In this document: positions 1-64,000 of the stretch, one piece after another
Position numbering within the stretch: position 1 is the first letter of the stretch
Layout of the letters: each line of letters starts with the position of its first letter
Assembly: GCA_963824795.1 (NCBI GenBank)
Contig: CAWGQU010000010.1
Location: 1,215-65,214 of the forward strand
Direction: 5' to 3'
Length of the DNA stretch: 64,000 nt
Origin: an uncultured Verrucomicrobiae bacterium
Lineage (GTDB): Bacteria; Verrucomicrobiota; Verrucomicrobiia; Chthoniobacterales; UBA10450
Translations under genes and position numbers: made by a program
The notes under the pieces: generated by a model
Told to the model about the DNA's origin: nothing
Database searches by the model: none
Seen by the model: only the letters and a program-made list of their open reading frames with translations

Positions 1-792
1 GTCCTCTTTCTCGCCGCCTGGTTTGCCCGCCACGAAAAATCGAGCGGCAGTCTTTTGCAAGGCTTTCTGTTTCCGCTTCTGTTTGTCGGCATTTTGCTCG
101 TGCTCATTGTTTCCGAAGTAGATCTCGGAACAACGGCATTGATCGGTGCGACTACATTCGCTGTGATGTTTGTTGCCGGAACGAACCCCGGATTGCTCGG
201 TCTTCTTTCGTTAGGCGGAATCGGCGGCATTGCATTGATTGCGGCAAAAATGCCGGAACGCATGGCGCGACTCACCGCTTTCCGCGACCTCGAAGCGCAC
301 CAACAAAGCGATGGCCTTCAGCAAATGCAGGCGCTCATCGCCTGGGGCAGCGGAGGAATGGAAGGTCTCGGTCTCGGCAACGGTCGACAGAAGATGCTCT
401 ACCTTCCCTACGCACATACCGATTTCATTTTCCCGATCATCGGCGAAGAGCTCGGACTGCGCGTGAGCCTGCTCGTCGTTTTTCTATTCGTCATCATCAT
501 CGTTTGCGGAATGATGATCGCGCTGCATGCGAAGGATCGCTTTGGCCTGCTGCTCGCAACCGGCCTCGTGTCGCTGCTTGGCCTGCAGGCCGCGGTCAAT
601 ATCGGAGTGACGACTTCACTTTTGCCGAACAAGGGATTGCCATTGCCGTTCATCAGTTACGGCGGGTCGAATCTCGCGGCCTGCCTTTTCGGTGTGGGAT
701 TGCTTCTTAATATATATAGACAGGCGATTCTGGAACCAGTCGTGAACAAGAGACGCGTCGTCCTGCAAGCGCGCATCACACCAAGAATCTGA
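1..792 (+). CDS. ftsW: SEDS-family cell division protein FtsW, C-terminal part (5' end outside window)
   Basis: Frame 1 is open from base 1 (track ORF 55..792). SEDS motifs PYAHTDFIFPIIGEELG and LPNKGLPLPFISYGGS. Directly upstream of murG in a dcw-type cluster. Confidence 0.85.
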   Translation, partial: VLFLAAWFARHEKSSGSLLQGFLFPLLFVGILLVLIVSEVDLGTTALIGATTFAVMFVAGTNPGLLGLLSLGGIGGIALIAAKMPERMARLTAFRDLEAHQQSDGLQQMQALIAWGSGGMEGLGLGNGRQKMLYLPYAHTDFIFPIIGEELGLRVSLLVVFLFVIIIVCGMMIALHAKDRFGLLLATGLVSLLGLQAAVNIGVTTSLLPNKGLPLPFISYGGSNLAACLFGVGLLLNIYRQAILEPVVNKRRVVLQARITPRI

Positions 793-824
793 CCATTTAT
801 ATGCGTTCTGCATCGCGATTTATT

Positions 825-949
825 CTGGGGAGCGCACGCGCCTCGCGTGCACATTGCGGCGCCTCGCCGCAATGCGGTTTTTATCACTTCAAAACAAGTT
901 CGCGAAGGCGAGGGCGCCTTCGCCCGCACGCGGGGCGCGTGCGCTCCCC
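825..949. repeat. Family-A nested-palindrome intergenic element, copy 1 (ftsW-murG spacer)
   Basis: Outer arms CTGGGGAGCGCACGCGCCTCGCGTGC and GCACGCGGGGCGCGTGCGCTCCCC are reverse complements. Inner hairpins are ATTGCGGCG-CCT-CGCCGCAAT and GCGAAGGCG-AGGG-CGCCTTCGC. The same arms recur at 4365, 50851 and 57998. Confidence 0.9.
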
Positions 950-952
950 GGC

Positions 953-2056
953 ATGAACGCTGTTATCGCATGCGGAGGAACGGGCGGGCATTTGTTTCCC
1001 GGACTTGCTGTCGCGGAAGTGCTGCGCGGCCGCGGTCACGAAGTCATGCTTTTTATTTCCGAGAAGGAAATCGATTCGCTCGCAGTATCGACGCGCAATG
1101 AGTTTCGCCTTGAGAAACTGCCGAGTATCGGACTGCCTTCGCCGTTTTCGCCGGCGATCCTGGGATTCGTTAGGCGATTTAATGAGAGCCTGTCGCTTTG
1201 CCGCACGATTTATCGCACCTTCAAACCGAATCTCGTTTTGGGTATGGGCGGTTTTACATCGACCGCGCCGGTCATGGCGGCGCGTTTTCGTGGTGTTCCG
1301 AGTTTCATTCATGAATCGAATGCCATTCCCGGCCGTGCCAATCGCATGACAGCACGCATGGTGCGCGCTGTTCTTCTTGGCTTTAAAGAGTGCGCACAAT
1401 TTTTCCCGAAGGTCCGGACCGAAGTCACAGGCACGCCGATTCGCACGGATCTAAAGCGCATCGATCGCAAGAAAGCGCTGGAGCAACTCGGATTGCGGGA
1501 AAATTTGCAAACACTCCTTGTGATGGGCGGCAGTCAGGGCGCGACTGGAATTAATCAGGCCATTATCAAATCGATGGCGGCTTTTCGCGAGTTGCCCTTG
1601 CAGGTAATCCATCTGGCCGGCGCGCGCGACGAAACTCTGGTCGCGGACAATTATCGTCGAGAAAATATTCCGGCGTATGTCGCCGCGTTTCATCATCAAA
1701 TGGAAGCCGTTTACAGCGCGGCTGATTTTGCCATCGCGCGTTCCGGCGCGGCGAGTCTCGCCGAGCTCGCCGCTTTTTCGTTGCCGGCAATTCTAATTCC
1801 GTATCCGTTTGCGGCGGATAATCACCAGACGCGCAACGCGGAAATTTTCGCGCGCGCTGAGGCGGCCATCATTCTCAAAGAATCCGAACTTTCCGGTGAC
1901 GTGCTGGCGCGCAAAATCCGGGAATTGGTTGGCGATGCGAATAAACTACACCGCATGTCCGACAATTCTTCGCGCCTCGCTCCGAAAGATGCCGCCGATC
2001 TCGTGGTGAAGGCGATGGAAAAATATACTCAACCCGATCATGACGCGCGCACCTGA
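953..2056 (+). CDS. murG: UDP-N-acetylglucosamine--N-acetylmuramyl-(pentapeptide) pyrophosphoryl-undecaprenol GlcNAc transferase MurG
   Basis: N-terminal CGGTGGHLFPG signature and GT28 C-terminal domain. ATG at 953 is preferred over the track start at 854 because 854-949 is the family-A repeat. Confidence 0.9.
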   Translation: MNAVIACGGTGGHLFPGLAVAEVLRGRGHEVMLFISEKEIDSLAVSTRNEFRLEKLPSIGLPSPFSPAILGFVRRFNESLSLCRTIYRTFKPNLVLGMGGFTSTAPVMAARFRGVPSFIHESNAIPGRANRMTARMVRAVLLGFKECAQFFPKVRTEVTGTPIRTDLKRIDRKKALEQLGLRENLQTLLVMGGSQGATGINQAIIKSMAAFRELPLQVIHLAGARDETLVADNYRRENIPAYVAAFHHQMEAVYSAADFAIARSGAASLAELAAFSLPAILIPYPFAADNHQTRNAEIFARAEAAIILKESELSGDVLARKIRELVGDANKLHRMSDNSSRLAPKDAADLVVKAMEKYTQPDHDART

Positions 2057-4337
2057 GGCCGACCTGCAAAAAATCCTGACGCAGGAGCGGCATCGGGTTC
2101 ATCTCGTTGGCGTCGCGGGAAGCGGCATGAGCGGAATTGCTGCGCTCCTGCTCGAACTCGGGCACGAAGTCAGCGGTTCCGACAAAATCAGGAGTTTGGA
2201 GACAGACCGATTGCAGCGGCTCGGATTGCAATTTCATCGCGAACATCGCGCCGAAGATGCCAGCGCAGCCGACGTCGTCATCTATTCATCCGCGATCAAA
2301 AAGGACAATCCAATTTTAGCGAGCGCTAAAGATGGCGGAAAACTTTTGCTCCGTCGCGCCGAAGCTCTCGCCGCGATCATGCATGGGAAACGAGGAATTA
2401 TTATCGTCGGCATGCACGGAAAAACGACGACCTCGGCGATGGTGGCGCATGCTCTGCGCGAAGGCGGTTTGCATCCGTCACACTATGTTGGCGCGGAAAT
2501 TCCCATTCTCGGCACGAATGCGCACTGGGATCCGCGCGGAGAATATTTTGTGGCAGAAGGCGACGAAAGCGACGGGACGATTCGCTTTTTTCACCCGGAA
2601 CACACGCTTCTGCTCAACATCGAGGAAGAGCATCTTGATTTTTACGCGGATCTCGCGGCAATCGAATCTGTCTTCGCGCAATTGCTCGGACAAACGCGCG
2701 GCAAAATTTTCTACAGCGCCGATGATGCAAACGCGAAGCGTCTCTGCGTAAAGCGCGAGCGGTCGGTCTCGTTCGGTTTTGCGGACGACGCGGACTATCG
2801 CGGCACCGATGTGGAACTGAAGGATTTCGCTTCGGTCTTCTGCGTGTTTCGTCATGGCGAAGAATTGGGCGAAGCCATCCTGAGCGTGCCCGGCCGGCAC
2901 AATGTGAGCAATGCGCTTGGCGTGATTGCACTCGCGATGGAGTTGGGAATCTCCTTTGAAAAAATCAAGAAATCGCTCGGTCGATTTGAACACGCGCGCC
3001 GCCGTTTCGAAATTAAGTATGAAAGCGACCGCTTTCTTCTGGTCGATGATTACGGCCACCATCCCACTGAAATTCGCGCAACGTTGAACACGGCGCGGTC
3101 AATCGGCCGAAAGCGTGTCCTGACGATGTTTCAACCGCATCGTTACTCGCGCACCAAAGCGTTGAGCAAGCAATTCGGCCAGGCGTTTAATGACGCGGAA
3201 CGCGTTGTCGTGACCGATGTTTACGGCTCGAACGAGGCGCCGATTGCCGGCGTCAGCGGCAAAATGATCGCGGATGAAATTGCCGCCCAGGGTCATCGCG
3301 GAGTGAGTTATCAGCCGCGTTTGGAACTCGTGCACAGCGAAGTCGGCAACATGCTCGATTCCGGAGATCTGGTCGTTAGTCTGGGTGCGGGAAATATTCA
3401 TGAGCAACTTTCATTGCTCGCTGCCGATCTTGTTATTGCGGAAAACCTCAAGGCGATTGCCGGCGAGGAAGGCGATGTGCGTCTTTACGAACCGCTCGCA
3501 AAACACACAACATTGCGCGTTGGCGGTCCCGCGCAATTTTGGGTGGAGCCGCGCAACGAAAAGGCGTTTGGCGAATTGATTCGTTTTTGCCGGCGCGAAA
3601 ACCTTCCGCTCTTTGTCATCGGACGCGGTTCGAATTTGCTCGTGCGGGATGGTGGAATCCGCGGCGTTGTCGTTCACCCGAGCGGTGGCGATTTCGACAA
3701 AATCGAAGTGAAAGGGAACGAGATTACCGCTGGAGTTGGCGCGAAATTAAAAGAGGTCGCCTACGCGGCGAAAGCGGCGGGACTTGGCGGACTCGAGTGG
3801 ATGGAAGGAATTCCGGGCGAAGTCGGCGGCGGCCTGCGCATGAATGCTGGCGCGATGGGTTCCGAGACTTTTGCGCACGTGCTGCGAGTTCGTTATCTCG
3901 ATGGCGAAGGTGTGCCGCACGAGAAGACAGCGGACCAACTCGAAGTGCATTACCGGCACGTGCCATCGTTGGAGAAAAACTATGCGGTCTCGGCAGTCTT
4001 TCGCGGCGAGCCCGCTTCTGCCGATGAAATCAGTCGGCGTTTGGATGAATCGCAACAGAAACGTCGCACATCGCAGCCAGCGGCAAAAAGCGCCGGCTGC
4101 ATTTTCAAGAATCCTGATGGTTGTCCGGCCGGTAAACTCGTGGACGAACTCGGGTTAAAAAATCTCAGCGTTGGCAAAGCGCGTGTTTCCCAAGTGCACG
4201 GCAATTTTATCGTCAATGACGGCGGCGCGACTGCAACCGAGGTCCTGGAACTGATCTCGAAAATTCAGGAGACAGCGCGCGCGAAACGCGGAATCGAATT
4301 GCAAACCGAAGTGCAAATCGTGGGGGAAGCGGAATGA
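2040..4337 (+). CDS. murC/murB: Fused UDP-N-acetylmuramate--L-alanine ligase (MurC) / UDP-N-acetylenolpyruvoylglucosamine reductase (MurB)
   Basis: Single 765-aa ORF. The N-terminal part has Mur ligase motifs (GVAGSGMSGIA, GMHGKTTTSAM, DDYGHHPTE). From about aa 470 there are MurB motifs (LAKHTTLRVGGPAQFW, GRGSNLLVRDGG). The start overlaps the murG stop. Confidence 0.85.
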   Translation: MTRAPEADLQKILTQERHRVHLVGVAGSGMSGIAALLLELGHEVSGSDKIRSLETDRLQRLGLQFHREHRAEDASAADVVIYSSAIKKDNPILASAKDGGKLLLRRAEALAAIMHGKRGIIIVGMHGKTTTSAMVAHALREGGLHPSHYVGAEIPILGTNAHWDPRGEYFVAEGDESDGTIRFFHPEHTLLLNIEEEHLDFYADLAAIESVFAQLLGQTRGKIFYSADDANAKRLCVKRERSVSFGFADDADYRGTDVELKDFASVFCVFRHGEELGEAILSVPGRHNVSNALGVIALAMELGISFEKIKKSLGRFEHARRRFEIKYESDRFLLVDDYGHHPTEIRATLNTARSIGRKRVLTMFQPHRYSRTKALSKQFGQAFNDAERVVVTDVYGSNEAPIAGVSGKMIADEIAAQGHRGVSYQPRLELVHSEVGNMLDSGDLVVSLGAGNIHEQLSLLAADLVIAENLKAIAGEEGDVRLYEPLAKHTTLRVGGPAQFWVEPRNEKAFGELIRFCRRENLPLFVIGRGSNLLVRDGGIRGVVVHPSGGDFDKIEVKGNEITAGVGAKLKEVAYAAKAAGLGGLEWMEGIPGEVGGGLRMNAGAMGSETFAHVLRVRYLDGEGVPHEKTADQLEVHYRHVPSLEKNYAVSAVFRGEPASADEISRRLDESQQKRRTSQPAAKSAGCIFKNPDGCPAGKLVDELGLKNLSVGKARVSQVHGNFIVNDGGATATEVLELISKIQETARAKRGIELQTEVQIVGEAE

Positions 4338-4364
4338 AAGCCTGTAGGCGCACGGATGGAGGCC

Positions 4365-4490
4365 TCTGGGGAGCGCACGCGCCTCGCGTGCTGGTTGCGG
4401 CGCCTCGCCGCGACGATCCTTTTTCTCCTCCAGAAAAGTTCGCGATCGCGGGGGCGCGATCGGCCGCACGCGAGGCGCGTGCGCTCCCCA
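4365..4490. repeat. Family-A nested-palindrome element, copy 2 (murB-ddl spacer)
   Basis: Same outer arms as copy 1 and the inner GCGGCGCCTCGCCGC hairpin. It ends 8 nt before the ddl ATG. Confidence 0.9.
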
Positions 4491-4497
4491 GTAAGAC

Positions 4498-5424
4498 ATG
4501 AATATGCTCGCAGGAAAAAAGATCGCCGTCCTCATGGGTGGCCCCGGGACCGAGCGTGATGTTTCGCTCGCGACCGGTCGTGGTGTGGCGAAAGCGCTTT
4601 GCTCGTTAGGCGCAAATGTGACCGAAGTAGATGTGCGCGGTGCGGATTTTAGTTTGCCTAACGACACAGAACTCGCATTTATCTCGCTTCACGGAACGTT
4701 CGGCGAAGACGGTCAGGTCCAGCAAATTCTCGAAGATCGCGGAATTGCTTACACCGGAGAGGGAGTTGAAGGAAGCCGACTCGCCTTCGACAAAATCCGT
4801 TCGAAGGAAAAATTTCGCGAACACAACGTGACTACGCCGAACTGGCAGGTCATCAAAGCCGGACAAAATCCAACAATCCCGATTCCGATTGTCATCAAGG
4901 TGCCGCGCCAGGGATCGACGGTTGGCGTCTACATCGTAAAGTTGGAACGCGAGATCGCATCGTCACTGGAAGACGGCGCGAAATACGACTCGGAATTTTT
5001 GGTCGAGAAGTTTATTTCGGGACGCGAATTAACGATTGGGATTCTTGGCGATCAAGCGCTGCCCATTCTTGAAATCATTCCCAAAGGCGGATTTTACGAC
5101 TTCAAGAATAAGTATCCGTTTTTAAATCCAAGTGCGGGTGGCGGCGCACAGCATGTCTGTCCGGCAAACATTCCGGAAGACCAAACGCGTGCCATTCAAG
5201 ATCTCGCGCTGCGGGCCCATCGCTCGTTAGGGCTGAAAGTGTATTCACGCGTTGACGTCATTCTTCCCGAGGAGGGCGAGCCGAGTGTGCTTGAAGTCAA
5301 CACGATCCCGGGAATGACAGAAGCCAGCCTGCTCCCGGAAGCGGCAGCGGCGGCGGGAATTAGTTATGCGGATTTGTGCGCGCGCATCATCGAACTTTCT
5401 CGCGCAGCGCGACCAACAAAATGA
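4498..5424 (+). CDS. ddl: D-alanine--D-alanine ligase
   Basis: 308 aa with an ATP-grasp layout (IAVLMGGPGTERDVSL, HGTFGEDGQVQ, EVNTIPGMT). Sits in the dcw cluster. Confidence 0.9.
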   Translation: MNMLAGKKIAVLMGGPGTERDVSLATGRGVAKALCSLGANVTEVDVRGADFSLPNDTELAFISLHGTFGEDGQVQQILEDRGIAYTGEGVEGSRLAFDKIRSKEKFREHNVTTPNWQVIKAGQNPTIPIPIVIKVPRQGSTVGVYIVKLEREIASSLEDGAKYDSEFLVEKFISGRELTIGILGDQALPILEIIPKGGFYDFKNKYPFLNPSAGGGAQHVCPANIPEDQTRAIQDLALRAHRSLGLKVYSRVDVILPEEGEPSVLEVNTIPGMTEASLLPEAAAAAGISYADLCARIIELSRAARPTK

Positions 5425-6494
5425 GAACGCGCAACAAAAGAACCTCAATACGAAATCAGCGCGTTTCGAATTCGCGACAGCGCAAGCAGCAGCACTTGCT
5501 CGATGTCAAAGTGCGGTCGCGCAAAGCAACGCAGTATCGCAACCGTCGCATTCTGGTATTGCTCTCGAAAATCGTGCTCGTGTTCGCGCTCATCGTTGGC
5601 GGCTACCTCGGAGCGCAATTTGGGGCGAAGCGGCTCTTCTTTGAAAATCCCGATTACCAATTGCGCCAGATCGAAGTGCAGACCGACGGGACCTTGCAAC
5701 GCGAACAGATTCTGAAAGCCGCCGGTCTGCACGAAGGCGCAAACATCTTCAGCGTTAATCTGCAAAAGGTACACGACACATTACAGGAACTGCCGCAGGT
5801 GGACGAGGTGCAGGTGACGCGGCAAATGCCGGCGGAGATCGATATTCACATCGTCGAGCGTAAACCGATCGCCTGGATCACGAGCGAAAAGGAAGTTTCC
5901 GATCCCTTCGCTTCCGATGTCGCATTTCTCATGGATGAACGCGGCGTGCTGATGAAGGAAAAAAAATTGCTGCCGGAATATTTGGGATTGCCATTGATTA
6001 CCGGTTGCACCGGCGAGTCGTTGCAGGCGGGCGGAACAATTCAATCGTTCGAAGCGAAATCTGCGCTCGATCTTCTCCGCTTGAACATGGGCAGCTACAT
6101 GCAAACGCGTTTTCAAATTCGCGAGATCGATCTCTCGAAAGGTTACTGCCTTGTCGTGACTGATAAAAACCGCATGCAGATCACATTCGGTTTCGATCAT
6201 ATCGACACGCAATTGCGGCGGCTCGAGCAATTCCTCGTTTACTCGGACGATTCGAAACGCGAACTGCAAACGGTCAACCTGCTTGTGCAACGGAATATTC
6301 CCGTCACCTTCACGCAGCCGGCCGCCGAAGTGATCAACGAAACGATCGATCCCGAAGGCGAAGGCCCCAAAATTTTGAAAGCAACTCCGGTTCACCCTTT
6401 ACCGAAACCGACAGCGACGCCGATGCCGATCAAGAAGGCGAAAGCGGTGCCGGTAAAAAAGGCAATTCCAGTTCATCGTGGCAGAAAGGATTAA
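5421..6494 (+). CDS. ftsQ: Cell division protein FtsQ-like (single TM helix plus POTRA-type region)
   Basis: ATG at 5421 overlaps the ddl stop (ATGA). Basic N-terminus, one TM helix (ILVLLSKIVLVFALIVGGYLG), then a POTRA-like segment. Lies between ddl and ftsA. Confidence 0.75.
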   Translation: MRTRNKRTSIRNQRVSNSRQRKQQHLLDVKVRSRKATQYRNRRILVLLSKIVLVFALIVGGYLGAQFGAKRLFFENPDYQLRQIEVQTDGTLQREQILKAAGLHEGANIFSVNLQKVHDTLQELPQVDEVQVTRQMPAEIDIHIVERKPIAWITSEKEVSDPFASDVAFLMDERGVLMKEKKLLPEYLGLPLITGCTGESLQAGGTIQSFEAKSALDLLRLNMGSYMQTRFQIREIDLSKGYCLVVTDKNRMQITFGFDHIDTQLRRLEQFLVYSDDSKRELQTVNLLVQRNIPVTFTQPAAEVINETIDPEGEGPKILKATPVHPLPKPTATPMPIKKAKAVPVKKAIPVHRGRKD

Positions 6495-6499
6495 GTGTA

Positions 6500-7714
6500 A
6501 TGGCGAGCAGTGATTTGTTGGTCGGTCTTGAAATTGGCACCTCGAAGATTTGCGTGGTGGTAGGGGAGAGCCGGCCCGACGGAACGATCAAGATTCTCGG
6601 AGTGGGTCAGGCGCCATCACGCGGTGTGCGTAAGGGCGAGATCGTCGATTTCGAGACTGCGATGAAATGCGTGCACGAAGCGGTTGTCGATGCCGAACAA
6701 AAAAGCGACGTCATGATTCGCAGCGTTTACGTCGGGGTGTCCGGCTCGCACATTCAAAGCTTTAACAATCGCGGCAGCGTCTCGCTCGCGGAGGATCGCG
6801 ACGAAATTGATGAGCAGGATATCGAGGACGTGAAGGTGAGCGCGCGCGAGGTCAGCATTCCTGCGCAGAATGCGTTTCTGCACTCGATCATTCAGCATTA
6901 TCACGTCGATGGGCAGGATGGCGTGCTTAACCCGGTCGGCATGCTCGGGCAAAGATTGGAAGCGGATTTCCATATCGTGCACGGCGTGCGGACGCGCATT
7001 CAAAACACGATTCGTTGCGTGAAAGAATTGCCGCTGGAAGTGGAGGATGTTGTTTTCAACGCGCTCGCCTCCGCGCAGGTGGTGCTCACGCAACACCAAA
7101 AAAATCTCGGCTCACTCGTCATCGATATCGGCGGCGGAACGACCGATTACATTTTGTATGTCGACGGCGCCGTGCGGCAGAGCGGCTGTCTCGCCGTCGG
7201 TGGCGATCACATCACGAACGACATTTCCATGGGATTGCGCATTCCGATGGCGCGGGCGGAGCGGCTGAAAATCGAAGAAGGCAGCGTCACTCTGGGAAAT
7301 TGTTTGCCTGGGGAGACGGTTTTACTGAAAGACGATTCCGGTTTTGCGGGGAAAGAAATCGAGCGCGAGACGCTCAACACGATCATTCATCTGCGCTTGC
7401 GTGAAACGTTCGAACTGCTCAAGCGTCAGATCGAAGAGGAATCGTTTATCAATTACATCGGCGAAGGAATTTTTATCACCGGTGGATGCAGTCATCTGCG
7501 TGGGATCGATCATCTCGCGGGAGATATTTTCGAGTTGCCGGCCCGCGTTTCGCACGCGCAAACCATGTCCGGCCTAACGAGTGCATTTGAAAATCCGCAA
7601 TTCTCGACGGCCATCGGTTTGATCAAATACGCACAGGCCGTGCAGTCGGATCGCGGCCGCCCACGACGCGGCTTCGGCCGAATCTTCGGCAGAATTTTCA
7701 ACGGTATGCGATGA
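6500..7714 (+). CDS. ftsA: Cell division protein FtsA
   Basis: 404 aa of the actin/HSP70 fold (LVGLEIGTSKICVVVGE, VIDIGGGTTD) with an amphipathic C-terminal tail. Confidence 0.9.
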   Translation: MASSDLLVGLEIGTSKICVVVGESRPDGTIKILGVGQAPSRGVRKGEIVDFETAMKCVHEAVVDAEQKSDVMIRSVYVGVSGSHIQSFNNRGSVSLAEDRDEIDEQDIEDVKVSAREVSIPAQNAFLHSIIQHYHVDGQDGVLNPVGMLGQRLEADFHIVHGVRTRIQNTIRCVKELPLEVEDVVFNALASAQVVLTQHQKNLGSLVIDIGGGTTDYILYVDGAVRQSGCLAVGGDHITNDISMGLRIPMARAERLKIEEGSVTLGNCLPGETVLLKDDSGFAGKEIERETLNTIIHLRLRETFELLKRQIEEESFINYIGEGIFITGGCSHLRGIDHLAGDIFELPARVSHAQTMSGLTSAFENPQFSTAIGLIKYAQAVQSDRGRPRRGFGRIFGRIFNGMR

Positions 7715-7741
7715 AAGAATACAGATGCAACTCCGCTATGC

Positions 7742-7823
7742 TGTCATCCCGAGCGAACGCGAGGGGCCTCACGAAAAACTCCAGATGATCTTCGTGAGGT
7801 CCTTCGCTGCGCTCAGGATGACA
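7742..7823. repeat. Family-B ~80-bp palindromic element, copy 1 (ftsA-ftsZ spacer)
   Basis: TGTCATCCCGAGCGAACGCGAGGGGCCTCACG ... CGTGAGGTCCTTCGCTGCGCTCAGGATGACA. The arms pair along their full length. Related copies are listed below. Confidence 0.9.
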
Positions 7824-7869
7824 GCAATTTGTGCGGCAAGAAATTTTTGAAAACAGAAAGCAAAAATAA

Positions 7870-9294
7870 ATGATTCAGCTCAGCAAAAATTACAGTCTTC
7901 CCGAACGCGAAGAGGAAATCATTCCAATGAAGGTCGTCGGCGTGGGCGGCGCGGGGTCTAATGCCCTCGATCGCATCGTGCTCGACGGATTAGACAAAGC
8001 CGATCACATCGCGATCAACACCGATGTGCAATCGCTCGCCAGTTCGGTCGCCGCAGGCAAAGTGCAGCTCGGTCGAAGTGTGACGCGCGGGCTCGGTGCC
8101 GGTGGCGATCCGGAACTTGGTTACGAGGCGGCGGCCGAATCCAAGGACGAGATCCGTCAGGCTCTCGCCGGCGCACGCATGGTTTTCATTTGTGCGGGTC
8201 TTGGTGGCGGAACGGGCTCGGGGGCCGCGCCGCTCGTCGCCGAAATCGCTCGCGAAGCAGGTTCGCTTGTCGTTGGTCTGGCGACGCTTCCATTTTCATT
8301 TGAAGGGCGTCGGCGCGCGATTCAGGCGCAAGAAGCGCTCGAGCGATTCAATCAATCCGCTGATGCCGTGATTTGTTTCGAGAACGATCGCATGGGTGAC
8401 ATGGTCGCGCCGCGCGCGGGAATTCATCAGGCATTCGCGGTCGCCGATAACACGATCAGTCAAAGCGTTCGCTCGATTGTGAATTTGATCCAACGACCGG
8501 GACTCATTCGCATCGGCTTCGACGATTTGCTTGCCGCATTGCGCACGCGAAACGGTCGCTGTCTGTTCGGTTTCGGCGAATCGGAATCCGACAATCGCGC
8601 GCATGAAGCGCTCACGCAGGCTTTGAAGAATCCACTCATGGATCGCGGCCGCATGCTGGCGGACGCGGCGCATGTGCTCGTGCAAATCGCAGGTGGTCCC
8701 GGCATGACGTTGTCGGAAGTGGAAATTTTGATGAAGGAACTCGGCCGTCACATCAGCGATCACACGCAGATTTTTTTCGGCACGGCAGTCGATAGCAGAA
8801 TGGGGAATCGACTCAGCGTGACGCTGATCAGCTCGCTATCCCCCGATGGCGCCGTCGCAGAACCGCCAAAGAAAGCGTTTGTGCCGGCCGCGATCGAAAC
8901 GCCCGCTGCACCGCCGACGCCCCCGATTTGGGAACAGCAGGAAGAGCCGGCACCAGTCGCTCACGTTTCAACGGAAGAACACGAAGAAGAAGCTCCGCCG
9001 CCGGCAACCGAATTTGCCGAGTTCGCAAAATTGGATCCTGAACCGGAAATTGAGATTGAAGCGGAAGCACCGGTGGAGGAAGTCGCGCCGCCGCCGGTTC
9101 CTGTTTCGACCAAGAAGAAACTGATTCTGCCAAAGGAGCCGAAGCCGCCGGTGGAAAAGAAATTCGCTAAGCAGGAAGTGTTGCAGTTTGAGCCGGTGAC
9201 GCGCGGCCGCTTTGAAAAAAGCGAGCCGACCATTGTCGAAGGTCAGGATCTTGATGTGCCGACTTTCCTGCGCAAAAACGTGCGCGTGAAGTGA
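7870..9294 (+). CDS. ftsZ: Cell division GTPase FtsZ with a long Pro/Glu-rich linker
   Basis: GVGGAGSNA and GLGGGTGSGAAP tubulin signature. About 130-aa P/E-rich linker. Conserved C-terminal peptide DLDVPTFLRK. An alternative start at 7927 is possible. Confidence 0.95.
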   Translation: MIQLSKNYSLPEREEEIIPMKVVGVGGAGSNALDRIVLDGLDKADHIAINTDVQSLASSVAAGKVQLGRSVTRGLGAGGDPELGYEAAAESKDEIRQALAGARMVFICAGLGGGTGSGAAPLVAEIAREAGSLVVGLATLPFSFEGRRRAIQAQEALERFNQSADAVICFENDRMGDMVAPRAGIHQAFAVADNTISQSVRSIVNLIQRPGLIRIGFDDLLAALRTRNGRCLFGFGESESDNRAHEALTQALKNPLMDRGRMLADAAHVLVQIAGGPGMTLSEVEILMKELGRHISDHTQIFFGTAVDSRMGNRLSVTLISSLSPDGAVAEPPKKAFVPAAIETPAAPPTPPIWEQQEEPAPVAHVSTEEHEEEAPPPATEFAEFAKLDPEPEIEIEAEAPVEEVAPPPVPVSTKKKLILPKEPKPPVEKKFAKQEVLQFEPVTRGRFEKSEPTIVEGQDLDVPTFLRKNVRVK

Positions 9295-9312
9295 CGCTCG
9301 CTCAACGCGCGT

Positions 9313-9419
9313 TGTCATCCTGAGCGAAGCGAAGGATCCCGCGATCTGGTTCGCGCGCACTTTGTTAAGCGACGTTGCTCCTGCTGTCGTGAGGTCCCTC
9401 GCTTACGCTCGGGGTGACC
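9313..9419. repeat. Family-B palindromic element, copy 2 (long loop), between convergent ftsZ and the M20 gene
   Basis: TGTCATCCTGAGCGAAGCGAAGGATCCC ... GTGAGGTCCCTCGCTTACGCTCGGGGTGAC. Confidence 0.85.
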
Positions 9420-9429
9420 GAGCAAAAAA

Positions 9430-10767
9430 TCACTTCTTCATCAAATCTAGGACGGCAGTCGTAACACCGATCAGGCCGATCTTAATCGTCGGCTCTGGCA
9501 GTGGGGCGAACTTGCTCGAGTGCAAACTCGGTAACGCTTGTCCGGTCTTCTCGCTCTGCGCGATTTTTTCTGGTGCGACGGCACCGATCCAAAAATCGCA
9601 TGCGGGGATCGAGTGATCGGGCAGACTGAATTCCGAAAAATCTTCGCCACCCATCGTCGGATCGCGCTCGACCACATTGTCGGCGCCGATCGCGCTTTTC
9701 CAATCTTTCACGAGGCGCTGCGTCAGTTCGGGATTGTTGTACATCGCCGGTGTGAATTCATCTTCTTCAACGTGCACGATCGGCATCTTGTCATCCGGGA
9801 AACCAGCGGCAATTGCCATGCCTTTGGCCACACGCGCGATTGCGTTGAGCACATGTTTGCGCACCTCTGGTTTATAAGTGCGCACCGTCAACTGCATCTT
9901 CACTTCGTTGGAAATAATATTGTGTTTCGTCCCGCCATGAATTGATCCCACCGTGATCACGATCGGATCGAGCGGATTATTTTCGCGACTAACGATTGTT
10001 TGCAACCCCATCACAATCTCGGACGCGAGCACTACAGGGTCTTTCGTCTTGTGCGGATACGCACCGTGACCGCCAACGCCTTGCACCGTGATGTCGACCG
10101 AGTCGACGTTCGCGCAGGCGTATCCTTCATGATAAGCAATCTTGCCGGCAGCAAGTTCGGCGTTGTCGTGATAACCAATCGCGTAATCCGGTTTCGGGAA
10201 TTTCTTATAGAGGCCGTCGTTCAACAGTGCCTTCGCCCCTGAGCCAGTTTCTTCCGCCGGTTGGCCAACGAATACGAGCGTTCCGTGCCATTGATCTTTT
10301 AGCTTTGCGAGTGCGCGCGCCGCTCCAATGAAAATCGCCATGTGCGCGTCATGTCCGCAAGCGTGCATCACGTGGACTTCCTTGCCATCCGGCGTTTGCG
10401 CCGTGACTTTGCTTGCGTAGGGCAAGCCCGTTTCCTCCTGCACTGGTAGCGCATCCATGTCCGTGCGAATAAGCACGGTCGGGCCGTCACCGTTTTTCAT
10501 CACGCCGACGACGCCGTAACCAGTCAGGCCCGGTGTTTCGTATTTGCCGACGTGTTCGGTCACGTCACAGCCAGCTGCTTTCAATTCCTTCGCGACCAAA
10601 GCCGAAGTGCGTTTTTCCTGCGTCGACAACTCTGGGTTGGTGTGGATGTCCTTGTAAATGGTGACTAGCGACGGCAGCTCGCTCTCGGCCAGCGATTGTG
10701 GCGTTTGCTGGGCAAAGAGCGGAGTGGCGAAAAGTGCAGCGACAAAAGCAAAGGAGCGAATCTTCAT
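9430..10767 (-). CDS. Secreted M20D-family amidohydrolase (aminoacylase/hippurate hydrolase-like)
   Basis: Signal peptide MKIRSFAFVAALFATPLFA. Metal-site motifs MHACGHDAH and GQPAEE. The start at 10767 is preferred because the 10806 extension runs into a repeat. Confidence 0.8.
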   Translation of the reverse strand: MKIRSFAFVAALFATPLFAQQTPQSLAESELPSLVTIYKDIHTNPELSTQEKRTSALVAKELKAAGCDVTEHVGKYETPGLTGYGVVGVMKNGDGPTVLIRTDMDALPVQEETGLPYASKVTAQTPDGKEVHVMHACGHDAHMAIFIGAARALAKLKDQWHGTLVFVGQPAEETGSGAKALLNDGLYKKFPKPDYAIGYHDNAELAAGKIAYHEGYACANVDSVDITVQGVGGHGAYPHKTKDPVVLASEIVMGLQTIVSRENNPLDPIVITVGSIHGGTKHNIISNEVKMQLTVRTYKPEVRKHVLNAIARVAKGMAIAAGFPDDKMPIVHVEEDEFTPAMYNNPELTQRLVKDWKSAIGADNVVERDPTMGGEDFSEFSLPDHSIPACDFWIGAVAPEKIAQSEKTGQALPSLHSSKFAPLPEPTIKIGLIGVTTAVLDLMKK

Positions 10768-10781
10768 TCTGCACGTATAGC

Positions 10782-10845
10782 TGTCATGCCGAGCGAAGTC
10801 GAACACCGAGAGACGAGCTGCCGCTCGTCCGGGACTCGCTTAGAA
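10782..10845. repeat. Family-B element, degenerate/half copy
   Basis: The left arm TGTCATGCCGAGCGAAGTCGAAC is intact. The right arm is only vestigial (GGGACTCGCTTAG). Confidence 0.55.
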
Positions 10846-12195
10846 CACGAACATCCCAACCGCCGCACCGACCATCAGCATCGCCGTAAGACTTACGATT
10901 GCTCGACATAGGCGGGAGCTGCAGTTGTGATTCATGATCCTGGGATCGCGCGCTACGGCCAAAATTCCGATGAGGAGAAACGGCGCGAGCAATCCATTAA
11001 GGACTGCGGCCCAGAAGAGCGCTTTCACAGGGTTGACGTTCGCGAAATCGAGAACAATTCCAGTGAGCGTAGAAAGAATAATCACGAGATAGAAGGGCCG
11101 CGCGTCGGCGAATTTTTGGCTGAGTCCATGATTCCACCTAAAGCTTTCGGCAAGAGCGTAGGCGGCTGAGCCACTAAGGGTGGGGATGGCCAACAGACCG
11201 GCGCCGATCACTCCGAGTGCGAAGAGTGTTCCAGCGAATTTTCCCGCGAGCGGGGCGAGCGCACCCGCGGCTTGTGCGGACGTTTCGATGTTAGTCACTC
11301 CGTGAAGATGAAGAGTGAGAGCGGCGGTTAAGATGATGAAGTACATCACCACATTGGAGAAGAAGGAACCGCCGCCGACCGCGAGCGCGCGTTCCTGCAT
11401 TTCTTTCGCCATCTCCGCGTGCGTCCAGGAGTGACTTGGGCGCTTCGCCGCATTTTTGGCTTCGACTTCGTGTGATGCCTGCCAGAAAAAAATGTACGGA
11501 CTAATGGTGGTCCCGAGAACGGCGACCAGCGTAGCCCACGCCTCGCGCCCGCTCGGCCAGCTTGGAATAAAGGTGTCATGCAGGATCGTCATCCAATCGG
11601 GTCGAAGCACGACGGCAGTAACGACGTAAGCCAGAAGCGCAATCGTGAGCCATTTCAGAATGTCCACAATTTCATGGTAGCGGAAATGAATCGTGGCCAC
11701 GGCGGTGCCGATCCCGAAAAGAACGACGAAGTAGTGAGAGTTAATCGCGGTCACCATTTCAACGACGTCCGCCATGGCGGAAAGGTCCGCACCAATGGTG
11801 ACGGTATTAGCGACCAGCAGAGCTCCTGAGAGAAGAATGATGAGCGGTGCCGGGTACTTATTGCGAAGAGTTCCGGCTAATCCTTTGCCAGTGACGAATC
11901 CGATTCGCGCGCACATCATCTGTACGGCCGCCATCAGGGGCCACGTAACGAATGCCGTCCATAAGAGGCCAGTGCCGAGTCGCGCTCCGGCGATAGAATA
12001 AGCCGCAATGGCAGACGGATCATCGTCTGCCGCGCCGGTGATCAGACCTGGCCCCAGGAGGGAGACAAAACGGACGAGACGATTCGATTTTGTCTTGCGT
12101 CGAAACCGATTGGTTTCCAGTTCAGTCGGCGAGCGGTTCCCATTGGCTCCGCCCGCTTGCGACAGGCAGACGTCTCCTGCGACTCGATGATCCAT
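10840..12195 (-). CDS. Nramp-family divalent metal cation transporter
   Basis: 451 aa and polytopic. N-terminal GPGLITGAADDDPSAIAAYS motif typical of the bacterial Nramp-related family. Confidence 0.8.
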   Translation of the reverse strand: MDHRVAGDVCLSQAGGANGNRSPTELETNRFRRKTKSNRLVRFVSLLGPGLITGAADDDPSAIAAYSIAGARLGTGLLWTAFVTWPLMAAVQMMCARIGFVTGKGLAGTLRNKYPAPLIILLSGALLVANTVTIGADLSAMADVVEMVTAINSHYFVVLFGIGTAVATIHFRYHEIVDILKWLTIALLAYVVTAVVLRPDWMTILHDTFIPSWPSGREAWATLVAVLGTTISPYIFFWQASHEVEAKNAAKRPSHSWTHAEMAKEMQERALAVGGGSFFSNVVMYFIILTAALTLHLHGVTNIETSAQAAGALAPLAGKFAGTLFALGVIGAGLLAIPTLSGSAAYALAESFRWNHGLSQKFADARPFYLVIILSTLTGIVLDFANVNPVKALFWAAVLNGLLAPFLLIGILAVARDPRIMNHNCSSRLCRAIVSLTAMLMVGAAVGMFVF

Positions 12196-12203
12196 AGCTC
12201 GCG

Positions 12204-12992
12204 CTAGTCAGCATGTGGAGGGAGGCACGAGTCCTCTGATAAGTTGCTCAAGTCCGCGAATACGATTCGTTGCGTGAGCGGCGGAGTGTCGGCGCTCACA
12301 TTATCTTCTGCATGCGGGGAACATTCGCCGATTTTTTCCGGCGCGTTCTCCGCCGAAACGAAGGAATTCGCTTTTGATCGCCTCATTCCATCGAGGAACA
12401 GTTGGCGCTCGTCTTCGGTACAATTTGCCCACGCCTTGAGCAGCCGGTCGAGCGGCCGGTCGATTTGTCCAAGCGCAGCGGATTTGGTGGACGAGATTTG
12501 ATTGGCGGCGCGGCGTGTGACTTTGCCGCGATTAATGACCTGACCGAAGACCTTTCCATCGATTTCTTTGGGCGCCGGGCTATACGAAAGATTGGGATTG
12601 CGTCCACTCTTCCGCGCCAATCGCTCTTGCGCGGACTCTCGCATTAAGTTTTCTATTTTTTGCAACAGCACGGGCAGATCGAGCGGCTTTTCCATAAGGG
12701 CGTCCACGCCGGCCGCGACCGCGGTAGCATATTGGTCTGGACGCGCGGTAATCACGATTACCGGTATGAGTGGATCGATCGCAGTGACTTGCCCGAAGAC
12801 GTCCCAGCCGCTTTTCTTTGGCATGTTCAGATCAAGGAGAAGGAGATCGAACGGGCCTTCGCTTCGAAATTTCCCGATCGCCTCATCGCCATCCGCAGCG
12901 TGGATCACGTTGTAGCCTTCGGAAACAAGCACGCCGGCCAACCCGGCGAGAACAGCGAAATCATCATCGACCAACAGGACTCTTTTTTTCAT
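12204..12992 (-). CDS. Response regulator: receiver domain plus an uncharacterised C-terminal region
   Basis: MKKRVLLVDDD..., phospho-acceptor context LLLLDLNMP, and conserved K (LMEKP). The C-terminal ~130 aa show no recognisable output domain. The start at 12992 is chosen over 13016. Confidence 0.75.
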   Translation of the reverse strand: MKKRVLLVDDDFAVLAGLAGVLVSEGYNVIHAADGDEAIGKFRSEGPFDLLLLDLNMPKKSGWDVFGQVTAIDPLIPVIVITARPDQYATAVAAGVDALMEKPLDLPVLLQKIENLMRESAQERLARKSGRNPNLSYSPAPKEIDGKVFGQVINRGKVTRRAANQISSTKSAALGQIDRPLDRLLKAWANCTEDERQLFLDGMRRSKANSFVSAENAPEKIGECSPHAEDNVSADTPPLTQRIVFADLSNLSEDSCLPPHAD

Positions 12993-13139
12993 GTCCGTGC
13001 GCATAGCTCCCGGCATGCCACCAGATTGACGGACTGTGCTAAGCGCTGGCTGACAGACGTTTGGAAGTTGAACGAAATCTGCCGCCGACTTGTCAGGTGA
13101 TCACTGGCTTACCGCACTTGGTAAGTAGGTTGCCAGATC

Positions 13140-14504
13140 ATGAACCTTTCTTCGAGATCGCGGCTCTTCGTGCTAATCGGGACGATGTGCTGTCTCGCTG
13201 TCCTGATTGTCTGGGCGGCCATCACCAGTTGGGTGAAATTGCGTGATGTTCGCAGACATTTCGAACACATGGAGAGCGAGAGTTTGCAGTACGATGCGGA
13301 GCGTCTTCACGCCTTGGTCGTAAGCACGACGGCGTCCCTCTTTACCTTCGAAGTCACGGATCGAGCAGAAGATCGGCATAAATTGGATGAACACTACAAG
13401 CAGCTCGGTGGTTGGATGGAATTAACAAAAGCGGCTCTCATGACTGATAGCGAAAGAGCAGTCTTCGAGGAGATTAATGCCGCTTATTCTCGTTACATTG
13501 CTGAAACCAGGGCACTGGCCGATGCGAACCCGATCAACGAACCGAAGGCTGTAATGATTGATCGTTTCGGACAAATCCAACGCGCCTCGGAGCAGCTGCT
13601 GACACTTTCCGCCAGACTCGCGACCCTCCGCAGCGAGACGCTCGGACAGTCGATCCGCAAATCCGACAGGTCGGTTGTGATTCTTCAGCAGGTGATTTTC
13701 GGTTCTCTTCTGGCGCTCATTATTCTGTCGGGGTGGAGCGTGCGCGTTATCTATCGCGAAACCATTGCTCCGCTCAAACTCAAGCTGATCGAGACCCGCG
13801 AAATAGCGGAGCGACAGGAAAAGCTCGCTTCGCTCGGCGTCCTGGCGGCCGGAGTCGCGCACGAAATTCGTAACCCGCTCACGGCGATCAAGGCGCGCTT
13901 GTTCACTCAAAAGAAAGCGCTTGCCGCGGGTTCGCCCGCCTACATCGATGGAGAATTTATTGCGCGAGAGATCAGTCGCCTCGAACGGATCGTTCACGAT
14001 TTCCTCGCCTTCGCCCGACCCGCAGCAACGGAGCGAAAGAAAATTTCTCCTCTCGACTTGCTCGGCCAGGTTCGCGAGTTGCTCGCCCCGCAATTGCGGG
14101 AAAATGCGATTGATCTCACAATGGAACCGAGTGCAAGCGTGCAAATTGAGGCTGACTCACATCAACTGCAGCAGGTGCTGATCAATCTTGTGCAAAATGC
14201 GGCCGACAGCATTGGCGAAAACGGTCATATCGTTCTTCGCAATCGTTCCGATAAGATCGCCCTCAGCGATGGTGTTCGCGATGTTGTAGTTCTCGAAGTG
14301 GAGGACAACGGCAAAGGAATTCCCGCCGACGTGCAACAGCGATTATTCGATCCATTTTTTTCCACGAAGTCGAGCGGCACAGGGCTCGGGCTCTCCATCG
14401 CGGCGCGCATCGTGGAACAACATGGCGGCGCAATCCAATACCAGACCCAGGTGAATCGCGGCACCACTTTCGGCATTATTCTTCCCGCCGAGACCGAATC
14501 GTGA
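13140..14504 (+). CDS. Sensor histidine kinase (HisKA + HATPase_c)
   Basis: Two TM segments. H-box HEIRNPLTAI. N/G boxes (LVQNAADS, DNGKGI, GTGLGLSI). Confidence 0.85.
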   Translation: MNLSSRSRLFVLIGTMCCLAVLIVWAAITSWVKLRDVRRHFEHMESESLQYDAERLHALVVSTTASLFTFEVTDRAEDRHKLDEHYKQLGGWMELTKAALMTDSERAVFEEINAAYSRYIAETRALADANPINEPKAVMIDRFGQIQRASEQLLTLSARLATLRSETLGQSIRKSDRSVVILQQVIFGSLLALIILSGWSVRVIYRETIAPLKLKLIETREIAERQEKLASLGVLAAGVAHEIRNPLTAIKARLFTQKKALAAGSPAYIDGEFIAREISRLERIVHDFLAFARPAATERKKISPLDLLGQVRELLAPQLRENAIDLTMEPSASVQIEADSHQLQQVLINLVQNAADSIGENGHIVLRNRSDKIALSDGVRDVVVLEVEDNGKGIPADVQQRLFDPFFSTKSSGTGLGLSIAARIVEQHGGAIQYQTQVNRGTTFGIILPAETES

Positions 14505-15913
14505 AACCACGCGCAAGAATTCTGTTGGTAGAAGACGATCAGCAAATTGCCACCGCCCTGACGCGTGTTCTCGCCGACGAAGGCTATGAAGTCACGCATG
14601 CCGATGATGGTTCGAAAGGACTCTCACTGGCCACGGACGCTCGATGCGACTTGGTCGTCACTGATTTCAAAATGCCCGGCGTGACTGGAATGGAGTTGGT
14701 CCAACGTCTGCAGGACGCGCGTCCACGTTTGCCAGTGATACTAATGACCGCGCACGGGACCACTGATACTGCAATCGAAGCGACCAAACTCGGAGCCTAC
14801 GATTACCTGCTCAAACCTTTCGAAATGCCAGACCTTCTTCTCCTGGTGGAAAAGGCGGTAACGAGCAGTCGTCTCATGCTCGAACCGATTGATATCGGCG
14901 CGGTCTCGCCCGGCCGCAATGCACTCATCGGCAAGAGTCGCGTCATGCAGGACATCTATAAGGAAATCGGGCGCGTCGCCGCGAAACCGGTCACGGTCTT
15001 GATTCGCGGTGAAACCGGAACCGGCAAGGAACTAGTCGCTCGCGCCCTTTATCAGCACAGCGATCGCGCCGATAAACCATTCATCGCCGTGAACTGCGCC
15101 GCGATTCCGGAAACGTTGCTCGAAAGCGAACTCTTCGGACACGAAAAAGGCGCCTTCACCGGCGCCGACATGCGGCGCATCGGCCGCTTCGAGCAGGCGC
15201 ATCAGGGCACAATTTTTCTCGATGAAATCGGCGACATGTCGATTAACACGCAGGCGAAATTGCTGCGAGTCCTTCAGGAGAAATCGATCCAGCGGGTCGG
15301 TGGCAAGGAAGTTATTTCTACTGATGTGCGGGTGATTGCCGCCACTCACAGCGATCTGGATGCTGCCATAAACGCGAAGGAGTTTCGCGAGGATTTGTAT
15401 TATCGACTCAACGTTGTCGCCATCACGATTCCTCCGCTCCGCCAGCGTCGCGATGATATTCCGGATCTCGCGCGATATTTTCTGATGCGGCATGCGATGG
15501 ATTTCAATGTCGAAACCCCCGCCATTCATTCCGCCGCGATTGAGTTCCTCTGCGAGCAGATGTGGCCAGGCAACGTTCGGGAATTGGAGAACACTCTTCA
15601 CAAAGCGCTCGCTCTGGCGCGGGGCTACACCATTGGCCTGGAGGAGGTGCGCGCGGCGGTGCGTTTTTCGCGCAAGTCCACTGGTGAAGCGTCAATCCTG
15701 TCCGGTTTCGTCGCTGATCTCGTGGGTGCCGCCAGCCGTGGCGAAATTCAAAACGCGCACGCCACTGCGATCGAAGCGACCGAGAGAGAACTCTTCTCGC
15801 AAGCGATCAAACTCGCCCACGGCAATCAAGCCAAAGCTGCGCGTTGGCTCGGCGTCTCTCGCGCAACAATGCGCGAAAAACTTATCCAGTTCGAAGCCCA
15901 TCCGTCGTCGTAG
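14501..15913 (+). CDS. Sigma-54-dependent response regulator (NtrC family)
   Basis: Receiver domain, AAA+ sigma-54 interaction domain (GETGTGKE, ESELFGHEKGAFTGA) and a C-terminal Fis-type HTH. 4-nt overlap with the kinase gene. Confidence 0.9.
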   Translation: MKPRARILLVEDDQQIATALTRVLADEGYEVTHADDGSKGLSLATDARCDLVVTDFKMPGVTGMELVQRLQDARPRLPVILMTAHGTTDTAIEATKLGAYDYLLKPFEMPDLLLLVEKAVTSSRLMLEPIDIGAVSPGRNALIGKSRVMQDIYKEIGRVAAKPVTVLIRGETGTGKELVARALYQHSDRADKPFIAVNCAAIPETLLESELFGHEKGAFTGADMRRIGRFEQAHQGTIFLDEIGDMSINTQAKLLRVLQEKSIQRVGGKEVISTDVRVIAATHSDLDAAINAKEFREDLYYRLNVVAITIPPLRQRRDDIPDLARYFLMRHAMDFNVETPAIHSAAIEFLCEQMWPGNVRELENTLHKALALARGYTIGLEEVRAAVRFSRKSTGEASILSGFVADLVGAASRGEIQNAHATAIEATERELFSQAIKLAHGNQAKAARWLGVSRATMREKLIQFEAHPSS

Positions 15914-15980
15914 CGACGACGATTCGCGCGGCGCAGACTGACGCAGTTGTCATCTGTCCCGATGTCGCGCACCATTTCGT

Positions 15981-18176
15981 GTGGCATTCGAGGACAACCA
16001 ACTGCTCTTCGGTTCCGATCCAGCACCGCGCATTGTGGCGATCGAGTTGGGCGAGACGGGGACGGTCAAGGTTTATCGCCGCGAGAAAGATGGGACGACG
16101 ATTTGCGATACGGAACCTTTTCATCCCTTCGTCTGGGCGGATGGCGACGTGGCCGACCTTGGCCTAACGAACGCGGAGAAACTTTCAGGCGACCTGAGAT
16201 ACAACTGGCTCGTCACCACAGATAGCTGGAAGGAATTAATCGCGCTGCGCAACGGCCTGAAAAAAGCGGGCCGCAGTTTTTTTGCCTTGAGCGATCCGGT
16301 GCAGCATTACCTCACGCACACGGGTCGAACACTTTTCAAACAGCTTCCGTTTGAAGAATTGCGCCGGTTACAGGTTGAAGTGCTTTCGCCATCGGGAGAA
16401 AGCGATCTCGCGGAAGCCTCGCAGAATCACATCGCGAGCATTGCGCTTTCCGATAATTCCGGTTGGGAAGAATTGATTGTCGTTGATCCAAAGAATGCCG
16501 GGGAATCCGAACATGCTGCTTTAAAACGCCTAACGAGTATCGTTAAAGAACGCGATCCCGATGTGATCGAGGGACACGATCTGTTTCGCTTCGATCTGCC
16601 CTATCTTGTCGCTCGTGCGCGGAAAGCGAAAACGAAACTGGATTGGGGAAGAAGTGGAGGATTTCTGCGCTCGCGCCCGTCGCGCCTGCAGATTGCGGAG
16701 AAAACGATCGATTACCCGAAGTTCAGCGTCGAAGGGCGACATTTCGTCGATACATTCTTGCTCGCGCAATTTTACGATGTTGGCCTGCGCAGCCTTTCCG
16801 GTTTCGAGAGAGCCGATGTCGCGCGGCACTTCGGTTTTTGCGAGAGCGAGGAAATTTCCTCGCTTACCGGCAGGGAATTGCAACGCGCATATCTGAGTGG
16901 AAGCGAAGAATTTCGAAAGCGCGCAATCTGCGCGGTGCACGAAACGCGTGCCGTCTCCGATCTCCTCAGTCCGAGCTATTTCATCCAGGCGCAGATTTTT
17001 CCTTATAACTATCAGGACGTGATTGTGCGCGGGAACGCCACGCGCATCAACGCGCTCTTCCTGCGCGAGTATTTCCGGCAGCGTCAATCGATTCCTGAGA
17101 TGCCGATGGTGCGCGGATTCGAAGGCGGTTACACCGATATTTTCTTCACCGGTGTCGCGCGCAACGTCTGGCATTGCGACATCGCGTCGCTTTATCCGTC
17201 GATTATGCTGGAGTTTGATTGCTTCCCAGCAACCGATCAGCTCCAGATCTTCCGGCATCTGCTTACCGACCTGCGCACATTCCGGTTGCAGGCGAAGGCT
17301 GACATGCGCGGCGCGAAAGAGCCAAAGCAGCAGCGCTATTTCCACGCGCTGCAAAACACGTTCAAGATCTTGATCAACAGCTTTTATGGTTATCTGGGTT
17401 TTGCGCAGGGAAATTTTGCGGATTTCGATGCGGCCGCACGGGTAACGCAAATCGGTCGCGATCTCCTGAAAAAAATGATCGATTGGCTCACGGCACAAGG
17501 CGCGCAAGTCATCGAGGTCGACACCGATGGAATTTATTTCGTTCCTCCAAAGGACAAAGACGCCGATAAGTTGCGCGACGAACTCGCGAAGGAATTACCC
17601 GCAGGAATCGAAGTCGAGTTCGACGAACAGTTTGACGCCATGTTCAGCTACAAGGCGAAGAACTACGCACTCCTGACGCGCGATGGCGAGGTCGTTATCA
17701 AGGGTGGCGCGTTGAAATCGCGGGGTCTCGAAAAATTCCAGCGCGTCTTCATGGAGGAAATGATCAAGCTTGTCATGCAGGGAAAACCCGAGGCGATCGG
17801 AATGTTGCGTGAAGATTTCGAACAGAAAATTCGCAAGCAGGAATTGCCGATTGATATGCTGATGAAAACCGACACGCTCCAGGATTCGCTCGAGAAGTAT
17901 CGTACCAAAATTGCCGGATCAGCACGCAATCGTGCCGCGGCTTACGAACTCGCCCTAACGAGCGGTCGCGCCTACAAACCGGGGGATCAGATCAGCTATT
18001 ACGTCAAGGCTACGCCCAAGAAAGTCGCCGCCTATGAAGCCGCGAAGCTCGTCAGCGAGTTTGACCCGCAAAACCGGGACGAAAACGTCGATTACTACAT
18101 CACCAAGCTTGCCGACCTGGTGAAAAAGTTCTCCACGTTCATCCCGGCTGCAGAACAGGAAACGCTTGCGCTCTAA
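15981..18176 (+). CDS. polB: Family-B DNA polymerase (Pol II-like)
   Basis: 731 aa with a GTG start. Motif A DIASLYPSIM, motif B KILINSFYGYLG, motif C VIEVDTDGIYF. Exo II-like GHDLFRFDLPYL. The Exo I DxE motif is not evident. Confidence 0.85.
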   Translation: MAFEDNQLLFGSDPAPRIVAIELGETGTVKVYRREKDGTTICDTEPFHPFVWADGDVADLGLTNAEKLSGDLRYNWLVTTDSWKELIALRNGLKKAGRSFFALSDPVQHYLTHTGRTLFKQLPFEELRRLQVEVLSPSGESDLAEASQNHIASIALSDNSGWEELIVVDPKNAGESEHAALKRLTSIVKERDPDVIEGHDLFRFDLPYLVARARKAKTKLDWGRSGGFLRSRPSRLQIAEKTIDYPKFSVEGRHFVDTFLLAQFYDVGLRSLSGFERADVARHFGFCESEEISSLTGRELQRAYLSGSEEFRKRAICAVHETRAVSDLLSPSYFIQAQIFPYNYQDVIVRGNATRINALFLREYFRQRQSIPEMPMVRGFEGGYTDIFFTGVARNVWHCDIASLYPSIMLEFDCFPATDQLQIFRHLLTDLRTFRLQAKADMRGAKEPKQQRYFHALQNTFKILINSFYGYLGFAQGNFADFDAAARVTQIGRDLLKKMIDWLTAQGAQVIEVDTDGIYFVPPKDKDADKLRDELAKELPAGIEVEFDEQFDAMFSYKAKNYALLTRDGEVVIKGGALKSRGLEKFQRVFMEEMIKLVMQGKPEAIGMLREDFEQKIRKQELPIDMLMKTDTLQDSLEKYRTKIAGSARNRAAAYELALTSGRAYKPGDQISYYVKATPKKVAAYEAAKLVSEFDPQNRDENVDYYITKLADLVKKFSTFIPAAEQETLAL

Positions 18177-18225
18177 ATTGCGGCGCGAGCTCCGGCCCGA
18201 TCAAATCTCTTTGCAATGCGGCTTC

Positions 18226-18254
18226 AAACTTGACGGCTTAAAGCCGTCAAGTTT
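18226..18254 (+). terminator. Perfect 12-bp stem-loop about 50 nt downstream of polB
   Basis: AAACTTGACGGC-TTAAA-GCCGTCAAGTTT. Only a short T run follows, so an intrinsic-terminator role is tentative. Confidence 0.45.
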
Positions 18255-18316
18255 ATGGAAGCGCAAAATCGCATGAGCTGGTATCGATGCCGGTGACAAA
18301 CGGCGACGTGCGCCGT

Positions 18317-18637
18317 TTATCTCACTAACCGCGCCAGTGCGCCGATCATCGAGATGATCGGCCAGGCCGAGACGGCAACGATTACCGTGAAGAGAATTCC
18401 TTCCTTCACATAATCGCGGCTCGTTTCGTCACCGAGGAATTCGCTGCTCAGTTGCCGGAAGCTATGCAGCTCGGCAACGGGGCTCGTTTTTCCCGGTAAC
18501 AAGGCAGAGACGCTACGCGCCTCCGCACTCGGCCGGAACTGATAGTCGATTAATGGGAAACTCCCGTGCGCGCGTATTCCACGGCGGTCGCCGCGCGAAA
18601 AACGCTCACGGAAATTTATTTGAGGTGTTGGTTTCAT
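18317..18637 (-). CDS. Hypothetical small tail-anchored membrane protein
   Basis: 106-aa ORF with one C-terminal hydrophobic helix (GILFTVIVAVSAWPIISMIGAL). No recognisable family. Confidence 0.3.
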   Translation of the reverse strand: MKPTPQINFRERFSRGDRRGIRAHGSFPLIDYQFRPSAEARSVSALLPGKTSPVAELHSFRQLSSEFLGDETSRDYVKEGILFTVIVAVSAWPIISMIGALARLVR

Positions 18638-18965
18638 ATTGATGATTTCAAGTTGATTTCGATCGCTTTACCCAGGCACACTGCGCCCGAGGATTCGACC
18701 ACTGGGGTTCCGCGAATGTGCGGTCTCCAACTTGGCGAGATCGCGACGCGCCTACTCCGCCAGCCGGACTTCGGCCATGCAGGTTTGCGCGTTGATCGTC
18801 TTCATCTCGGTCTAAATTATAGCGAATTGCATGCCTGTCGAATAGAGGGAACCTGTTCCCGACGTAAGTGGCTGGGGGGGAGTCACAAACGCGGATAAGA
18901 TTGTTCGGAACCTCGGGACCATTTTGCGGCCCTTCTTTCAAAACTGCGAGCCAGCGTGACGCATC

Positions 18966-19751
18966 GTGAGGGCAGGGTATGATGGCTTCGTCGTGACTTC
19001 CAAAAATTCCAGGCACAAGCCGCCCGTTCGCATCGCGATGTGGTCCGGTCCGCGGAACATTTCGACCGCGATGATGCGCTCGTGGGGGAATCGTAAAGAT
19101 ACCAGCGTCATTGATGAGCCGTTCTACGCTTATTATTTAGAGGCGACGAGGAAACAGCATCCGGGCGCTGCCGAAATCATCGCGCACGGCGAAACCAATT
19201 GGCGAAAAATCGCTACCCAATGTGCCGGGGACCTCAGCGCACCGAGTGATATCAAAATCGTCTACCAAAAACAAATGACCCATCATTTGTTGCCAGAAGT
19301 AGAGCGAGACTGGTTAGGCGATCTTAGCAACTGCTTCCTTATCCGCGACCCGGCCGAAGTGATTACCTCGTACATCAAGAAGAACGACGATCCGAAGTTC
19401 GAGGACCTGGGTTTTATTCAACAAGTCGAAATCTTCGAATGGGCGCGCACTCACACCGGTTCGATCCCACCGGTCATCGATGCCAAAGACGTTCTGAAAG
19501 ATCCCGAACGAATGCTGCGACTACTTTGCCAAGCGATCGGCATCCAATTCGACGAAGCGATGTTGTCGTGGCCGCCGGGTTTGCGCGAAACGGATGGTAT
19601 GTGGGCGAAGCATTGGTATGGCGAGGTGACAAGATCGACATCGTTCCAGCCGTATCGATCAAAGGCCGAACGAATACCCGTGCATTTGCGCAAGATTCAC
19701 GATCAATGTCGCGAATGTTATGAGCAATTGTATGAGTGTCGTTTGCAATAG
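18966..19751 (+). CDS. Sulfotransferase-fold (P-loop-like) family protein
   Basis: MWSGPRNISTAMMRSWGNR... N-terminal signature. About 250 aa. The exact start is uncertain. Confidence 0.6.
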   Translation: MRAGYDGFVVTSKNSRHKPPVRIAMWSGPRNISTAMMRSWGNRKDTSVIDEPFYAYYLEATRKQHPGAAEIIAHGETNWRKIATQCAGDLSAPSDIKIVYQKQMTHHLLPEVERDWLGDLSNCFLIRDPAEVITSYIKKNDDPKFEDLGFIQQVEIFEWARTHTGSIPPVIDAKDVLKDPERMLRLLCQAIGIQFDEAMLSWPPGLRETDGMWAKHWYGEVTRSTSFQPYRSKAERIPVHLRKIHDQCRECYEQLYECRLQ

Positions 19752-19757
19752 AAGTGT

Positions 19758-19843
19758 TGTCATCCCGAGCGTATGCGAGGGAGCTCACGAACTATGTGTG
19801 ACGTGACTACAAAGAGAGGTTCCTCGCTTCGCTCGGAATGACC
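19758..19843. repeat. Family-B palindromic element, copy 4
   Basis: TGTCATCCCGAGCGTATGCGAGGGAGCTCACG ... GAGGTTCCTCGCTTCGCTCGGAATGAC. Confidence 0.85.
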
Positions 19844-19854
19844 GGAAAAGAAAA

Positions 19855-20757
19855 ATGCTGCAGCAATATAACGAGAAGAACCGCGATCTGATCGTCAATA
19901 TCAACGGCCGCCTCGTGCATCGGGACGAGGCTGGCGTCAGTCCATTCGATTCCGCGGTGCAAGGTGGCGATGCCGTTTGGGAAGGATTGCGTTTATACGA
20001 CGGCAGGATTTTCAAACTCAAGGAACATCTCGAACGCCTGCGCCGATCCGCGACTGCTCTCTCGTTTGCGGAGATCCCGCCTAACGAGAAGATTGTCGAC
20101 GAAATCAAGCGCACCCTCGCGGCGAACAAAATGCGTGACGGCGTGCACATTCGCCTGACGTTAACGCGCGGAGTGAAAATCACTTCCGGGATGGATCCGC
20201 GCCTGAATCAATCAGGGCCGACCTTGATCGTGCTCGCCGAGCATAAGGCACCGGTTTACGCGAAGACAGGATTGAGGTTGATCACAAGTAGCTTTCGCCG
20301 GCCGCCGCCCGAGATTCTCGATCCGCAAATTCACCACGCCAACCTTCTCAACTCCATTCTCGCCAAGATCGAAGCGAACAACGCCGGCGCGGACGATGCG
20401 CTCATGCTCGATATTCATGGATTGATCGCGGAGACGAATGCCACGCACATTTTCGTCGTGCGAAATGGCGAAATTGCTACCAGTCGCGTCGTCGCCTGCC
20501 CGGAAGGAATCACGCGCGCGACCGTGATCGAGATTTGCGCGACCGAGAGAATACCGTGCTATGAAACAGATCTGAAACTCGACGAAGCGTATCGCGCGGA
20601 TGAAGTCTTTTGCAGCGGCACAATGGGCGAACTCGCAGGTATCACGCAGATCGACGATCAGCTCATCGGGAACGGCCAGGTAGGACCGATGACAAAACGA
20701 TTGAGCGAACTCTACGCGCAGCGCACCGCGAGTGAAGGTTTGCGTGTCGTAGAATAG
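19855..20757 (+). CDS. Class IV (fold type IV) PLP aminotransferase, branched-chain/D-amino-acid type
   Basis: 300 aa with typical class IV blocks (FDSAVQGGDAVWEGLR, EHLERLRRSA, HIRLTLTRG, ETNATHIFVV, GITR). Confidence 0.8.
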   Translation: MLQQYNEKNRDLIVNINGRLVHRDEAGVSPFDSAVQGGDAVWEGLRLYDGRIFKLKEHLERLRRSATALSFAEIPPNEKIVDEIKRTLAANKMRDGVHIRLTLTRGVKITSGMDPRLNQSGPTLIVLAEHKAPVYAKTGLRLITSSFRRPPPEILDPQIHHANLLNSILAKIEANNAGADDALMLDIHGLIAETNATHIFVVRNGEIATSRVVACPEGITRATVIEICATERIPCYETDLKLDEAYRADEVFCSGTMGELAGITQIDDQLIGNGQVGPMTKRLSELYAQRTASEGLRVVE

Positions 20758-20788
20758 TATCGTCGCGGCATCGCGGCCCATCGCTTGT

Positions 20789-21613
20789 TCAGCGCAGATA
20801 GTTGTTTGGTTCGACGAGCTCGAATCCGGGCGTGTTTTGTACGAAGTGGCGCAACCAGAAGGCGTGGCCAGAACCGAAGACAACCAAGACACGATCTCCC
20901 GGTTTCGCGATTTGCGTTAGTTTCGCGAAAATTTTTGCGTTGCGCTGATACCACGCCGCATTCAATTCCGCGCCTGGCTGTTCCTTCTCGTTTCCGAACG
21001 GCAATAGAGCGTAGTAAAAATCTTGATGATCGGCGGCGATGCGCGCTGACTCATTCAAATCAGCCAGCATCAATCGAATGGATTTCGTTCTCTGCGCAGT
21101 CTCCATTCGCTTCATCGTTTGCTCGACCTTTTGCTGCAAGGCGTCGAGCGCAGCGCTTTGCTCGTGTTTCTTTGCGTAAACCTCGACTTTGTCGAACGGG
21201 AAATAATCGATCGTTTTGCTCTGCTCATCGATTCCGTAGATCGTCTTTTGATTGAGCTGATGCGCGAGACGAAACGCGATCTGCACTCGCTCGTCAGGAT
21301 TGGTGGTCAACTTCTCCGGCGTGAACTTCTCGTAACTCGTCAGCGCGAAACCGGGACGATCGGAGATCCCTTCGACCGCAATTTTATCCGGATGAAATTT
21401 TGCCAGATGTGAAGCGACATCATTCAGCTCGGTTTGCTTCTCCGGCGTGAGGACGCTGTCGACTTTCATGTTGTGCAAATCGAGGCCGGGATTTCCAAAG
21501 TGGTAGGTGCCGAGCACCATCACTTGAATCGCAGCGGGTGTTGGTTGTGAACTTTGTCCGTGCACAATTGCGCTCGGAAGTAAAAGGAGGCAGAGGCCAA
21601 GGAGAATTTTCAT
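20789..21613 (-). CDS. Secreted DUF5694-like (TraB/GumN/ChaN-fold-like) protein
   Basis: Signal peptide MKILLGLCLLLLPSAIVHG. VLGTYHFGNPGLD motif and C-terminal FGSGH motif. The family assignment is from memory. Confidence 0.55.
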   Translation of the reverse strand: MKILLGLCLLLLPSAIVHGQSSQPTPAAIQVMVLGTYHFGNPGLDLHNMKVDSVLTPEKQTELNDVASHLAKFHPDKIAVEGISDRPGFALTSYEKFTPEKLTTNPDERVQIAFRLAHQLNQKTIYGIDEQSKTIDYFPFDKVEVYAKKHEQSAALDALQQKVEQTMKRMETAQRTKSIRLMLADLNESARIAADHQDFYYALLPFGNEKEQPGAELNAAWYQRNAKIFAKLTQIAKPGDRVLVVFGSGHAFWLRHFVQNTPGFELVEPNNYLR

Positions 21614-21713
21614 ATTCGATCGGGTCGCATCGATGAGATGCAAATCGATCACGCTTTGGATTTGAATTTCTCGCTTATTCGATGGCCGGACTTTTTGTCA
21701 TTGCATATCGCGG

Positions 21714-22751
21714 TCAAACATGAGCGGCCCCATTGCTGGCCGAACCCATGGGCGTTCGCGGCAACGTTTGCCACAAAATGTAAGCGAGGCGCCACGCGTA
21801 GATCGCGCCGATAAGCGCAATTCCAAACCAAAGACCGATCACGCTGAGCGAGAGGATGCTCTGAATCTCGGTGCTCTCTCGCGCGCTGAGCGCGATGCCG
21901 TTGCGATCGAAAATCGAAAGCAAGGGCGAAGTGTGGAGCAGCGGATAGATGATAATCAGGCCGGCAACGCTGCTGATGACTCCGGCGAGCGGCGGCAGCC
22001 AACGCCAGTTTGGTTCGACGAGGTTGATCCAATGTTGAGCGAGATTGATGAACATGATGATCAAAATCGGCAGATGCAGCGTCGCGAGAATCGGCGCGAA
22101 ATGCACCTGCGCTCCGGCATTCGTGACCACGAGATACGGAATGCTCCCGTGGTTCCACCACCAAACGATGAAGATCGATTGAATGATGATGCCGGCGATC
22201 GAACTCGAGCGCCGCACCTGTTTCGCCTGACGATCGAGTGAGGGAAGACTGCGAGGGTCCCAGTCGCTCGTCCATTTCTCGACGAAATGAAATTTGCGCA
22301 GACCAAAATCGAAAAGTGCGAAAACGAGCGTGACGAAAAAGAGAGCGGGCAACGCCAGCCGGATCACGCGAAAAAGAACGTGCGCGAGTTCGCGCATCGG
22401 ATTTATGTCCGTGCTCAAGACCAGGGCTGGAATGATTGCCGATACCAGCAAGAGGACGAACATGACCTTGAGCGCGATCCAATAGAACGGAAAAACAACG
22501 GGACCGATCAATTGACGACCTAGAGCAACGGTCCTGTGTTCATGGCGGTAGCGCGAAGCGACGAGAATCGGCGAGCCTTGTTGTTTGAGAAACGCCGCGA
22601 TCTCTTCATCAGTTAGAGACCGGCCGAGTTCGGCCGCGCGATCGTCAATTTCGGCCTGAAGGTTTGCGCCCAGTTCAGCGGCGATGTCGTCGCGCTGCGT
22701 TTTTGGCAGCCAGAATTTTACGGCAGTAAGATAGCGATCGAGGAGTTGCAT
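21714..22751 (-). CDS. HAAS/DUF1700-type membrane protein (PadR-associated sensor-like)
   Basis: N-terminal MQLLDRYLTAVKFWLP...DDIAAEL...EIDDRAAELG helix bundle followed by at least 6 TM helices. Immediately downstream of PadR. Confidence 0.65.
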   Translation of the reverse strand: MQLLDRYLTAVKFWLPKTQRDDIAAELGANLQAEIDDRAAELGRSLTDEEIAAFLKQQGSPILVASRYRHEHRTVALGRQLIGPVVFPFYWIALKVMFVLLLVSAIIPALVLSTDINPMRELAHVLFRVIRLALPALFFVTLVFALFDFGLRKFHFVEKWTSDWDPRSLPSLDRQAKQVRRSSSIAGIIIQSIFIVWWWNHGSIPYLVVTNAGAQVHFAPILATLHLPILIIMFINLAQHWINLVEPNWRWLPPLAGVISSVAGLIIIYPLLHTSPLLSIFDRNGIALSARESTEIQSILSLSVIGLWFGIALIGAIYAWRLAYILWQTLPRTPMGSASNGAAHV

Positions 22752-22781
22752 GTTGGTTATTGGTTTGGATTGTTCGTTAGG

Positions 22782-23123
22782 CTAAATGATGCGGTGGAGG
22801 GAAGCGTTGATCTTCTCGAGCTCTGTCAGGAGCAATTTCAGAATCTGGCGACCGTCTTTTGAAAGTTTGTAGAAGCGTTTCTGGCGATTGTTTTCCTCGC
22901 GCCATTCACTTTCGAGCAGGCCCTGGCTTTCGAGGCGGCGCAGGAGCGGATAGAGAGTTCCTTCATCCATCTCCATCCCGAGCGCGGCCAGGTCCGTGCG
23001 CAGACTGTAGCCGTAATGCTCGCTCCGCAGTTGCGCGAGCACCGCCACAATGAGCAACCCGCGTCTCAATTCGAGCCGCAAATTGTTGAAAAGATCAATA
23101 TTCAGGTCAGTGGAGGTCGCCAT
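22782..23123 (-). CDS. PadR-family transcriptional regulator
   Basis: 113 aa with a winged-HTH pattern (HYGYSLRTDL...EGTLYPLLRRLESQGLLESEW). Confidence 0.9.
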   Translation of the reverse strand: MATSTDLNIDLFNNLRLELRRGLLIVAVLAQLRSEHYGYSLRTDLAALGMEMDEGTLYPLLRRLESQGLLESEWREENNRQKRFYKLSKDGRQILKLLLTELEKINASLHRII

Positions 23124-23130
23124 GTTTTTT

Positions 23131-23175
23131 ACTATGTGCAGGACACTATGTCACACACAGTATGTGCAACACAGT
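23131..23175. promoter_or_regulatory. Putative PadR operator: three TATGT(G/C)(C/A) repeats just upstream of the padR start
   Basis: ACTATGTGCA / ACTATGTCAC / AGTATGTGCA spaced about 13-15 bp, beginning 8 nt from the padR start codon. Confidence 0.35.
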
Positions 23176-23355
23176 GATACGCGTCAACAGGAAATTTTAG
23201 AAAAAGTTTTTTGGAAAATGTGCCGAAGCAAGTTTGGAAGGTGCCGTGCTGTTGCCAAGACGGCGATGCCTTCAGATGTTAGAGCGCGACCGCCGGGGCG
23301 CGCCGAGATCGCGAAGTGTTATGCCCGCACGCCGGCTATTAATTTATCAAATGCG

Positions 23356-23434
23356 GGTCATCCCGAGCGGATGCGATGGACCTCACGATCTTCGTTGTGC
23401 GATCGAGAGATCCTTCGCTTCGTTCAGGATGACG
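23356..23434. repeat. Family-B palindromic element, copy 5
   Basis: GGTCATCCCGAGCGGATGCGATGGACCTCACG ... GAGATCCTTCGCTTCGTTCAGGATGAC. Confidence 0.85.
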
Positions 23435-23538
23435 GCGAATAAACGGCGTCGACAAAAGTGACAAAATCTGTGATCGCCCGACGTGCCGCGGCCTTGTATC
23501 AAACGCCGAATCGAAAATAGCGGCGCTCGCCGCTACAT

Positions 23539-25959
23539 TCATTCCGCCCGCAACGCTTCGACTGGATTTACCATCGTGGCGCGTCGCGCGGGAAAAAGAC
23601 AAGCCAGCAACGCGGCCAGAGCAAGAACTGCGATCGTCGCGCTTAGCAGTATGGGATTGTAAGCGGATGTTTCGTAAAGCTGCGATTTGATCAGACGACC
23701 GACCGCGAGTGCTGTCGTTAGGCCAACCGCCAATCCAATCAGCACCGGCTTCATTCCCTGCATCACAACCATGCGCAACACGTCCATCGTTTGCGCACCG
23801 AGCGCCATGCGTACGCCGATTTCACCTGTGCGCTGCTCAACCGTGTAAGCGACAGCTCCATAAATTCCGACCGTTGCGAGCAGTAAGGCCACGCCGGCAA
23901 AAATGCCCAGCAGCCACATCATCAACCGCGCCTGGCCGAGCGCTTGCGCGACGACATCGTCCATCGCTTGCGGCAGCGCGATCGCGAGCGTGGGATCGAC
24001 TTTGCTCAACGCCGCCTGGACAAGCCGTGTCACCTCTTCTGTCTTTAAGGTGCTCCTCACGGTGATGGCGCCGAATGGAAAATTTTCCTGCGCCCACGGA
24101 CGATAGAACTCCATGTCGTTAGGCTTGGCCAGCTGCACCGAACGGACGTCGCCGACGATTCCGATGATTTCCACCGGCACGCTGTTGCTCGTGATTAACA
24201 GGGTTTTGCCGATTGCATTCTCGTTAGGGAACACTTTCTTCGCTCCGGCCTGGCTGATGAGAATGACATTCTGGTGTCCGTCGATGTCGTGCTGATCGAA
24301 ATCGCGTCCGGCGAGAATGGGAATTCCCCACGTTCGGAAAAATCCAGGCGCAAAATCGTGCGACGGCGCGCCCGGTCGATCGGCCACCGGAGGAATGTTT
24401 CCTTCGGGCCTCGTGTAAAGCGTGCTGCCTGCGCCGCCGATCAGCGGAAAGTCGCTGCTGAACGCGATGTCCTGAAATCCCGACGTCGCGCGTAACTCCG
24501 TCTGCAATTGCTCACTGAATCGCGTGCGCGAGGCCATGTCGGGATAGCGCGTCTGCGGGAAAGTAAGAAATCCGACCCAAAGATTCTTCGGATTGAATCC
24601 AGTATTCTGCTGGCTCAGCCTAACGAAACTGGTAATGAGCAACGCCGCACCCGCGAGCAGCGTCACGGAAAGCGCTACCTGCGCGCCGACAAGAATTTTG
24701 CGGAAACGTTGTTGTCGCACACTCCCGCTCGATCCGCGGCCGCCTTCCTTCAATCCTTCTACCAGATCCGCACGTGAACTTTGCAGCGCTGGATAAATTC
24801 CCATTACCAATCCAGTCAGAAGAGACAATGCGATTGTGAAAATGAGCACGGGAATGGAAAGACTGGTGGCGCTGTTCGCTTCCAGCGGCAGAAAATTCGC
24901 CGCCATCCTCGGCACGAGCGGAACCAATTGCCACGCCAGGAATGATCCGACCAATCCCGCGATCGCGCTAACGAGCACACTTTCGAAAACGAACAGTCGC
25001 ATCACGCTGCCGCGCGACGCGCCCAGCGCCATGCGCAACGCAATCTCGCGACGGCGTCCGCTAAACCTAACGAGCAGCAGATTCGCGACGTTACTGCAGG
25101 CGATGAGCAAAACGAAACCGACCGCTGCGAAAAGCGTGGCAAAGCCCGCGCGAATATTCGCCGTCACATCTTCGGGCAACGTCTTGACCGTCGTGAACAT
25201 ATTGGCGTCGATCTTCGCCGGGTATTGCGTGTTGTAGGCTTGATCGAGCGATGGCAGCGCCGCGCGCACTTGCTGCATGGTCACGCCCGGCTTCAATCGC
25301 CCGATCATGCGCAGGAAACCAGTGCCGCGCATCATGCGTTCGTGCGTGAAGCCGGGAAGTTGAAACGGCTTCGTCGTCCACACTTCCACGTTAGGTCCAG
25401 TCCATGAAACAGGCAGTTTCGGTAACACGCCCACGATTGTGTGCGCCGTGCCGTCGAGCGTGATGGCACGTCCCACCACATTCGGATCGCCTCCGAGCCG
25501 TTTGCGCCAGAAATTTTCCGAGATGAGCGCCACGTCGGCGCCCTCCTCTTCGTTAGGCAAAAAATTCCGCCCGATGATTGGGCGAACGCCCAGCACGTCG
25601 AAGTAATTCGCTGTGGTGCGAGAAGCGAAGAGCTGAACCGGTTCGCCGAGGCCCGTCAACGTCATCGCCGTCCCGGTATCGGCGGCCAGCTCTGAAAAGA
25701 TCGGCTGTCCATCACGCCATTGCATGAAGCGCGGCGCCGAGATGCCGATCTCGGGCAGGCTGCCATCCTTGGCGTTGCCGTAAACATGAATCACGCGCTG
25801 CGGATCCTTGAATGGCAGCCCGCGCAGGAACAGATCGTTGATCAAACTAAAGATCGCAGTGTTAAGCCCGATCCCGAGCGCCAGCGTGATCACGGCGAGC
25901 AAAGTGAACCCGGGCGATTTGAACAACTGCCGAAGCGCGAAACGAATATCGATCATCAT
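23539..25959 (-). CDS. Duplicated FtsX/MacB-type ABC permease (ADOP-like orphan permease)
   Basis: 806 aa with two MacB_PCD + FtsX halves. N-terminal LRQLFKSPGFTLLAVITLALGIG. No adjacent ATPase gene. Confidence 0.85.
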   Translation of the reverse strand: MMIDIRFALRQLFKSPGFTLLAVITLALGIGLNTAIFSLINDLFLRGLPFKDPQRVIHVYGNAKDGSLPEIGISAPRFMQWRDGQPIFSELAADTGTAMTLTGLGEPVQLFASRTTANYFDVLGVRPIIGRNFLPNEEEGADVALISENFWRKRLGGDPNVVGRAITLDGTAHTIVGVLPKLPVSWTGPNVEVWTTKPFQLPGFTHERMMRGTGFLRMIGRLKPGVTMQQVRAALPSLDQAYNTQYPAKIDANMFTTVKTLPEDVTANIRAGFATLFAAVGFVLLIACSNVANLLLVRFSGRRREIALRMALGASRGSVMRLFVFESVLVSAIAGLVGSFLAWQLVPLVPRMAANFLPLEANSATSLSIPVLIFTIALSLLTGLVMGIYPALQSSRADLVEGLKEGGRGSSGSVRQQRFRKILVGAQVALSVTLLAGAALLITSFVRLSQQNTGFNPKNLWVGFLTFPQTRYPDMASRTRFSEQLQTELRATSGFQDIAFSSDFPLIGGAGSTLYTRPEGNIPPVADRPGAPSHDFAPGFFRTWGIPILAGRDFDQHDIDGHQNVILISQAGAKKVFPNENAIGKTLLITSNSVPVEIIGIVGDVRSVQLAKPNDMEFYRPWAQENFPFGAITVRSTLKTEEVTRLVQAALSKVDPTLAIALPQAMDDVVAQALGQARLMMWLLGIFAGVALLLATVGIYGAVAYTVEQRTGEIGVRMALGAQTMDVLRMVVMQGMKPVLIGLAVGLTTALAVGRLIKSQLYETSAYNPILLSATIAVLALAALLACLFPARRATMVNPVEALRAE

Positions 25960-26194
25960 AAGGAAAGTGATCCTTTCTCCTTTGTAGCTCTTTTGACCCT
26001 TGTAACCAAAGACTCGATGCGCCCCTCGGCGCAGTTGGATTCAATTAGAAGACGCCGCCACTGTCGAGTTTTGTCTAAACATTGTGCACGATGTTGCGGT
26101 GTTTCCGCCAACACCGGATAACCAGATCCGGTACCATGACGCGGTTTGCCTGCTTTTCGGTGGCAAGATCTCGCTCAATGGAGCAACGGCAAGA

Positions 26195-27454
26195 TTAACG
26201 CGGATCGGTTACGCGCCCGAGAAATAGACAGACACCGCTTGGGACATGTTGGATGGCGTAAAGAAACGGGCGATCCACGTTGACCTCAATCGGCTCCGAA
26301 GGCCGCATCGCGCTGGTGGCCAGCGCCACAATGGCGGCGGTTGCAGCTGCGGCTTCCGTTCCTTTTTCATCGACCGCGATGAATGTTTTATGAAAAACGC
26401 TTGAGAGATATAAGTATTCGTTAGGCCGACGGGGGGCGAGTCGATCGAAATTTGCGCTGCCCGGCGGTATGTCGAAAGCGCTCTTCATTCCGAGCGCTTC
26501 GAGTTGCGTTTTCAAAGCCACAGTCGGCGGCTCCAATTTGAATTTGGGAAATGAGAGAATGACGTCGGCTGTCGGAAGTTTGGCGCAGTCGGCCAGCATC
26601 GTCGGCGTCAATTTTTTCTCCAGTCCGGCCAGGCCGTTCACATCATCGGGCAAAAGGACAACGAAGTTTAGTTCGCGTCCGGTGTAGGGAATACAGAAAA
26701 CCGTGAATCCCGGATGCTTCGCATAACCAAGGCCATCCAAACGTTTATGCATCATCGGCACATCGACCGGCGAGCCGCCTTTCACGTGAAACGGCTCCGG
26801 TTTCGTCGCTTCTTTTTCGAATGGCTTGGCCCACGGCGCCTTAAGATAAAGCGCGTTGGTCAGGACCATCCGTGCTGTCGCATCGATCGCACCGCTGGGA
26901 ATCAAATCGCGGATACGCTTGTGCGTTTGTTCGGCGACCCAATCGTTGATGTAGGCTCTCGCCTTCTCCGGGTTATTTGAGAAATCGAGCGCTTCAAGCG
27001 GAGCGCCATAATTGCTTTTAACCAGCGTCAGGAAGCTCTGGCGAAAATCGTAGCCTTTCTCGGCGAAAAGACGGTTTGCAATCGTCAGCGTAATCGGTTC
27101 GGACGGGCCACCGTAAATTTTGGATTGGCCGGCGATCTCTTTGGTTCTTTCCGCCATCGCTTCGAGCGATTTTTGGAGCGCGGCGAAGGAGGCGTGGATA
27201 TCGTCACCGCTTTCCGGGAAGTGCAGCGTGCGCGCCATTTCGGTGTGCGTTTTGCCATCGGCGCCCGCGAACGTCATGCCAAGCGCGCTTTCGATTGAAT
27301 ACGGCGAGAGGCAGAGATTTTCTTCGCCGGTTGCGAGTTTACGGTAAAGATCGAGTCCGAACTCGTTTGTCGCAGACGCAGCAGTTTGCATTTGGGCGCC
27401 GTTAGTGTTGAACGCGAGAAGGATCGAACAGAACAGAAGCGAAATCGATTTCAC
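26195..27454 (-). CDS. Secreted serpin (serine protease inhibitor)
   Basis: Signal peptide. Serpin hinge/RCL EKGTEAAAATAAIVALATSAM followed by VDRPFLYAI. Confidence 0.85.
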   Translation of the reverse strand: MKSISLLFCSILLAFNTNGAQMQTAASATNEFGLDLYRKLATGEENLCLSPYSIESALGMTFAGADGKTHTEMARTLHFPESGDDIHASFAALQKSLEAMAERTKEIAGQSKIYGGPSEPITLTIANRLFAEKGYDFRQSFLTLVKSNYGAPLEALDFSNNPEKARAYINDWVAEQTHKRIRDLIPSGAIDATARMVLTNALYLKAPWAKPFEKEATKPEPFHVKGGSPVDVPMMHKRLDGLGYAKHPGFTVFCIPYTGRELNFVVLLPDDVNGLAGLEKKLTPTMLADCAKLPTADVILSFPKFKLEPPTVALKTQLEALGMKSAFDIPPGSANFDRLAPRRPNEYLYLSSVFHKTFIAVDEKGTEAAAATAAIVALATSAMRPSEPIEVNVDRPFLYAIQHVPSGVCLFLGRVTDPR

Positions 27455-27459
27455 AACTC

Positions 27460-27537
27460 TGTCACTCTGAGCGAAGCGAAGAATCTCGCAAGTTCCTCTC
27501 TGTTTTCGAGAGGTCCTTCGCTTCGCTCAGGATGACA
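27460..27537. repeat. Family-B palindromic element, copy 6
   Basis: TGTCACTCTGAGCGAAGCGAAGAATCTCGC ... GAGAGGTCCTTCGCTTCGCTCAGGATGACA. Confidence 0.85.
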
Positions 27538-27539
27538 AA

Positions 27540-29468
27540 CTAAACAATGCCGCTCTGGAGCCACTCGTGTTTCCCAGCGAGAAGTTCCTGCGTCAGATCG
27601 TAGCCGCTGCGATCGGCGTTTTTGCTCGTGCCGGCAAAATGATGATCGATACGCATGCGCGCAGAACGGCAAAAATAATTCGCGAGCGAGAGAATCTCAT
27701 CAGCCGGTTCGCCGTGATTGATCTTTGATTGCGCAAATGAGCAAGTGGCGCTGATCGCAAAAAGTTCCGTCGCAATTCCACAGAAGCGCGAAAGCAACAG
27801 CTGTTCGCGATCGAGCTTCGGGCCGAAGCGCGCCATGGCGTGAAATAATCCCCGCGCAAGACGGTGGCTTGTGCGCGCCGCGTAATCGACGTGAGCGCGC
27901 AGATCGTTGTGCAAATCTTTAATCTCGCCCGCGCCGCCGCCAAACAACTGTTTCGGATACCAGCTCGCATAGAATTTTCCGGAACTGAAAGCTGCTTTGA
28001 CGCGTTCCGACATTGGCAGCTGCGTGTTGAAAATGGCGCCGCCAACTTTGAGATGCGGATCGAGCGCTTCACGTGCGATGAACAAGCGCATGATTTCGCT
28101 CGAACCTTCGAAGATCATGTTGATGCGGCAATCGCGCAGGAAACGTTCGACTGCGATCGGTTCTTCACCGCGACCGGCGAGCGATTGTGCGGTCTCGTAA
28201 CCGCGTCCGCCGCGCACTTGCATCGCTTCGTCGGCGATGCGCCATGTCGTCTCCGTCGCCCACATTTTGCACATCGCAGTCTCGATGCGCAGATCGCCGG
28301 CCTTCCGATCGACCAAAGCCGACGTGAGAAAAGTCATCGCTTCCATTGCGAAAACGCTGCCGGCCATTTCGGCAATCTTGCCGGCGATCGCGTAGTGCTG
28401 ACCGATCGGCACGCCCCATTGCACGCGTTCCTTCGCCCATTTGCGGCAGATCTCGAGCAAACGTTTCGACAGGCCCACGCACGCCGCCGGAATCGTGAGA
28501 CGGCCGGTATTCAAAGTCGTTAGGGCAACCTTCAATCCCGCGCCTTCTTTGGAAATCATGTTCTCGCGCGGCACGCGCACGTCGGTAAATTTCACGACGC
28601 CGTTGTAGAGCGCGCGCAAGCCCATGAAGTGGCAGCGATAGGTGATCTCGAGCCCCGGCGAATCGACATCGACGATGAACGCAGTGATTTGCTTGCGCTC
28701 GCGACCTTTCACGATCTTCGGTGGCGTTTTTGCCATCACCACAAGCACGCCCGCTTTCACGCCGTTCGTGCACCAAAGCTTTTCGCCGTTAAGAATGAAG
28801 GCTGAGCCATCTTCCGTTGGATCGGCCCGCAAGCTCATGTTCGCCGGATCGGAACCGGCGTTCCATTCCGTCAACGCAAACGCGGAGATTTCATGGCGCG
28901 CGACACGCGGCAGATATTTTTTCTTTTGCTCTTCCGTCCCAAAGAGCAGCAGCGGCTGCGGCACACCGATCGATTGATGCGCGGAGACAAGCGCCGTCAC
29001 ATTCGCATCCCAACTTCCCAGCAGCATCGCGGCGCGGCCGTAATTAACCTGCGACAGACCAAGACCTTCGTATTCCTTCGGAATCTTGACGCCGAACGCG
29101 CCCATCGCGAAGAGATCGTCGATGTTCTTTTGCGGAATTTCGCCGGTGCGATCGATCTCATCGGCGTCGACGTTATCGTGCAAATATTTCTTCAGATTGG
29201 AGAGGAATTCTTCTCCGGCGGCGCGATCTTCCGCGCTTTGTTCCGCGAATGGATGAATGCGGTCGAAGTCGAAGCGACCGACAAAAAGATTGCTCGCAAA
29301 ACTGCCGCGATCGTCGAGCGGATCGCGCGATGCTTCGGCCAGCTCCAATGCCGCGCGCTTGCCTTCCGACATCTTCGAAGTGTCGATGACTGATGCCGTT
29401 TGCTTTTCCGACTTCGCGCTTGTTTCCTTGGCGACCTGACGGTCTGGCGCCTCAAGTGGTGAATTCAT
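27540..29468 (-). CDS. Long-form acyl-CoA dehydrogenase
   Basis: 642 aa. ACAD N/M/C domains (TEWNAGSDP, GGRGYE) plus a C-terminal extension. Its ATG overlaps the stop of the upstream fadJ-like fragment. Confidence 0.85.
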   Translation of the reverse strand: MNSPLEAPDRQVAKETSAKSEKQTASVIDTSKMSEGKRAALELAEASRDPLDDRGSFASNLFVGRFDFDRIHPFAEQSAEDRAAGEEFLSNLKKYLHDNVDADEIDRTGEIPQKNIDDLFAMGAFGVKIPKEYEGLGLSQVNYGRAAMLLGSWDANVTALVSAHQSIGVPQPLLLFGTEEQKKKYLPRVARHEISAFALTEWNAGSDPANMSLRADPTEDGSAFILNGEKLWCTNGVKAGVLVVMAKTPPKIVKGRERKQITAFIVDVDSPGLEITYRCHFMGLRALYNGVVKFTDVRVPRENMISKEGAGLKVALTTLNTGRLTIPAACVGLSKRLLEICRKWAKERVQWGVPIGQHYAIAGKIAEMAGSVFAMEAMTFLTSALVDRKAGDLRIETAMCKMWATETTWRIADEAMQVRGGRGYETAQSLAGRGEEPIAVERFLRDCRINMIFEGSSEIMRLFIAREALDPHLKVGGAIFNTQLPMSERVKAAFSSGKFYASWYPKQLFGGGAGEIKDLHNDLRAHVDYAARTSHRLARGLFHAMARFGPKLDREQLLLSRFCGIATELFAISATCSFAQSKINHGEPADEILSLANYFCRSARMRIDHHFAGTSKNADRSGYDLTQELLAGKHEWLQSGIV

Positions 29469-31628
29469 TATCGCTGGCGTTCCTCGTAAAATTTGCTGCC
29501 GTTATCGGCGTGGTGGCGCAGCAAATCGCACGGCTTGAATTTACCGCCGTGCCGATCCCCCGCGCGAGCCATTTCTGCGATGCCAAAATGATCAGCGAAG
29601 CGCAACGGTCCTCCGCGGAACGGAGCGAACCCGGTCCCGAGGATCATTCCGTAATCGGCATCTTCCGGAGTGGCGACGACCTTTTCTTCAAGGCAGCGCG
29701 CGGCTTCATTCACCATGAGATAAATGAGTCGCAGCGCGAGTATCGTTTTGCTCGTCATTCCGAGCGGAGCGCGGAACCTCGCGATCTTTGTTTTCGTGAG
29801 GTCCCTCACTGCGTTCGGGATGACCAGAGGATTTGTTGCGCCACTGTTGGAGTGACTCGTTAGGCGACTGTTGTTTACCGTCGTATTTGTAGAATCCGCT
29901 GCCGGACTTACGGCCAAGCATTTTTTCTTCGCGCATGCGTCGCAAGATTTTAGGCGGGCGATCGCGCTCGCCATAGGCTTTTTCGAGTGTGTCGGCAATA
30001 TCGATCGTGATATCGAGACCGATCTCGTCGATCAGGCGCAAAGGCCCCATCGGCATTCCCCATTGAACAAGGGCGTCGTCGATGTCGCTCGCGCTCACGC
30101 CGTTTTCGTAAAGCTGCGCCGCTTCGAGCAGATAGGGAAAAAGCACGCGATTGACCAAAAAGCCCGGGCTGTCCTGCACGAGCACCGGAAGCTTTCCGAT
30201 CTGTCGCGTGAAGGCGAGCGCGTGATCTGTTGTTTCCGGCGCAGTTCTTTTTCCCACGACTACTTCCACCAGTTTCATGCGACTAACCGGGTTAAAAAAG
30301 TGGAGACCGATGACGCGTTCCGGTGACTTAGTGGTGGCGGCTAACTCGCCGATCGGCAGAGCAGATGTGTTTGTCGCGAGAATCGCTTTGGCTCCAGTTT
30401 TGTCGGAGAGATCAGCGAAAATTTGCTTCTTGATCTCGAGTTTTTCCGATGCGGCTTCGATGACGATTTGCACGTCGCGCATTTCTACGGGTGCGGTCGA
30501 AGCGACAATGCGAGCGCGGCCTTCTTTCGCTTTCGCTTCGCTCATCAGACCGCGCTTCACCGCATCACCATAAGTCTTGTCGATGTTGGCGAGGCCGCGA
30601 TCGATCGCTTCCGAATTGACGTCGCGCAGAATAACCGAAACGCCGCGTGAGCTGAGCCATTGCGCGATCCCGGAACCCATGACGCCGGCGCCGATCACCG
30701 CAGCGTGCGCGATTTTCTCCACGGAAGTTTTTGAGCTTCCTTTGCGATACTTGTCCGCGAGGAAAAAATTGCGGATGAGATTGCGCGTCGATTCCGTTTC
30801 GCCGAGCTCGACAATGGCGTCGAGTTCCATTTTCAATGAATCGTCAACCGAAACGCTCAGCGTCTTGGAGAGAATTTCATTCGCCCGCTCAGGCGCAGGA
30901 TTTCCCAAGGTTTTCGACGCAGTAATCGATTTGGTTTCACCGGCCACTTTTTCTTCACGGCGTTTTTTACCCTGGCTAATCTTTGTCCTGGCCGTTTCGA
31001 GCAATTGCTCGCGACCGACGACTTCGTCGACGAGTCCAAGCTCTTTTGCTTCCGCGGCCGAATACAATTTCCCTTTCGAAATTACATCGGCGGATTTCTC
31101 GACTCCGATCAATCGTGGCAAACGCGTGGTTCCGCCCCACGCCGGCAATAAACCGAGTGTCGTTTCCGGCAGGCCGATTTTTGTCGCAGGATCGTTTGAT
31201 GCGAGGCGATAATCGCACGCCAGCGTTATTTCGTATCCGCCACCGGCGCACGCGCCGTGAATCGCAGCGCATGTCGGAATTTTTAGCGCGGCGATGCGAT
31301 TGAAAACTCGTTGGCCTTCCGCGATGAAGGCGCGCATTTCGCCGCTCGCGGCCTGACGCATTAGCGTCTTGAGGTCCGCGCCTGCAATGAAAATCGATTT
31401 TTTCGCGGAAGCGATAATCAGGCCCTTGAGCGTTGGTTCGTTTTCAATGAAAGCCACATGTTCGCTCAGCTCGTTCATGGTCGGAGCGTCAAAAATATTC
31501 GCACCGGATTCGGGCCGATCGAACGTGAGCACGCAGATGCGATCGTCGCCAATTTCGCGCTGAATCATCGAATCTGTGACAGTGGCAGACATGACGATCA
31601 ATTTTGGACCGTTTCGCGAAAATTCCAA
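29468..31628 (-). pseudogene. FadJ/FadB-type enoyl-CoA hydratase / 3-hydroxyacyl-CoA dehydrogenase, interrupted by a family-B element with a frame change
   Basis: ORF 31628..29706 carries the ECH and HCDH domains and reads into the repeat (HPERSEGPHENKDREVPRSARNDE). The C-terminal domain (LRLIYLMVNEAARCLEE...GFAPFRGGPLRFAD) continues in another frame (ORF 29998..29468). Confidence 0.7.
29753..29826. repeat. Family-B palindromic element, copy 7, inside the fadJ-like gene
   Basis: CGTCATTCCGAGCGGAGCGCGGAACCTCGCG ... GTGAGGTCCCTCACTGCGTTCGGGATGACC. Confidence 0.85.
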
Positions 31629-31757
31629 GCGCAGAGAACGGTGGACGCATTCATCGCGGCGAGCGTCTAAGTCTCGTTCGCCTAATGCAAGCGGTCACGC
31701 CCATGCGCGACGATTGCGCTCAGGAATGGCGAATGTTAAGACTCGCGAGGGACGCAC

Positions 31758-33137
31758 ATGGTCGGCAAAATTCTCATACCGGAAATTAAGGGTCTAATCG
31801 AAGCGCGCGATTTTAACGCGTTGCGCGAGATTTTTCGCGAGTGGCCGCCGGCCGATCTCGCGGAGCTCATCCCGGATCTGCCGGAAGACGACCAGGTCAT
31901 CATCTTTCGTGTCCTGCCGGCCTCGCTCGCGGCGGATGTTTTCGAATATCTAGAGGTCGAAGCGCAGGAACAACTGTTGCGCGCGATGGCGCACGAACAG
32001 GTGGCCGGGATTCTCAATGAAATGTCGCCGGACGATCGCACGGCGCTCTTCGAAGAATTGCCGAGCGCCGCCGCTCGACAATTGATCAAGTTACTCACGC
32101 CGGAAGAACGCCGTGTCGCCCAAGCGCTTCTTGGTTATCCCGAAGGAAGCGTTGGCCGTTTGATGACGCCGGATTTCGTCGCTGTTTACGATCATTGGAC
32201 GGTGAAAGAAGTGCTCGACTATGTGCGCGAGCATGGATCCGACAGCGAAACGCTGAATGTCATTTACGTGGTCGATGAGCGCGGAAAGCTGATCGACGAT
32301 TTGCGCATTCGCGAATTTTTGCTCAAGCCGCTCACGGCGAAGGTAAGCGAGATTCGCGATCAGGCGTTCGTCGCATTGAACGTAACCGCTTCGCAGGAGG
32401 AGGCGTTAAACTCATTTCGAAAATACGATCGGATCGCGCTGCCGGTGACGGATTCAAATGGCGTCCTCGTCGGGATCGTGACGAGCGACGACATGCTCGA
32501 CGTCGCCGAAGAAGAGGCGACCGAAGACATCCAGAAATTCGGTGGTATGGAAGCGATCGATGAGCCGTACATGCGCACGCCACTCTGGCGGATGGTGCGA
32601 AAGCGCGCGGGCTGGCTGGTCGTGCTGTTTCTTGGCGAAATGCTGACCGCTTCGGCGATGAGTTATTACGAAGGCGAAATCGCCAAAGCAGTAGTGCTTG
32701 CTCTGTTTCTGCCGCTCATCATTTCGAGCGGCGGTAATTCCGGCTCGCAGGCATCGATGCTCATCATTCGAGCGATGGCGTTGGACGAAGTGAAGTTGCG
32801 CGATTGGTTTCACGTCATGCGAAAGGAAATTATTTCGGGACTGATGCTCGGTTTAGTCCTGGGATTTATCGGCTTCATGCGGGTCGCAATCTGGTCGCAA
32901 TTTTCCACGATTTACGGGCCGCACTGGCTTCTGGTCGCATTCACCGTTGGTATCGCCCTGATCGGAGTGGTGCTCTGGGGATCGCTTTCCGGTTCGATGC
33001 TTCCGTTTATTCTGCGCAGGGTGGGCGCTGATCCCGCGACTTCCTCGGCGCCATTTGTCGCGACACTCGTCGATGTGACCGGATTGGTTATTTATTTTAG
33101 CATTGCCCTTCTGATTATGCGTGGGGCGCTGCTTTAG
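31758..33137 (+). CDS. mgtE: Magnesium transporter MgtE
   Basis: 459 aa with an MgtE N-domain, a CBS pair and a C-terminal 5-TM domain (LPLIISSGGNSGSQ). Confidence 0.9.
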   Translation: MVGKILIPEIKGLIEARDFNALREIFREWPPADLAELIPDLPEDDQVIIFRVLPASLAADVFEYLEVEAQEQLLRAMAHEQVAGILNEMSPDDRTALFEELPSAAARQLIKLLTPEERRVAQALLGYPEGSVGRLMTPDFVAVYDHWTVKEVLDYVREHGSDSETLNVIYVVDERGKLIDDLRIREFLLKPLTAKVSEIRDQAFVALNVTASQEEALNSFRKYDRIALPVTDSNGVLVGIVTSDDMLDVAEEEATEDIQKFGGMEAIDEPYMRTPLWRMVRKRAGWLVVLFLGEMLTASAMSYYEGEIAKAVVLALFLPLIISSGGNSGSQASMLIIRAMALDEVKLRDWFHVMRKEIISGLMLGLVLGFIGFMRVAIWSQFSTIYGPHWLLVAFTVGIALIGVVLWGSLSGSMLPFILRRVGADPATSSAPFVATLVDVTGLVIYFSIALLIMRGALL

Positions 33138-33151
33138 CGGGGAGGCTCACT

Positions 33152-33790
33152 ATGTTTTCAATCGGCAAATTTCTCGGACACGACGAAACATTTTTTGATC
33201 TGCTCGAACGCAGTGCGCAGCAGGCCGATAACAGCGTGCATCATCTTGTCGAGCTGCTCGAAAAACTGGAGCAAGGAGATTCGCCGCAGAATCTGGAAGC
33301 GTTCGCGCTCAGTCGCCGAGAAGATAAGCGCATCACGCAGGAGCTAACGGAAGCGCTCTCCACCACATTTATTACGCCGCTCGAGCGCGAAGATATTCAA
33401 GCGCTTGCCTCCGCTCTCTACAAGATTCCGAAAACAGTCGAAAAGATTAGCGAGCGTATTCTCATTTGCCCGCAGGATTTGCACGGCCGCAATTTTACGA
33501 AACAGGTTCAGCTACTCGATCAGGCGGCGGAAGCGGTGCTCGCGATGGTAAAAGAGTTGCGCAAAGGCACGGACATCGAGACCGCGCGCGAAATGAATGC
33601 TCGCCTGCAAGCGATCGAGGGCGACGCCGATAAGTTGGAACTCGATCTATTGCGCGATCTTTATCACGGCGATTACGATCCCAAACAGATGATCTTTTTG
33701 CGCGATCTTTTCGAGCTTTTGGAAAAGGTGATCGATCGCTGCCGCGATGCTGGCAACATTGTCCTGCAAGTGGTTCTGAAGTATTCTTGA
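33152..33790 (+). CDS. DUF47/PhoU-like family protein (Pit-associated)
   Basis: 212 aa and helical. TPLEREDI and GDADKLE motifs. Directly upstream of the Pit transporter, as is usual for this family. Confidence 0.8.
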   Translation: MFSIGKFLGHDETFFDLLERSAQQADNSVHHLVELLEKLEQGDSPQNLEAFALSRREDKRITQELTEALSTTFITPLEREDIQALASALYKIPKTVEKISERILICPQDLHGRNFTKQVQLLDQAAEAVLAMVKELRKGTDIETAREMNARLQAIEGDADKLELDLLRDLYHGDYDPKQMIFLRDLFELLEKVIDRCRDAGNIVLQVVLKYS

Positions 33791-33806
33791 TTCGTTAGGC
33801 GGCTGC

Positions 33807-34844
33807 ATGCTGGCTTTTCTTACCGTCGTTCTCGCGGCGATCATCTTTGAATACAGCAACGGTTTTCACGACGCGGCCAATGCCATCGCGACCGTCGTCT
33901 CGACCAAAGTGCTGACGCCGCGCCAGGCGATTGCCATGGCGGCCGTGTTTAATCTTACCGGCGCATTATTCGGTGGCGCCGTCGCATCGACCATTGGCAA
34001 GGGTCTCGTGGATACAAACGTCGTCACGATGACGACGGTGCTATGCGCACTCATCGCTGCTTTCGCCTGGAACATCATTACGTGGTGGGTGGGTATTCCA
34101 TCGAGTTCCAGTCATGCACTTATCGGCGGATTATGCGGCGCCGGCATCGCCTCGGCGCATGGTCAGTGGTCCGTCCTGAAATGGAATACGGGATTGTGGC
34201 CAAAAGTTGTCCTGCCCATGTTCACGTCGCCTATCGCCGGATTCATTCTCGGCGCCATCATCATGTTCTTGCTCTTTGTCGCGCTCCACAAATTCAAGCC
34301 GCGCACAGTGCATTCGCTTTTCGGACGGTTGCAAATCTTCAGCGCGGCGTGGATGGCGCACAGTCACGGCACAAACGACGCGCAAAAAACGATGGGCATC
34401 ATTACGCTCGCATTGTTCACCGGAACGAAGGCTGGCAGCTTCGAGCATCTGCCAGTTTGGCTGCAGTTTCTGCACACGCCCGTTTTTGGCAGCGTGCCGA
34501 TATGGGTGAAAGTCGTTTGTGCGGCGACGATGGCAGCGGGAACGGCCGCCGGTGGCTGGCGAATTATTCGCACGCTCGGCCATCGCATGGTGAAGCTGCA
34601 ACCGGTGCATGGTTTTGCGGCGGAGACCACGGCCGCGCTCATCATTCAAGGCGCCAGTCTTTACGGCATTCCGCTTTCGACCACCCATGTCATTTCCACT
34701 TCGATCATGGGAGTCGGCGCGATGAAACGTTTCAGCGGCGTGAAATGGATGGTGGTCGAGCGGATTGTGTGGGCATGGATCTTCACGCTGCCCGCAACCG
34801 GACTCGCGGGTTATTTGCTTACGCGAATTTTTGCCCGGATATAA
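33807..34844 (+). CDS. Inorganic phosphate transporter, PiT family
   Basis: NGFHDAANAIATVVST and HGTNDAQKTMGII signatures. Polytopic. Confidence 0.9.
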   Translation: MLAFLTVVLAAIIFEYSNGFHDAANAIATVVSTKVLTPRQAIAMAAVFNLTGALFGGAVASTIGKGLVDTNVVTMTTVLCALIAAFAWNIITWWVGIPSSSSHALIGGLCGAGIASAHGQWSVLKWNTGLWPKVVLPMFTSPIAGFILGAIIMFLLFVALHKFKPRTVHSLFGRLQIFSAAWMAHSHGTNDAQKTMGIITLALFTGTKAGSFEHLPVWLQFLHTPVFGSVPIWVKVVCAATMAAGTAAGGWRIIRTLGHRMVKLQPVHGFAAETTAALIIQGASLYGIPLSTTHVISTSIMGVGAMKRFSGVKWMVVERIVWAWIFTLPATGLAGYLLTRIFARI

Positions 34845-34860
34845 ATCCGCGCCACGTCCG

Positions 34861-35901
34861 CTAGCGCTTGATTTCGACCCACTCGTTCCGCGCGCGCGAA
34901 TCGGCCACTGCCTGTACTACTCGCATGTAGGAAACACCATCCTCGAAATCGGGATGCGGTCCGACACGACCCTTGGATTTCACCGCGGCGAGAAAATCTT
35001 CTTCCACGCGCCATTCGCCTTTTAGCTCAGAAGGGATCTCGAGATCTTTCAGACCGCTATCGCCGACCTGGCCGCCTCGAATACGATCCGAACCGAAATC
35101 GTAGGTCAGCGTCCCAAGATTTCCGTAAATCTCCAGGCTATCGCCTGACCCATGCGGATCGACACCGCTGAATTCCAACACGCCCTCCGCGCCGTTGGCA
35201 AAACTGCAAAGCACCGTCAGAACATCGGGAATCACCACTTCATATCCCTGTCGCATCGACTGCAAAACTTTGCCGCGCGCGAAAACGCCGGTGATTTCGC
35301 CTAACCACCGCTGGATCACTTCGACGTAAATTCCGAGGGTCATGATATTGAGCCCGCTGATTTCGACACGTTGCCGCCAATGCGCCGGAGCTGCCAGGTC
35401 GAGAAAATTGCCGTTGAGACTTTGCAAATGAATGTGATGCGGTGTGCCCACGTAATTTTCGGCGAGCAACTTTTTCACGAGCAGATCGCCGGGCAGGCCA
35501 TAGGGCGGGGGACATAACATCGTTACCAGCTCGGGATGTTTTTTCGATGCCGCCAGCATTTCTTCCGCTTCGGCGCGATCCATCGCCATGCGTGCCTGAC
35601 AAAAAACGTGTTTACCCGCTTCGAGGGCGGACAGCGTTACGGCGGAGTGCATGTAGGGAGGCGTGCCGATCCAGATGATATCGAGATCATCAATCGCGAG
35701 CATGTCGGCCCAATTCTGCATGGGGGTGGCCTGCGGAAGGTTCTCACGGCAAAACTCTTCCGCGCTTTCGTAAGTTGAGTTCGAAACAGCGATTATTTCT
35801 ACTTCGGAATGTTTTTTGAGCGCAGGTAAATGTCGCCGTTGCACGATCGCCCCTGCGCCCACGATGCCGATGCGCAGTTTGTGATTATTCGTCCGACTCA
35901 T
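34861..35901 (-). CDS. Gfo/Idh/MocA-family oxidoreductase
   Basis: LRIGIVGAGAI Rossmann start. The start at 35901 is preferred over 35949. Confidence 0.8.
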   Translation of the reverse strand: MSRTNNHKLRIGIVGAGAIVQRRHLPALKKHSEVEIIAVSNSTYESAEEFCRENLPQATPMQNWADMLAIDDLDIIWIGTPPYMHSAVTLSALEAGKHVFCQARMAMDRAEAEEMLAASKKHPELVTMLCPPPYGLPGDLLVKKLLAENYVGTPHHIHLQSLNGNFLDLAAPAHWRQRVEISGLNIMTLGIYVEVIQRWLGEITGVFARGKVLQSMRQGYEVVIPDVLTVLCSFANGAEGVLEFSGVDPHGSGDSLEIYGNLGTLTYDFGSDRIRGGQVGDSGLKDLEIPSELKGEWRVEEDFLAAVKSKGRVGPHPDFEDGVSYMRVVQAVADSRARNEWVEIKR

Positions 35902-36015
35902 AAGGTAAGTGGTAATTAAGCGCGAATCAGCTTTGACCGTCACGCGCAAAAGGCGTTCAAGAATCGCTTGACCCGAGGGGGAGGGCGCGGCAGCTTACGC
36001 GTCCTTTCGAGAAGT

Positions 36016-36279
36016 ATGTCAAGAGTTTGTAGCATCACAGGATCAAAACCCACGCGCGGGAGCGTGATTCATCGCCGCGGTATGGCGAAGAAGAAAGGCG
36101 GTGTCGGCCGGCACGTCACGAAAAACGTGCCGCGCGAATTCGGACCGAACCTGCACCAGCACCGTATATGGGTGCCGGAGCTGAAAAAATTTGTGCGCAT
36201 CCGCGTGACCGCGCGCGGTCTTAAGACGATCAACAAGAACGGCGCTTTTGCGGCCTTGAAAACCGCGGGCGTAATTTAG
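36016..36279 (+). CDS. rpmB: 50S ribosomal protein L28
   Basis: MSRVCSITGSKPTRGSVIHRRG... typical L28 sequence. ATG at 36016 lies within track ORF 35968..36279. Confidence 0.9.
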   Translation: MSRVCSITGSKPTRGSVIHRRGMAKKKGGVGRHVTKNVPREFGPNLHQHRIWVPELKKFVRIRVTARGLKTINKNGAFAALKTAGVI

Positions 36280-37682
36280 GCGCTCGTTGTCGTAGAGGCG
36301 GTCGCCGGGGCGACGGCCGGGGTTTCTGGTTCGACGCCTGGCACAGCCGCCGTTACATCCGGTTTATTCGATTCGTTAGGCGCCTTCACTCGCGGCAAAT
36401 CAAGCGATCCGTCATTGAACTCGATCACGTAGCCCGAGCTGATCAACCATTTCAAGTCCGCGGCCAGACTCAATTTTAACCGCTCCGCCTCGGTATTTTC
36501 CAGCGTCGATACGATTAACTTGTCTGCCAATTCCTTCCGATGAATGCGCGGCGCTGTCGCTACCGCTTCGAGAATACCGGCAATGGAAGGCGAAACCGAA
36601 GTCAGTTCGTGTTTAAACGATCGTAAACGAATCGGCGAAACAAAGAGCATCCCACGCCGATGCCGGAAAACGTTGAGGCCTGCCTGACGCAAGACACCGC
36701 CTAGCTCTTGCATCATTCCCGAGGGCGAGCGGGTTTCATGAGCCCATGCGTTTTCGATTACGCGCCCAAGTCCGCGATCCTGCAAACGCCGGCTCAAGAC
36801 GCCACCGATCGTCGATTCCGGCGCCGTGCGAATCAGACCCGACAGGTAATTTTGTCGAAAATGGCGTTCGACTTCGCTCGAGTTGTTAAACGTAAGCGGC
36901 GTCTCTTCGCGAATGGTCGTATACGTCGTGATGTTGCGCGCCTGTTCCTTCCATTGCTCGACCGCCGCCGGATCCGTCACGATTTCGATTTGTCGCTGAT
37001 AATCGGCAAAACTCATGCGGCGGCTGAAGCGTTGTTCGTAAAGATTGCGCAACTGTCCCTGATAACTGTGATGGTTTGTCGGACCGAGCAGCGTTCCGCT
37101 GGCCCGACAACGCGCGACATTCGTAAAGTTGCCTTTGATGGGATCGCTTTGCACGACGTCGATCTTGTAAAAATCTTCCTTCGTGAGGTCGAACGCGCTC
37201 GCTTCGAGCAATCGGCGGTCGGTTGAAACCGGTCCATGCTCGCCGAGCTGAAACAGCTCGGTCTTTTCCGAGGCTTGCAGACGAACAATATATCGCTCGG
37301 GTTTTTCCAGGAAGAGACGCGCCAGAGCGAAGAGCGAATAGGCCACCGGGCCGGCTTTAATCTGCGTAATAACGTTTTCGAGAGGAGATGGCTGTGGAAG
37401 AAAACGTACGTTTACCGCTGGAAGAACAGGCGCAGGCCGGCGCTCCTCCCGCTCTCTTTCACGAGGATGGAAACGACGATTTTCCCGTTTGTTTCCCTGC
37501 TCTCGGCGAGCCGGACGTTTAGGCCCGCGTCGTCGATCAGACGGGCCTCGATCCCGCCGCGGTCGCTCTTCCATTTCTTCGCCGGCGAATTCCGCGTATT
37601 CGTTAGGCGCGGCCGGCTCCTTTACCCACGCGGGCAAAAGCCTTAAATCGAACAAATCAGCCGAGGGCGCGGGCTCAGACAT
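36276..37682 (-). CDS. Conserved-looking hypothetical protein with an Arg-rich disordered N-terminus
   Basis: 468-aa ORF with coding-like composition. N-terminal ~90 aa are rich in R/E/P. No family recognised. Confidence 0.6.
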   Translation of the reverse strand: MSEPAPSADLFDLRLLPAWVKEPAAPNEYAEFAGEEMEERPRRDRGPSDRRRGPKRPARREQGNKRENRRFHPREREREERRPAPVLPAVNVRFLPQPSPLENVITQIKAGPVAYSLFALARLFLEKPERYIVRLQASEKTELFQLGEHGPVSTDRRLLEASAFDLTKEDFYKIDVVQSDPIKGNFTNVARCRASGTLLGPTNHHSYQGQLRNLYEQRFSRRMSFADYQRQIEIVTDPAAVEQWKEQARNITTYTTIREETPLTFNNSSEVERHFRQNYLSGLIRTAPESTIGGVLSRRLQDRGLGRVIENAWAHETRSPSGMMQELGGVLRQAGLNVFRHRRGMLFVSPIRLRSFKHELTSVSPSIAGILEAVATAPRIHRKELADKLIVSTLENTEAERLKLSLAADLKWLISSGYVIEFNDGSLDLPRVKAPNESNKPDVTAAVPGVEPETPAVAPATASTTTSA

Positions 37683-37858
37683 TTATTCTCTTTTACGCCA
37701 TGCCCACGCGAAGTAAACAGCGCACGCGGCAAATTGAGGCGAAGAAGTGATTGCGAGCCTGAAATTGATTGACAAGCGGGCTAATTCATTTACTTGCCAT
37801 GCTGTGCCGGGAAAGGTTTAGTTCTGCCCCGAAACGCCAACTCGAAAGAAAACTTTTT

Positions 37859-38110
37859 ATGTCGGAAAAATCAATTGAAGAGAAGGTGAAAGACATCATC
37901 GTCGAGCAGCTGGGAGTAAATCCCGAACAGGTCACACCCACTGCTTCTTTCATCGAAGATCTGGGCGCGGATTCACTCGATATTGTCGAGTTGGTGATGG
38001 CTTTCGAAGAGGAGTTCTCGGTCGAAGTGCCGGACGAAGACGCGGAGAAACTGCAAACCGTCGGCGACGTTAACAAATACATCGAGGAACGCGCTAACAA
38101 ACAGGCCTGA
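37859..38110 (+). CDS. acpP: Acyl carrier protein
   Basis: [20 protein letters not shown] phosphopantetheine-attachment motif. ATG at 37859 lies within the track ORF. Confidence 0.95.
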
Positions 38111-38135
38111 GACGGACCAGGACTTAAGCTTTACG

Positions 38136-38166
38136 AAAAACACGGCTGCGGCCGTGTTTTTTTGTT
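38136..38166 (+). terminator. Rho-independent terminator after acpP
   Basis: AAAAACACGGC-TGC-GGCCGTGTTTTTTTG: a GC stem followed by a T run. Confidence 0.8.
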
Positions 38167-38207
38167 CACGGTTGCAGTTGTTCTCAGGCGCGACAGACTA
38201 ACAGCGC

Positions 38208-39323
38208 ATGAGCTTTCTCGAGCGGCCCTTGTTTGACGTCGCGGGTCATCACATTGCTCTGCTCGGAATTATTGCGTTCGTAGCTTTGTTTTCCGCGGGC
38301 CTCGTTGTCGCCGGCGCGCTGCAAAGCAAAGCCGTACGCCGGCTCTTCAGCCGTTTCAAACTCGATCCGAAGTTCATTGCCATCGTCACGACTCTGCTCA
38401 GCGCCGTCGCTTTTTTGTTTTTCACAATTAGCGCCGTCAACGGTTTTGGCATCCCGCTCTCTTGGAACGCCGCTTTGCCCGGTATTTCCCTGAGTCTTGT
38501 TCAGATTTTCCTGCTCGTCGGGCTGCTCATCGTTGTTTTTTGGATTTCCTCACGCACCAAGCGCTTTCTTTTCAATCGCTTCCTGGTCGACAGCGGTTTG
38601 GATCGCTCATTGCAATACGCGATCGCACAGATCGTCAGTAATCTCGTTCTCGTCATCGGCGTCTTCATTGTTCTCGAAAACACGGGCATTCATCTTGGCG
38701 CCCTCACCGTTTTTGCCGGTGCCGTTGGTGTGGGAGTCGGCTTCGGTCTGCAAAATATTGCGAGCAATTTTATCAGCGGCCTCGTGATTCTCGCGGAACG
38801 TCCAATCACGATTGGCGATCGCGTCGAGGTCGCGGGTGTTACTGGCCAGATCCAGCAGATTCGCGCGCGCAGCACGGTGGTGGTGACGAACGACAACATC
38901 ACAACCATTATTCCCAACACCAAATTTATCGATTCGCCGGTGACGAACTGGACCTACGGCGATCCGCGCGTCCGTTTTCGCATCCCGATCGGAGTTGCTT
39001 ATGGGAGCGACGTGGAAAAGGTGAGTGAGGTTTTGATTGCGGCGGGTGCGGAAAATCCGCACACCCTGAAAGATCCGGCCCCGAGTGTTTTCTTCTCCGG
39101 GTTCGGCGATAGCTCGCTCGACTTTGAGCTCGTCGTCTGGAGCAGCGAAATGAGCAATCGTCCGCGCCGATATCGGAGCGAGCTGAATTTTGCCATCGAA
39201 CGAAAACTGCGGGAGGCGGGCATCGAGATTCCGTTTCCGCAGCGCGACCTGCACATTCGCAGCGGAGTACTCAAGACCGAGAACATCTATTCCGACGAAG
39301 AAGAACCACGCGAGCGATCGTAA
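38208..39323 (+). CDS. Mechanosensitive ion channel (MscS family)
   Basis: Several N-terminal TM helices. MscS core LAERPITIGDRVEVAGVTGQIQQIRARSTVV. Confidence 0.85.
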   Translation: MSFLERPLFDVAGHHIALLGIIAFVALFSAGLVVAGALQSKAVRRLFSRFKLDPKFIAIVTTLLSAVAFLFFTISAVNGFGIPLSWNAALPGISLSLVQIFLLVGLLIVVFWISSRTKRFLFNRFLVDSGLDRSLQYAIAQIVSNLVLVIGVFIVLENTGIHLGALTVFAGAVGVGVGFGLQNIASNFISGLVILAERPITIGDRVEVAGVTGQIQQIRARSTVVVTNDNITTIIPNTKFIDSPVTNWTYGDPRVRFRIPIGVAYGSDVEKVSEVLIAAGAENPHTLKDPAPSVFFSGFGDSSLDFELVVWSSEMSNRPRRYRSELNFAIERKLREAGIEIPFPQRDLHIRSGVLKTENIYSDEEEPRERS

Positions 39324-39428
39324 ATCTTCTCGCAGAAAACGCGCATCCTGGGTGTTAAAGCTTGAGAAACTGGCAAAAACTGCTAGTCGAATAGAGCCAC
39401 CACCCGCCGTCTATTCGGCGGTCCTGCT

Positions 39429-40592
39429 ATGCAACGTGCCAGCGTCATTCCGTTGATGGACGGATGTGCGAGAATCTTGTCCCGCTCCGAACTCGAACAT
39501 TGCGATTCCTGGGAAAATATTTTCCGGGATGAATGCAAGGATCACCGATTTTACGAGATCATGGCGCAGACGCTTGCGAGTGATTTCCAATATCAATATC
39601 TCGTCCTTGAAGATTCCGGCGGGAAAGTGCGCGCCATTCAACCGCTTTTCTTTCTGCGACAAAATGTTTGTGAGGGAGTTTCCGGTGCGATGCGTCGCTT
39701 CGTCGATAAAGTGCAGCAGCGCTTCCCTCGTTTTCTCACCATGCGCGTGTTAATGGTTGGCTGTGCGGCCGGCGAAAGTCATCTCGGTGTCTGTCTTCCC
39801 GAAGATAAAGAGTGGGCGGCCGCGCGATTGCACGAGAGCCTCAGGACCTACGCGCGCAACAATCGGGCCTCACTCGTCGTCCTGAAAGATTTCTCGGCGA
39901 AATATCGCGAAACATTTCGCGATTTTTCCTCCAATGGCTACGCGCGCATTCCGAGCATGCCGATGACGCGTCTGCGTCTTAACTACCCGGACTTCGAAGA
40001 ATATTTGAAGTCGTTAGGCAAAGCGACCCGGAAAAATTTGCGTCGAAAATTCCGAAAAGCCGAAAGCGCCGCGCCGATTCAGCTCGAAGTAGTCAGCGAT
40101 GTCACGCCGTGTATCGACGAGATTTACCCGCTTTACCTGCAGGTCCATGAACGTTCGCCTCTTAAATTCGAGCGGCTGACGAAAGAATACCTTTGCAGCC
40201 TTGGTCAACGAATGCCGGAACGCGCCCGGTTTTTCATTTGGCGGCAGGATGCAAAAGTGATCGCCTTCAGCGTTTGCATGGTGCACGCCGGCACAATTTA
40301 CGATGACTATCTGGGTCTCGATTACCGGGTGGCCTACGATCTTCATCTGTATTTTTATACGTTGCGCGACATTATTAAGTGGGCGCTCGAGCAGGGACTG
40401 GAAAATTACTGCAGCAGCCCGCTCAACTACGATCCGAAGCTGCATCTCGGTTGCCACCTGGTTCCGCTCGATCTTTATGTCACCCACACAAGACCTCTGC
40501 TGAATCCAATTTTTCGCCGCCTCCTCAAATTTCTGGAGCCGACGCGCCACGATCCGGTGTTGCGGCAGTTTCCGAACGCGAATCAACTCTAA
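39429..40592 (+). CDS. FemAB/BioF2-like GNAT-fold acyltransferase
   Basis: 387 aa. The layout and motifs (FLTMRVLMVGCAAGESHLG, IYPLYLQVHERSPLKFE) resemble the Acetyltransf_6/FemAB-related family. Assignment is from memory. Confidence 0.5.
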   Translation: MQRASVIPLMDGCARILSRSELEHCDSWENIFRDECKDHRFYEIMAQTLASDFQYQYLVLEDSGGKVRAIQPLFFLRQNVCEGVSGAMRRFVDKVQQRFPRFLTMRVLMVGCAAGESHLGVCLPEDKEWAAARLHESLRTYARNNRASLVVLKDFSAKYRETFRDFSSNGYARIPSMPMTRLRLNYPDFEEYLKSLGKATRKNLRRKFRKAESAAPIQLEVVSDVTPCIDEIYPLYLQVHERSPLKFERLTKEYLCSLGQRMPERARFFIWRQDAKVIAFSVCMVHAGTIYDDYLGLDYRVAYDLHLYFYTLRDIIKWALEQGLENYCSSPLNYDPKLHLGCHLVPLDLYVTHTRPLLNPIFRRLLKFLEPTRHDPVLRQFPNANQL

Positions 40593-40656
40593 GCAACCCG
40601 CCCTCGGCGCAGTGGAAATCGTTTGCTGTTCGAGAGCCGCAGCTTAAAAAAGCCGG

Positions 40657-41061
40657 ATGCCGAATCGGCCTTCCGGCTTTCGCAATCCGTGGTTGCATCT
40701 GGTTCTGAGTGTTGCGTGCGTTCTCGTATCTGAGCTGCTGCTCAAACGTGGCGCGTCCGACATCGCGAATCTTGAAAGCGCGTGGTCTTGGACGGGAATT
40801 AACGGACTGACTTCGCCGCTCGTCTGGCTGGCAATTCTCTTCATCATCGCCAGCTTCATTACCTGGCTTTACGTTCTTAAATACGTTCCGCTCTCGATTG
40901 CGTTTCCGCTTTCGCGCGTCGTCGATGTGCTGGTGCCTCTCTGCTGCTGGATTTTTCTTAGCGAAGCGATCTCGCCTCGTCGGTGGATTGGAATTGCTTT
41001 AGTCGTAATTGGCCTCGCTGTGATCGCAAGACCCGTCGCGCGCATGGAGGAACGTTTATGA
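40657..41061 (+). CDS. Small EamA/SMR-like membrane protein, subunit 1 of a pair (ArnE/ArnF-like)
   Basis: 134 aa with about 4 TM helices and an EamA-type C-terminal helix (RRWIGIALVVIGLAVI). Confidence 0.6.
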   Translation: MPNRPSGFRNPWLHLVLSVACVLVSELLLKRGASDIANLESAWSWTGINGLTSPLVWLAILFIIASFITWLYVLKYVPLSIAFPLSRVVDVLVPLCCWIFLSEAISPRRWIGIALVVIGLAVIARPVARMEERL

Positions 41062-41402
41062 CTTGGTGGTCGTTCTCTCTCATTCTCGTCTCGCTGATCA
41101 CATTCGTCGCAGGTCAGCTTCTTTTGAAAAAGGGAATGGAGTTGACGACAAGACCCAACCACGACAGCCGCCGGTTTGGTTTTCTCATCACCACTGGAAT
41201 TGTGGCGATGACGATTTCGTTTTTTCTAACGCTTGGTCTGCTGCAACGTTTCGATCTGAGTTATCTTTATCCGTTCCAGGGTCTGAGCGTTGTTCTCATC
41301 GCAATTACCGCTGCAGTTACTCTTCACGAAAAACTCACGCTGCAGTTGGCGATTGGATCGCTTTTGATCAGCGCGGGGATCGTCCTCGTTTCACTCAGCT
41401 AA
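41058..41402 (+). CDS. Small EamA/SMR-like membrane protein, subunit 2 of the pair
   Basis: ATG at 41058 overlaps the upstream stop (ATGA). 114 aa with about 4 TM helices. Confidence 0.6.
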   Translation: MTWWSFSLILVSLITFVAGQLLLKKGMELTTRPNHDSRRFGFLITTGIVAMTISFFLTLGLLQRFDLSYLYPFQGLSVVLIAITAAVTLHEKLTLQLAIGSLLISAGIVLVSLS

Positions 41403-42230
41403 TAGCGGCCAGAGGCGTTTCAACGTCGCAGTGTTGATCCGTCGAATCTCCGCCGGTTCCGGTCGCTTCAACTTCGGATGATCGAGTGCTGAAGCGAAAC
41501 GCTGTTTTAATCTCGCGTATCGCGGCTCGGAAAAGGCGCCGCAAATATCTCCAGCGACCATGCGTGTTGCGTTGCGTAATTCGCCCAGGGCCCATTCCAG
41601 ATCATCCAGCGTAAAGCGGCCATTTTCCCAATTCGTCACCGCCTCCTCCGCTCGCAGACAATCGAGATCGATCGTCACGTAAACAGATTCACCAGCAAGT
41701 TCCTTGGCAAAGGCAAGGAAGCGTTGTTGCCAGTCTTGTCTCACGATCGCGCCCCGACGCTTGCGCGCAGACGCCGCACGATCGTCAGCCCACGCATGTA
41801 ATTCCAATCGCCCCTTTCGCTCGGCGCGGCGATTCCCAAAAATATTATGCGGCCACCACGGTTCGAAATTACCACAGCCCCACACGCTCACTTTTCGCAC
41901 CTGCGGAAGTTCGAGCGCACGATTAACCCAGCCGCCACAACACCATCTCGGCGGACGAACATCCCAATCCGGATGATTATCGAATGATATAACTGTGAGC
42001 GGTTCGCATTGGCGACGTATCCAAAGGGCGCTCAGGTGATGAAAGTCGCCGGAACCGTAAAGCAGGAATGGCGTGAGCTGCGATTCGACTTCGCGGTAGA
42101 ATCGTTCCACCAGACGCGCCGGCGCACAAAAACGGAGCTGTGGCCCCCATTTTCTCAGCTCGACAGTTTCGATTGGGATCTCGTTTGCAGTCCAGGCGCA
42201 GTCGAGATCCAGATGCAAGGCGGTTTTCAT
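41391..42230 (-). CDS. Arginase/deacetylase-fold-like protein (UPF0489-like), divergent
   Basis: Spaced acidic/His motifs SGDFHH, SFDNHPDWD, TIDLDCL and GDICGA recall ureohydrolase metal ligands. Its 3' end overlaps the convergent SMR gene by 12 nt. Confidence 0.35.
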   Translation of the reverse strand: MKTALHLDLDCAWTANEIPIETVELRKWGPQLRFCAPARLVERFYREVESQLTPFLLYGSGDFHHLSALWIRRQCEPLTVISFDNHPDWDVRPPRWCCGGWVNRALELPQVRKVSVWGCGNFEPWWPHNIFGNRRAERKGRLELHAWADDRAASARKRRGAIVRQDWQQRFLAFAKELAGESVYVTIDLDCLRAEEAVTNWENGRFTLDDLEWALGELRNATRMVAGDICGAFSEPRYARLKQRFASALDHPKLKRPEPAEIRRINTATLKRLWPLLAE

Positions 42231-42331
42231 GCGCGCAGTCCAATCAGCAAACGCGATGATAAATTGCCATCGCAAACCGCAATCATCGGCCAGGGGCCAA
42301 GGAAGAGGACCAGCGCAACTTTATCGGTCGC

Positions 42332-42730
42332 GTGCAGGACGCCTTTCATGTCGTCGCCAAGAAATGTTCCAACATGCTCGGGAGCGCCTGGGCATTTGTC
42401 ATTGCCGTTTTGATCATCGCTGTCTGGGCCGTGACCGGTCCTGTATTCCATTTCTCGGACACGTGGCAACTCATCATCAACACCGGCACCACCATCGTCA
42501 CTTTTCTCATGGTATTTCTGATTCAAAATACACAAAACCGCGATTCCAAAGCGGTCCATCTAAAACTGGACGAACTCATTCGCGCACTAGCCGGCGCCCG
42601 CGACGATCTGGTGGATTTGGAAGAACTTTCTGATGAAGACCTCGAAAAACTCGAACAGGAATTTAGAGGTCTCAGTGAACGAGCTTCTCGCGTGCAGGAG
42701 GCAAAGAAGAAAAGGGCTTCGAAAAAATAA
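42332..42730 (+). CDS. Low-affinity iron permease family (PF04120-like) small membrane protein
   Basis: TWQLIINTGTTIVTFLMVFLIQNTQNRDSKAVHLKLDELI signature. Confidence 0.75.
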   Translation: MQDAFHVVAKKCSNMLGSAWAFVIAVLIIAVWAVTGPVFHFSDTWQLIINTGTTIVTFLMVFLIQNTQNRDSKAVHLKLDELIRALAGARDDLVDLEELSDEDLEKLEQEFRGLSERASRVQEAKKKRASKK

Positions 42731-43405
42731 TCACTCTTCGTTCTCCATCTCTTTGGCTTCTCCCGTGCGAATAAAGGTTTTCCCACTCGGGCAGAGTCGG
42801 AAAATTTCGCAGTGATGACAATCCGGCCGTCGCGCAAAGCAGCGCCGCCGACCGTGCCAGATAAGCCAGTGACTCCAATCTGTCCAATGCTCGCGCGGGA
42901 CGACTTTCATCAACTCCTGCTCGATTTTTTCCGGATCTTTCTGTTTCGTTAGGCGTAATCGTTGCGAAAGGCGAATGACATGCGTGTCCACAACGATGCC
43001 TTCATCGACCCCAAACGCGTTGCCGAGAACGACGTTCGCCGTTTTGCGTCCGACACCGGGGAGGGCGTGCAATTCCGCCATCGTGTTTGGAACTTTGCCG
43101 CCATGTTTTTCCACGATTGCTCTGGCCGCGCCCTGAATGCTCTTCGTCTTGTTGCGGAAGAATCCTGTCGGTTGAATCGCGCGCTCTAATTCGGCCTTCG
43201 GCGCGCGCGCATAGTCGGCTGCTGTCTTGTACTTCGCGAAAAGCGACGGCGTAACCATATTCACGCGCTTGTCGGTGCATTGCGCCGAAAGAATTGTCGC
43301 CACCAGAAGCTGCAGCGGGTTTTTGAAATTTAATTCGCAATGCGCGTTGGGATAAACCTTCGGGAATGTCCGAACGAGCTGCGCAACACGTTCGCGAACC
43401 GTCAT
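42731..43405 (-). CDS. nth: Endonuclease III
   Basis: HhH-GPD (LPGVGRKTANVVL) and a C-terminal 4Fe-4S cysteine cluster C-x6-C-x2-C-x5-C. Confidence 0.9.
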   Translation of the reverse strand: MTVRERVAQLVRTFPKVYPNAHCELNFKNPLQLLVATILSAQCTDKRVNMVTPSLFAKYKTAADYARAPKAELERAIQPTGFFRNKTKSIQGAARAIVEKHGGKVPNTMAELHALPGVGRKTANVVLGNAFGVDEGIVVDTHVIRLSQRLRLTKQKDPEKIEQELMKVVPREHWTDWSHWLIWHGRRRCFARRPDCHHCEIFRLCPSGKTFIRTGEAKEMENEE

Positions 43406-43686
43406 CGGCGGTAAGCGGGAGCCGAAGATTTTTCTGGTGCCGATTTCCCGCGAACTTTATCGACGAAAAACTTGCCACGTTTCACGACCCGTTGTGCCCA
43501 CGCGAATTCCGTCGCGAGAATGGCAAGCCCTAGCGGAATTACGATGAACGCGGGCCCTGGCAGCACGATAAGAGCAAGCCCAAAAAGGAGAAGCGTAATT
43601 CCAATAATGGCGACGAGCGTTTTGCGCAGACGGGGTGAGCGATCCAGTCCGAGTCTTATTATCCAGCGTTGCAGGAATTCCTTCAT
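43402..43686 (-). CDS. PGPGW-domain small membrane protein
   Basis: LPGPAFIVIPLGLAILATEFAWA motif. 94 aa. Confidence 0.7.
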   Translation of the reverse strand: MKEFLQRWIIRLGLDRSPRLRKTLVAIIGITLLLFGLALIVLPGPAFIVIPLGLAILATEFAWAQRVVKRGKFFVDKVRGKSAPEKSSAPAYRR

Positions 43687-43699
43687 CTGACTGCCTTTT

Positions 43700-44974
43700 T
43701 CACAACTTCTCGGCGAAGGGAGCCAGCCGCTGTTCCAACTGTGCTGGAATGTGTGCGACGATGATGGCGGCGTCGCCCTCGTATCGCAGCTCGAGCACGT
43801 GACCGATGCGGTGAACTTCCGCGATCAATCCCGATTCGGTTAAGGGAATACGAAACTGCGAACGCAGCCGCCACGACGCGAGTTCGTCCTGCAATGCGGT
43901 GATCAGCTCTTTTAGCCCCTCTCCGGTGCGGGCGGAAATCGCGACGCTTCCTGGAAATTTTTTCAGATAAACCTCGATGTGCTCCGCGTTTTGGACCGCA
44001 TCGATTTTATTGAAAACGAGAAGAGTGTCTTTGCCGTAGGCGTGCAATTCCTTCAACACAGCGTGCACGGCCTCGATATTTTCATCGAGCCGCGGATGAC
44101 TCAGATCAATCACGTGAATGAGCATGTCCGCTTCGCTCACTTCCTCGAGCGTTGCCTTGAATGATTCGATCAGCGTATGCGGAAGTTTTCGCAGAAAACC
44201 GACTGTGTCGGTGAGCAGGACGCGTTGTTTGTTAGGAAGCGTGAAACTGCGTGTCGTCGGATCGAGCGTGGCGAAGAGTTTGTTTTCTGCAACAAGGTCC
44301 GCGCCCGTGAGCAAATTCAGCAACGTTGATTTACCGGCATTCGTGTAACCGACAACAGCCGCAACCGGCCACTGATGACGTTTGCGCCCTTGTCGCTGCA
44401 CATTGCGGACTTTGCGCACGCCTTCGAGTTCGCGCTCCAGTCGCGCGATTCGTTCCTGCACGCGGCGCCGATCCACTTCCAATTGCGTTTCACCCGGGCC
44501 GCGCGTGCCGATACCGCCAGTTTGTCGCGAGAGATGGTTCCACATTCTCGTCAGGCGCGGCAGGAGATATTGCAATTGCGCGAGCTCGATCTGCAATCGT
44601 CCTTCACGACTGCGCGCGCGCTGCGCGAAGATATCGAGAATCAACTGCGTGCGATCGAGAACTTTTCGCGCGAGCAGGTTTTCCAGATTGCGTCCCTGCG
44701 CCGGTGAAAGCTCATCGTTGAAGATGACTGAGGTGACATGTTGATCCTTGAACGATTCCTTGATCAGCTCCGCTTTGCCTTTGCCGATGTAGTAAGGCGC
44801 CGTCGGTTTCTCTAATTTTTGGGTAACGGTATCGACGACTTCCGCGCCGGCCGAGCTGGCGAGTTCGCGCAATTCTTCCATCGAATCGCGCAGATCCCAT
44901 TTCGAAACGCCGTTCTGTTCCAGTCCGATAAGGAGCGCGCGCTCCTGTTTCTTTTTTGGTGAAGTCTCAATCAT
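43700..44974 (-). CDS. hflX: GTPase HflX
   Basis: HflX N-domain plus G-domain (GYTNAGKSTLLN, DTVGF, NKID). Confidence 0.9.
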   Translation of the reverse strand: MIETSPKKKQERALLIGLEQNGVSKWDLRDSMEELRELASSAGAEVVDTVTQKLEKPTAPYYIGKGKAELIKESFKDQHVTSVIFNDELSPAQGRNLENLLARKVLDRTQLILDIFAQRARSREGRLQIELAQLQYLLPRLTRMWNHLSRQTGGIGTRGPGETQLEVDRRRVQERIARLERELEGVRKVRNVQRQGRKRHQWPVAAVVGYTNAGKSTLLNLLTGADLVAENKLFATLDPTTRSFTLPNKQRVLLTDTVGFLRKLPHTLIESFKATLEEVSEADMLIHVIDLSHPRLDENIEAVHAVLKELHAYGKDTLLVFNKIDAVQNAEHIEVYLKKFPGSVAISARTGEGLKELITALQDELASWRLRSQFRIPLTESGLIAEVHRIGHVLELRYEGDAAIIVAHIPAQLEQRLAPFAEKL

Positions 44975-45881
44975 CCCTGTGCGCGAAAGACAGACGCGCT
45001 TCGCGCAAAATCCATTCGATGGCCTCAGCGTGGCCGTAGCGAGATAAGTTCAGCGGCGAAAAAGTAGTTTGGCGCCGAAACCAGGTCAACTGCCTTTTGG
45101 CGTAACGGCGCGTGGCCTGTTGGATTTGTGCGATGCAATCCTTTTCGGAAATCTCTCCCGCAATTAGTCGGCGGATTTCACGCAGACCGAGAGTTTGTTG
45201 TGCGGTTTGGCCGATCGGTCCAAGATTGCGCACTTCATCAACGACTCCGTTCGCAAACATCGCTTCCACTCGGAGATTGATTCGATCGTAAAGTTCTTCG
45301 CGTTCACGAAAAACGAATACGCCCGGTGAGACATCGGGAGCTACAAGGCTGGCGGCAGTTACAACGTCCGAAGCCGGTTGCCCCGTAAGCAGGCAAATTT
45401 CGATCGCACGAATCAATCGGCGTGGATTTTTTTTGTCGATCGTACGCGCAGCTTCCGGATCCAGCATCTTGAGGCGCACGTACAGTTCTCCGGTGCTTAA
45501 CTGATTCAACTGTTCGCGTAGCTTGCGGCTGGCACCTGGCAGGGGCGCCAATCCGTGCGTGAGAGCTTTGACATAGAGACCATTGCCGCCGACGACAATT
45601 GCCGGTTTGCCGCGTGAGCCGATATTTTGAATTGCGTCCGCTGCCAGCGCCCGAAACTTTTCCGCGTTCATCTCTTCGCTCAGCGGAATCGCACTCAGCA
45701 AATGATGTGGCGCCTTCGTCAGCGTTTCGCGATCCGGTTTCGCCGTCAGCAAATCGAGTCCGCGATAAATCTGAAATGCATCGGCGCTGATAATTTCCGC
45801 GTCGCCTCTGCGTGCGACTTCTGCCGCCAATTCGGATTTCCCCGTCGCGGTCGGACCAACGATAAAGAAAATGCGTTTCAT
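44967..45881 (-). CDS. miaA: tRNA dimethylallyltransferase
   Basis: GPTATGKS P-loop and typical MiaA blocks. 8-nt overlap with hflX. Confidence 0.9.
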   Translation of the reverse strand: MKRIFFIVGPTATGKSELAAEVARRGDAEIISADAFQIYRGLDLLTAKPDRETLTKAPHHLLSAIPLSEEMNAEKFRALAADAIQNIGSRGKPAIVVGGNGLYVKALTHGLAPLPGASRKLREQLNQLSTGELYVRLKMLDPEAARTIDKKNPRRLIRAIEICLLTGQPASDVVTAASLVAPDVSPGVFVFREREELYDRINLRVEAMFANGVVDEVRNLGPIGQTAQQTLGLREIRRLIAGEISEKDCIAQIQQATRRYAKRQLTWFRRQTTFSPLNLSRYGHAEAIEWILREARLSFAHRDD

Positions 45882-46064
45882 CAGGTAGAGACATCTCTCC
45901 GAGATGTCCGACTTTTTATCGGAGCGCTCGCGCTATCGCACAATTCACGGACGCCTCGGAGAGGCGTCCCTGCCTGAGAGATCCGTTGCTCGTGAGCATT
46001 AAGCAAAAAACCGGAAGACAAACTTTGTCTTCCGGTTTCGAAGGCTGCCGAATTCGAGATTGCG

Positions 46065-46580
46065 TTAATTTCTGACGTGATGCTCGCTCGATTTCGCTCC
46101 ACTCACGACCAGTTTGCGGCCGAGGAATTCCTTGTCGTGCAATTCCGCGACAGCGCGTTTGGCTTCGTCAACAGTCAGCATTTGCACGAAGGCAAAACCC
46201 TTCGAGCGCTGATTGTGCTTGTAGGTGACGACTTCCGCGTTCTGCACCTGGCCGACGCCATTGAACAGCTCGAAGAGATCGCTCTCGGTGGCGTCGAAGG
46301 AAAGATTGCCGACGTAAAGACGCGGCGTCGTCACTTCGATTGCTTCGGGTTTACGCGCTGGCCGCGGCTGTTGCTGTTGCTGCGGCGCACCATTCCGTCC
46401 TGTGACGGAAGGCTTCGTTTTTCCGTTGGTGAAAAGCGCTGTGATTATTTGCCAGAACGATTTCTTTTTTACCGGCGCTCTGGGGGTCGTTTGTTGAAAA
46501 CGCGAACGACCATCGCCCCTTCGTCGGGAGGAGCCGCCGCGCGAACGCCGCGAATTTCTCCCGGATGAATGAGATTTCAT
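46065..46580 (-). CDS. RRM-domain RNA-binding protein with a basic N-terminal region
   Basis: RNP-2 LYVGNL and RNP-1 KGFAFVQM in the C-terminal ~80 aa. Arg/Ser-rich N-terminus. Confidence 0.8.
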   Translation of the reverse strand: MKSHSSGRNSRRSRGGSSRRRGDGRSRFQQTTPRAPVKKKSFWQIITALFTNGKTKPSVTGRNGAPQQQQQPRPARKPEAIEVTTPRLYVGNLSFDATESDLFELFNGVGQVQNAEVVTYKHNQRSKGFAFVQMLTVDEAKRAVAELHDKEFLGRKLVVSGAKSSEHHVRN

Positions 46581-46988
46581 ATTGATCCTTAAGGTTTACC
46601 CAATTGTGGTTTGGGCGGAGCGCATCAAATGATGCACCGTCCGCGGCCGGCAAACCCCGAAGGATTTGCAGCTTGTTAGCGGGCTCGGCCGCTGGAAACT
46701 CCGCCCCATGCTGTCGGTAAAGATTCGAAAGGCAACCCGCACAAGTCCGCCAATGATCCATCAGAGATGCGATGATTCGCATCGCTCTTTCAAAAAAACT
46801 GGATCGTCGTAAAAAACGGGGAGCCGGAGTATCGAAACTGATTCCCGACATGTGTGAATAACTAATCTGTGCCGGTGTTGATTGCAAGCCCGCTCTCGAA
46901 CCGCTTTCTTCCGTGGCGGCGGTCTATGATCGTCGCACTATCGAGACGGAATTTTGCGGCAGTCGGAGACGGCCGCGACAGAAATCGC

Positions 46989-47936
46989 TTAGCCGACGCA
47001 ACGCTCGAACCAATCGACGAATTTCGGCAAACCGACTGCGAGTGATGTGGTTGGATTATAGTCGAGCAGCTTTCTCGCTTTGGAAATATCTGCGCAAGTA
47101 AGCGGCACGTCGCCTGGTTGTTCGGGAAGCTGATTGATCCGCGCTTTTTTTCCGACTGCGCTTTCAATTGCGGTGATCAAATCCCTCAACTGTACCGTTT
47201 CGCTTTCGCCAAGATTGAAGATGTCGAAAAGTGGTCCGTTATATTCGAGCGACGCCGTCACACCTTGGATGATGTCATCGATGTAGGTGTAATCGCGCCG
47301 CGTCGTGCCGTCGCCGAACTGATCGATCGTTTCGCCGGCGCGGATTTTTTTGGTGAATTGATGGATCGCCAAGTCAGGTCGTTGCCGCGCGCCGTATACG
47401 GTGAAAAAACGCAATGCAACGATACGCATTTGATAAAGATGCGAATAAGTCGAGCAGAGTAATTCCCCGGCAACCTTACTCGCTGCATATGGGCTGATTG
47501 TTTGCGTGATGTTCATCTCTTCGGAAAACGGTACTTTTTTCGAGATGCCGTAAACCGAAGAGCTCGACGCAAAGATGAAACGATCGATGCCAGTCGTGCG
47601 GGCGGCTTCGAGTAAATGCAGAGTGCCAATTACGTTCGTCTCGTAGTAAAGCCGTGGCTGATGGATGGAGGGCCGCACGCCGGCCCGCGCTGCCAGATGC
47701 GCGATAATGTCGAACTTCTCGCGATGAAATAATGTGCGCACGGCGTTCGCCTCGCGCAGATCTATTTGGTGGATACCGATTCGATCGGCGACCGCGGCGA
47801 TGTTGTCGCGCTTGATCCGCGGATCGTAAAAGTCGTTAAAATCATCGAGAATGGAAACTTTATGGCCAAGAGCGAGCAACTTCTCGACAAGGTGCGATCC
47901 GATAAATCCCGCACCGCCTGTAACTAGGATACGCAC
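46989..47936 (-). CDS. NAD-dependent epimerase/dehydratase (UDP-glucuronate 4-epimerase-like)
   Basis: MRILVTGGAGFIGSH Rossmann start. YxxxK context (YAASKVAGE). Confidence 0.8.
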   Translation of the reverse strand: MRILVTGGAGFIGSHLVEKLLALGHKVSILDDFNDFYDPRIKRDNIAAVADRIGIHQIDLREANAVRTLFHREKFDIIAHLAARAGVRPSIHQPRLYYETNVIGTLHLLEAARTTGIDRFIFASSSSVYGISKKVPFSEEMNITQTISPYAASKVAGELLCSTYSHLYQMRIVALRFFTVYGARQRPDLAIHQFTKKIRAGETIDQFGDGTTRRDYTYIDDIIQGVTASLEYNGPLFDIFNLGESETVQLRDLITAIESAVGKKARINQLPEQPGDVPLTCADISKARKLLDYNPTTSLAVGLPKFVDWFERCVG

Positions 47937-47951
47937 GGCGCGACGGTAAAG

Positions 47952-48638
47952 ATGAAGCGAAACGCGAGCAAGGGCAGAACACGTTTGGCCACGGCAATTC
48001 TTCTCGCCGTCGTATTTCTCGCTGCGTTATGCGGAACACTCTTCGTTCGTCTCAGGCCTGAGCTTGCACGAACGACAAAATTCGATCCGGCATTTTACCT
48101 TCCGTCGCCGCTCGAGCTGGCCTCTTTGCCGACGGCAACGCGTTTCGATTTTCCACTCGGGAATGAGAACGGCGCCTTTGCTTACAACGCCCAACGTTTT
48201 ACCGAGAATCGCCACCTCGGCGATGATCTCAACGGCATCGGTGGAGAAAACAGCGATTTTGGCGATCCGATTTACGCTGTCGCCGACGGTCGCGTCTTAC
48301 TCGCACGAGAAGGCGGGCCGGGTTGGGGGAATGTCATTATCGTCCTCCATGCGTATGAAGAAAACGGCGCGCGAAAATACATTCAATCGTATTACGCGCA
48401 TGTCGAAACGATGCTGGTTGCTCCGCCGCAGGAGGTTCGTCGCGGTCAGCAGATTGCGACCGTGGGAAATGCGCATGGCCAATATTTTGCGCATTTGCAT
48501 TTTGAGATGCGCGAATTTGTGACGCCATTCATCGGCCCAGGTTATCGCGCCGATACGCGTGGCTGGATAAATCCCAGCGAGTTCATCGCGAAACATCGCG
48601 GCGCTTCCGATGACGATATCGGCCGTCCGCCGATGTAG
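47952..48638 (+). CDS. M23-family metallopeptidase
   Basis: HLGDD (HxxxD) and HLHFEM (HxH) motifs. N-terminal TM/signal anchor. Confidence 0.8.
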   Translation: MKRNASKGRTRLATAILLAVVFLAALCGTLFVRLRPELARTTKFDPAFYLPSPLELASLPTATRFDFPLGNENGAFAYNAQRFTENRHLGDDLNGIGGENSDFGDPIYAVADGRVLLAREGGPGWGNVIIVLHAYEENGARKYIQSYYAHVETMLVAPPQEVRRGQQIATVGNAHGQYFAHLHFEMREFVTPFIGPGYRADTRGWINPSEFIAKHRGASDDDIGRPPM

Positions 48639-48693
48639 AGGCGCTTGTGGCAAGCGCCTGTTTATGGTTTCGGCGCTCGCCGCGGCGAGCGCC
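48639..48693. terminator. Twin GC-rich hairpins between convergent genes
   Basis: AGGCGCTTGTGGCAAGCGCCT and GGCGCTCGCCGCGGCGAGCGCC, between the M23 stop and the DUF2752 stop. Confidence 0.5.
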
Positions 48694-48704
48694 GCTACAT
48701 CTCG

Positions 48705-49124
48705 CTAGGCTGGCGGATGCGCGAGCAGATACGCCCAATTCAAAAACAGGAGCATGATGACCAAAATCCGTACGACTTTCGTTTCCGTTCGCTTCCAATC
48801 TGCCAGCCGCAAGCGGGGCGCCCGCGTTACGAGAACGGCAAAAGCGTAGACATCAAACAACGCGATCGCACATAAACTTGCGAAGACGAGCGGATTAAAG
48901 AGTAAGGCGGCATGAAAATGTCCATGAATAAACTGGATCGTCGATCGAGTCGCGCCGCATGTGACACACGGGAGTCCGGTTAAATCGTGGAATGCGCAGC
49001 CAGGCCAGGGCAGCCGCAACGCAAACCATGCTGCGCCCGCAGCCAGCCCCGTTGCCGACACGCTTAGCCAGAGCAGTTCGTAATCGGTTTCGGCAGGTGC
49101 GAGTTGTTTCCAGCAGATTCGCAT
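48705..49124 (-). CDS. DUF2752-domain membrane protein
   Basis: CAFHDLTGLPCVTCGATRS motif. 139 aa. Confidence 0.75.
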   Translation of the reverse strand: MRICWKQLAPAETDYELLWLSVSATGLAAGAAWFALRLPWPGCAFHDLTGLPCVTCGATRSTIQFIHGHFHAALLFNPLVFASLCAIALFDVYAFAVLVTRAPRLRLADWKRTETKVVRILVIMLLFLNWAYLLAHPPA

Positions 49125-49131
49125 CGCGCGA

Positions 49132-50007
49132 TCAATGATGGCCGGTCATTGCACCCAGCGCGCCAAACATTAATGCGAGGAGAAAACCACCGCCGCAGCA
49201 AACAATCACCGGCAGCACTATTGCCAATACCGCCCGGCCCACATCGGTCTCATGCGCGCGAGCCAAGCCGATGCATTCCACTATAAGTCCCCAAATGCCG
49301 GAAATCAGGCCGCCACAAAATGGAACGATGAGTAGCGGCTGCGTGGAGCCGCAGGCAAAACAGACAACGCGAAATGTCGTTTCGTAGGATCTCTTCGCGC
49401 CGCCCACCAGCATAAGACAGACATGGATGATGCCCGCGCCAATGAAAGTCCACACGGCAATAAAAAACGGCGCGAGAATGATCATGAAAACCATTCCGAT
49501 TCCCGCACCGAACATCGCGCCGAGCGGATTGCTTCGGCTGCCCATCATGCCGAACGACCCAAGCGCAAGGGTGAGGAGAAGATAAACGATGATGCCGACG
49601 CTGCCGCCAACCACGGCGTAAATGAGTGGATCGATGAAATTGCCTTCCGTCCGCATCATCTGAAACGCTTCAACAGGCTTCGTCAAAACCAGGACCATGG
49701 TGTCGGTGAAAGCTTTCACAAACCCGAGTTGTCCCCGGTTTTCCCACGGCAAACCGGTTCGAGCAACGCCAGGGGCAGGCGCGAGTACTTCGCCACCGGG
49801 CGCAACGGTAGGTCCTGCTCCTGACGGCGGAGCTCCGATAGCTTCGGCGAATTCCGGAAATTGCGCGAGCGTTTGCCAGCTTGTCATTCCTTCGCGCCAC
49901 CCCAGATCCGTTGGTGCGAAACGACCGGTGCGCAGGCCGGCTCGAACATCTTCCTCCGAAAAAATGCCCAGGCTGGTGGCGCCACGATTTACATTGATCA
50001 TCGCCAT
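49132..50007 (-). CDS. GYF_2 (DUF4339) domain fused to a Yip1-type membrane domain
   Basis: N-terminal GIFSEEDVRAGLRTGRFAPTDLGWREGMTSWQTLAQFPEF, a Gly/Pro linker, then 5 TM helices. The start is ambiguous (50007/50001/50046). Confidence 0.7.
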   Translation of the reverse strand: MAMINVNRGATSLGIFSEEDVRAGLRTGRFAPTDLGWREGMTSWQTLAQFPEFAEAIGAPPSGAGPTVAPGGEVLAPAPGVARTGLPWENRGQLGFVKAFTDTMVLVLTKPVEAFQMMRTEGNFIDPLIYAVVGGSVGIIVYLLLTLALGSFGMMGSRSNPLGAMFGAGIGMVFMIILAPFFIAVWTFIGAGIIHVCLMLVGGAKRSYETTFRVVCFACGSTQPLLIVPFCGGLISGIWGLIVECIGLARAHETDVGRAVLAIVLPVIVCCGGGFLLALMFGALGAMTGHH

Positions 50008-50079
50008 AATGCTGACGTTTTTAAGGAAGCCTTCGCGGGAAGTCAACCGTTGTAGAGCCGCGTGGCCGGATCCTTAGGC

Positions 50080-50159
50080 CGTCATCCTAAGCGAAGCGAA
50101 GGACCTCACGAATGTCTTGCCCGAGAATGCGAGGTCCCTCGCTTACGCTCGGGATGACC
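50080..50159. repeat. Family-B palindromic element, copy 8
   Basis: CGTCATCCTAAGCGAAGCGAAGGACCTCACG ... GCGAGGTCCCTCGCTTACGCTCGGGATGACC. Confidence 0.85.
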
Positions 50160-50164
50160 GCGCT

Positions 50165-50797
50165 TCAGTCAACGCGATTTGGTGTCTCGACTTTCTCGAG
50201 CGCGCGCCAGAAATACCACGCGGCGACGGAGCGATAAGGACGGAATTTTTCTCCGAGCCGCAATAACTGTTTTGGCGTCGGCAATTTTCTGCGACCAAAA
50301 GTTTTCGCGAAACCTTTCTGCACGCCGTAATCCGACACCGGCCAGACATCCAATCGGCCGAGATCGAAAAGAAGCAGCATCTCTACGGTCCATCTTCCGA
50401 TCCCGCGTACGGTCGTCAGCCGCTCGATGATTTCTTCGTCGCTCATCTTCGCCAGAGCGCGTCCGGTCGGCACGGTGCCGTCGAGAGTTTTCGCGGCCAG
50501 ATCTTTCAAGGCGCGCGTTTTGGAACCGGAGAGACCCGCGGAGCGAAATGTTTCGTCGGGCGTGGCCAGAATCAATTTTGGATCGAGCCACTTTCGTCGC
50601 GGATAAAGGGCTTTGACGCGTCCCCAGATCGTCGCCGCGGCTTTACCGCTCAACTGCTGGTAAGCGATTGATTCCGCCAAAGCATCGAATGGCCTAACGA
50701 GTGGTGCGATGTTTTTCTCAAAGCGCCGCGCGCGCGCGATTAATTCCGCCATGCGCGGATCGGTCTTGGCGAGATGTTGTTCCGGTCTCAACGGCAT
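50165..50797 (-). CDS. DNA-3-methyladenine glycosylase II family (AlkA-like HhH-GPD)
   Basis: LTTVRGIGRWTVEMLLLF HhH motif and a catalytic Asp context (WPVSDYGV). Confidence 0.8.
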   Translation of the reverse strand: MPLRPEQHLAKTDPRMAELIARARRFEKNIAPLVRPFDALAESIAYQQLSGKAAATIWGRVKALYPRRKWLDPKLILATPDETFRSAGLSGSKTRALKDLAAKTLDGTVPTGRALAKMSDEEIIERLTTVRGIGRWTVEMLLLFDLGRLDVWPVSDYGVQKGFAKTFGRRKLPTPKQLLRLGEKFRPYRSVAAWYFWRALEKVETPNRVD

Positions 50798-50850
50798 GAT
50801 GGCGGGACGTTAAGCGCGAAGGAAACAACGTCGCAAGCTGGTTCTGGATT

Positions 50851-50949
50851 CTGGGGAGCGCACGGGCCTCGCGTGCTCATTTCGGCGCCTCGCCGAAATG
50901 CGAGTTTACGGAGAGTTTGCGATGGCGCGTGCGCACGTGCGCTCCCCAG
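50851..50949. repeat. Family-A nested-palindrome element, copy 3 (shorter)
   Basis: CTGGGGAGCGCACGGGCCTCGCGTGC ... GCGCACGTGCGCTCCCCAG with the inner TTTCGGCGCCTCGCCGAAA hairpin. Confidence 0.85.
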
Positions 50950-51023
50950 AGTGAAGATGCTGACGTTTAACAAATCCACTTTGTGCAGTTGGAACGAATG
51001 AGCTAGACGTTCCACGCACTAGT

Positions 51024-51935
51024 ATGAAGAACCAACTCCGTTTGCTCTCACTCCTCAGCGCGCTTTCCTTCGTTGCGACCGTTTGGGGCGGGCCAGAGGA
51101 GCGATATGTCGAGGCAACGACGCAGCAGAGCGATAAAAAGGTCTCGCTCGATATCTTCAAGCTCGAGAGCGGTTACGTTTTCGAGAGCGACCTCAATCAC
51201 GGCGGAAGTTTTGGCAAACAGGATTCGTTGCAAACCGAATTCGAATACGCGCACCGGTTTTTGCTTACCGGCCATTGGTACTTGCGGGCGGGATTTTCCT
51301 ATGACCGTTACGATTTCGGAAATACGAGCGCTCCCGTTCCCGTTCACCTCCAAGCCGCCGCCGGGATCATCGGGATCGATTACATGCATAACGATGATGT
51401 TGGCGCATTCTTGTGGTTCAAACCCGGCATTTACACGGAAGAGCACATCGGGATTTCCTCTTTCGATGTGCCCATCACCGCCGGCCGGATTTTCAAATTG
51501 CAGGATGACAAACTTTATCTTCTCGTCGGCGCGCAATCATCATTTCTACGCGGTGGTTATCCAGTGTTTCCTTTTGCAGGCATCATCTGGATTCCGTGTG
51601 ACAAATGGCGACTGATGATGGTCCCGCCCGAGCCGCGCTTGATTTATTCGCCGACGAAGCAACTCGACATCTGGTTCGGCGGCGAGATCGCCGGCGGGTC
51701 ATTTCGCACCGATGATCATCAGGACATTCGTCCGATTAAGTTGAGCGGCGCACAGGTGGATTATGAAGATTACCGCGCTGGTATTGGCGTAAAGTATAGG
51801 CCGACCAACGGCTTCACGGTCGATCTCGGCGCCGGCTGCTCGATTGAGCGCGGATTCAAATTCCATCGCGCAGGCGAGAATTATCGCACTGATCCCGCTC
51901 CGTATCTGAAGCTTGAATTCAAGGCGAAGTTCTAG
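51024..51935 (+). CDS. Predicted outer-membrane beta-barrel protein (module 1)
   Basis: Signal peptide, alternating-hydrophobic strands and a C-terminal ...LKLEFKAKF ending in Phe. Paralog of 61406..62356. Confidence 0.6.
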   Translation: MKNQLRLLSLLSALSFVATVWGGPEERYVEATTQQSDKKVSLDIFKLESGYVFESDLNHGGSFGKQDSLQTEFEYAHRFLLTGHWYLRAGFSYDRYDFGNTSAPVPVHLQAAAGIIGIDYMHNDDVGAFLWFKPGIYTEEHIGISSFDVPITAGRIFKLQDDKLYLLVGAQSSFLRGGYPVFPFAGIIWIPCDKWRLMMVPPEPRLIYSPTKQLDIWFGGEIAGGSFRTDDHQDIRPIKLSGAQVDYEDYRAGIGVKYRPTNGFTVDLGAGCSIERGFKFHRAGENYRTDPAPYLKLEFKAKF

Positions 51936-51940
51936 ATCGT

Positions 51941-52015
51941 TGTAGCGCGGCGGTCTGTGACCGTCGTAATTCTTTCTCCCAGAATTAATGCGACGGTCGT
52001 AGACCGCCGCTACAG
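51941..52015. repeat. Family-C hairpin element, copy 1
   Basis: TGTAGCGCGGCGGTCTGTGACCGTCG ... CGACGGTCGTAGACCGCCGCTACAG. Confidence 0.85.
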
Positions 52016-52020
52016 ATAAA

Positions 52021-53082
52021 GTGATATCGCAACTACTACGCCGCCGGTTTCAAATTTTCGCGGTCGCATGCTTGCTCGGCAGCTCTTCCGCATCCGCCTT
52101 GGCCGGCGGCATCGAGCAGATCAGGCCGATCTCGAATTTGCCCGAGATCGATCTGACCAAACTCGAACAAGGCGAAGTTCTCGGCGTTCGTGGACCGAAT
52201 GGAAATTTTCCGCGCGGAATCTACGCGGAGAGTTGTTACTTCATTCACGCAACCGTTCCCGTTGTCGGCGCAAAGTTGTTGCACTGGAATTCGGCAAAAC
52301 ATCCCGAGCTGGAGATTTCAGCATTGCGGGAATTCCGTTGGCCGGCGCCGGCTAACGCCTGGGATGCGCTGGCGCTGAAATCTTCACGGCGCGAGGACCA
52401 GTGGCTCACGGACCGCACGTGGCAGTTGCGGTCGGTCGCGGACGCAAAAACCGATCTGCACGTCTCGAGTGCTGACATTGCTTCTTTCCAGGAGATGGCC
52501 CGACGTGTGCCGCAAAATCCCTCAACACAACAGCGCGATGGAATTGTGAATGCCTTTTGGCGAAAATTATTGCGTTCGCGTGATGATGCTCTCGCCCACG
52601 GCGGCCTTGCCGCGGTGCCTTCCTATTCAGCCGACGGCGTTGAAATCGCGGCGCGGCCAGAGCTCGACTCGTTGCTGCGACAGACGCCGAAAATCGCTGC
52701 GCATTTTCGCGCGCTAACTGGCAGCGCACCCTTCAAGCCTGGTCCCGGCGCAAATGTAGAGATCGTTCCCTATTGGCAAGCGGCGCGCGCGCGGGGTCAT
52801 ACTAATTTACACGCTGCGTTTTTTGTTGGCCGCAAAGGAACATCGTCATGGCAACTGGCCGATTGCACTTACTACGTCTCCGATACCTACTTCATGTCGA
52901 TCACGCTTTACGAATTGTTTCCACAGGATAAAGGGACACTCGTTTGGCAAATCGATTTTGCGTCCGCGCCATTCCGTTCGTTCACCGGCGGGCTGGATCG
53001 GCTTTTCGCGGGTGGCGAAATGGTCAAAGAGGCGGCGAGAGCGGCGAAGCTTTTCCGAGGAGACGTCCAAAAGAATGAATAG
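52021..53082 (+). CDS. Secreted protein of unknown function (module 1 partner, here called X)
   Basis: 353 aa with a GTG start and a signal peptide. Paralog of 60350..61391. Confidence 0.65.
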   Translation: MISQLLRRRFQIFAVACLLGSSSASALAGGIEQIRPISNLPEIDLTKLEQGEVLGVRGPNGNFPRGIYAESCYFIHATVPVVGAKLLHWNSAKHPELEISALREFRWPAPANAWDALALKSSRREDQWLTDRTWQLRSVADAKTDLHVSSADIASFQEMARRVPQNPSTQQRDGIVNAFWRKLLRSRDDALAHGGLAAVPSYSADGVEIAARPELDSLLRQTPKIAAHFRALTGSAPFKPGPGANVEIVPYWQAARARGHTNLHAAFFVGRKGTSSWQLADCTYYVSDTYFMSITLYELFPQDKGTLVWQIDFASAPFRSFTGGLDRLFAGGEMVKEAARAAKLFRGDVQKNE

Positions 53083-53163
53083 CGTTCTCGGAGAGCCTGA
53101 AGGCAACATCCGTTCATTGCGCCTAACGAATGGTAGAATTTGCTCTTGCGCGGACGGCAAGAA

Positions 53164-53230
53164 ATCAAGGAGCGGCGCTTTTTAAGCGCCGTTATTTTAG
53201 TTCGGCGGTTGAAAACCGCCGCTCCTTGAT
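53164..53230. terminator. Compound palindrome between convergent X and aceK
   Basis: Outer stem ATCAAGGAGCGGCG/CGCCGCTCCTTGAT encloses two inner hairpins (GGCGCTTTTTAAGCGCC, CGGCGGTTGAAAACCGCCG). Confidence 0.55.
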
Positions 53231-53250
53231 GGCAACATTTTTTGCTGCGC

Positions 53251-55026
53251 CTAACGGATATTCGTTAGTCTTCGGTCTTCGCCATACGGGAATACTTCAA
53301 GAATTTCTCCAGCCCGGAGTTTTCCCTGCAGTTCGCGCCAAAAATCCGCAGCGAACAAATCGGCGTGCTGCTCGAACAATGCCGTGCGCGCGGACTCCGG
53401 AAGCCCGAGGAAGCGTGGAAACTCTTCAGGAAAAATATCGTTGTCGCGCACGGAGAACCACGGCTCGGCCGACATTTCTTCCTCGTATGTCGTCGCCTGC
53501 GGGAGATCGCGAAAATTACAATCGGTCAGGAATGTCAATTCATCGTAGTCGTAAAAGACAACGCGATCGTGCCGCGTAACGCCAAAATTTTTCGTCAACA
53601 GATCGCCCGGAAAAATGTTTGAGGCGGCAAGGTCCTTGATTGACTGGCCATAATCGCGTCCGGCTTTCGCCTGCGCGCAGGATTCGTGTTCTGCGAAGAA
53701 AAGATTCAGGGGACGAACGCGGCGCTCCACATAGGCCTGCCCGATAACCACATCGTCACCATCTAATCGCACGGTCGCAGCCGCATTTTGACGCATGTCT
53801 TCGAGCAGCGCCGGTTCAAATCGATTTCGCGCAATGCGCAAATGTTCGAACTCGTGCGCTTCAACGAGGCGTCCACCGCGATCGTGCTCGAAAACGAGAC
53901 GATATCTCCGCATCACATCGGCTCGGCTCGCATCTTTCGGATAATCGAAGCGATCCTTGATCAGTTTGAAAACGACATCGTAGCTCGGCAACGTGAAGAC
54001 GAGCATCACCATTCCGGGAGTGCCTTCCGCGATGGCAAAACGGTCATTCGAATTTTTGAGGTGCGCGACGAAGTTCCGGTAGAACTCGGTCTTGCCGTGT
54101 CGCGGATGACCGATGGAATTGTAGAGATCGTTCAGGCGTTTGCGCGGCATGAGCAAACGCAGATAACGCACGAGATCGTAAGGACGCCTCGATTCGACGC
54201 GAAAGTAAGCGCGCGTAAAGGAGAACAGAATGGCGAGATCATTTTCGCCGATAAGGATGGCGTCGAGTGCGACGCCCTCGTCATTTTCGTGACGTAAACA
54301 AAATGCCACTGCCAGGGGTTCGTCTTCGTTGCGAAAAACCCGGCCAACCAAATACGCTCCGCGACCGCGATAGAATGCACTGCCGATCATCTCGAGCTTC
54401 CAATTCGAAGCGGGCATTGAATCGGTTGGCGTAAATGCAGCTTGAATGCGCAGCGCGCCCAGCCGCGTTGCTTCGGAAAGATTGCGCCAGCATTTCTCCT
54501 CAAAACCGCCGCCTTCCGCATCCGTCGCCATTTGCCTGAGCAGCTCCGGCAACGAATTGCCGGAATAACGCCGTTGAACATCCGTCCGCGCACTCGTCGG
54601 AGGCGCATCGAAGTCGGTATCCACAAACTCGATCGATTGATCGACGCCTTCAGTGGCAAAAACGCGACGCGTCAGTGAATTAAAAAAGCTCTCCGCGATT
54701 TCCCATTCCGAAGAATCCGCGATGAGCGAAGAATAGACTGCCTTGATCGCAGCCCACACGCTTCGATCGGAGAGACGCTCGCCCATAAGATCTCTGATCC
54801 GACTCGTAAGACCATCGAGCACCGCGCTGTAAAGTTTGAGGCGCTCTGTCGCATCGGCATACGATTCGACCCATGCGCGGGCGAGAAAGCGTGCGCGCGC
54901 GCGTCGCGTGATTTGGTGAAAGCGTTCCTGGTAATCGAGAAATGACTGGCGCGCAGTTTGCGCGCAGAGCGCAGCGAGACGGCTGTCGGTTAGCGCTGCG
55001 GCGGAGGATGAAGCGGATTCGTCCAC
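53251..55026 (-). CDS. aceK: Isocitrate dehydrogenase kinase/phosphatase
   Basis: 591 aa with AceK-specific blocks (FPGDLLTKNFGVTRHDRVVFYDYDE). GTG start. Confidence 0.9.
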   Translation of the reverse strand: MDESASSSAAALTDSRLAALCAQTARQSFLDYQERFHQITRRARARFLARAWVESYADATERLKLYSAVLDGLTSRIRDLMGERLSDRSVWAAIKAVYSSLIADSSEWEIAESFFNSLTRRVFATEGVDQSIEFVDTDFDAPPTSARTDVQRRYSGNSLPELLRQMATDAEGGGFEEKCWRNLSEATRLGALRIQAAFTPTDSMPASNWKLEMIGSAFYRGRGAYLVGRVFRNEDEPLAVAFCLRHENDEGVALDAILIGENDLAILFSFTRAYFRVESRRPYDLVRYLRLLMPRKRLNDLYNSIGHPRHGKTEFYRNFVAHLKNSNDRFAIAEGTPGMVMLVFTLPSYDVVFKLIKDRFDYPKDASRADVMRRYRLVFEHDRGGRLVEAHEFEHLRIARNRFEPALLEDMRQNAAATVRLDGDDVVIGQAYVERRVRPLNLFFAEHESCAQAKAGRDYGQSIKDLAASNIFPGDLLTKNFGVTRHDRVVFYDYDELTFLTDCNFRDLPQATTYEEEMSAEPWFSVRDNDIFPEEFPRFLGLPESARTALFEQHADLFAADFWRELQGKLRAGEILEVFPYGEDRRLTNIR

Positions 55027-55102
55027 AGATTACACAGATTTACACAGATTAGCCGGCGAAGATGTAGTTTCAGAAAATCTGTGAAAATCGGCGAAATCTG
55101 TG
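55024..55102 (-). promoter_or_regulatory. aceA-aceK spacer with five CACAGAT/ATCTGTG heptamers (three tandem, two inverted), one overlapping the aceK start codon
   Basis: On the + strand, CACAGAT starts at about 55024, 55033 and 55043. ATCTGTG starts at about 55077 and 55096. Confidence 0.5.
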
Positions 55103-55119
55103 GAGCAATTTCGTCTGGC

Positions 55120-56368
55120 TTAATGAAACTGTTCCTCTTCGGTGGAACCGTGTAACGCCGTGGTCGAAGATTGTCCGGCTGCGATTACCTGCGCGACATC
55201 GTCGAAATAGCCGGTGCCGACTTCGTGTTGATGTTTTGTCGCGGTGTAGCCTAACGACTCAGCGGCGAATTCGGCTTCCTGCAATTCGGAATACGCTTCC
55301 ATCCCGCGATCCCGATATCCGCACGCGAGGTTGAACATGCTGTAATTGAGCGCGTGAAATCCCGCAAGCGTGACGAATTGGAACTTGTATCCCATGGCGC
55401 CGAGCTCCCGCTGAAATTTTGCGATCGTCGCGCTATCGAGTTTTTTCTTCCAATTGAATGAGGGCGAACAATTGTAGGCCAAAAGTTTGTCGGGAAATTG
55501 CGCATGGAGGCTATCGGCAAATTTCTTTGCCTCGTCGATATTCGGCGCCGCCGTCTCACACCAAATCATGTCCGCGATGGGTGCGTAACTGAGCCCGCGC
55601 GCAATCGCCTGATCGATTCCCGCGCGCACGCGATGAAATCCTTCCGGTGTTCGCTCGCCGGTGAGAAAAACGCGGTCGCGTTCGTCCGCATCAGTCGTTA
55701 GGAGCGCAGCCGCGTTTGCGTCGGTCCGCGCAAGAATAACAGTCGGAACATTGCTGACATCGGCGGCAAGCCGCGCCGCGGTCAAATGTGCCAGGGCGGT
55801 TCGCGTGGGGACAAGAACCTTGCCGCCCATGTGTCCGCACTTTTTTTCACTCGCAAGTTGATCTTCGAGATGCACGGCAGCAGCGCCGGCCTCGATCATC
55901 GCTTTCACTAATTCGAAGACGTTGAGCGGTCCGCCAAAGCCTGCTTCGGCATCCGCAACGATGGGAACGAACCAATCGATTTTGTTTTGGCCTTCGGAAT
56001 GGTCGATCTGGTCGGCGCGTTGCAACGCCTGATTGATTCGCTTCACCACCGCCGGGACGCTGTTCGCCGGATACAAACTTTGATCCGGATACATGTGGCC
56101 CGAGAGATTTGCATCCGCAGCGATCTGCCAGCCGCTAACGTAAATCGCCTTCAAACCGGCCTTCACTTGCTGAACCGCCTGATTGCCGGTGAGCGCGCCC
56201 AGCGCATTGATGAACGGCTCGGTTTGCAAAGATTGCCAGAGTTTCTCTGCGCCTCGACGCGCGAGGGTGTGCTCGACCACGACGCTGCCGCGCAATCTCT
56301 CGACATCGCCTAACGAGTAATTGCGCACCACGCCATTCCATCGCGGATTGTTGTCCCAATTCGAGGTG

Positions 56369-56385
<17 letters not shown>
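55120..56385 (-). CDS. aceA: Isocitrate lyase
   Basis: KKCGHMGGK active-site motif. 421 aa. Confidence 0.95.
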
Positions 56386-57974
<1,589 letters not shown>

Positions 57975-57997
57975 AAGTTGCGTGTCGCGTCACAAGT

Positions 57998-58112
57998 CTG
58001 GGGAGCGCACGCGCCTCGCGTGCCGATTGCGGCGCCTCGCCGCAATCCTACAGATGAGAAGACCGTCGCGCGAGGGCGCACGACTGAGCACGCGAGGCGC
58101 GTGCGCTCCCCA
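57998..58112. repeat. Family-A nested-palindrome element, copy 4
   Basis: CTGGGGAGCGCACGCGCCTCGCGTGC-CGATTGCGGCGCCTCGCCGCAAT ... GCACGCGAGGCGCGTGCGCTCCCCA. Confidence 0.9.
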
Positions 58113-58147
58113 CAAGTCAATATTCGATGCTGGGCAGTTGCATGTGG

Positions 58148-59335
58148 TCACTGTTCAATTCGTTTCAAAAGAAATGCGGCTCCGACAAAAGTGATTAACA
58201 CGCCGAAACAGAGCGCGGCGAGATCAATCGTGAGATAAGAAAAATCGGCGCGATACAAATTCACGAGGCGGAAAGCGCGGCAAAAGTGAGTGAGGGGAAA
58301 CAGTTCGGCAAAGTAGCGGATCAATTTGGGAAGCTGATTTAACGGCGCGAATGCACCGGAAAGAACGAAGACAGGCAGAAGAAAGAAAACGGAAAATTGA
58401 ATGGCCTGCGTTTGCGTGCGGGAAAAGGCCGAGATGAGAAGGCCCAGGCCTAACGAGCACAGCAGAAACAGCAGGCAGATGACCCCAAGAATCGTGTGCT
58501 GGTGAAACTTGACGTGAAAATGCCAGCCCATCAGGAGGATGATCATGAGAATGAGGAGAATGGAGATCGCGAGGTAGGGCAGGATTTTTCCGATCACGAT
58601 TTCGCTGCGACGTAACGAAGTGACCATTAATTGATACAGCGTTCCCGATTCGCGCTCGCGCGCGATCGTGCACGCCATCAGTGTGACGGTAAGCAATTGC
58701 AGAATCAGGCCGATAACGCCCGGCGTGACGTATTCGATGAAACGAGATTTCGGATTGTAAAGAACCTTGGATTTTACCGTCCACGGCGTCATGGCAGAGA
58801 CAAATTGTTTGCGGATTTTTTCCGGAAGTTTCTTGGCCAGATCGAAAACTTCTTCCGGTAGCTCGTCGATCATGACCTGGCGCTCGTCCATTTGGAATTT
58901 GCCCAGCGTCTCCTGCAGACTTCCTTCCAATTGTTGTGCGGTGTTGGTGTCCGCGCCGTCGAGGTAAAGAGGCATCGGTTTCGGATCGCCTTTGTCCAGA
59001 CTTGCGCTCCAACCGGGCGGGACGATCAAGGCCGCTTTCACACCTTTTCCAAGCAGATCGGTCTCGCCTCCGACCTGCGGCGATTGCAGGCGCCAGGCAA
59101 AAGTCTTATCCGTCAGGGCAAGATCGACGAAGCGCTGACTGCGCGGCGTTTTATCGGCATTAATCAAGAGCGCCGGAACATTGGTGAGATCGCCGATCTC
59201 GAAAGCATGGCCGAAGATTAATGTGAAGACCGGCGGCAAAATCAGCAAAAGAACAAGAACGCGGCGATCGCGATAAATGTGCAGGAACTCTTTGTAGGCT
59301 ACGCTCCCGATTGCGCCTAACGAGGGTATTCTCAT
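58148..59335 (-). CDS. ABC-2 type transporter permease
   Basis: The N-terminal TM helix is separated from 5 C-terminal TM helices by a large loop. ATG at 59335 overlaps the ATPase stop (ATGA). Confidence 0.8.
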   Translation of the reverse strand: MRIPSLGAIGSVAYKEFLHIYRDRRVLVLLLILPPVFTLIFGHAFEIGDLTNVPALLINADKTPRSQRFVDLALTDKTFAWRLQSPQVGGETDLLGKGVKAALIVPPGWSASLDKGDPKPMPLYLDGADTNTAQQLEGSLQETLGKFQMDERQVMIDELPEEVFDLAKKLPEKIRKQFVSAMTPWTVKSKVLYNPKSRFIEYVTPGVIGLILQLLTVTLMACTIARERESGTLYQLMVTSLRRSEIVIGKILPYLAISILLILMIILLMGWHFHVKFHQHTILGVICLLFLLCSLGLGLLISAFSRTQTQAIQFSVFFLLPVFVLSGAFAPLNQLPKLIRYFAELFPLTHFCRAFRLVNLYRADFSYLTIDLAALCFGVLITFVGAAFLLKRIEQ

Positions 59336-60282
59336 TGCGGTAACGGTTTGAGTAAAGTGGTGTAGCCCTGCGAATAGGCGGTGAAAACGTCCTCCATATC
59401 GGCTTCGACCCAGCGTTCGCCGAGCCATTTGATATTGGGACACGGCCAATGTTGTTTCCAATGGGCGAGCAATTTTTCGGGCTCGGCGGCATAAAGGCGC
59501 AGGCTTCCACTGCGCAGCGAAACGCCGAGAATATTCGGCTCCTCCCGCAGCCTAACGAGCGCTTCCATGACCGGCTCCGCGTCGATTTCCAAAAGTTTCG
59601 TGTTGAAACTTTCTTTCAATGCGCGCGGCGAAGCTTTCGCGAGCAGATGTCCGCGCTCAATAAAACCAACTTCGGTGCAACGTTCCGCTTCATCCATATA
59701 ATGCGTTGTGACAAAGATAGTGATTCCGTCGTGGCTCAAGTCGTAGAGTAAATCCCACATCTGCTGCCGATGCACCGGATCGAGTCCCGAGGTTGGTTCA
59801 TCGAGAAAAAGTAGCGGCGGATTGTGCACGAGCGCGCAACCGAGCGCGAGCAGTTGGCGCATGCCGCCGGAAAGAGTGCCAGCTGGCGTGTCGCGATTTG
59901 CTTCCAGATCGGTCAAGCGCAGCAGATTGTTGATTCGCTTTTCCAGTTCCCCGCGCGGCACGCGGCACGCGCCACCAAAGAAACGCATGTTTTCGAGGAC
60001 GGTAAGATCTGGATATAAACTGAAACGTTGCGCGACATAACCGAACTTCGTCCGCACGTCGCGGCGTTGTTTCCAAACATCCTTGCCGGCGACTGTCGCT
60101 TTGCCTCGCGTGGGACTGGTCAACCCGCAAAGCATTCGCATTGTCGTCGTCTTGCCTGCGCCGTTAGCTCCGAGAAAACCAAAGATGGCGCCAGAATCGA
60201 TAGAAAACGAGAGGTCTTCGACCGCGTGTACGTGGCCGTAGAACTTCGATAATCGATCGAGCACTATGACGGGTTCACTCAT
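59332..60282 (-). CDS. ABC transporter ATP-binding protein
   Basis: Walker A GANGAGKTTT, signature LSGGMRQ and Walker B LLFLDEP. The start at 60282 is preferred. Confidence 0.9.
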   Translation of the reverse strand: MSEPVIVLDRLSKFYGHVHAVEDLSFSIDSGAIFGFLGANGAGKTTTMRMLCGLTSPTRGKATVAGKDVWKQRRDVRTKFGYVAQRFSLYPDLTVLENMRFFGGACRVPRGELEKRINNLLRLTDLEANRDTPAGTLSGGMRQLLALGCALVHNPPLLFLDEPTSGLDPVHRQQMWDLLYDLSHDGITIFVTTHYMDEAERCTEVGFIERGHLLAKASPRALKESFNTKLLEIDAEPVMEALVRLREEPNILGVSLRSGSLRLYAAEPEKLLAHWKQHWPCPNIKWLGERWVEADMEDVFTAYSQGYTTLLKPLPQ

Positions 60283-60349
60283 GAGAAATACTTGTTCGTT
60301 AGCGGAGTTTGCAACGGAAGCACTATGGGATAGATGTGGTTTCTTCAAA

Positions 60350-61391
60350 ATGGAAACGACATATCACCGCGGTTTACCCGTCATTCTGAGTTTGTTTTTC
60401 GGGGCCACAATCTGCTTTGGAAATTCGATCGCCAGGGCCGATCCGGTCTCGGAAATGGCGAGCTTTTCCGTTTTTGGAAATGTCGATCTCGCGCAACTGG
60501 CCGCTACCGATCTGAAAACGGCCCACGGTCCGCCGATGAACAATCCGCGTTTTCTTTCGGTGCAAAGTTGCTACGTCGTGCCCCGATCGCCGGCGCAGGA
60601 GATCGCGGCAATGCGGAAATGGAATCCCACGTCGCATCGCGAGCTGAAGGTTTATTTGCATTCCGACATTCCCGGTTCCGCCAGTCCGGAAAATTTTTCG
60701 CGCTTGCGCAATGCGCCAGACAACGACGCCGTGCGCTCGCTCGTGGACAAAACAAAAAAACTTTCTTCCGATCTTCAGATCAGCAAGGAAGAGGCAAAGA
60801 AATTTACTCCGGCAAATGATAGCGGCGGCGCGATGCCGGCATCAGTTGCTTCGTTTTGGATGAACGTGTTGAGCGGTCGCGCGCGGGCTTTCGCTTCGGG
60901 TGGCACAGCAGCGGAGGCGCCATACGATCATACGGGGCAAGCCATTCGGCCTAACGAGGAATTGAATGGTCTCTTACGCGAACAGGGAAAAATCCGTCAG
61001 CAATTTTCTTCGTTCCTTGGCAACACCGGAATCGGTCACGGCGCTGGTGGAAAGCCGGAGATGTATTGGGAATTGCTCTCGGCGGACGACGAGGGTGTCG
61101 TGACTTTGGGCGCGGCTTATAACCGCGCTGGCCCGGGTGGAACTTATCAGGCGGCGGATACGCTGTATTATGCGAGCGGCGGTTATTACGTCTCGCTGAC
61201 ACTTTTTCAGATGTGGCCAATCGTGGTTGGCGGGAAACCGTCCACATTGGTCTGGCGCGGTGATTTCGTTTCCGCCGCGCAGTTAGCCACGCTTGCACGG
61301 CGTGGAACGGCTCGCTTCCGAATCGGCCATGATGAAAGACATCACAAAAGCCGTGACATTCTATCGGCGCGATACATCATCGGGCCGTTAG
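60350..61391 (+). pseudogene. Paralog of secreted protein X (module 2) with an apparent 1-nt insertion near 61286
   Basis: Homology to 52021..53082 continues in the +1 frame after ..GDFVSAAQL (PRLHGVERLASESAMMKDITKAVTFYRRD vs GGLDRLFAGGEMVKEAARAAKLFRGD) and ends at TAG 61389-61391. Confidence 0.6.
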
Positions 61392-61405
61392 TCGCTCTGG
61401 AACCG

Positions 61406-62356
61406 ATGAAATCTTCGCCGCGCCGTTTGGCGCAAATTATTGTTTGCTCGTTCGGCGTAGTTGTCTGCACGCGTTTGTTTGCAGGAGATGGGAAGGAGGT
61501 TCTGACTTCGACAGAACCCTCGACCTACACCGAGCCTGCGCCGCAATTCCGTTTCTCTGCCGAATTCAACGTTGAAGAGACATACATCGGAGAGTCCGAT
61601 GTCGCGCGTGGCCGGCATCATGTGAATGATTTTGATGAAAGCAATACGCTCGTGAGTTTCGTGTTCACGCCGCGAGTCTCCTTCGGCATCCTGCGACTCG
61701 GCGCAGCCTACGAAAGATATTCGTTCGGATTCGATAATGGGTGGCCGTTGCCGAACACGTTGCAGGCAGCCAATCTCGTTGTCGGACTCGACACGCAATT
61801 TTCCGATTCCATTCTCGTACGCATCGAAGCGCAGCCCGGCATTTACGGAGCGGGAATGGACGATCTTGAGTGGGATGACGCGAACATTCCTTTCGTCATC
61901 GGCGGGACGTATATTTACAGCCCGAACCTGCAATTCGTTCTTGGCGTCGGCGTCGACGTGAATCGCAAATATCCGGTTGTGCCCGGCGGCGGCATTCGGT
62001 GGAAAATGTCATCGCAGTGGGTGCTCAACGCGGTGCTGCCGAAACCGCGACTCGAGTATGAATTGAATTCCAGTTTCACACTTTACGCTGGCGCGGTGAT
62101 CAAGAGTCAGACGTTTCGTATGAGTGATGATCAGGGCTCGTCAGGTGGGTTGCCCGAACTCGACCGCGCAGTTCTTAATTATACCGAAGTGCGTACGGGC
62201 TTGGGATTCGAATGGAAAATCACCCCCGAAATTACGTTAAGCGCCGAAGGCGGCTATTTGCCCTACCGAGAGTTCGATTTTCACCGGACGGAAGTTCGTT
62301 ACCATCACGAACAGGGCGCGCCTTACGGAACCATCGCCCTGCACGGCGCTTTCTGA
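61406..62356 (+). CDS. Predicted outer-membrane beta-barrel protein (module 2)
   Basis: Internal ATG with its own signal peptide (MKSSPRRLAQIIVCSFGVVVCTRLFA). The C-terminus ends in ...ALHGAF. Paralog of 51024..51935. Confidence 0.6.
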   Translation: MKSSPRRLAQIIVCSFGVVVCTRLFAGDGKEVLTSTEPSTYTEPAPQFRFSAEFNVEETYIGESDVARGRHHVNDFDESNTLVSFVFTPRVSFGILRLGAAYERYSFGFDNGWPLPNTLQAANLVVGLDTQFSDSILVRIEAQPGIYGAGMDDLEWDDANIPFVIGGTYIYSPNLQFVLGVGVDVNRKYPVVPGGGIRWKMSSQWVLNAVLPKPRLEYELNSSFTLYAGAVIKSQTFRMSDDQGSSGGLPELDRAVLNYTEVRTGLGFEWKITPEITLSAEGGYLPYREFDFHRTEVRYHHEQGAPYGTIALHGAF

Positions 62357-62368
62357 TTTGTCGTTTTT

Positions 62369-62458
62369 CTGTAGCGGCGGTCTATGACCGTCGCATTCTT
62401 TTCGCCGTCACGACGCTGCTCGAGAAACAAGTGCGACGGTCATAGACCGCCGCTACAG
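62369..62458. repeat. Family-C hairpin element, copy 2
   Basis: CTGTAGCGGCGGTCTATGACCGTCGC ... GCGACGGTCATAGACCGCCGCTACAG. Confidence 0.9.
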
Positions 62459-62464
62459 AAGAGA

Positions 62465-63262
62465 TCAGTAGAGATCGCTGCGGCGATGTTCGAAAACGGG
62501 CATGCGCTGTCGTACGTCAGCAATCACTTCCACCGATAACTCGGCGTTGATGAGCTCTTCGCGATCCGTCGAGCCCGCGGCGATTGTTACGCCGTATGGA
62601 TCGATGATCGCGGAAGATCCGCAGAATGGCACACGATCATCCTTGCCGACGCGGTTCGACAAAATCACGTAACTTTGATTTTCGATCGCGCGTGCCACGG
62701 CCAACGTGCGCAAATGTTCCACTCGCGGAAATGGCCAGGCTGAAGAAATGAGGAAGACATCGACATTCTTTTTCGCGGCAAGAGTTCGATACAACTCCGG
62801 GAATCGAAGGTCGTAGCAAATGCTAAGACCAAAATGAAACCCGGCGAAAGCGAAACTGGTCAGCTCGTTGCCGCGGGAAAAGCATTTCTGCTCGTCAATG
62901 GGCGCGAGAGCGAAGAGATGACACTTCCTGTATTTAGCCACGATTTCGCCATTCGCATCGATCATTACCTGCGAGTTGTAGATGGTTTCCTCCGCGCGCT
63001 CAGAAACGCCGCACACAATCGCGATGGAAAATTTCTTCGCCATTTCCTTCAGACTGGGAACCGCGCCCCTGGTCCATTCCGTCGCGCATTTTTGAATAAC
63101 CGGCAGCGAATAGCCGGTATCGGTCATTTCCGGAAAGACGATGAGCTCGCTGCCGGCATCTTTCGCACGCGAAACGAATTCGCGAACCTTGTTGAGGTTC
63201 GCGTCCAGATCGCCCAGGACGCACGCGATTTGAGCAACAGCAATCTTCATCAACTTCGTCAA
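62465..63262 (-). CDS. Carbon-nitrogen hydrolase (nitrilase superfamily)
   Basis: Glu-Lys-Cys triad context (FPEM, KCHLF, SICYDLRFPE). 265 aa. Confidence 0.85.
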   Translation of the reverse strand: MTKLMKIAVAQIACVLGDLDANLNKVREFVSRAKDAGSELIVFPEMTDTGYSLPVIQKCATEWTRGAVPSLKEMAKKFSIAIVCGVSERAEETIYNSQVMIDANGEIVAKYRKCHLFALAPIDEQKCFSRGNELTSFAFAGFHFGLSICYDLRFPELYRTLAAKKNVDVFLISSAWPFPRVEHLRTLAVARAIENQSYVILSNRVGKDDRVPFCGSSAIIDPYGVTIAAGSTDREELINAELSVEVIADVRQRMPVFEHRRSDLY

Positions 63263-63264
63263 TT

Positions 63265-64000
63265 CTAACGCAAAGATTTATCAAGTCGTCCGATCTTCCG
63301 TGTTTCCGGCCAATACTTTGCGACACCAAGCACGACCAGGATCGTACCGATCCCGCCAGCAACAACGGAGACAACAGGACCGAATAGGGCAGCCGTTAAT
63401 CCCGATTCGAGCGCACCAAATTCATTTGAGGTGCCGATAAAAATATTATTCACGGAAGAGACGCGACCACGCATTTCGTCGGGAGTGATGAGCTGCACGA
63501 TCGATCCGCGAATGATCACGCTCACGCTATCGAACGCGCCGGCGAGAAAAAGCATCCCTAACGAGAGCCAGAACGCTTTCGATAATCCGAAAATGATGGT
63601 GGCGATTCCAAATCCAGTGACACACCAGAGAAGAGATTTACCGGCATGACGCATCGGTGGGAGATAAGCGACGACCAGAGCCATGATGAATGCACCAACC
63701 GCCGGCGCCGCGCGCAGCCAGCCGAGCCCGATCGGTCCAACGTGCAGGATTTGATCGGCGAAAATCGGCAGCAAGGCTGTCGCCCCGCCGAGCAGCACCG
63801 CGAACAAATCGAGCGTAATCGTTGCGAGGATGACATTCTTGCTAAAGACAAAACGCATTCCGGCCATGACACTTTGCCATGGCGTTTCGGTGCTGTGATT
63901 GCGTTTTTGCGTGCTGCGACGAATCGGCAGAATCAGGAGGAAGAATATGAAAGCAGTCACGGCGTCGATCGCATAGACCTGCGCGAAACCGACCTTGGCC
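63265..64000 (-). CDS. MFS transporter, C-terminal half (5' end outside window)
   Basis: The frame is open to the window edge. At least 6 TM helices typical of an MFS C-domain. Confidence 0.7.
   Translation of the reverse strand, partial: AKVGFAQVYAIDAVTAFIFFLLILPIRRSTQKRNHSTETPWQSVMAGMRFVFSKNVILATITLDLFAVLLGGATALLPIFADQILHVGPIGLGWLRAAPAVGAFIMALVVAYLPPMRHAGKSLLWCVTGFGIATIIFGLSKAFWLSLGMLFLAGAFDSVSVIIRGSIVQLITPDEMRGRVSSVNNIFIGTSNEFGALESGLTAALFGPVVSVVAGGIGTILVVLGVAKYWPETRKIGRLDKSLR

Follow-up and report, generated by a model that had tools for sequence, protein, structure and literature searches.

The 9-mer TCGTTAGGC is a genome-wide recognition word, maintained at the level of the DNA sequence itself. 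The force that maintains it overrides codon preference and even the choice of amino acids, acts equally on both strands and holds copies of the word in place across species. The stretch of 64,000 nucleotides analysed here (64 kb, hereafter "the window") carries ordinary housekeeping and metabolic genes and originates from an uncultured soil bacterium of the order Chthoniobacterales (Verrucomicrobiota), in accordance with the PVC-like lineage suggested by an earlier reading of the window (the sequence-only reading). Word-rich metagenome contigs carry unrelated genes, and the word is therefore regarded as genome-wide.

The 8-mer core TCGTTAGG has 35 exact matches in the window (18 on the plus and 17 on the minus strand), which bears out the hyperabundance and the counts of the sequence-only reading, against 0.85 on average, and never more than 4, in 100 dinucleotide-preserving shuffles of the window, i.e., a 41-fold excess. 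Comparison with a Markov background, which had likewise been suggested, leaves the excess in place, as an order-3 model of the window predicts 1.03 copies of the 8-mer, and 0.38 of the 9-mer TCGTTAGGC against 28 observed. Both rank first by frequency among the 8-mers and 9-mers of the window, respectively, and the word is the top outlier by a wide margin over all 7- to 10-mers. The base following TCGTTAGG is C in 28 copies (about 27 had been estimated), A never precedes it, and nothing beyond these two positions is conserved within 25 nt on either side of the 35 copies, as expected of a free-standing word rather than the edge of a repeat. Sequence logos show that conservation ends by about 11 nt; the weak flank preferences of the sharp 9-mer include an A-rich stretch 2-4 nt downstream. 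One-mismatch 8-mers as a class are hardly enriched in the window (39 versus about 29 expected), and those reported near 25389, 44229 and 53250 were found at 25388, 44229 and 53250. Across the window and its relatives the density ranges from 0.5 to 2.6 per kb and the excess from 40- to 200-fold, with 5-26 copies per 10 kb in the relatives and up to 30 in 11.5 kb. In some dense loci the copies are spaced more evenly than random.

The copies are listed below. All coordinates of the sequence-only reading were correct with the exception of 20090 and 59326, which are 20080 and 59316. Its observation that a near-copy supplies the stop codon of aceK was likewise confirmed, and this near-copy is included.

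208-215, plus, ftsW: sense, TCG TTA GGC (S-L-G); intact in 6/6 close relatives and in clade A
1167-1174, plus, murG: sense, TTC GTT AGG (F-V-R); intact in 6/6 close relatives
4603-4610, plus, ddl: sense, S-L-G; paired in inverted orientation with a copy 54 bp away; site occupied in nearly every clade
4657-4664, minus, ddl: antisense, CCT AAC GAC (P-N-D); one-base variant CCTGACGA in L001, L005 and L079
5224-5231, plus, ddl: sense, S-L-G; next base G
7573-7580, minus, ftsA: antisense, GGC CTA ACG AGT (G-L-T-S)
16163-16170, minus, family-B DNA polymerase gene: antisense, G-L-T-N
16529-16536, minus, family-B DNA polymerase gene: antisense, R-L-T-S
17954-17961, minus, family-B DNA polymerase gene: antisense, A-L-T-S
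20080-20087, minus, class IV aminotransferase gene: antisense, P-N-E
22774-22781, plus, intergenic
23715-23722, plus, MacB/FtsX-type permease gene (on the minus strand): antisense, G-L-T-T
24116-24123, plus, MacB/FtsX-type permease gene: antisense, P-N-D
24221-24228, plus, MacB/FtsX-type permease gene: antisense, P-N-E
24619-24626, minus, MacB/FtsX-type permease gene: sense, F-V-R
25066-25073, minus, MacB/FtsX-type permease gene: sense, L-V-R
25550-25557, plus, MacB/FtsX-type permease gene: antisense, P-N-E
26418-26425, plus, serpin gene: antisense, P-N-E
28517-28524, plus, acyl-CoA dehydrogenase gene: antisense, A-L-T-T
29857-29864, plus, enoyl-CoA hydratase/3-hydroxyacyl-CoA dehydrogenase gene: antisense, P-N-E
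33792-33799, plus, intergenic, in the 16-nt spacer separating the PhoU_div gene from the PHO4 gene
36373-36380, plus, hypothetical 468-aa gene: antisense, P-N-E
37600-37607, plus, hypothetical 468-aa gene: antisense, P-N-E
40011-40018, plus, FemAB-like/GNAT gene: sense, S-L-G
42946-42953, plus, HhH-GPD glycosylase gene: antisense, R-L-T-K
50693-50700, minus, second HhH-GPD gene: sense, L-V-R
53122-53129, minus, intergenic, between two convergent genes
53249-53257, minus, near-copy CCGTTAGGC: includes the stop codon TAG of aceK; a second near-copy, TCGTTAGTC (53262, plus), faces it
55250-55257, minus, isocitrate lyase gene: sense, S-L-G
55695-55702, plus, isocitrate lyase gene: antisense, L-L-T-T
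56309-56316, minus, isocitrate lyase gene: sense, S-L-G
58449-58456, minus, ABC-2 permease gene: sense, S-L-G
59316-59323, minus, ABC-2 permease gene: sense, S-L-G
59551-59558, minus, ABC ATPase gene: sense, L-V-R
60950-60957, minus, DUF6268 gene: antisense, P-N-E
63557-63564, minus, MFS transporter gene: sense, S-L-G; next base G

Only three of the 35 copies are intergenic. The other 32 are spread over 21 unrelated genes, on both coding strands and in all four stop-free frames, which encode S-L-G, [F/L]-V-R, x-L-T-x and P-N-[D/E]; the two frames that yield TAG or TAA are empty in the genes of the window. The sequence-only reading had described this avoidance of stop-creating frames, and an explanation by a peptide motif in a single frame, which it had also considered, does not apply. 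A REP/MITE/Ssn-type element was rejected on account of the genic position of 32 of the 35 copies and the lack of conservation beyond about 11 nt. The intergenic share of the word is modestly raised in clade A, where 17% of the copies lie outside called genes, compared to 7-13% non-coding sequence in two checked loci.

Codon counts show TTA, CTA, AGG and CCT to be rare in the window, the first three as previously claimed, and the word nevertheless imposes them. It occupies 32 of the 78 synonymously compatible peptide sites of the window (41%), where codon usage predicts 0.89; the occupied share is 50% in clade A, 8% in clade B and 1.7% in clade D. Protein composition is affected as well. P-N-[D/E] is found 4.2-10.3 times per 10,000 residues in sets rich in the word (5.7 in the window), versus about 1.3 times in clades B and D; the corresponding rates of S-L-G are 16.4 (clade A) and 2.8 (clade D). 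Tripeptides encoded by the word are 4-8 times commoner in the word-rich clades.

Orthologous word sites are intact in six of six cases, compared to 22% of 8-mers, and three of the six are intact in all six relatives, compared to 1% of 8-mers. The invariant peptides SGLTSA of FtsA and RSLGA of Ddl are written with word-forming codons in word-rich lineages only, while word-poor lineages use CTG ACC TCN in SGLTSA. The identical 9-mer is kept across deep divergence, down to an FtsZ identity of 63-66%. This conservation, together with the unconserved flanks, the four frames and the excess over codon-usage expectation, upholds the earlier proposal of selection on the DNA word itself, or else indicates drive.

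A second word, AAGATCGACA, which is unrelated in sequence and contains GATC and TCGA, behaves alike and dominates a Udaeobacter-like clade. Both words occur side by side in L028, L069 and L075, sometimes on one contig; to our knowledge, two unrelated words in one genome are without precedent among uptake sequences.

Judged from its sequence, the anatomy of the word (density, occurrence on both strands and inside genes, tripeptide reshaping and possibly lineage-specific alternatives) matches the uptake signal sequences (USS) of Pasteurellaceae and the DNA uptake sequences (DUS) of Neisseriaceae, words of a kind that lets a few bacteria tell their own DNA from other DNA, save for their position in terminators. 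By this analogy the word may well tag self-DNA in the manner of an uptake sequence, a reading to which we give nearly even credence. The tag would be recognised on double-stranded DNA by a sequence-specific receptor that most likely belongs to a type IV filament or a competence machinery, and DNA of kin would thereby be preferentially taken up and recombined. Word-creating mutations would be over-transmitted and word-destroying ones under-transmitted (molecular drive), and the word would therefore fill synonymous and tolerant positions as well as short spacers. Following a change of the receptor, the old word would decay, as may be the case in clade B and for the relics at ddl, and a new one would be built, as AAGATCGACA may have been among the Udaeobacter-like bacteria of the other clade. 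A genome that has both words would be either in transition or equipped with two receptors.

Prepilin-type ORFs adjoin ftsZ in L007, L019 and L069. The 64 kb window, taken from a source contig of 66 kb, holds no competence genes, motif scans of word-rich contigs for a DNA-uptake apparatus returned nothing, and no documentation of natural transformation in Verrucomicrobiota was found in the literature, which, in line with the sequence-only reading, also yielded no report of such a word for this phylum. Terminators hold about half of the known DUS and USS, frequently in inverted pairs (bioRxiv 10.1101/2025.10.24.684340), whereas none of the word copies falls into a terminator-like hairpin in the scanned part of the window (44-64 kb), and close word pairs are mostly direct repeats in short spacers. 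The orientation of the copies in the window is clustered into four runs (z = -2.9), which the uptake model does not predict.

Orientation was further compared in eight 11-21 kb loci of the densest clade (clade A) and in 18 unrelated metagenome contigs. The clade A loci have 94 plus and 100 minus copies (12/9, 11/19, 15/16, 9/8, 11/12, 9/8, 12/13 and 15/15 per locus), the metagenome contigs 56 and 57, and word orientation shows no link to GC skew.

We also have to consider that the word marks self-DNA inside the cell or signals recombination, resembling Chi in function without being polar. A helicase-nuclease or a defence nuclease would recognise it, and DNA bearing the word would thereby be spared from further degradation or be repaired more readily. 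Selection would then favour copies that are dense and evenly spread, and the word would be adopted by the phages of these hosts. The even spacing in dense loci, the sharpness of the motif and its identity across deep divergence agree with such a signal, as does a phage module (terminase, portal, protease, major head) with 10 copies in 12 kb, a host-like density; this structural module fits a long-resident prophage as well as a protective self-marker. However, among the matches listed in four scans with word-pair patterns only one of 157 viral stretches is word-rich, and genomes with two unrelated words would require yet another system of this kind. Chi of E. coli is strongly co-oriented with replication, in contrast to the zero skew observed here, and the 40- to 200-fold excess is at the level of uptake sequences instead of the few-fold excess of Chi. 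We consider this explanation unlikely.

Still less credible, in our view, is that an orphan DNA methyltransferase, or a linked system of repair or exchange, targets the word or a site that includes it, with an abundance tied to methylation as proposed for HIP1 of cyanobacteria (GCGATCGC). The phenomenology is the same, as HIP1 combines hyperabundance within genes, orthologous conservation and clade-specific variants according to its description (PMC4390886). The second word contains GATC and TCGA, but TCGTTAGGC is non-palindromic and without a known methylation core, and the window yielded no methyltransferase. Context-specific mismatch repair of the Vsr type produces small word excesses in E. 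coli, not 40-fold ones.

A polar word of chromosome architecture (KOPS/AIMS or a strongly skewed Chi), guiding FtsK or RecBCD by the direction of replication, would be an over-represented 8-9-mer and could account for the four orientation blocks of the window. Orientation is balanced within single 11-21 kb loci, which should each belong to one replichore, and is unrelated to GC skew; known polar words are several times less dense. The lack of strand skew argues against Chi or KOPS, and this alternative, raised by the sequence-only reading, is very improbable. By-product readings (mobile-repeat edge, a single abundant peptide motif, codon or dinucleotide bias, assembly or adapter artefact) have practically no likelihood and no supporting point that survived testing, being refuted by the flanks, the four frames on two strands, the codon-usage expectation, the use of rare codons and the occurrence of the word, always in frame and at orthologous sites, in assemblies of many independent projects, which excludes an artefact.

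Returning to the uptake-sequence reading, it is possible, although we hold this with somewhat less confidence than the reading itself, that Chthoniobacterales, among them the highly abundant soil lineages of the Udaeobacter-like type, take up DNA in a sequence-specific manner and recognise two or more unrelated tags, namely TCGTTAGGC and AAGATCGACA, which a single genome may combine. If true, this would extend uptake-sequence systems beyond Proteobacteria for the first time, would mean that receptors were switched or that more than one exists, and would point to a kin-recognition network for gene exchange in soil.

Among known systems, Chi (E. coli GCTGGTGG and equivalents) and KOPS/AIMS are likewise short asymmetric words over-represented in their host genomes; they are read by DNA-processing motors and favour one replication strand at a few-fold excess, unlike the unskewed word with its much larger excess. 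The NTS/Ssn-related repeats, hairpins tied to natural transformation in Neisseria (PMC11893778), are similarly abundant in the genome, but they are intergenic and of about 30 nt, whereas the word is a free-standing, mostly genic 9-mer. A separate hairpin element in the window may merit comparison with NTS/Ssn. HIP1 shares with the word the hyperabundance of a short genic sequence, orthologous conservation and variation between clades, and its still debated function has recently been linked to gene transfer; in contrast to TCGTTAGGC, which is asymmetric and without a known methylase link, it is a palindrome and a target of known orphan methyltransferases.

The DUS of Neisseriaceae (GCCGTCTGAA and dialects) are comparable in density, sharpness, lineage-specific distribution and orthologous conservation. 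Their dialects differ by one or two bases, while TCGTTAGGC and AAGATCGACA share nothing, and they are often paired inverted in terminators, unlike the word. DUS are recognised by the minor pilin ComP as their receptor. The order to which the word belongs has prepilin-type genes; a ComP-like receptor was not identified there. The USS of Pasteurellaceae (core AAGTGCGGT) differ in sequence and phylum, in their presence in terminator hairpins (from which the word is absent in the 44-64 kb scan) and in their established uptake role, which is inferred for the word. Known uptake sequences about double the frequency of their tripeptides (PMC2817400), compared to 4-8 fold here, and the second unrelated word of some genomes is a further difference. 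In other respects the word resembles the USS, with a non-palindromic 9-nt core and weak flank preferences (A/T-rich in USS), a density near one per kb over both strands, a mainly genic position in several frames, raised tripeptides, possibly family-level variants and a spacing more even than random.

Word 1, with the 8-mer core TCGTTAGG and, including the following C, the 9-mer TCGTTAGGC, ranks first by count among both the 8-mers and the 9-mers of the window and is the top outlier over all 7- to 10-mers. The 64 kb contain 35 copies of the core (18 on the plus and 17 on the minus strand) against an order-3 Markov expectation of 1.03, and 28 of the 9-mer against 0.38. The large excess claimed in the sequence-only reading holds up equally against dinucleotide-preserving shuffles of the window, which contain the core 0.85 times on average and at most 4 times; the coordinates given there were correct apart from two, 20090 and 59326, whose true positions are 20080 and 59316. 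In the logo of the 35 copies, a check proposed in that reading, the core is preceded by any base but A and followed by C in 28 copies, G in 5, and A and T in one each, and no conservation extends beyond these positions within 25 nt on either side. The 9-mer is identical in the copies pooled from close relatives (101) and from a distant clade (219), and the pooled copies display only a weak preference at the second base upstream and, two to four bases downstream, a patch rich in A. One-mismatch variants of the 8-mer are barely in excess in the window (39 vs about 29 expected), so that word 1 has to be regarded as sharp and free-standing.

The window comprises a division and cell-wall cluster at 55-9294 (ftsW, murG, a murC-murB fusion, ddl, ftsQ, ftsA and ftsZ) and, beyond 9294, ordinary metabolic, transport and regulatory genes. 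The MurC-MurB fusion is a single ORF (2040-4337) with Mur ligase domains as well as FAD-binding and MurB_C domains. We looked for a longer repeat and for a peptide motif confined to a single frame, either of which had been named beforehand as a way to undo the claim of a selected word, and found unconserved flanks and 32 of the 35 copies within 21 unrelated genes (13 sense, 19 antisense), the remaining three being intergenic. All four stop-free frames are occupied (S-L-G, [F/L]-V-R, x-L-T-x and P-N-[D/E]), and the frames giving TAG or TAA hold no copy within the genes of the window. Word 1 forces codons that are rare in the window: for Leu, TTA (5.5%) and CTA (3%); for Arg, AGG (3%); and for Pro, CCT (9%). 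With the encoded proteins and the codon usage of the window taken as given, only 0.89 coding copies are expected against the 32 found; together with the four frames and the rare codons, this bears out the earlier suggestion of selection on the DNA word itself. The 8-mer occupies 41% of the 78 compatible peptide positions, i.e., those able to encode it synonymously, and all 11 P-N-[D/E] positions.

The comparison set consisted of the FtsZ-centred loci of 80 species representatives (L-numbers), which were assigned to clades by an FtsA+FtsZ neighbour-joining tree. By these loci the window belongs to the order Chthoniobacterales of the Verrucomicrobiota. The closest relative of the window has a 97% identical FtsZ, and the relatives are all uncultured soil or peat MAGs; a search for a cultured carrier by Ddl homology found none among the best 120 matches, which are all metagenomes or MAGs.

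Distribution of word 1 (copies per 10 kb; occupancy of compatible sites) and of word 2, AAGATCGACA(A/T)
Clade A (L068-L080 group, GC 0.60-0.63): word 1 at 8-26; occupancy 50%
Clade C (the window, L001-L005, L007): word 1 at 5-7.5; occupancy 39-41%
Clade B (L006-L015 and others): word 1 at 0.5-3.3; occupancy 8%, 16-fold over expectation
Clade D (large Udaeobacter-like clade): word 1 at about 0; occupancy 1.7%
Word 2 carriers: L017, L025, L028, L034, L039, L041, L042, L069, L075 and other clade D loci

Several clade D members possess a relic copy of word 1 at the R-S-L-G-A site of ddl. Clade D and L017 carry word 2, which is unrelated to word 1, free-standing, present on both strands and in six frames, and occupies 72 of 122 compatible sites (59%) against 7.9 expected; in the window it is at background (2 of 21 compatible sites). 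In each of L028, L069 and L075 the two words are interleaved on one contig, and there the occupancy of word 2 reaches 83%. Under the simplest history, word 1 would be ancient and would have disappeared from, or be eroding in, some lineages, and word 2 would have originated in another; alternatively, the same few permissive sites may have been re-used by convergence.

The persistence of individual copies was assessed by aligning the division cluster (9.3 kb) to its counterparts in six relatives at 71-94% nucleotide identity. All six word sites are unbroken in three relatives, in which just 22% of 8-mers survive, and three of the six are unbroken in all six relatives, compared to 1% of 8-mers. 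The invariant FtsA peptide S-G-L-T-S-A is encoded with GGC CTA ACG AGY in word-rich lineages and with CTG ACC TCN elsewhere, and the same codon contrast is found at Ddl R-S-L-G-A and L-P-N-D-T, FtsW L-S-L-G-G and MurG F-V-R-R. Single-base gains and losses are likewise seen among relatives, e.g., CCTAACGA vs CCTGACGA at window position 4657. Per 10,000 residues of largely syntenic loci, word-rich sets contain 4.2-10.3 P-N-[D/E] tripeptides vs about 1.3 for word-poor clades, and S-L-G reaches 16.4 in clade A vs 2.8 in clade D. By this measure word 1 has altered protein sequences, the effect reported for uptake sequences, which about double the frequency of their encoded tripeptides (PMC2817400). 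At the sequence level, these patterns demonstrate a strong, strand-symmetric, sequence-specific force on the DNA, which overrides codon and amino-acid preference and keeps copies in place across species.

The spacing of copies in the window is Poisson-like (CV 1.01), and some dense loci are spaced more evenly than random (L068 and L069, p < 0.001). Where two copies lie close together, they usually form a direct repeat within a short spacer, at a distance of 10-33 nt. In the relatives listed below, the last 20-30 nt upstream of the ftsZ start hold a tandem pair of the lineage's dominant word.

Sequence upstream of ftsZ
L072, L073, L074, L079 and L080, 9981-9999: tandem word pair; also in L028, L069, L075 and others
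Clade A, directly before ftsZ: CCTAACGA-nnn-CCTAACGA-n-ATG
Clade D, equivalent position: AAGATCGACA-acgga-AAGATCGAC-ATG, word 2 overlapping the A of the ATG
Window: A-rich spacer in place of the tandem pair

Several other structured elements were observed in the window.

Other elements in the window
827/940, 4368/4480, 50853/50938 and 58000/58102: REP- or MITE-like element, arms CTGGGGAGCGCACGCGCCTCGCGTGC; four intergenic spacers contain it as a facing pair separated by about 85-115 bp
7745/7792, 9387, 19761, 23359/23379, 29794 and 50102/50147: hairpin repeat GTCATCCCGAGCGnAnGCGAGGGACCTCACGA, about 100 bp
51947-52010 and 62374-62453: the same terminator-like hairpin, GCGGCGGTCTATGACCGTCGC and then a T-rich tail, as a facing pair at each of two sites where genes converge
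45057-45148, within miaA on the opposite strand: 92-nt tRNA-Gly (ARAGORN), probably a false positive

The hairpin repeat GTCATCCCGAGCGnAnGCGAGGGACCTCACGA also lies upstream of ftsZ in many relatives and has a superficial likeness to the Ssn-related hairpin repeats of Neisseria and other phyla. We rejected CATCCCGAG, enriched in L038 and the window, as a third dialect because its apparent excess stems from its being part of this repeat. None of the terminator-like hairpins in the scanned 44-64 kb stretch holds a copy of word 1, and an Rfam search of the window gave no match.

Word 1 is also found outside these loci. When metagenomes were scanned for directly repeated copies at short distance, 18 contigs proved clearly word-rich (81 kb in total, with 56 plus and 57 minus copies, 113 altogether); they bear unrelated genes, among them SMC, an S1/P1 nuclease, a permease, a TPR protein and an O-antigen ligase. 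Four word-pair scans of the 2.9 million viral contigs of IMG/VR returned at least 157 stretches; among those listed nearly all are chance matches or tandem repeats, and only one, L093 (IMGVR_UViG_3300036819_000104, 1-12120), is truly word-rich. This 12 kb module encodes terminase, portal, head protease and major head protein and contains TCGTTAGG 10 times (0.22 expected), at a host-like density and a clade-A-like GC content.

To our knowledge, biased uptake with recombination, as for the uptake sequences of Pasteurellaceae (USS) and Neisseriaceae (DUS), is the sole well-documented source of a 40- to 200-fold intragenic, asymmetric 9-mer excess; USS and DUS are known to confer a large preference on DNA fragments containing them. 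The sequence-level hallmarks of uptake sequences accessible to us appear to be present in word 1 with the exception of terminator placement. For these reasons we favour, tentatively and by analogy, a self-DNA uptake tag, whose receptor would sit on a type IV filament or a competence apparatus. Pfam searches of 50 window ORFs found no competence, recombination-motor or methylase gene, and motif scans of all loci for DprA, ComEA, PilB/T and prepilins found three prepilin ORFs and nothing else.

Prepilin-type (GFTLIE) genes, 151-152 aa, directly downstream of ftsZ
L007, 11549-12007
L069, 11548-12003
L019, 7680-8135

These ORFs match weakly to Verru_Chthon cassette pilin-like families. Prepilin-type genes in the order, some beside ftsZ, would be compatible with an uptake tag in a permissive sense only.

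The word-rich phage module L093 slightly favours an unpolarised intracellular self-marker or recombination signal, which we nevertheless consider unlikely. A methylation-linked word comparable to HIP1 appears rather improbable. A polar architecture word is very hard to reconcile with the 94 plus and 100 minus copies in eight loci of clade A, the densest clade, or with the window, where orientation, compared with GC skew as the sequence-only reading had suggested, does not track it. Balanced orientation and the missing link to GC skew argue against KOPS/AIMS and polar Chi, and the Chi/KOPS option of that reading was abandoned, as runs and GC-skew tests gave no replichore signal. Orientation in the window is nonetheless clustered into four blocks (+, -, +, -) over 208-63564 (10 runs vs 18.5 expected, z = -2.9) and is correlated with AT skew over stretches of 5 kb (p = 0.002); gene strand accounts for this only in part, sense/antisense runs alone being non-significant by hand calculation. 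That word 1 is an artefact or by-product is practically negligible, and what likelihood is left falls to some unknown process.

In a late-2025 survey, Pasteurellaceae and Neisseriaceae are still the only families treated as having uptake sequences (bioRxiv 10.1101/2025.10.24.684340). Our full-text literature search found no report using word 1 in the uptake-sequence sense, and no link of uptake sequences to Verrucomicrobia, Chthoniobacter or Udaeobacter. Either sequence-specific self-DNA recognition evolved again, in a group dominating many soils, or another process is able to write a 9-mer into 40-50% of permissive coding positions, reshaping proteins; in both cases word 1 makes gene exchange in hard-to-culture bacteria open to concrete tests. 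With two words, and with clades that gain them, lose them or have both, the order provides a natural experiment for models of drive vs selection, and the words may serve as a practical marker to assign metagenomic contigs, possibly also prophages, to these lineages. Word 1 shows the same genomic phenomenon as USS and DUS, but in a different phylum, with an unrelated sequence and without the terminator habit, and, unlike in those systems, two unrelated words can occupy a single genome.

What the first reader, a model, noticed from the sequence alone, without database searches (positions are those of the whole stretch)
29468..31628. A family-B element sits inside the interdomain linker of a fadJ/fadB-type gene and changes the reading frame
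ORF 31628..29706 encodes the hydratase and dehydrogenase domains up to ..GRKSGSGFYKYDGKQQSPNESLQQWRNKSSG. It then reads straight through the repeat (HPERSEGPHENKDREVPRSARNDE) and stops. The missing C-terminal domain (TILALRLIYLMVNEAARCLEEKVV..DADYGMILGTGFAPFRGGPLRFAD) follows immediately after the repeat in another frame (ORF 29998..29468). Its stop overlaps the ATG of the downstream acyl-CoA dehydrogenase (TAATG), as expected for a once-intact, translationally coupled gene. As I delimit it, the element is about 71-74 bp and not clearly a multiple of three, which could by itself explain the frame change. The right arm of the element supplies an in-frame ATG (GGAATGACG, giving MTSKTILALRL..). 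The gene may therefore be dead, split into two polypeptides, or intact in reality with an indel error in the hairpin.
Basis: partly seen in the sequence, partly recalled or inferred. Interest (0 to 1): 0.6.

Follow-up and report, generated by a model that had tools for sequence, protein, structure and literature searches.

The report
In-frame hairpin repeat inside fadJ linker
A 71-base hairpin repeat does sit inside a fatty-acid-oxidation gene, but it is an old insert that is read in frame as a floppy 20-residue linker; the apparent break in the gene is one extra base just after it, most likely an assembly error.

Summary
A 71-nt hairpin repeat (29754-29824, minus strand) lies between the two C-terminal 3HCDH domains of a fadJ/fadB-type gene, and the last domain is in another frame.

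The element does not cause the frame change. Same-genus genomes G001 and G004 carry the same element at the same site in frame (225 nt against 226 in the window). Every relative lacks one base at 29739-29741, 13-15 nt downstream of the element. Near-identical soil-metagenome contigs, one of them spanning the whole element, also lack that base.

A second 1-nt insertion breaks another gene in the window at about 61292. The sister MAG G005 has many such insertions. I therefore favour a consensus error (about 0.7-0.75) over a real, very recent mutation (about 0.2).

The element is translated as about 20 hydrophilic residues (GHPERSEGP..VPRSARND), which the model predicts to be disordered. Its arms are 94-96% identical between species whose fadJ genes are 78-82% identical. 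Copies in the same reading phase sit inside uvrA, apbE and an MFS gene of this genome, and inside dnaE of a relative.

This matches the known intragenic REP / Rickettsia RPE phenomenon, so it is a new member of a known kind. One side lead: the arm sequence occurs nearly unchanged across many phyla, and I found no paper that mentions it.

The parts
29706..31592 (-). fadJ/fadB-type gene, frame A. It covers the enoyl-CoA hydratase, the NAD-binding dehydrogenase domain and the first 3HCDH C-domain, then the element, then a false stop at TGA 29708-29706. The probable start is ATG 31592; TTG 31628 also opens the frame.
   Evidence: Read through, the gene gives 707 aa from ATG 31592. Full-length public homologs that carry the element are 700-733 aa.
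29754..29824 (-). 71-nt hairpin repeat (GTCATCCCGAACG..CGCTCGGAATGAC). In frame A it is translated as (G)HPERSEGPHENKDREVPRSARND.
   Evidence: The same element sits at the same site in G001 and G004.
29739..29741 (-). Site of the single extra nucleotide that shifts the frame. The coding strand reads GAT ACTC GCG. Relatives read GAT CTC GCG. Metagenome contigs X2 and X4 read GAT ACC GCG.
29468..29740 (-). Second 3HCDH C-terminal domain of the same gene, in frame B (LALRLIYLMVNEAARC..FYEERQR), with stop TAA at 29470-29468.
29756..29758 (-). ATG inside the right arm, in frame B. It could serve as a restart codon only if the frameshift were real. No Shine-Dalgarno-like motif precedes it.
   Evidence: sequence read directly.
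27540..29468 (-). Downstream acyl-CoA dehydrogenase gene (642 aa). Its ATG overlaps the fadJ stop (TAATG).
27461..27536 (.). Second copy of the same repeat family (76 nt), beginning 4 nt after the stop of the acyl-CoA dehydrogenase gene. This is the usual extragenic position.

Best explanation
The locus is one fadJ/fadB-type multifunctional beta-oxidation gene of a soil Chthoniobacterales (Verrucomicrobiota) MAG. It is followed by a translationally coupled acyl-CoA dehydrogenase gene.

A member of an abundant hairpin repeat family was inserted long ago into the loop that joins the two C-terminal 3HCDH domains. The copy has been inherited in frame and adds about 20 hydrophilic, disordered residues.

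The frame break in the window is a separate event: one extra nucleotide at 29739-29741, 13-15 nt downstream of the element. It is most likely an error of the MAG consensus at a strain-variable junction. If so, the organism makes an intact protein of about 707 aa.

Shown: the position of the break, the in-frame state in relatives, and the existence of in-frame near-identical alleles. Inferred: that the extra base is an artefact.
For: 1. Location of the break.
- The span LGRK..ARC is 226 nt in the window. It is 225 nt, in frame, in G001 and G004, which carry the same 71-nt element at the same site.
- After the element, frame A still matches the relatives (RNDEQND against RNDNESD, RNDSESD and RNDNAND). 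Frame B takes over at LALRL.
- Pairwise alignments with G001, G004, G005 and G002 each place a 1-nt surplus in the window at gene nt 1852-1853.

2. In-frame alleles in independent data.
- Contig X2-9 (209 nt, 2 mismatches) has one letter left out at 29739.
- Contig X4-22 covers 29740-29878, so it spans the whole element without a gap. Its loose 12 letters equal 29727-29738, so it lacks 29739.
- Contig X1-3 is also one base shorter.
- No laid contig shows the window's version.

3. Error context.
- A second 1-nt insertion breaks gene X' at about 61292.
- The sister MAG G005 has roughly two dozen ORF-breaking 1-nt insertions in 47 kb.
- G001, G004 and G005 each have other single-base breaks in this same gene.
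- The C-terminal domain shows no further decay (94% nt identity to G005).

4. Tolerance of the insert.
- At least 23 public full-length proteins carry HPERSEGP..RND in this linker, and 45 of the 114 classified have extended linkers.
- In the AlphaFold model of the G001 fragment, pLDDT is below 50 at residues 296-319, which cover the element-coded residues (about 298-320) and two residues before them. The flanking domains score 78-93.
- Solved FadJ, FadB and TFE-alpha chains show a gap there.
Against: - The sample from which the MAG was assembled was not among the runs available; the best run shared 0.28 of the words. The window's own reads were therefore never inspected.
- The extra base is not in a homopolymer.
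- A crude scan of the window found no further broken genes apart from X'. G000 is therefore much cleaner than G005, and a real strain-specific mutation cannot be excluded.
- Two exact-pattern scans of JGI metagenome contigs found neither version.
Confidence: 0.72

Rival explanations
1. The extra base is a real, very recent mutation in this strain. In that case fadJ is either a fresh pseudogene that lacks its last ~95 residues, or it is expressed as two polypeptides, with the second restarting at the ATG in the right arm.
For: - The window sequence itself.
- G000 has few other indels compared with G005.
- An in-frame ATG lies at 29758-29756.
- The break falls in an interdomain linker, where a split could be tolerated.
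Against: - Three near-identical metagenome contigs and all four same-genus genomes compared across the site (G001, G002, G004, G005) lack the base.
- The C-terminal domain shows no further decay.
- No Shine-Dalgarno-like sequence precedes the ATG.
- The same kind of 1-nt insertion breaks X' in this window and many genes in G005.
Confidence: 0.2
2. One reading: insertion of the 71-74-nt element itself shifted the frame and split or killed the gene.
For: 71 is not a multiple of three, and the two frames meet near the element.
Against: - The identical-length element is in frame in G001, G004 and contig X4-22.
- Frame A stays homologous for 7 codons beyond the element.
- The surplus base maps outside the hairpin.
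Confidence: 0.02
3. The sequence is correct, and the ribosome restores the frame by a programmed +1 shift near GAT-ACT-C, perhaps helped by the upstream hairpin.
For: A stable hairpin (-36 kcal/mol) lies 13 nt upstream of the shift site.
Against: - There is no slippery or hungry-codon motif.
- The stimulatory structure would be on the wrong side, upstream rather than downstream.
- All relatives are simply in frame, so the shift site is not conserved.
Confidence: 0.02

Closest known systems
Intragenic REP elements (GTAG- and CGTC-tagged palindromic repeats; Di Nocera et al. 2013, PMC3733652)
   Same: - Abundant palindromic repeats, mostly just 3' of ORFs.
- A minority lie wholly inside ORFs, where dimers encode 20-30 residues.
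- Replication and repair genes such as uvrA and dnaE are often hit, also in a verrucomicrobium, Opitutus terrae.
- Here the copies sit in fadJ, uvrA, apbE and an MFS gene, and in dnaE of a relative.
   Different: - There is no GTAG or CGTC tag; the base before GTCAT is mostly T.
- The unit is one long hairpin of two 25-27-nt arms with a variable loop of 15-100 nt, not a 20-40-nt palindrome.
- The arm sequence is shared across phyla.
Rickettsia palindromic elements (RPE; reviewed in PMC10969869)
   Same: Palindromic selfish repeats that are inserted in frame in unrelated housekeeping genes, translated as part of the protein and compatible with the fold.
   Different: - The sequence is unrelated and shorter (66-151 nt against about 150 nt).
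- The host is a free-living soil bacterium.
- Most copies here are extragenic.
REPIN-RAYT systems (Bertels and Rainey 2011, PMC3116915)
   Same: - Two inverted arms separated by a spacer form a hairpin.
- There are tens to hundreds of copies.
- Inheritance is vertical and long-lasting.
- Y1 transposase domains are present in the genome.
   Different: The three Y1_Tnp loci are not flanked by the element. No cognate enzyme has been identified.
FadJ/FadB and the mitochondrial trifunctional enzyme alpha subunit (PDB 6YSV, 8BNR, 1WDK, 6DV2)
   Same: Same domain order: hydratase, NAD-binding domain, then two 3HCDH C-domains. E-values are 1e-70 to 1e-73 for the dehydrogenase half.
   Different: The loop between the last two domains carries about 20 extra residues. 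The solved chains show a gap at that point.

Membership tests
FadJ/FadB multifunctional enzyme (alpha subunit of the fatty-acid oxidation complex) | N-terminal enoyl-CoA hydratase/isomerase domain | tested here: met
   PF00378 ECH_1, E = 2e-41, residues 30-240.
FadJ/FadB multifunctional enzyme (alpha subunit of the fatty-acid oxidation complex) | NAD-binding 3-hydroxyacyl-CoA dehydrogenase domain followed by two 3HCDH C-terminal domains in one chain | tested here: inconclusive
   - 3HCDH_N and the first 3HCDH are on the long ORF. The second 3HCDH is on the short ORF in another frame.
- The parts form one chain in all orthologs and in near-identical contigs.
- The window as written breaks the chain.
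FadJ/FadB multifunctional enzyme (alpha subunit of the fatty-acid oxidation complex) | Partner thiolase (FadA/FadI) gene adjacent | tested here: not met
   The downstream gene is an acyl-CoA dehydrogenase and the upstream neighbour is a divergent mgtE. I did not search for a thiolase elsewhere in the genome.
REP (GTAG/CGTC-tagged) repeats | GTAG or CGTC tetranucleotide at one end of a 20-40-nt palindrome | tested here: not met
   The termini are GTCAT/ATGAC. The preceding dinucleotides are CT 42, TT 36 and CG 26 of 176, so no tag is present.
REPIN | Two inverted repeat units separated by a spacer that fold into a hairpin, present in many copies | tested here: met
   88 paired elements with arms of about 25-27 nt and variable loops. 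The fadJ copy folds at -36 kcal/mol, z = -5.5.
REPIN | Cognate RAYT (Y1 transposase) gene flanked by the repeat | tested here: not met
   Three PF01797 matches in G000. None is flanked by the element: two have no good arm match within 3 kb (one of them only a weak 5-mismatch hit), and the third has a single arm about 2.9 kb away on one side. The genome is only 62% complete, so a cognate gene may be unassembled.
MITE | Terminal inverted repeats plus target-site duplication | tested here: inconclusive
   Terminal inverted repeats are present. No direct repeat is visible in the flanks of the 88 copies, and no parent IS was looked for.
Rickettsia palindromic elements | In-frame insertion in unrelated protein-coding genes, translated with the host protein | tested here: met
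   - fadJ.
- uvrA-like, MFS and ApbE genes: Pfam domains lie on both sides of the element within one ORF.
- dnaE in L121.
- Translation itself is inferred, not measured.
Rickettsia palindromic elements | Sequence membership in the RPE families | not tested
   I did not compare the element with any RPE sequence. It gave no match in Rfam, and I did not check whether Rfam holds RPE models.

The most novel reading that the evidence does not exclude
The hairpin belongs to a single repeat family that is still undescribed. Its 27-nt arm (GTCATYCYGAGCGNAGCGARGRAYCTC) is shared almost letter for letter by many bacterial phyla, including CPR lineages and cultured isolates.

The arms are actively maintained at the nucleotide level even inside coding sequence. 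This implies a conserved trans-acting enzyme, or a DNA- or RNA-level function that rides inside housekeeping genes.
Probability: 0.3. Interest if true: 0.7.

Novelty: new member of a known kind. Interest (0 to 1): 0.4.

Why it matters
For annotation, this fadJ should not be called a pseudogene or a split gene on this evidence. The break is a single base next to a strain-variable hairpin, a kind of place where MAG consensus sequences may go wrong.

For biology, the locus is a clean natural case of a selfish hairpin repeat that has been carried in frame in a metabolic enzyme across several species. It shows three things:
- independent in-frame losses of about 60 nt in G002 and the G005 type;
- compensatory changes that keep the stem;
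- arms far better conserved than the synonymous sites around them.

This makes it a useful system to ask whether such repeats are kept by selection on a DNA or RNA structure, by gene conversion, or by a dedicated enzyme. The cross-phylum identity of the arm is the part that may be new and deserves its own study.

Tried and rejected
- **Rfam scan of 27300-30000.** It gave only a chance miRNA match (E = 0.16, far below the gathering score), so no known RNA family fits.
- **Literature searches** for the arm sequences and for the encoded peptides returned 0 papers. A search for 'Udaeobacter' plus 'palindromic' also returned 0.
- **Exact look-up of the acyl-CoA dehydrogenase protein**, to find other assemblies of the same strain: not on record.
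- **Two exact-pattern scans of JGI metagenome contigs** across the break, allowing either version: 0 hits.
- **Sequencing-run search.** The best run held only 0.28 of the words, so the source sample was not available. Parts of the stretch without contig cover are not evidence of anything.
- **Four overlapping ORF pairs in the window**, suspected to be further frameshifts, proved to be separate genes: ftsQ/ftsA, a histidine kinase with a sigma-54 regulator, PGPGW/hflX, and an ABC permease with its ATPase.
- **Reading the gene through with a four-letter codon word** (GATA=D or ACTC=T) failed, because each word recurs in frame elsewhere in the gene. I used the in-frame ortholog G001 for the fold instead.
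- **Other candidate intragenic copies.**
  - C18 (lysyl/aspartyl-tRNA synthetase): the element lies upstream of the first domain and is probably outside the gene.
  - C41: not confirmed, no Pfam domain.
  - L053, L103 and L122: not confirmed, no Pfam domain.
- **CGTC-tag and RAYT-flanking tests:** negative.
Full report
**1. Observation**

On the minus strand, an ORF from 31628 (probable ATG at 31592) to 29706 encodes an enoyl-CoA hydratase domain, an NAD-binding 3-hydroxyacyl-CoA dehydrogenase domain and a first 3HCDH C-domain. A second 3HCDH C-domain lies in the +1 frame, in the ORF 29998..29468.

Between the two lies a 71-nt hairpin, GTCATCCCGAACG..CGCTCGGAATGAC (29754-29824). It folds at -36 kcal/mol, z = -5.5. 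The stop of the short ORF overlaps the ATG of a 642-aa acyl-CoA dehydrogenase gene (TAATG).

The hairpin belongs to a repeat family with 120 arm matches and 88 paired copies in this MAG. The MAG has 1.96 Mb in 41 contigs and is 62% complete. Copies are 66-151 nt long, with conserved arms, variable loops and no visible target duplication. A second copy begins 4 nt after the stop of the acyl-CoA dehydrogenase gene (27461-27536).

**2. Where the frame really breaks**

Orthologs in 18 genomes of the same family are single genes with open frames of 694-744 aa.

I measured the span from LGRKxGxGFY to LMVNEAARC in each genome:

| Genome | Span (nt) | Linker state |
|---|---|---|
| Window (G000) | 226 | 71-nt element, out of frame |
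| G001, G004 (same genus) | 225 | same 71-nt element, same position, in frame |
| G002, G005 (same genus) | 165 | relic of the element (see section 5) |
| Most other relatives | 159-168 | no recognisable element |

G001 reads ..NPTASHPERSEGSHEVKDREVPRSARNDNESDLALRLIY... G004 reads ..TSSGHPERSEGPDQAGTRGVPRSARNDSESDLALRLVF...

In the window, frame A stays homologous through the element and for seven more codons (RNDEQND). Homology then moves to frame B at LALRL. Pairwise DNA alignments with G001, G004, G005 and G002 each place one surplus base in the window at gene nt 1852-1853. The window reads GAT-ACTC-GCG where the relatives read GAT-CTC-GC or GAT-TTC-GCG.

The break is therefore a 1-nt insertion at 29739-29741, 13-15 nt downstream of the hairpin. 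The element itself is a net in-frame addition of 60 nt (20 codons) over the 165-nt alleles.

**3. Independent sequence**

Contigs of four soil-metagenome runs from two studies were laid on 29300-30400.

- Contig X2-9 (209 nt, 2 mismatches) reaches 18 nt into the element and has one letter left out at 29739.
- Contig X4-22 covers 29740-29878 without a gap, so it holds the whole element. Its 12 unaligned letters equal 29727-29738, so it also lacks 29739. Both contigs read GAT ACC GCG (D-T-A), in frame.
- Contig X1-3 (1 mismatch in 155 nt) ends ..AAC GGT CTC GCG and is also one base shorter.
- X3 and X4 also contain the element-free G005-type allele, which departs from the window exactly at 29740.
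- No contig reproduces the window's version.
- The source sample was not among the runs; the best share of words was 0.28.

An inference: the window's GATACTCGCG equals the column-wise union of the two in-frame alleles GATAC-CGCG and GAT-CTCGCG. A consensus built from mixed strains could produce exactly that.

**4. Error or mutation?**

I aligned 47 kb of the window to the sister MAG G005 (FadJ branch lengths of 0.02 on each side). G005 shows roughly two dozen single-base insertions that shorten its ORFs.

G000 has two ORF-breaking insertions. One is the fadJ base. The other is at about 61292: there gene X' loses its last ~33 codons and runs on into the next gene. G005 and the paralog X keep the proper C-terminus.

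G001, G004 and G005 each have other single-base breaks within fadJ itself. Four further suspicious ORF pairs in the window turned out to be separate genes, so G000 is fairly clean.

The C-terminal domain is 94% identical in DNA to G005 and has no other defect. I put a consensus artefact at about 0.7-0.75, a real and very recent mutation at about 0.2, and the remaining readings at a few per cent.

**5. History of the insert**

On a FadJ tree, the genus of the window together with G006 and G008 forms a clade (support 91/93). All five copies that I classed as full lie in this clade: G000, G001, G004, G006 and G008.

- G002 keeps GGC|CGGAATGAC. This equals the window's sequence after removal of exactly 60 nt between two TC dinucleotides, plus one synonymous change.
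- The G005-type linker (..PPRFSGDDLALRL) resembles the right arm of element-bearing proteins (..VPRFARNDHGDDLALRL, P0003). It looks like a second relic left by a deletion of about 60 nt. This is an inference.

A search of public proteins ranked by the linker region returned 120 hits, and the linker could be delimited in 114 of them. Of these, 23 carry HPERSEGP-like linkers and 45 have linkers of 54-74 residues. Some use other variants and another reading phase of the repeat, for example VIPSEVEGSR..RDPSTALRSGRDD. This linker has therefore received or retained the repeat more than once. The hit list is ranked by similarity to the query, so these counts are not frequencies.

G007 and G012 are unpublished genomes.

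**6. The copy is still a hairpin**

| Compared with G000 | fadJ nt identity | Third-position identity, whole gene | Arm identity | Arm third positions |
|---|---|---|---|---|
| G001 | 79% | 56% | 47/50 | 15/17 |
| G004 | 82% | 61% | 48/50 | 15/17 |

These fadJ figures are over gene nt 1-1800. One-sided Fisher tests on the third positions give p = 0.006 and 0.017.

The middle of the element is free to vary: only 10 of 21 positions match in G004. G004 changes CCTC..GAGG to CCCG..CGGG, which keeps the pairing. The three stems fold at -36, -37.8 and -35.3 kcal/mol. This could reflect selection on structure, gene conversion from other copies, or self-templated correction of the palindrome. I cannot tell which.

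**7. Tolerance in the protein**

I built an AlphaFold model of the G001 dehydrogenase half (412 aa, mean pLDDT 80). Residues 296-319 have pLDDT below 50. They cover the element-coded residues (about 298-320) and two residues before them, and sit between well-modelled domains.

The closest solved chains are the human trifunctional enzyme alpha subunit 6DV2, E. coli FadJ 6YSV and 8BNR, and P. fragi FadB 1WDK. They show a gap at this point.

The same reading phase of the repeat (GHPER..ARDD/ARND) is open inside three other genes of this genome, with Pfam domains on both sides:
- a uvrA-like gene;
- an MFS transporter, in its central loop;
- apbE.

In another Chthoniobacterales MAG, assembled from short reads, a copy sits in dnaE between the HhH and OB domains.

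**8. Comparison with what is known**

Intragenic, translated palindromic repeats are known:
- the RPEs of Rickettsia (PMC10969869);
- REPs inside genes of several species, often uvrA, uvrB or dnaE, including the verrucomicrobium Opitutus terrae, where dimers encode 20-30 residues (PMC3733652).

The present family behaves the same way but fails the sequence definitions. It has no GTAG or CGTC tag, and the three Y1 transposase loci of the genome are not flanked by it. It matched nothing in Rfam, and no paper in the library holds its sequence or its peptides.

Within the order, the arm pattern is frequent only in the window's family: 16 of 18 genomes, with 49-147 arm matches per genome in the genus. 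These loci came from Chloroflexota, Acidobacteriota, Nitrospirales, Bacteroidales, Saccharimonadales, Omnitrophota, Planctomycetes, Proteobacteria and others, and from the isolates Pedobacter nototheniae, Pedobacter sp. AK013 and Silvibacterium bohemicum. About 0.02 matches would be expected by chance. Full hairpins were confirmed in many of them. This cross-phylum identity is unexplained and is the most novel lead.

**9. Verdict**

- As a phenomenon it is a new member of a known kind.

Noticed in passing
window 61250-61400 (ORF 60242-62356): There is a second single-base insertion in this MAG at about 61292. Gene X' shifts frame about 33 codons before its end and reads on into the following beta-barrel gene, giving a 704-aa open frame. 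G005 keeps the proper C-terminus (..HGVERLASESAMMKDITKAVTFYRRD..), which matches the paralog X.
   Followed up: yes
L022-L141 (loci): The 27-nt arm GTCATYCYGAGCGNAGCGARGRAYCTC occurs exactly in genomes of many phyla, including CPR lineages and cultured Pedobacter and Silvibacterium. It usually forms the same hairpin with a variable loop. It matched nothing in Rfam and appears in no searchable paper.
   Followed up: partly
G000:C9:24315-27125, G000:C32:58786-60219, G000:C30:66956-67927; L121:3396-6539: Copies of the repeat lie in frame inside a uvrA-like gene, an MFS transporter and apbE of this genome, and inside dnaE of another Chthoniobacterales MAG. All use the same reading phase (GHPER..ARDD).
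   Followed up: partly
L147-L149 (G005:C7:196000-255999): The sister MAG G005 carries roughly two dozen single-base insertions that break ORFs over the 47 kb aligned to the window. This is the signature of a noisy consensus. G001 and G004 also have single-base breaks in fadJ.
   Followed up: partly
L013 and L014, at the position of window gene nt ~633 (about window 30960): The fadJ genes of G001 and G004 carry a second, GC-rich insert (CCCTCACCCTCCCCTCTC..GAGGGAG). It adds 30 nt in G004 and lies in the linker between the hydratase and dehydrogenase domains. It looks like another repeat family.
   Followed up: no
L086:3816-4150 (Pedobacter nototheniae): Three tandem copies of a related unit lie about 100-135 nt apart. 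Each starts with the same arm but has a diverged partner arm.
   Followed up: no
G000:C14:67722-68021: Two nearly identical 79-nt copies of the repeat lie 221 nt apart with identical 5' flanks (ccaaacgcgt). This suggests a recent local duplication that includes flanking sequence.
   Followed up: no
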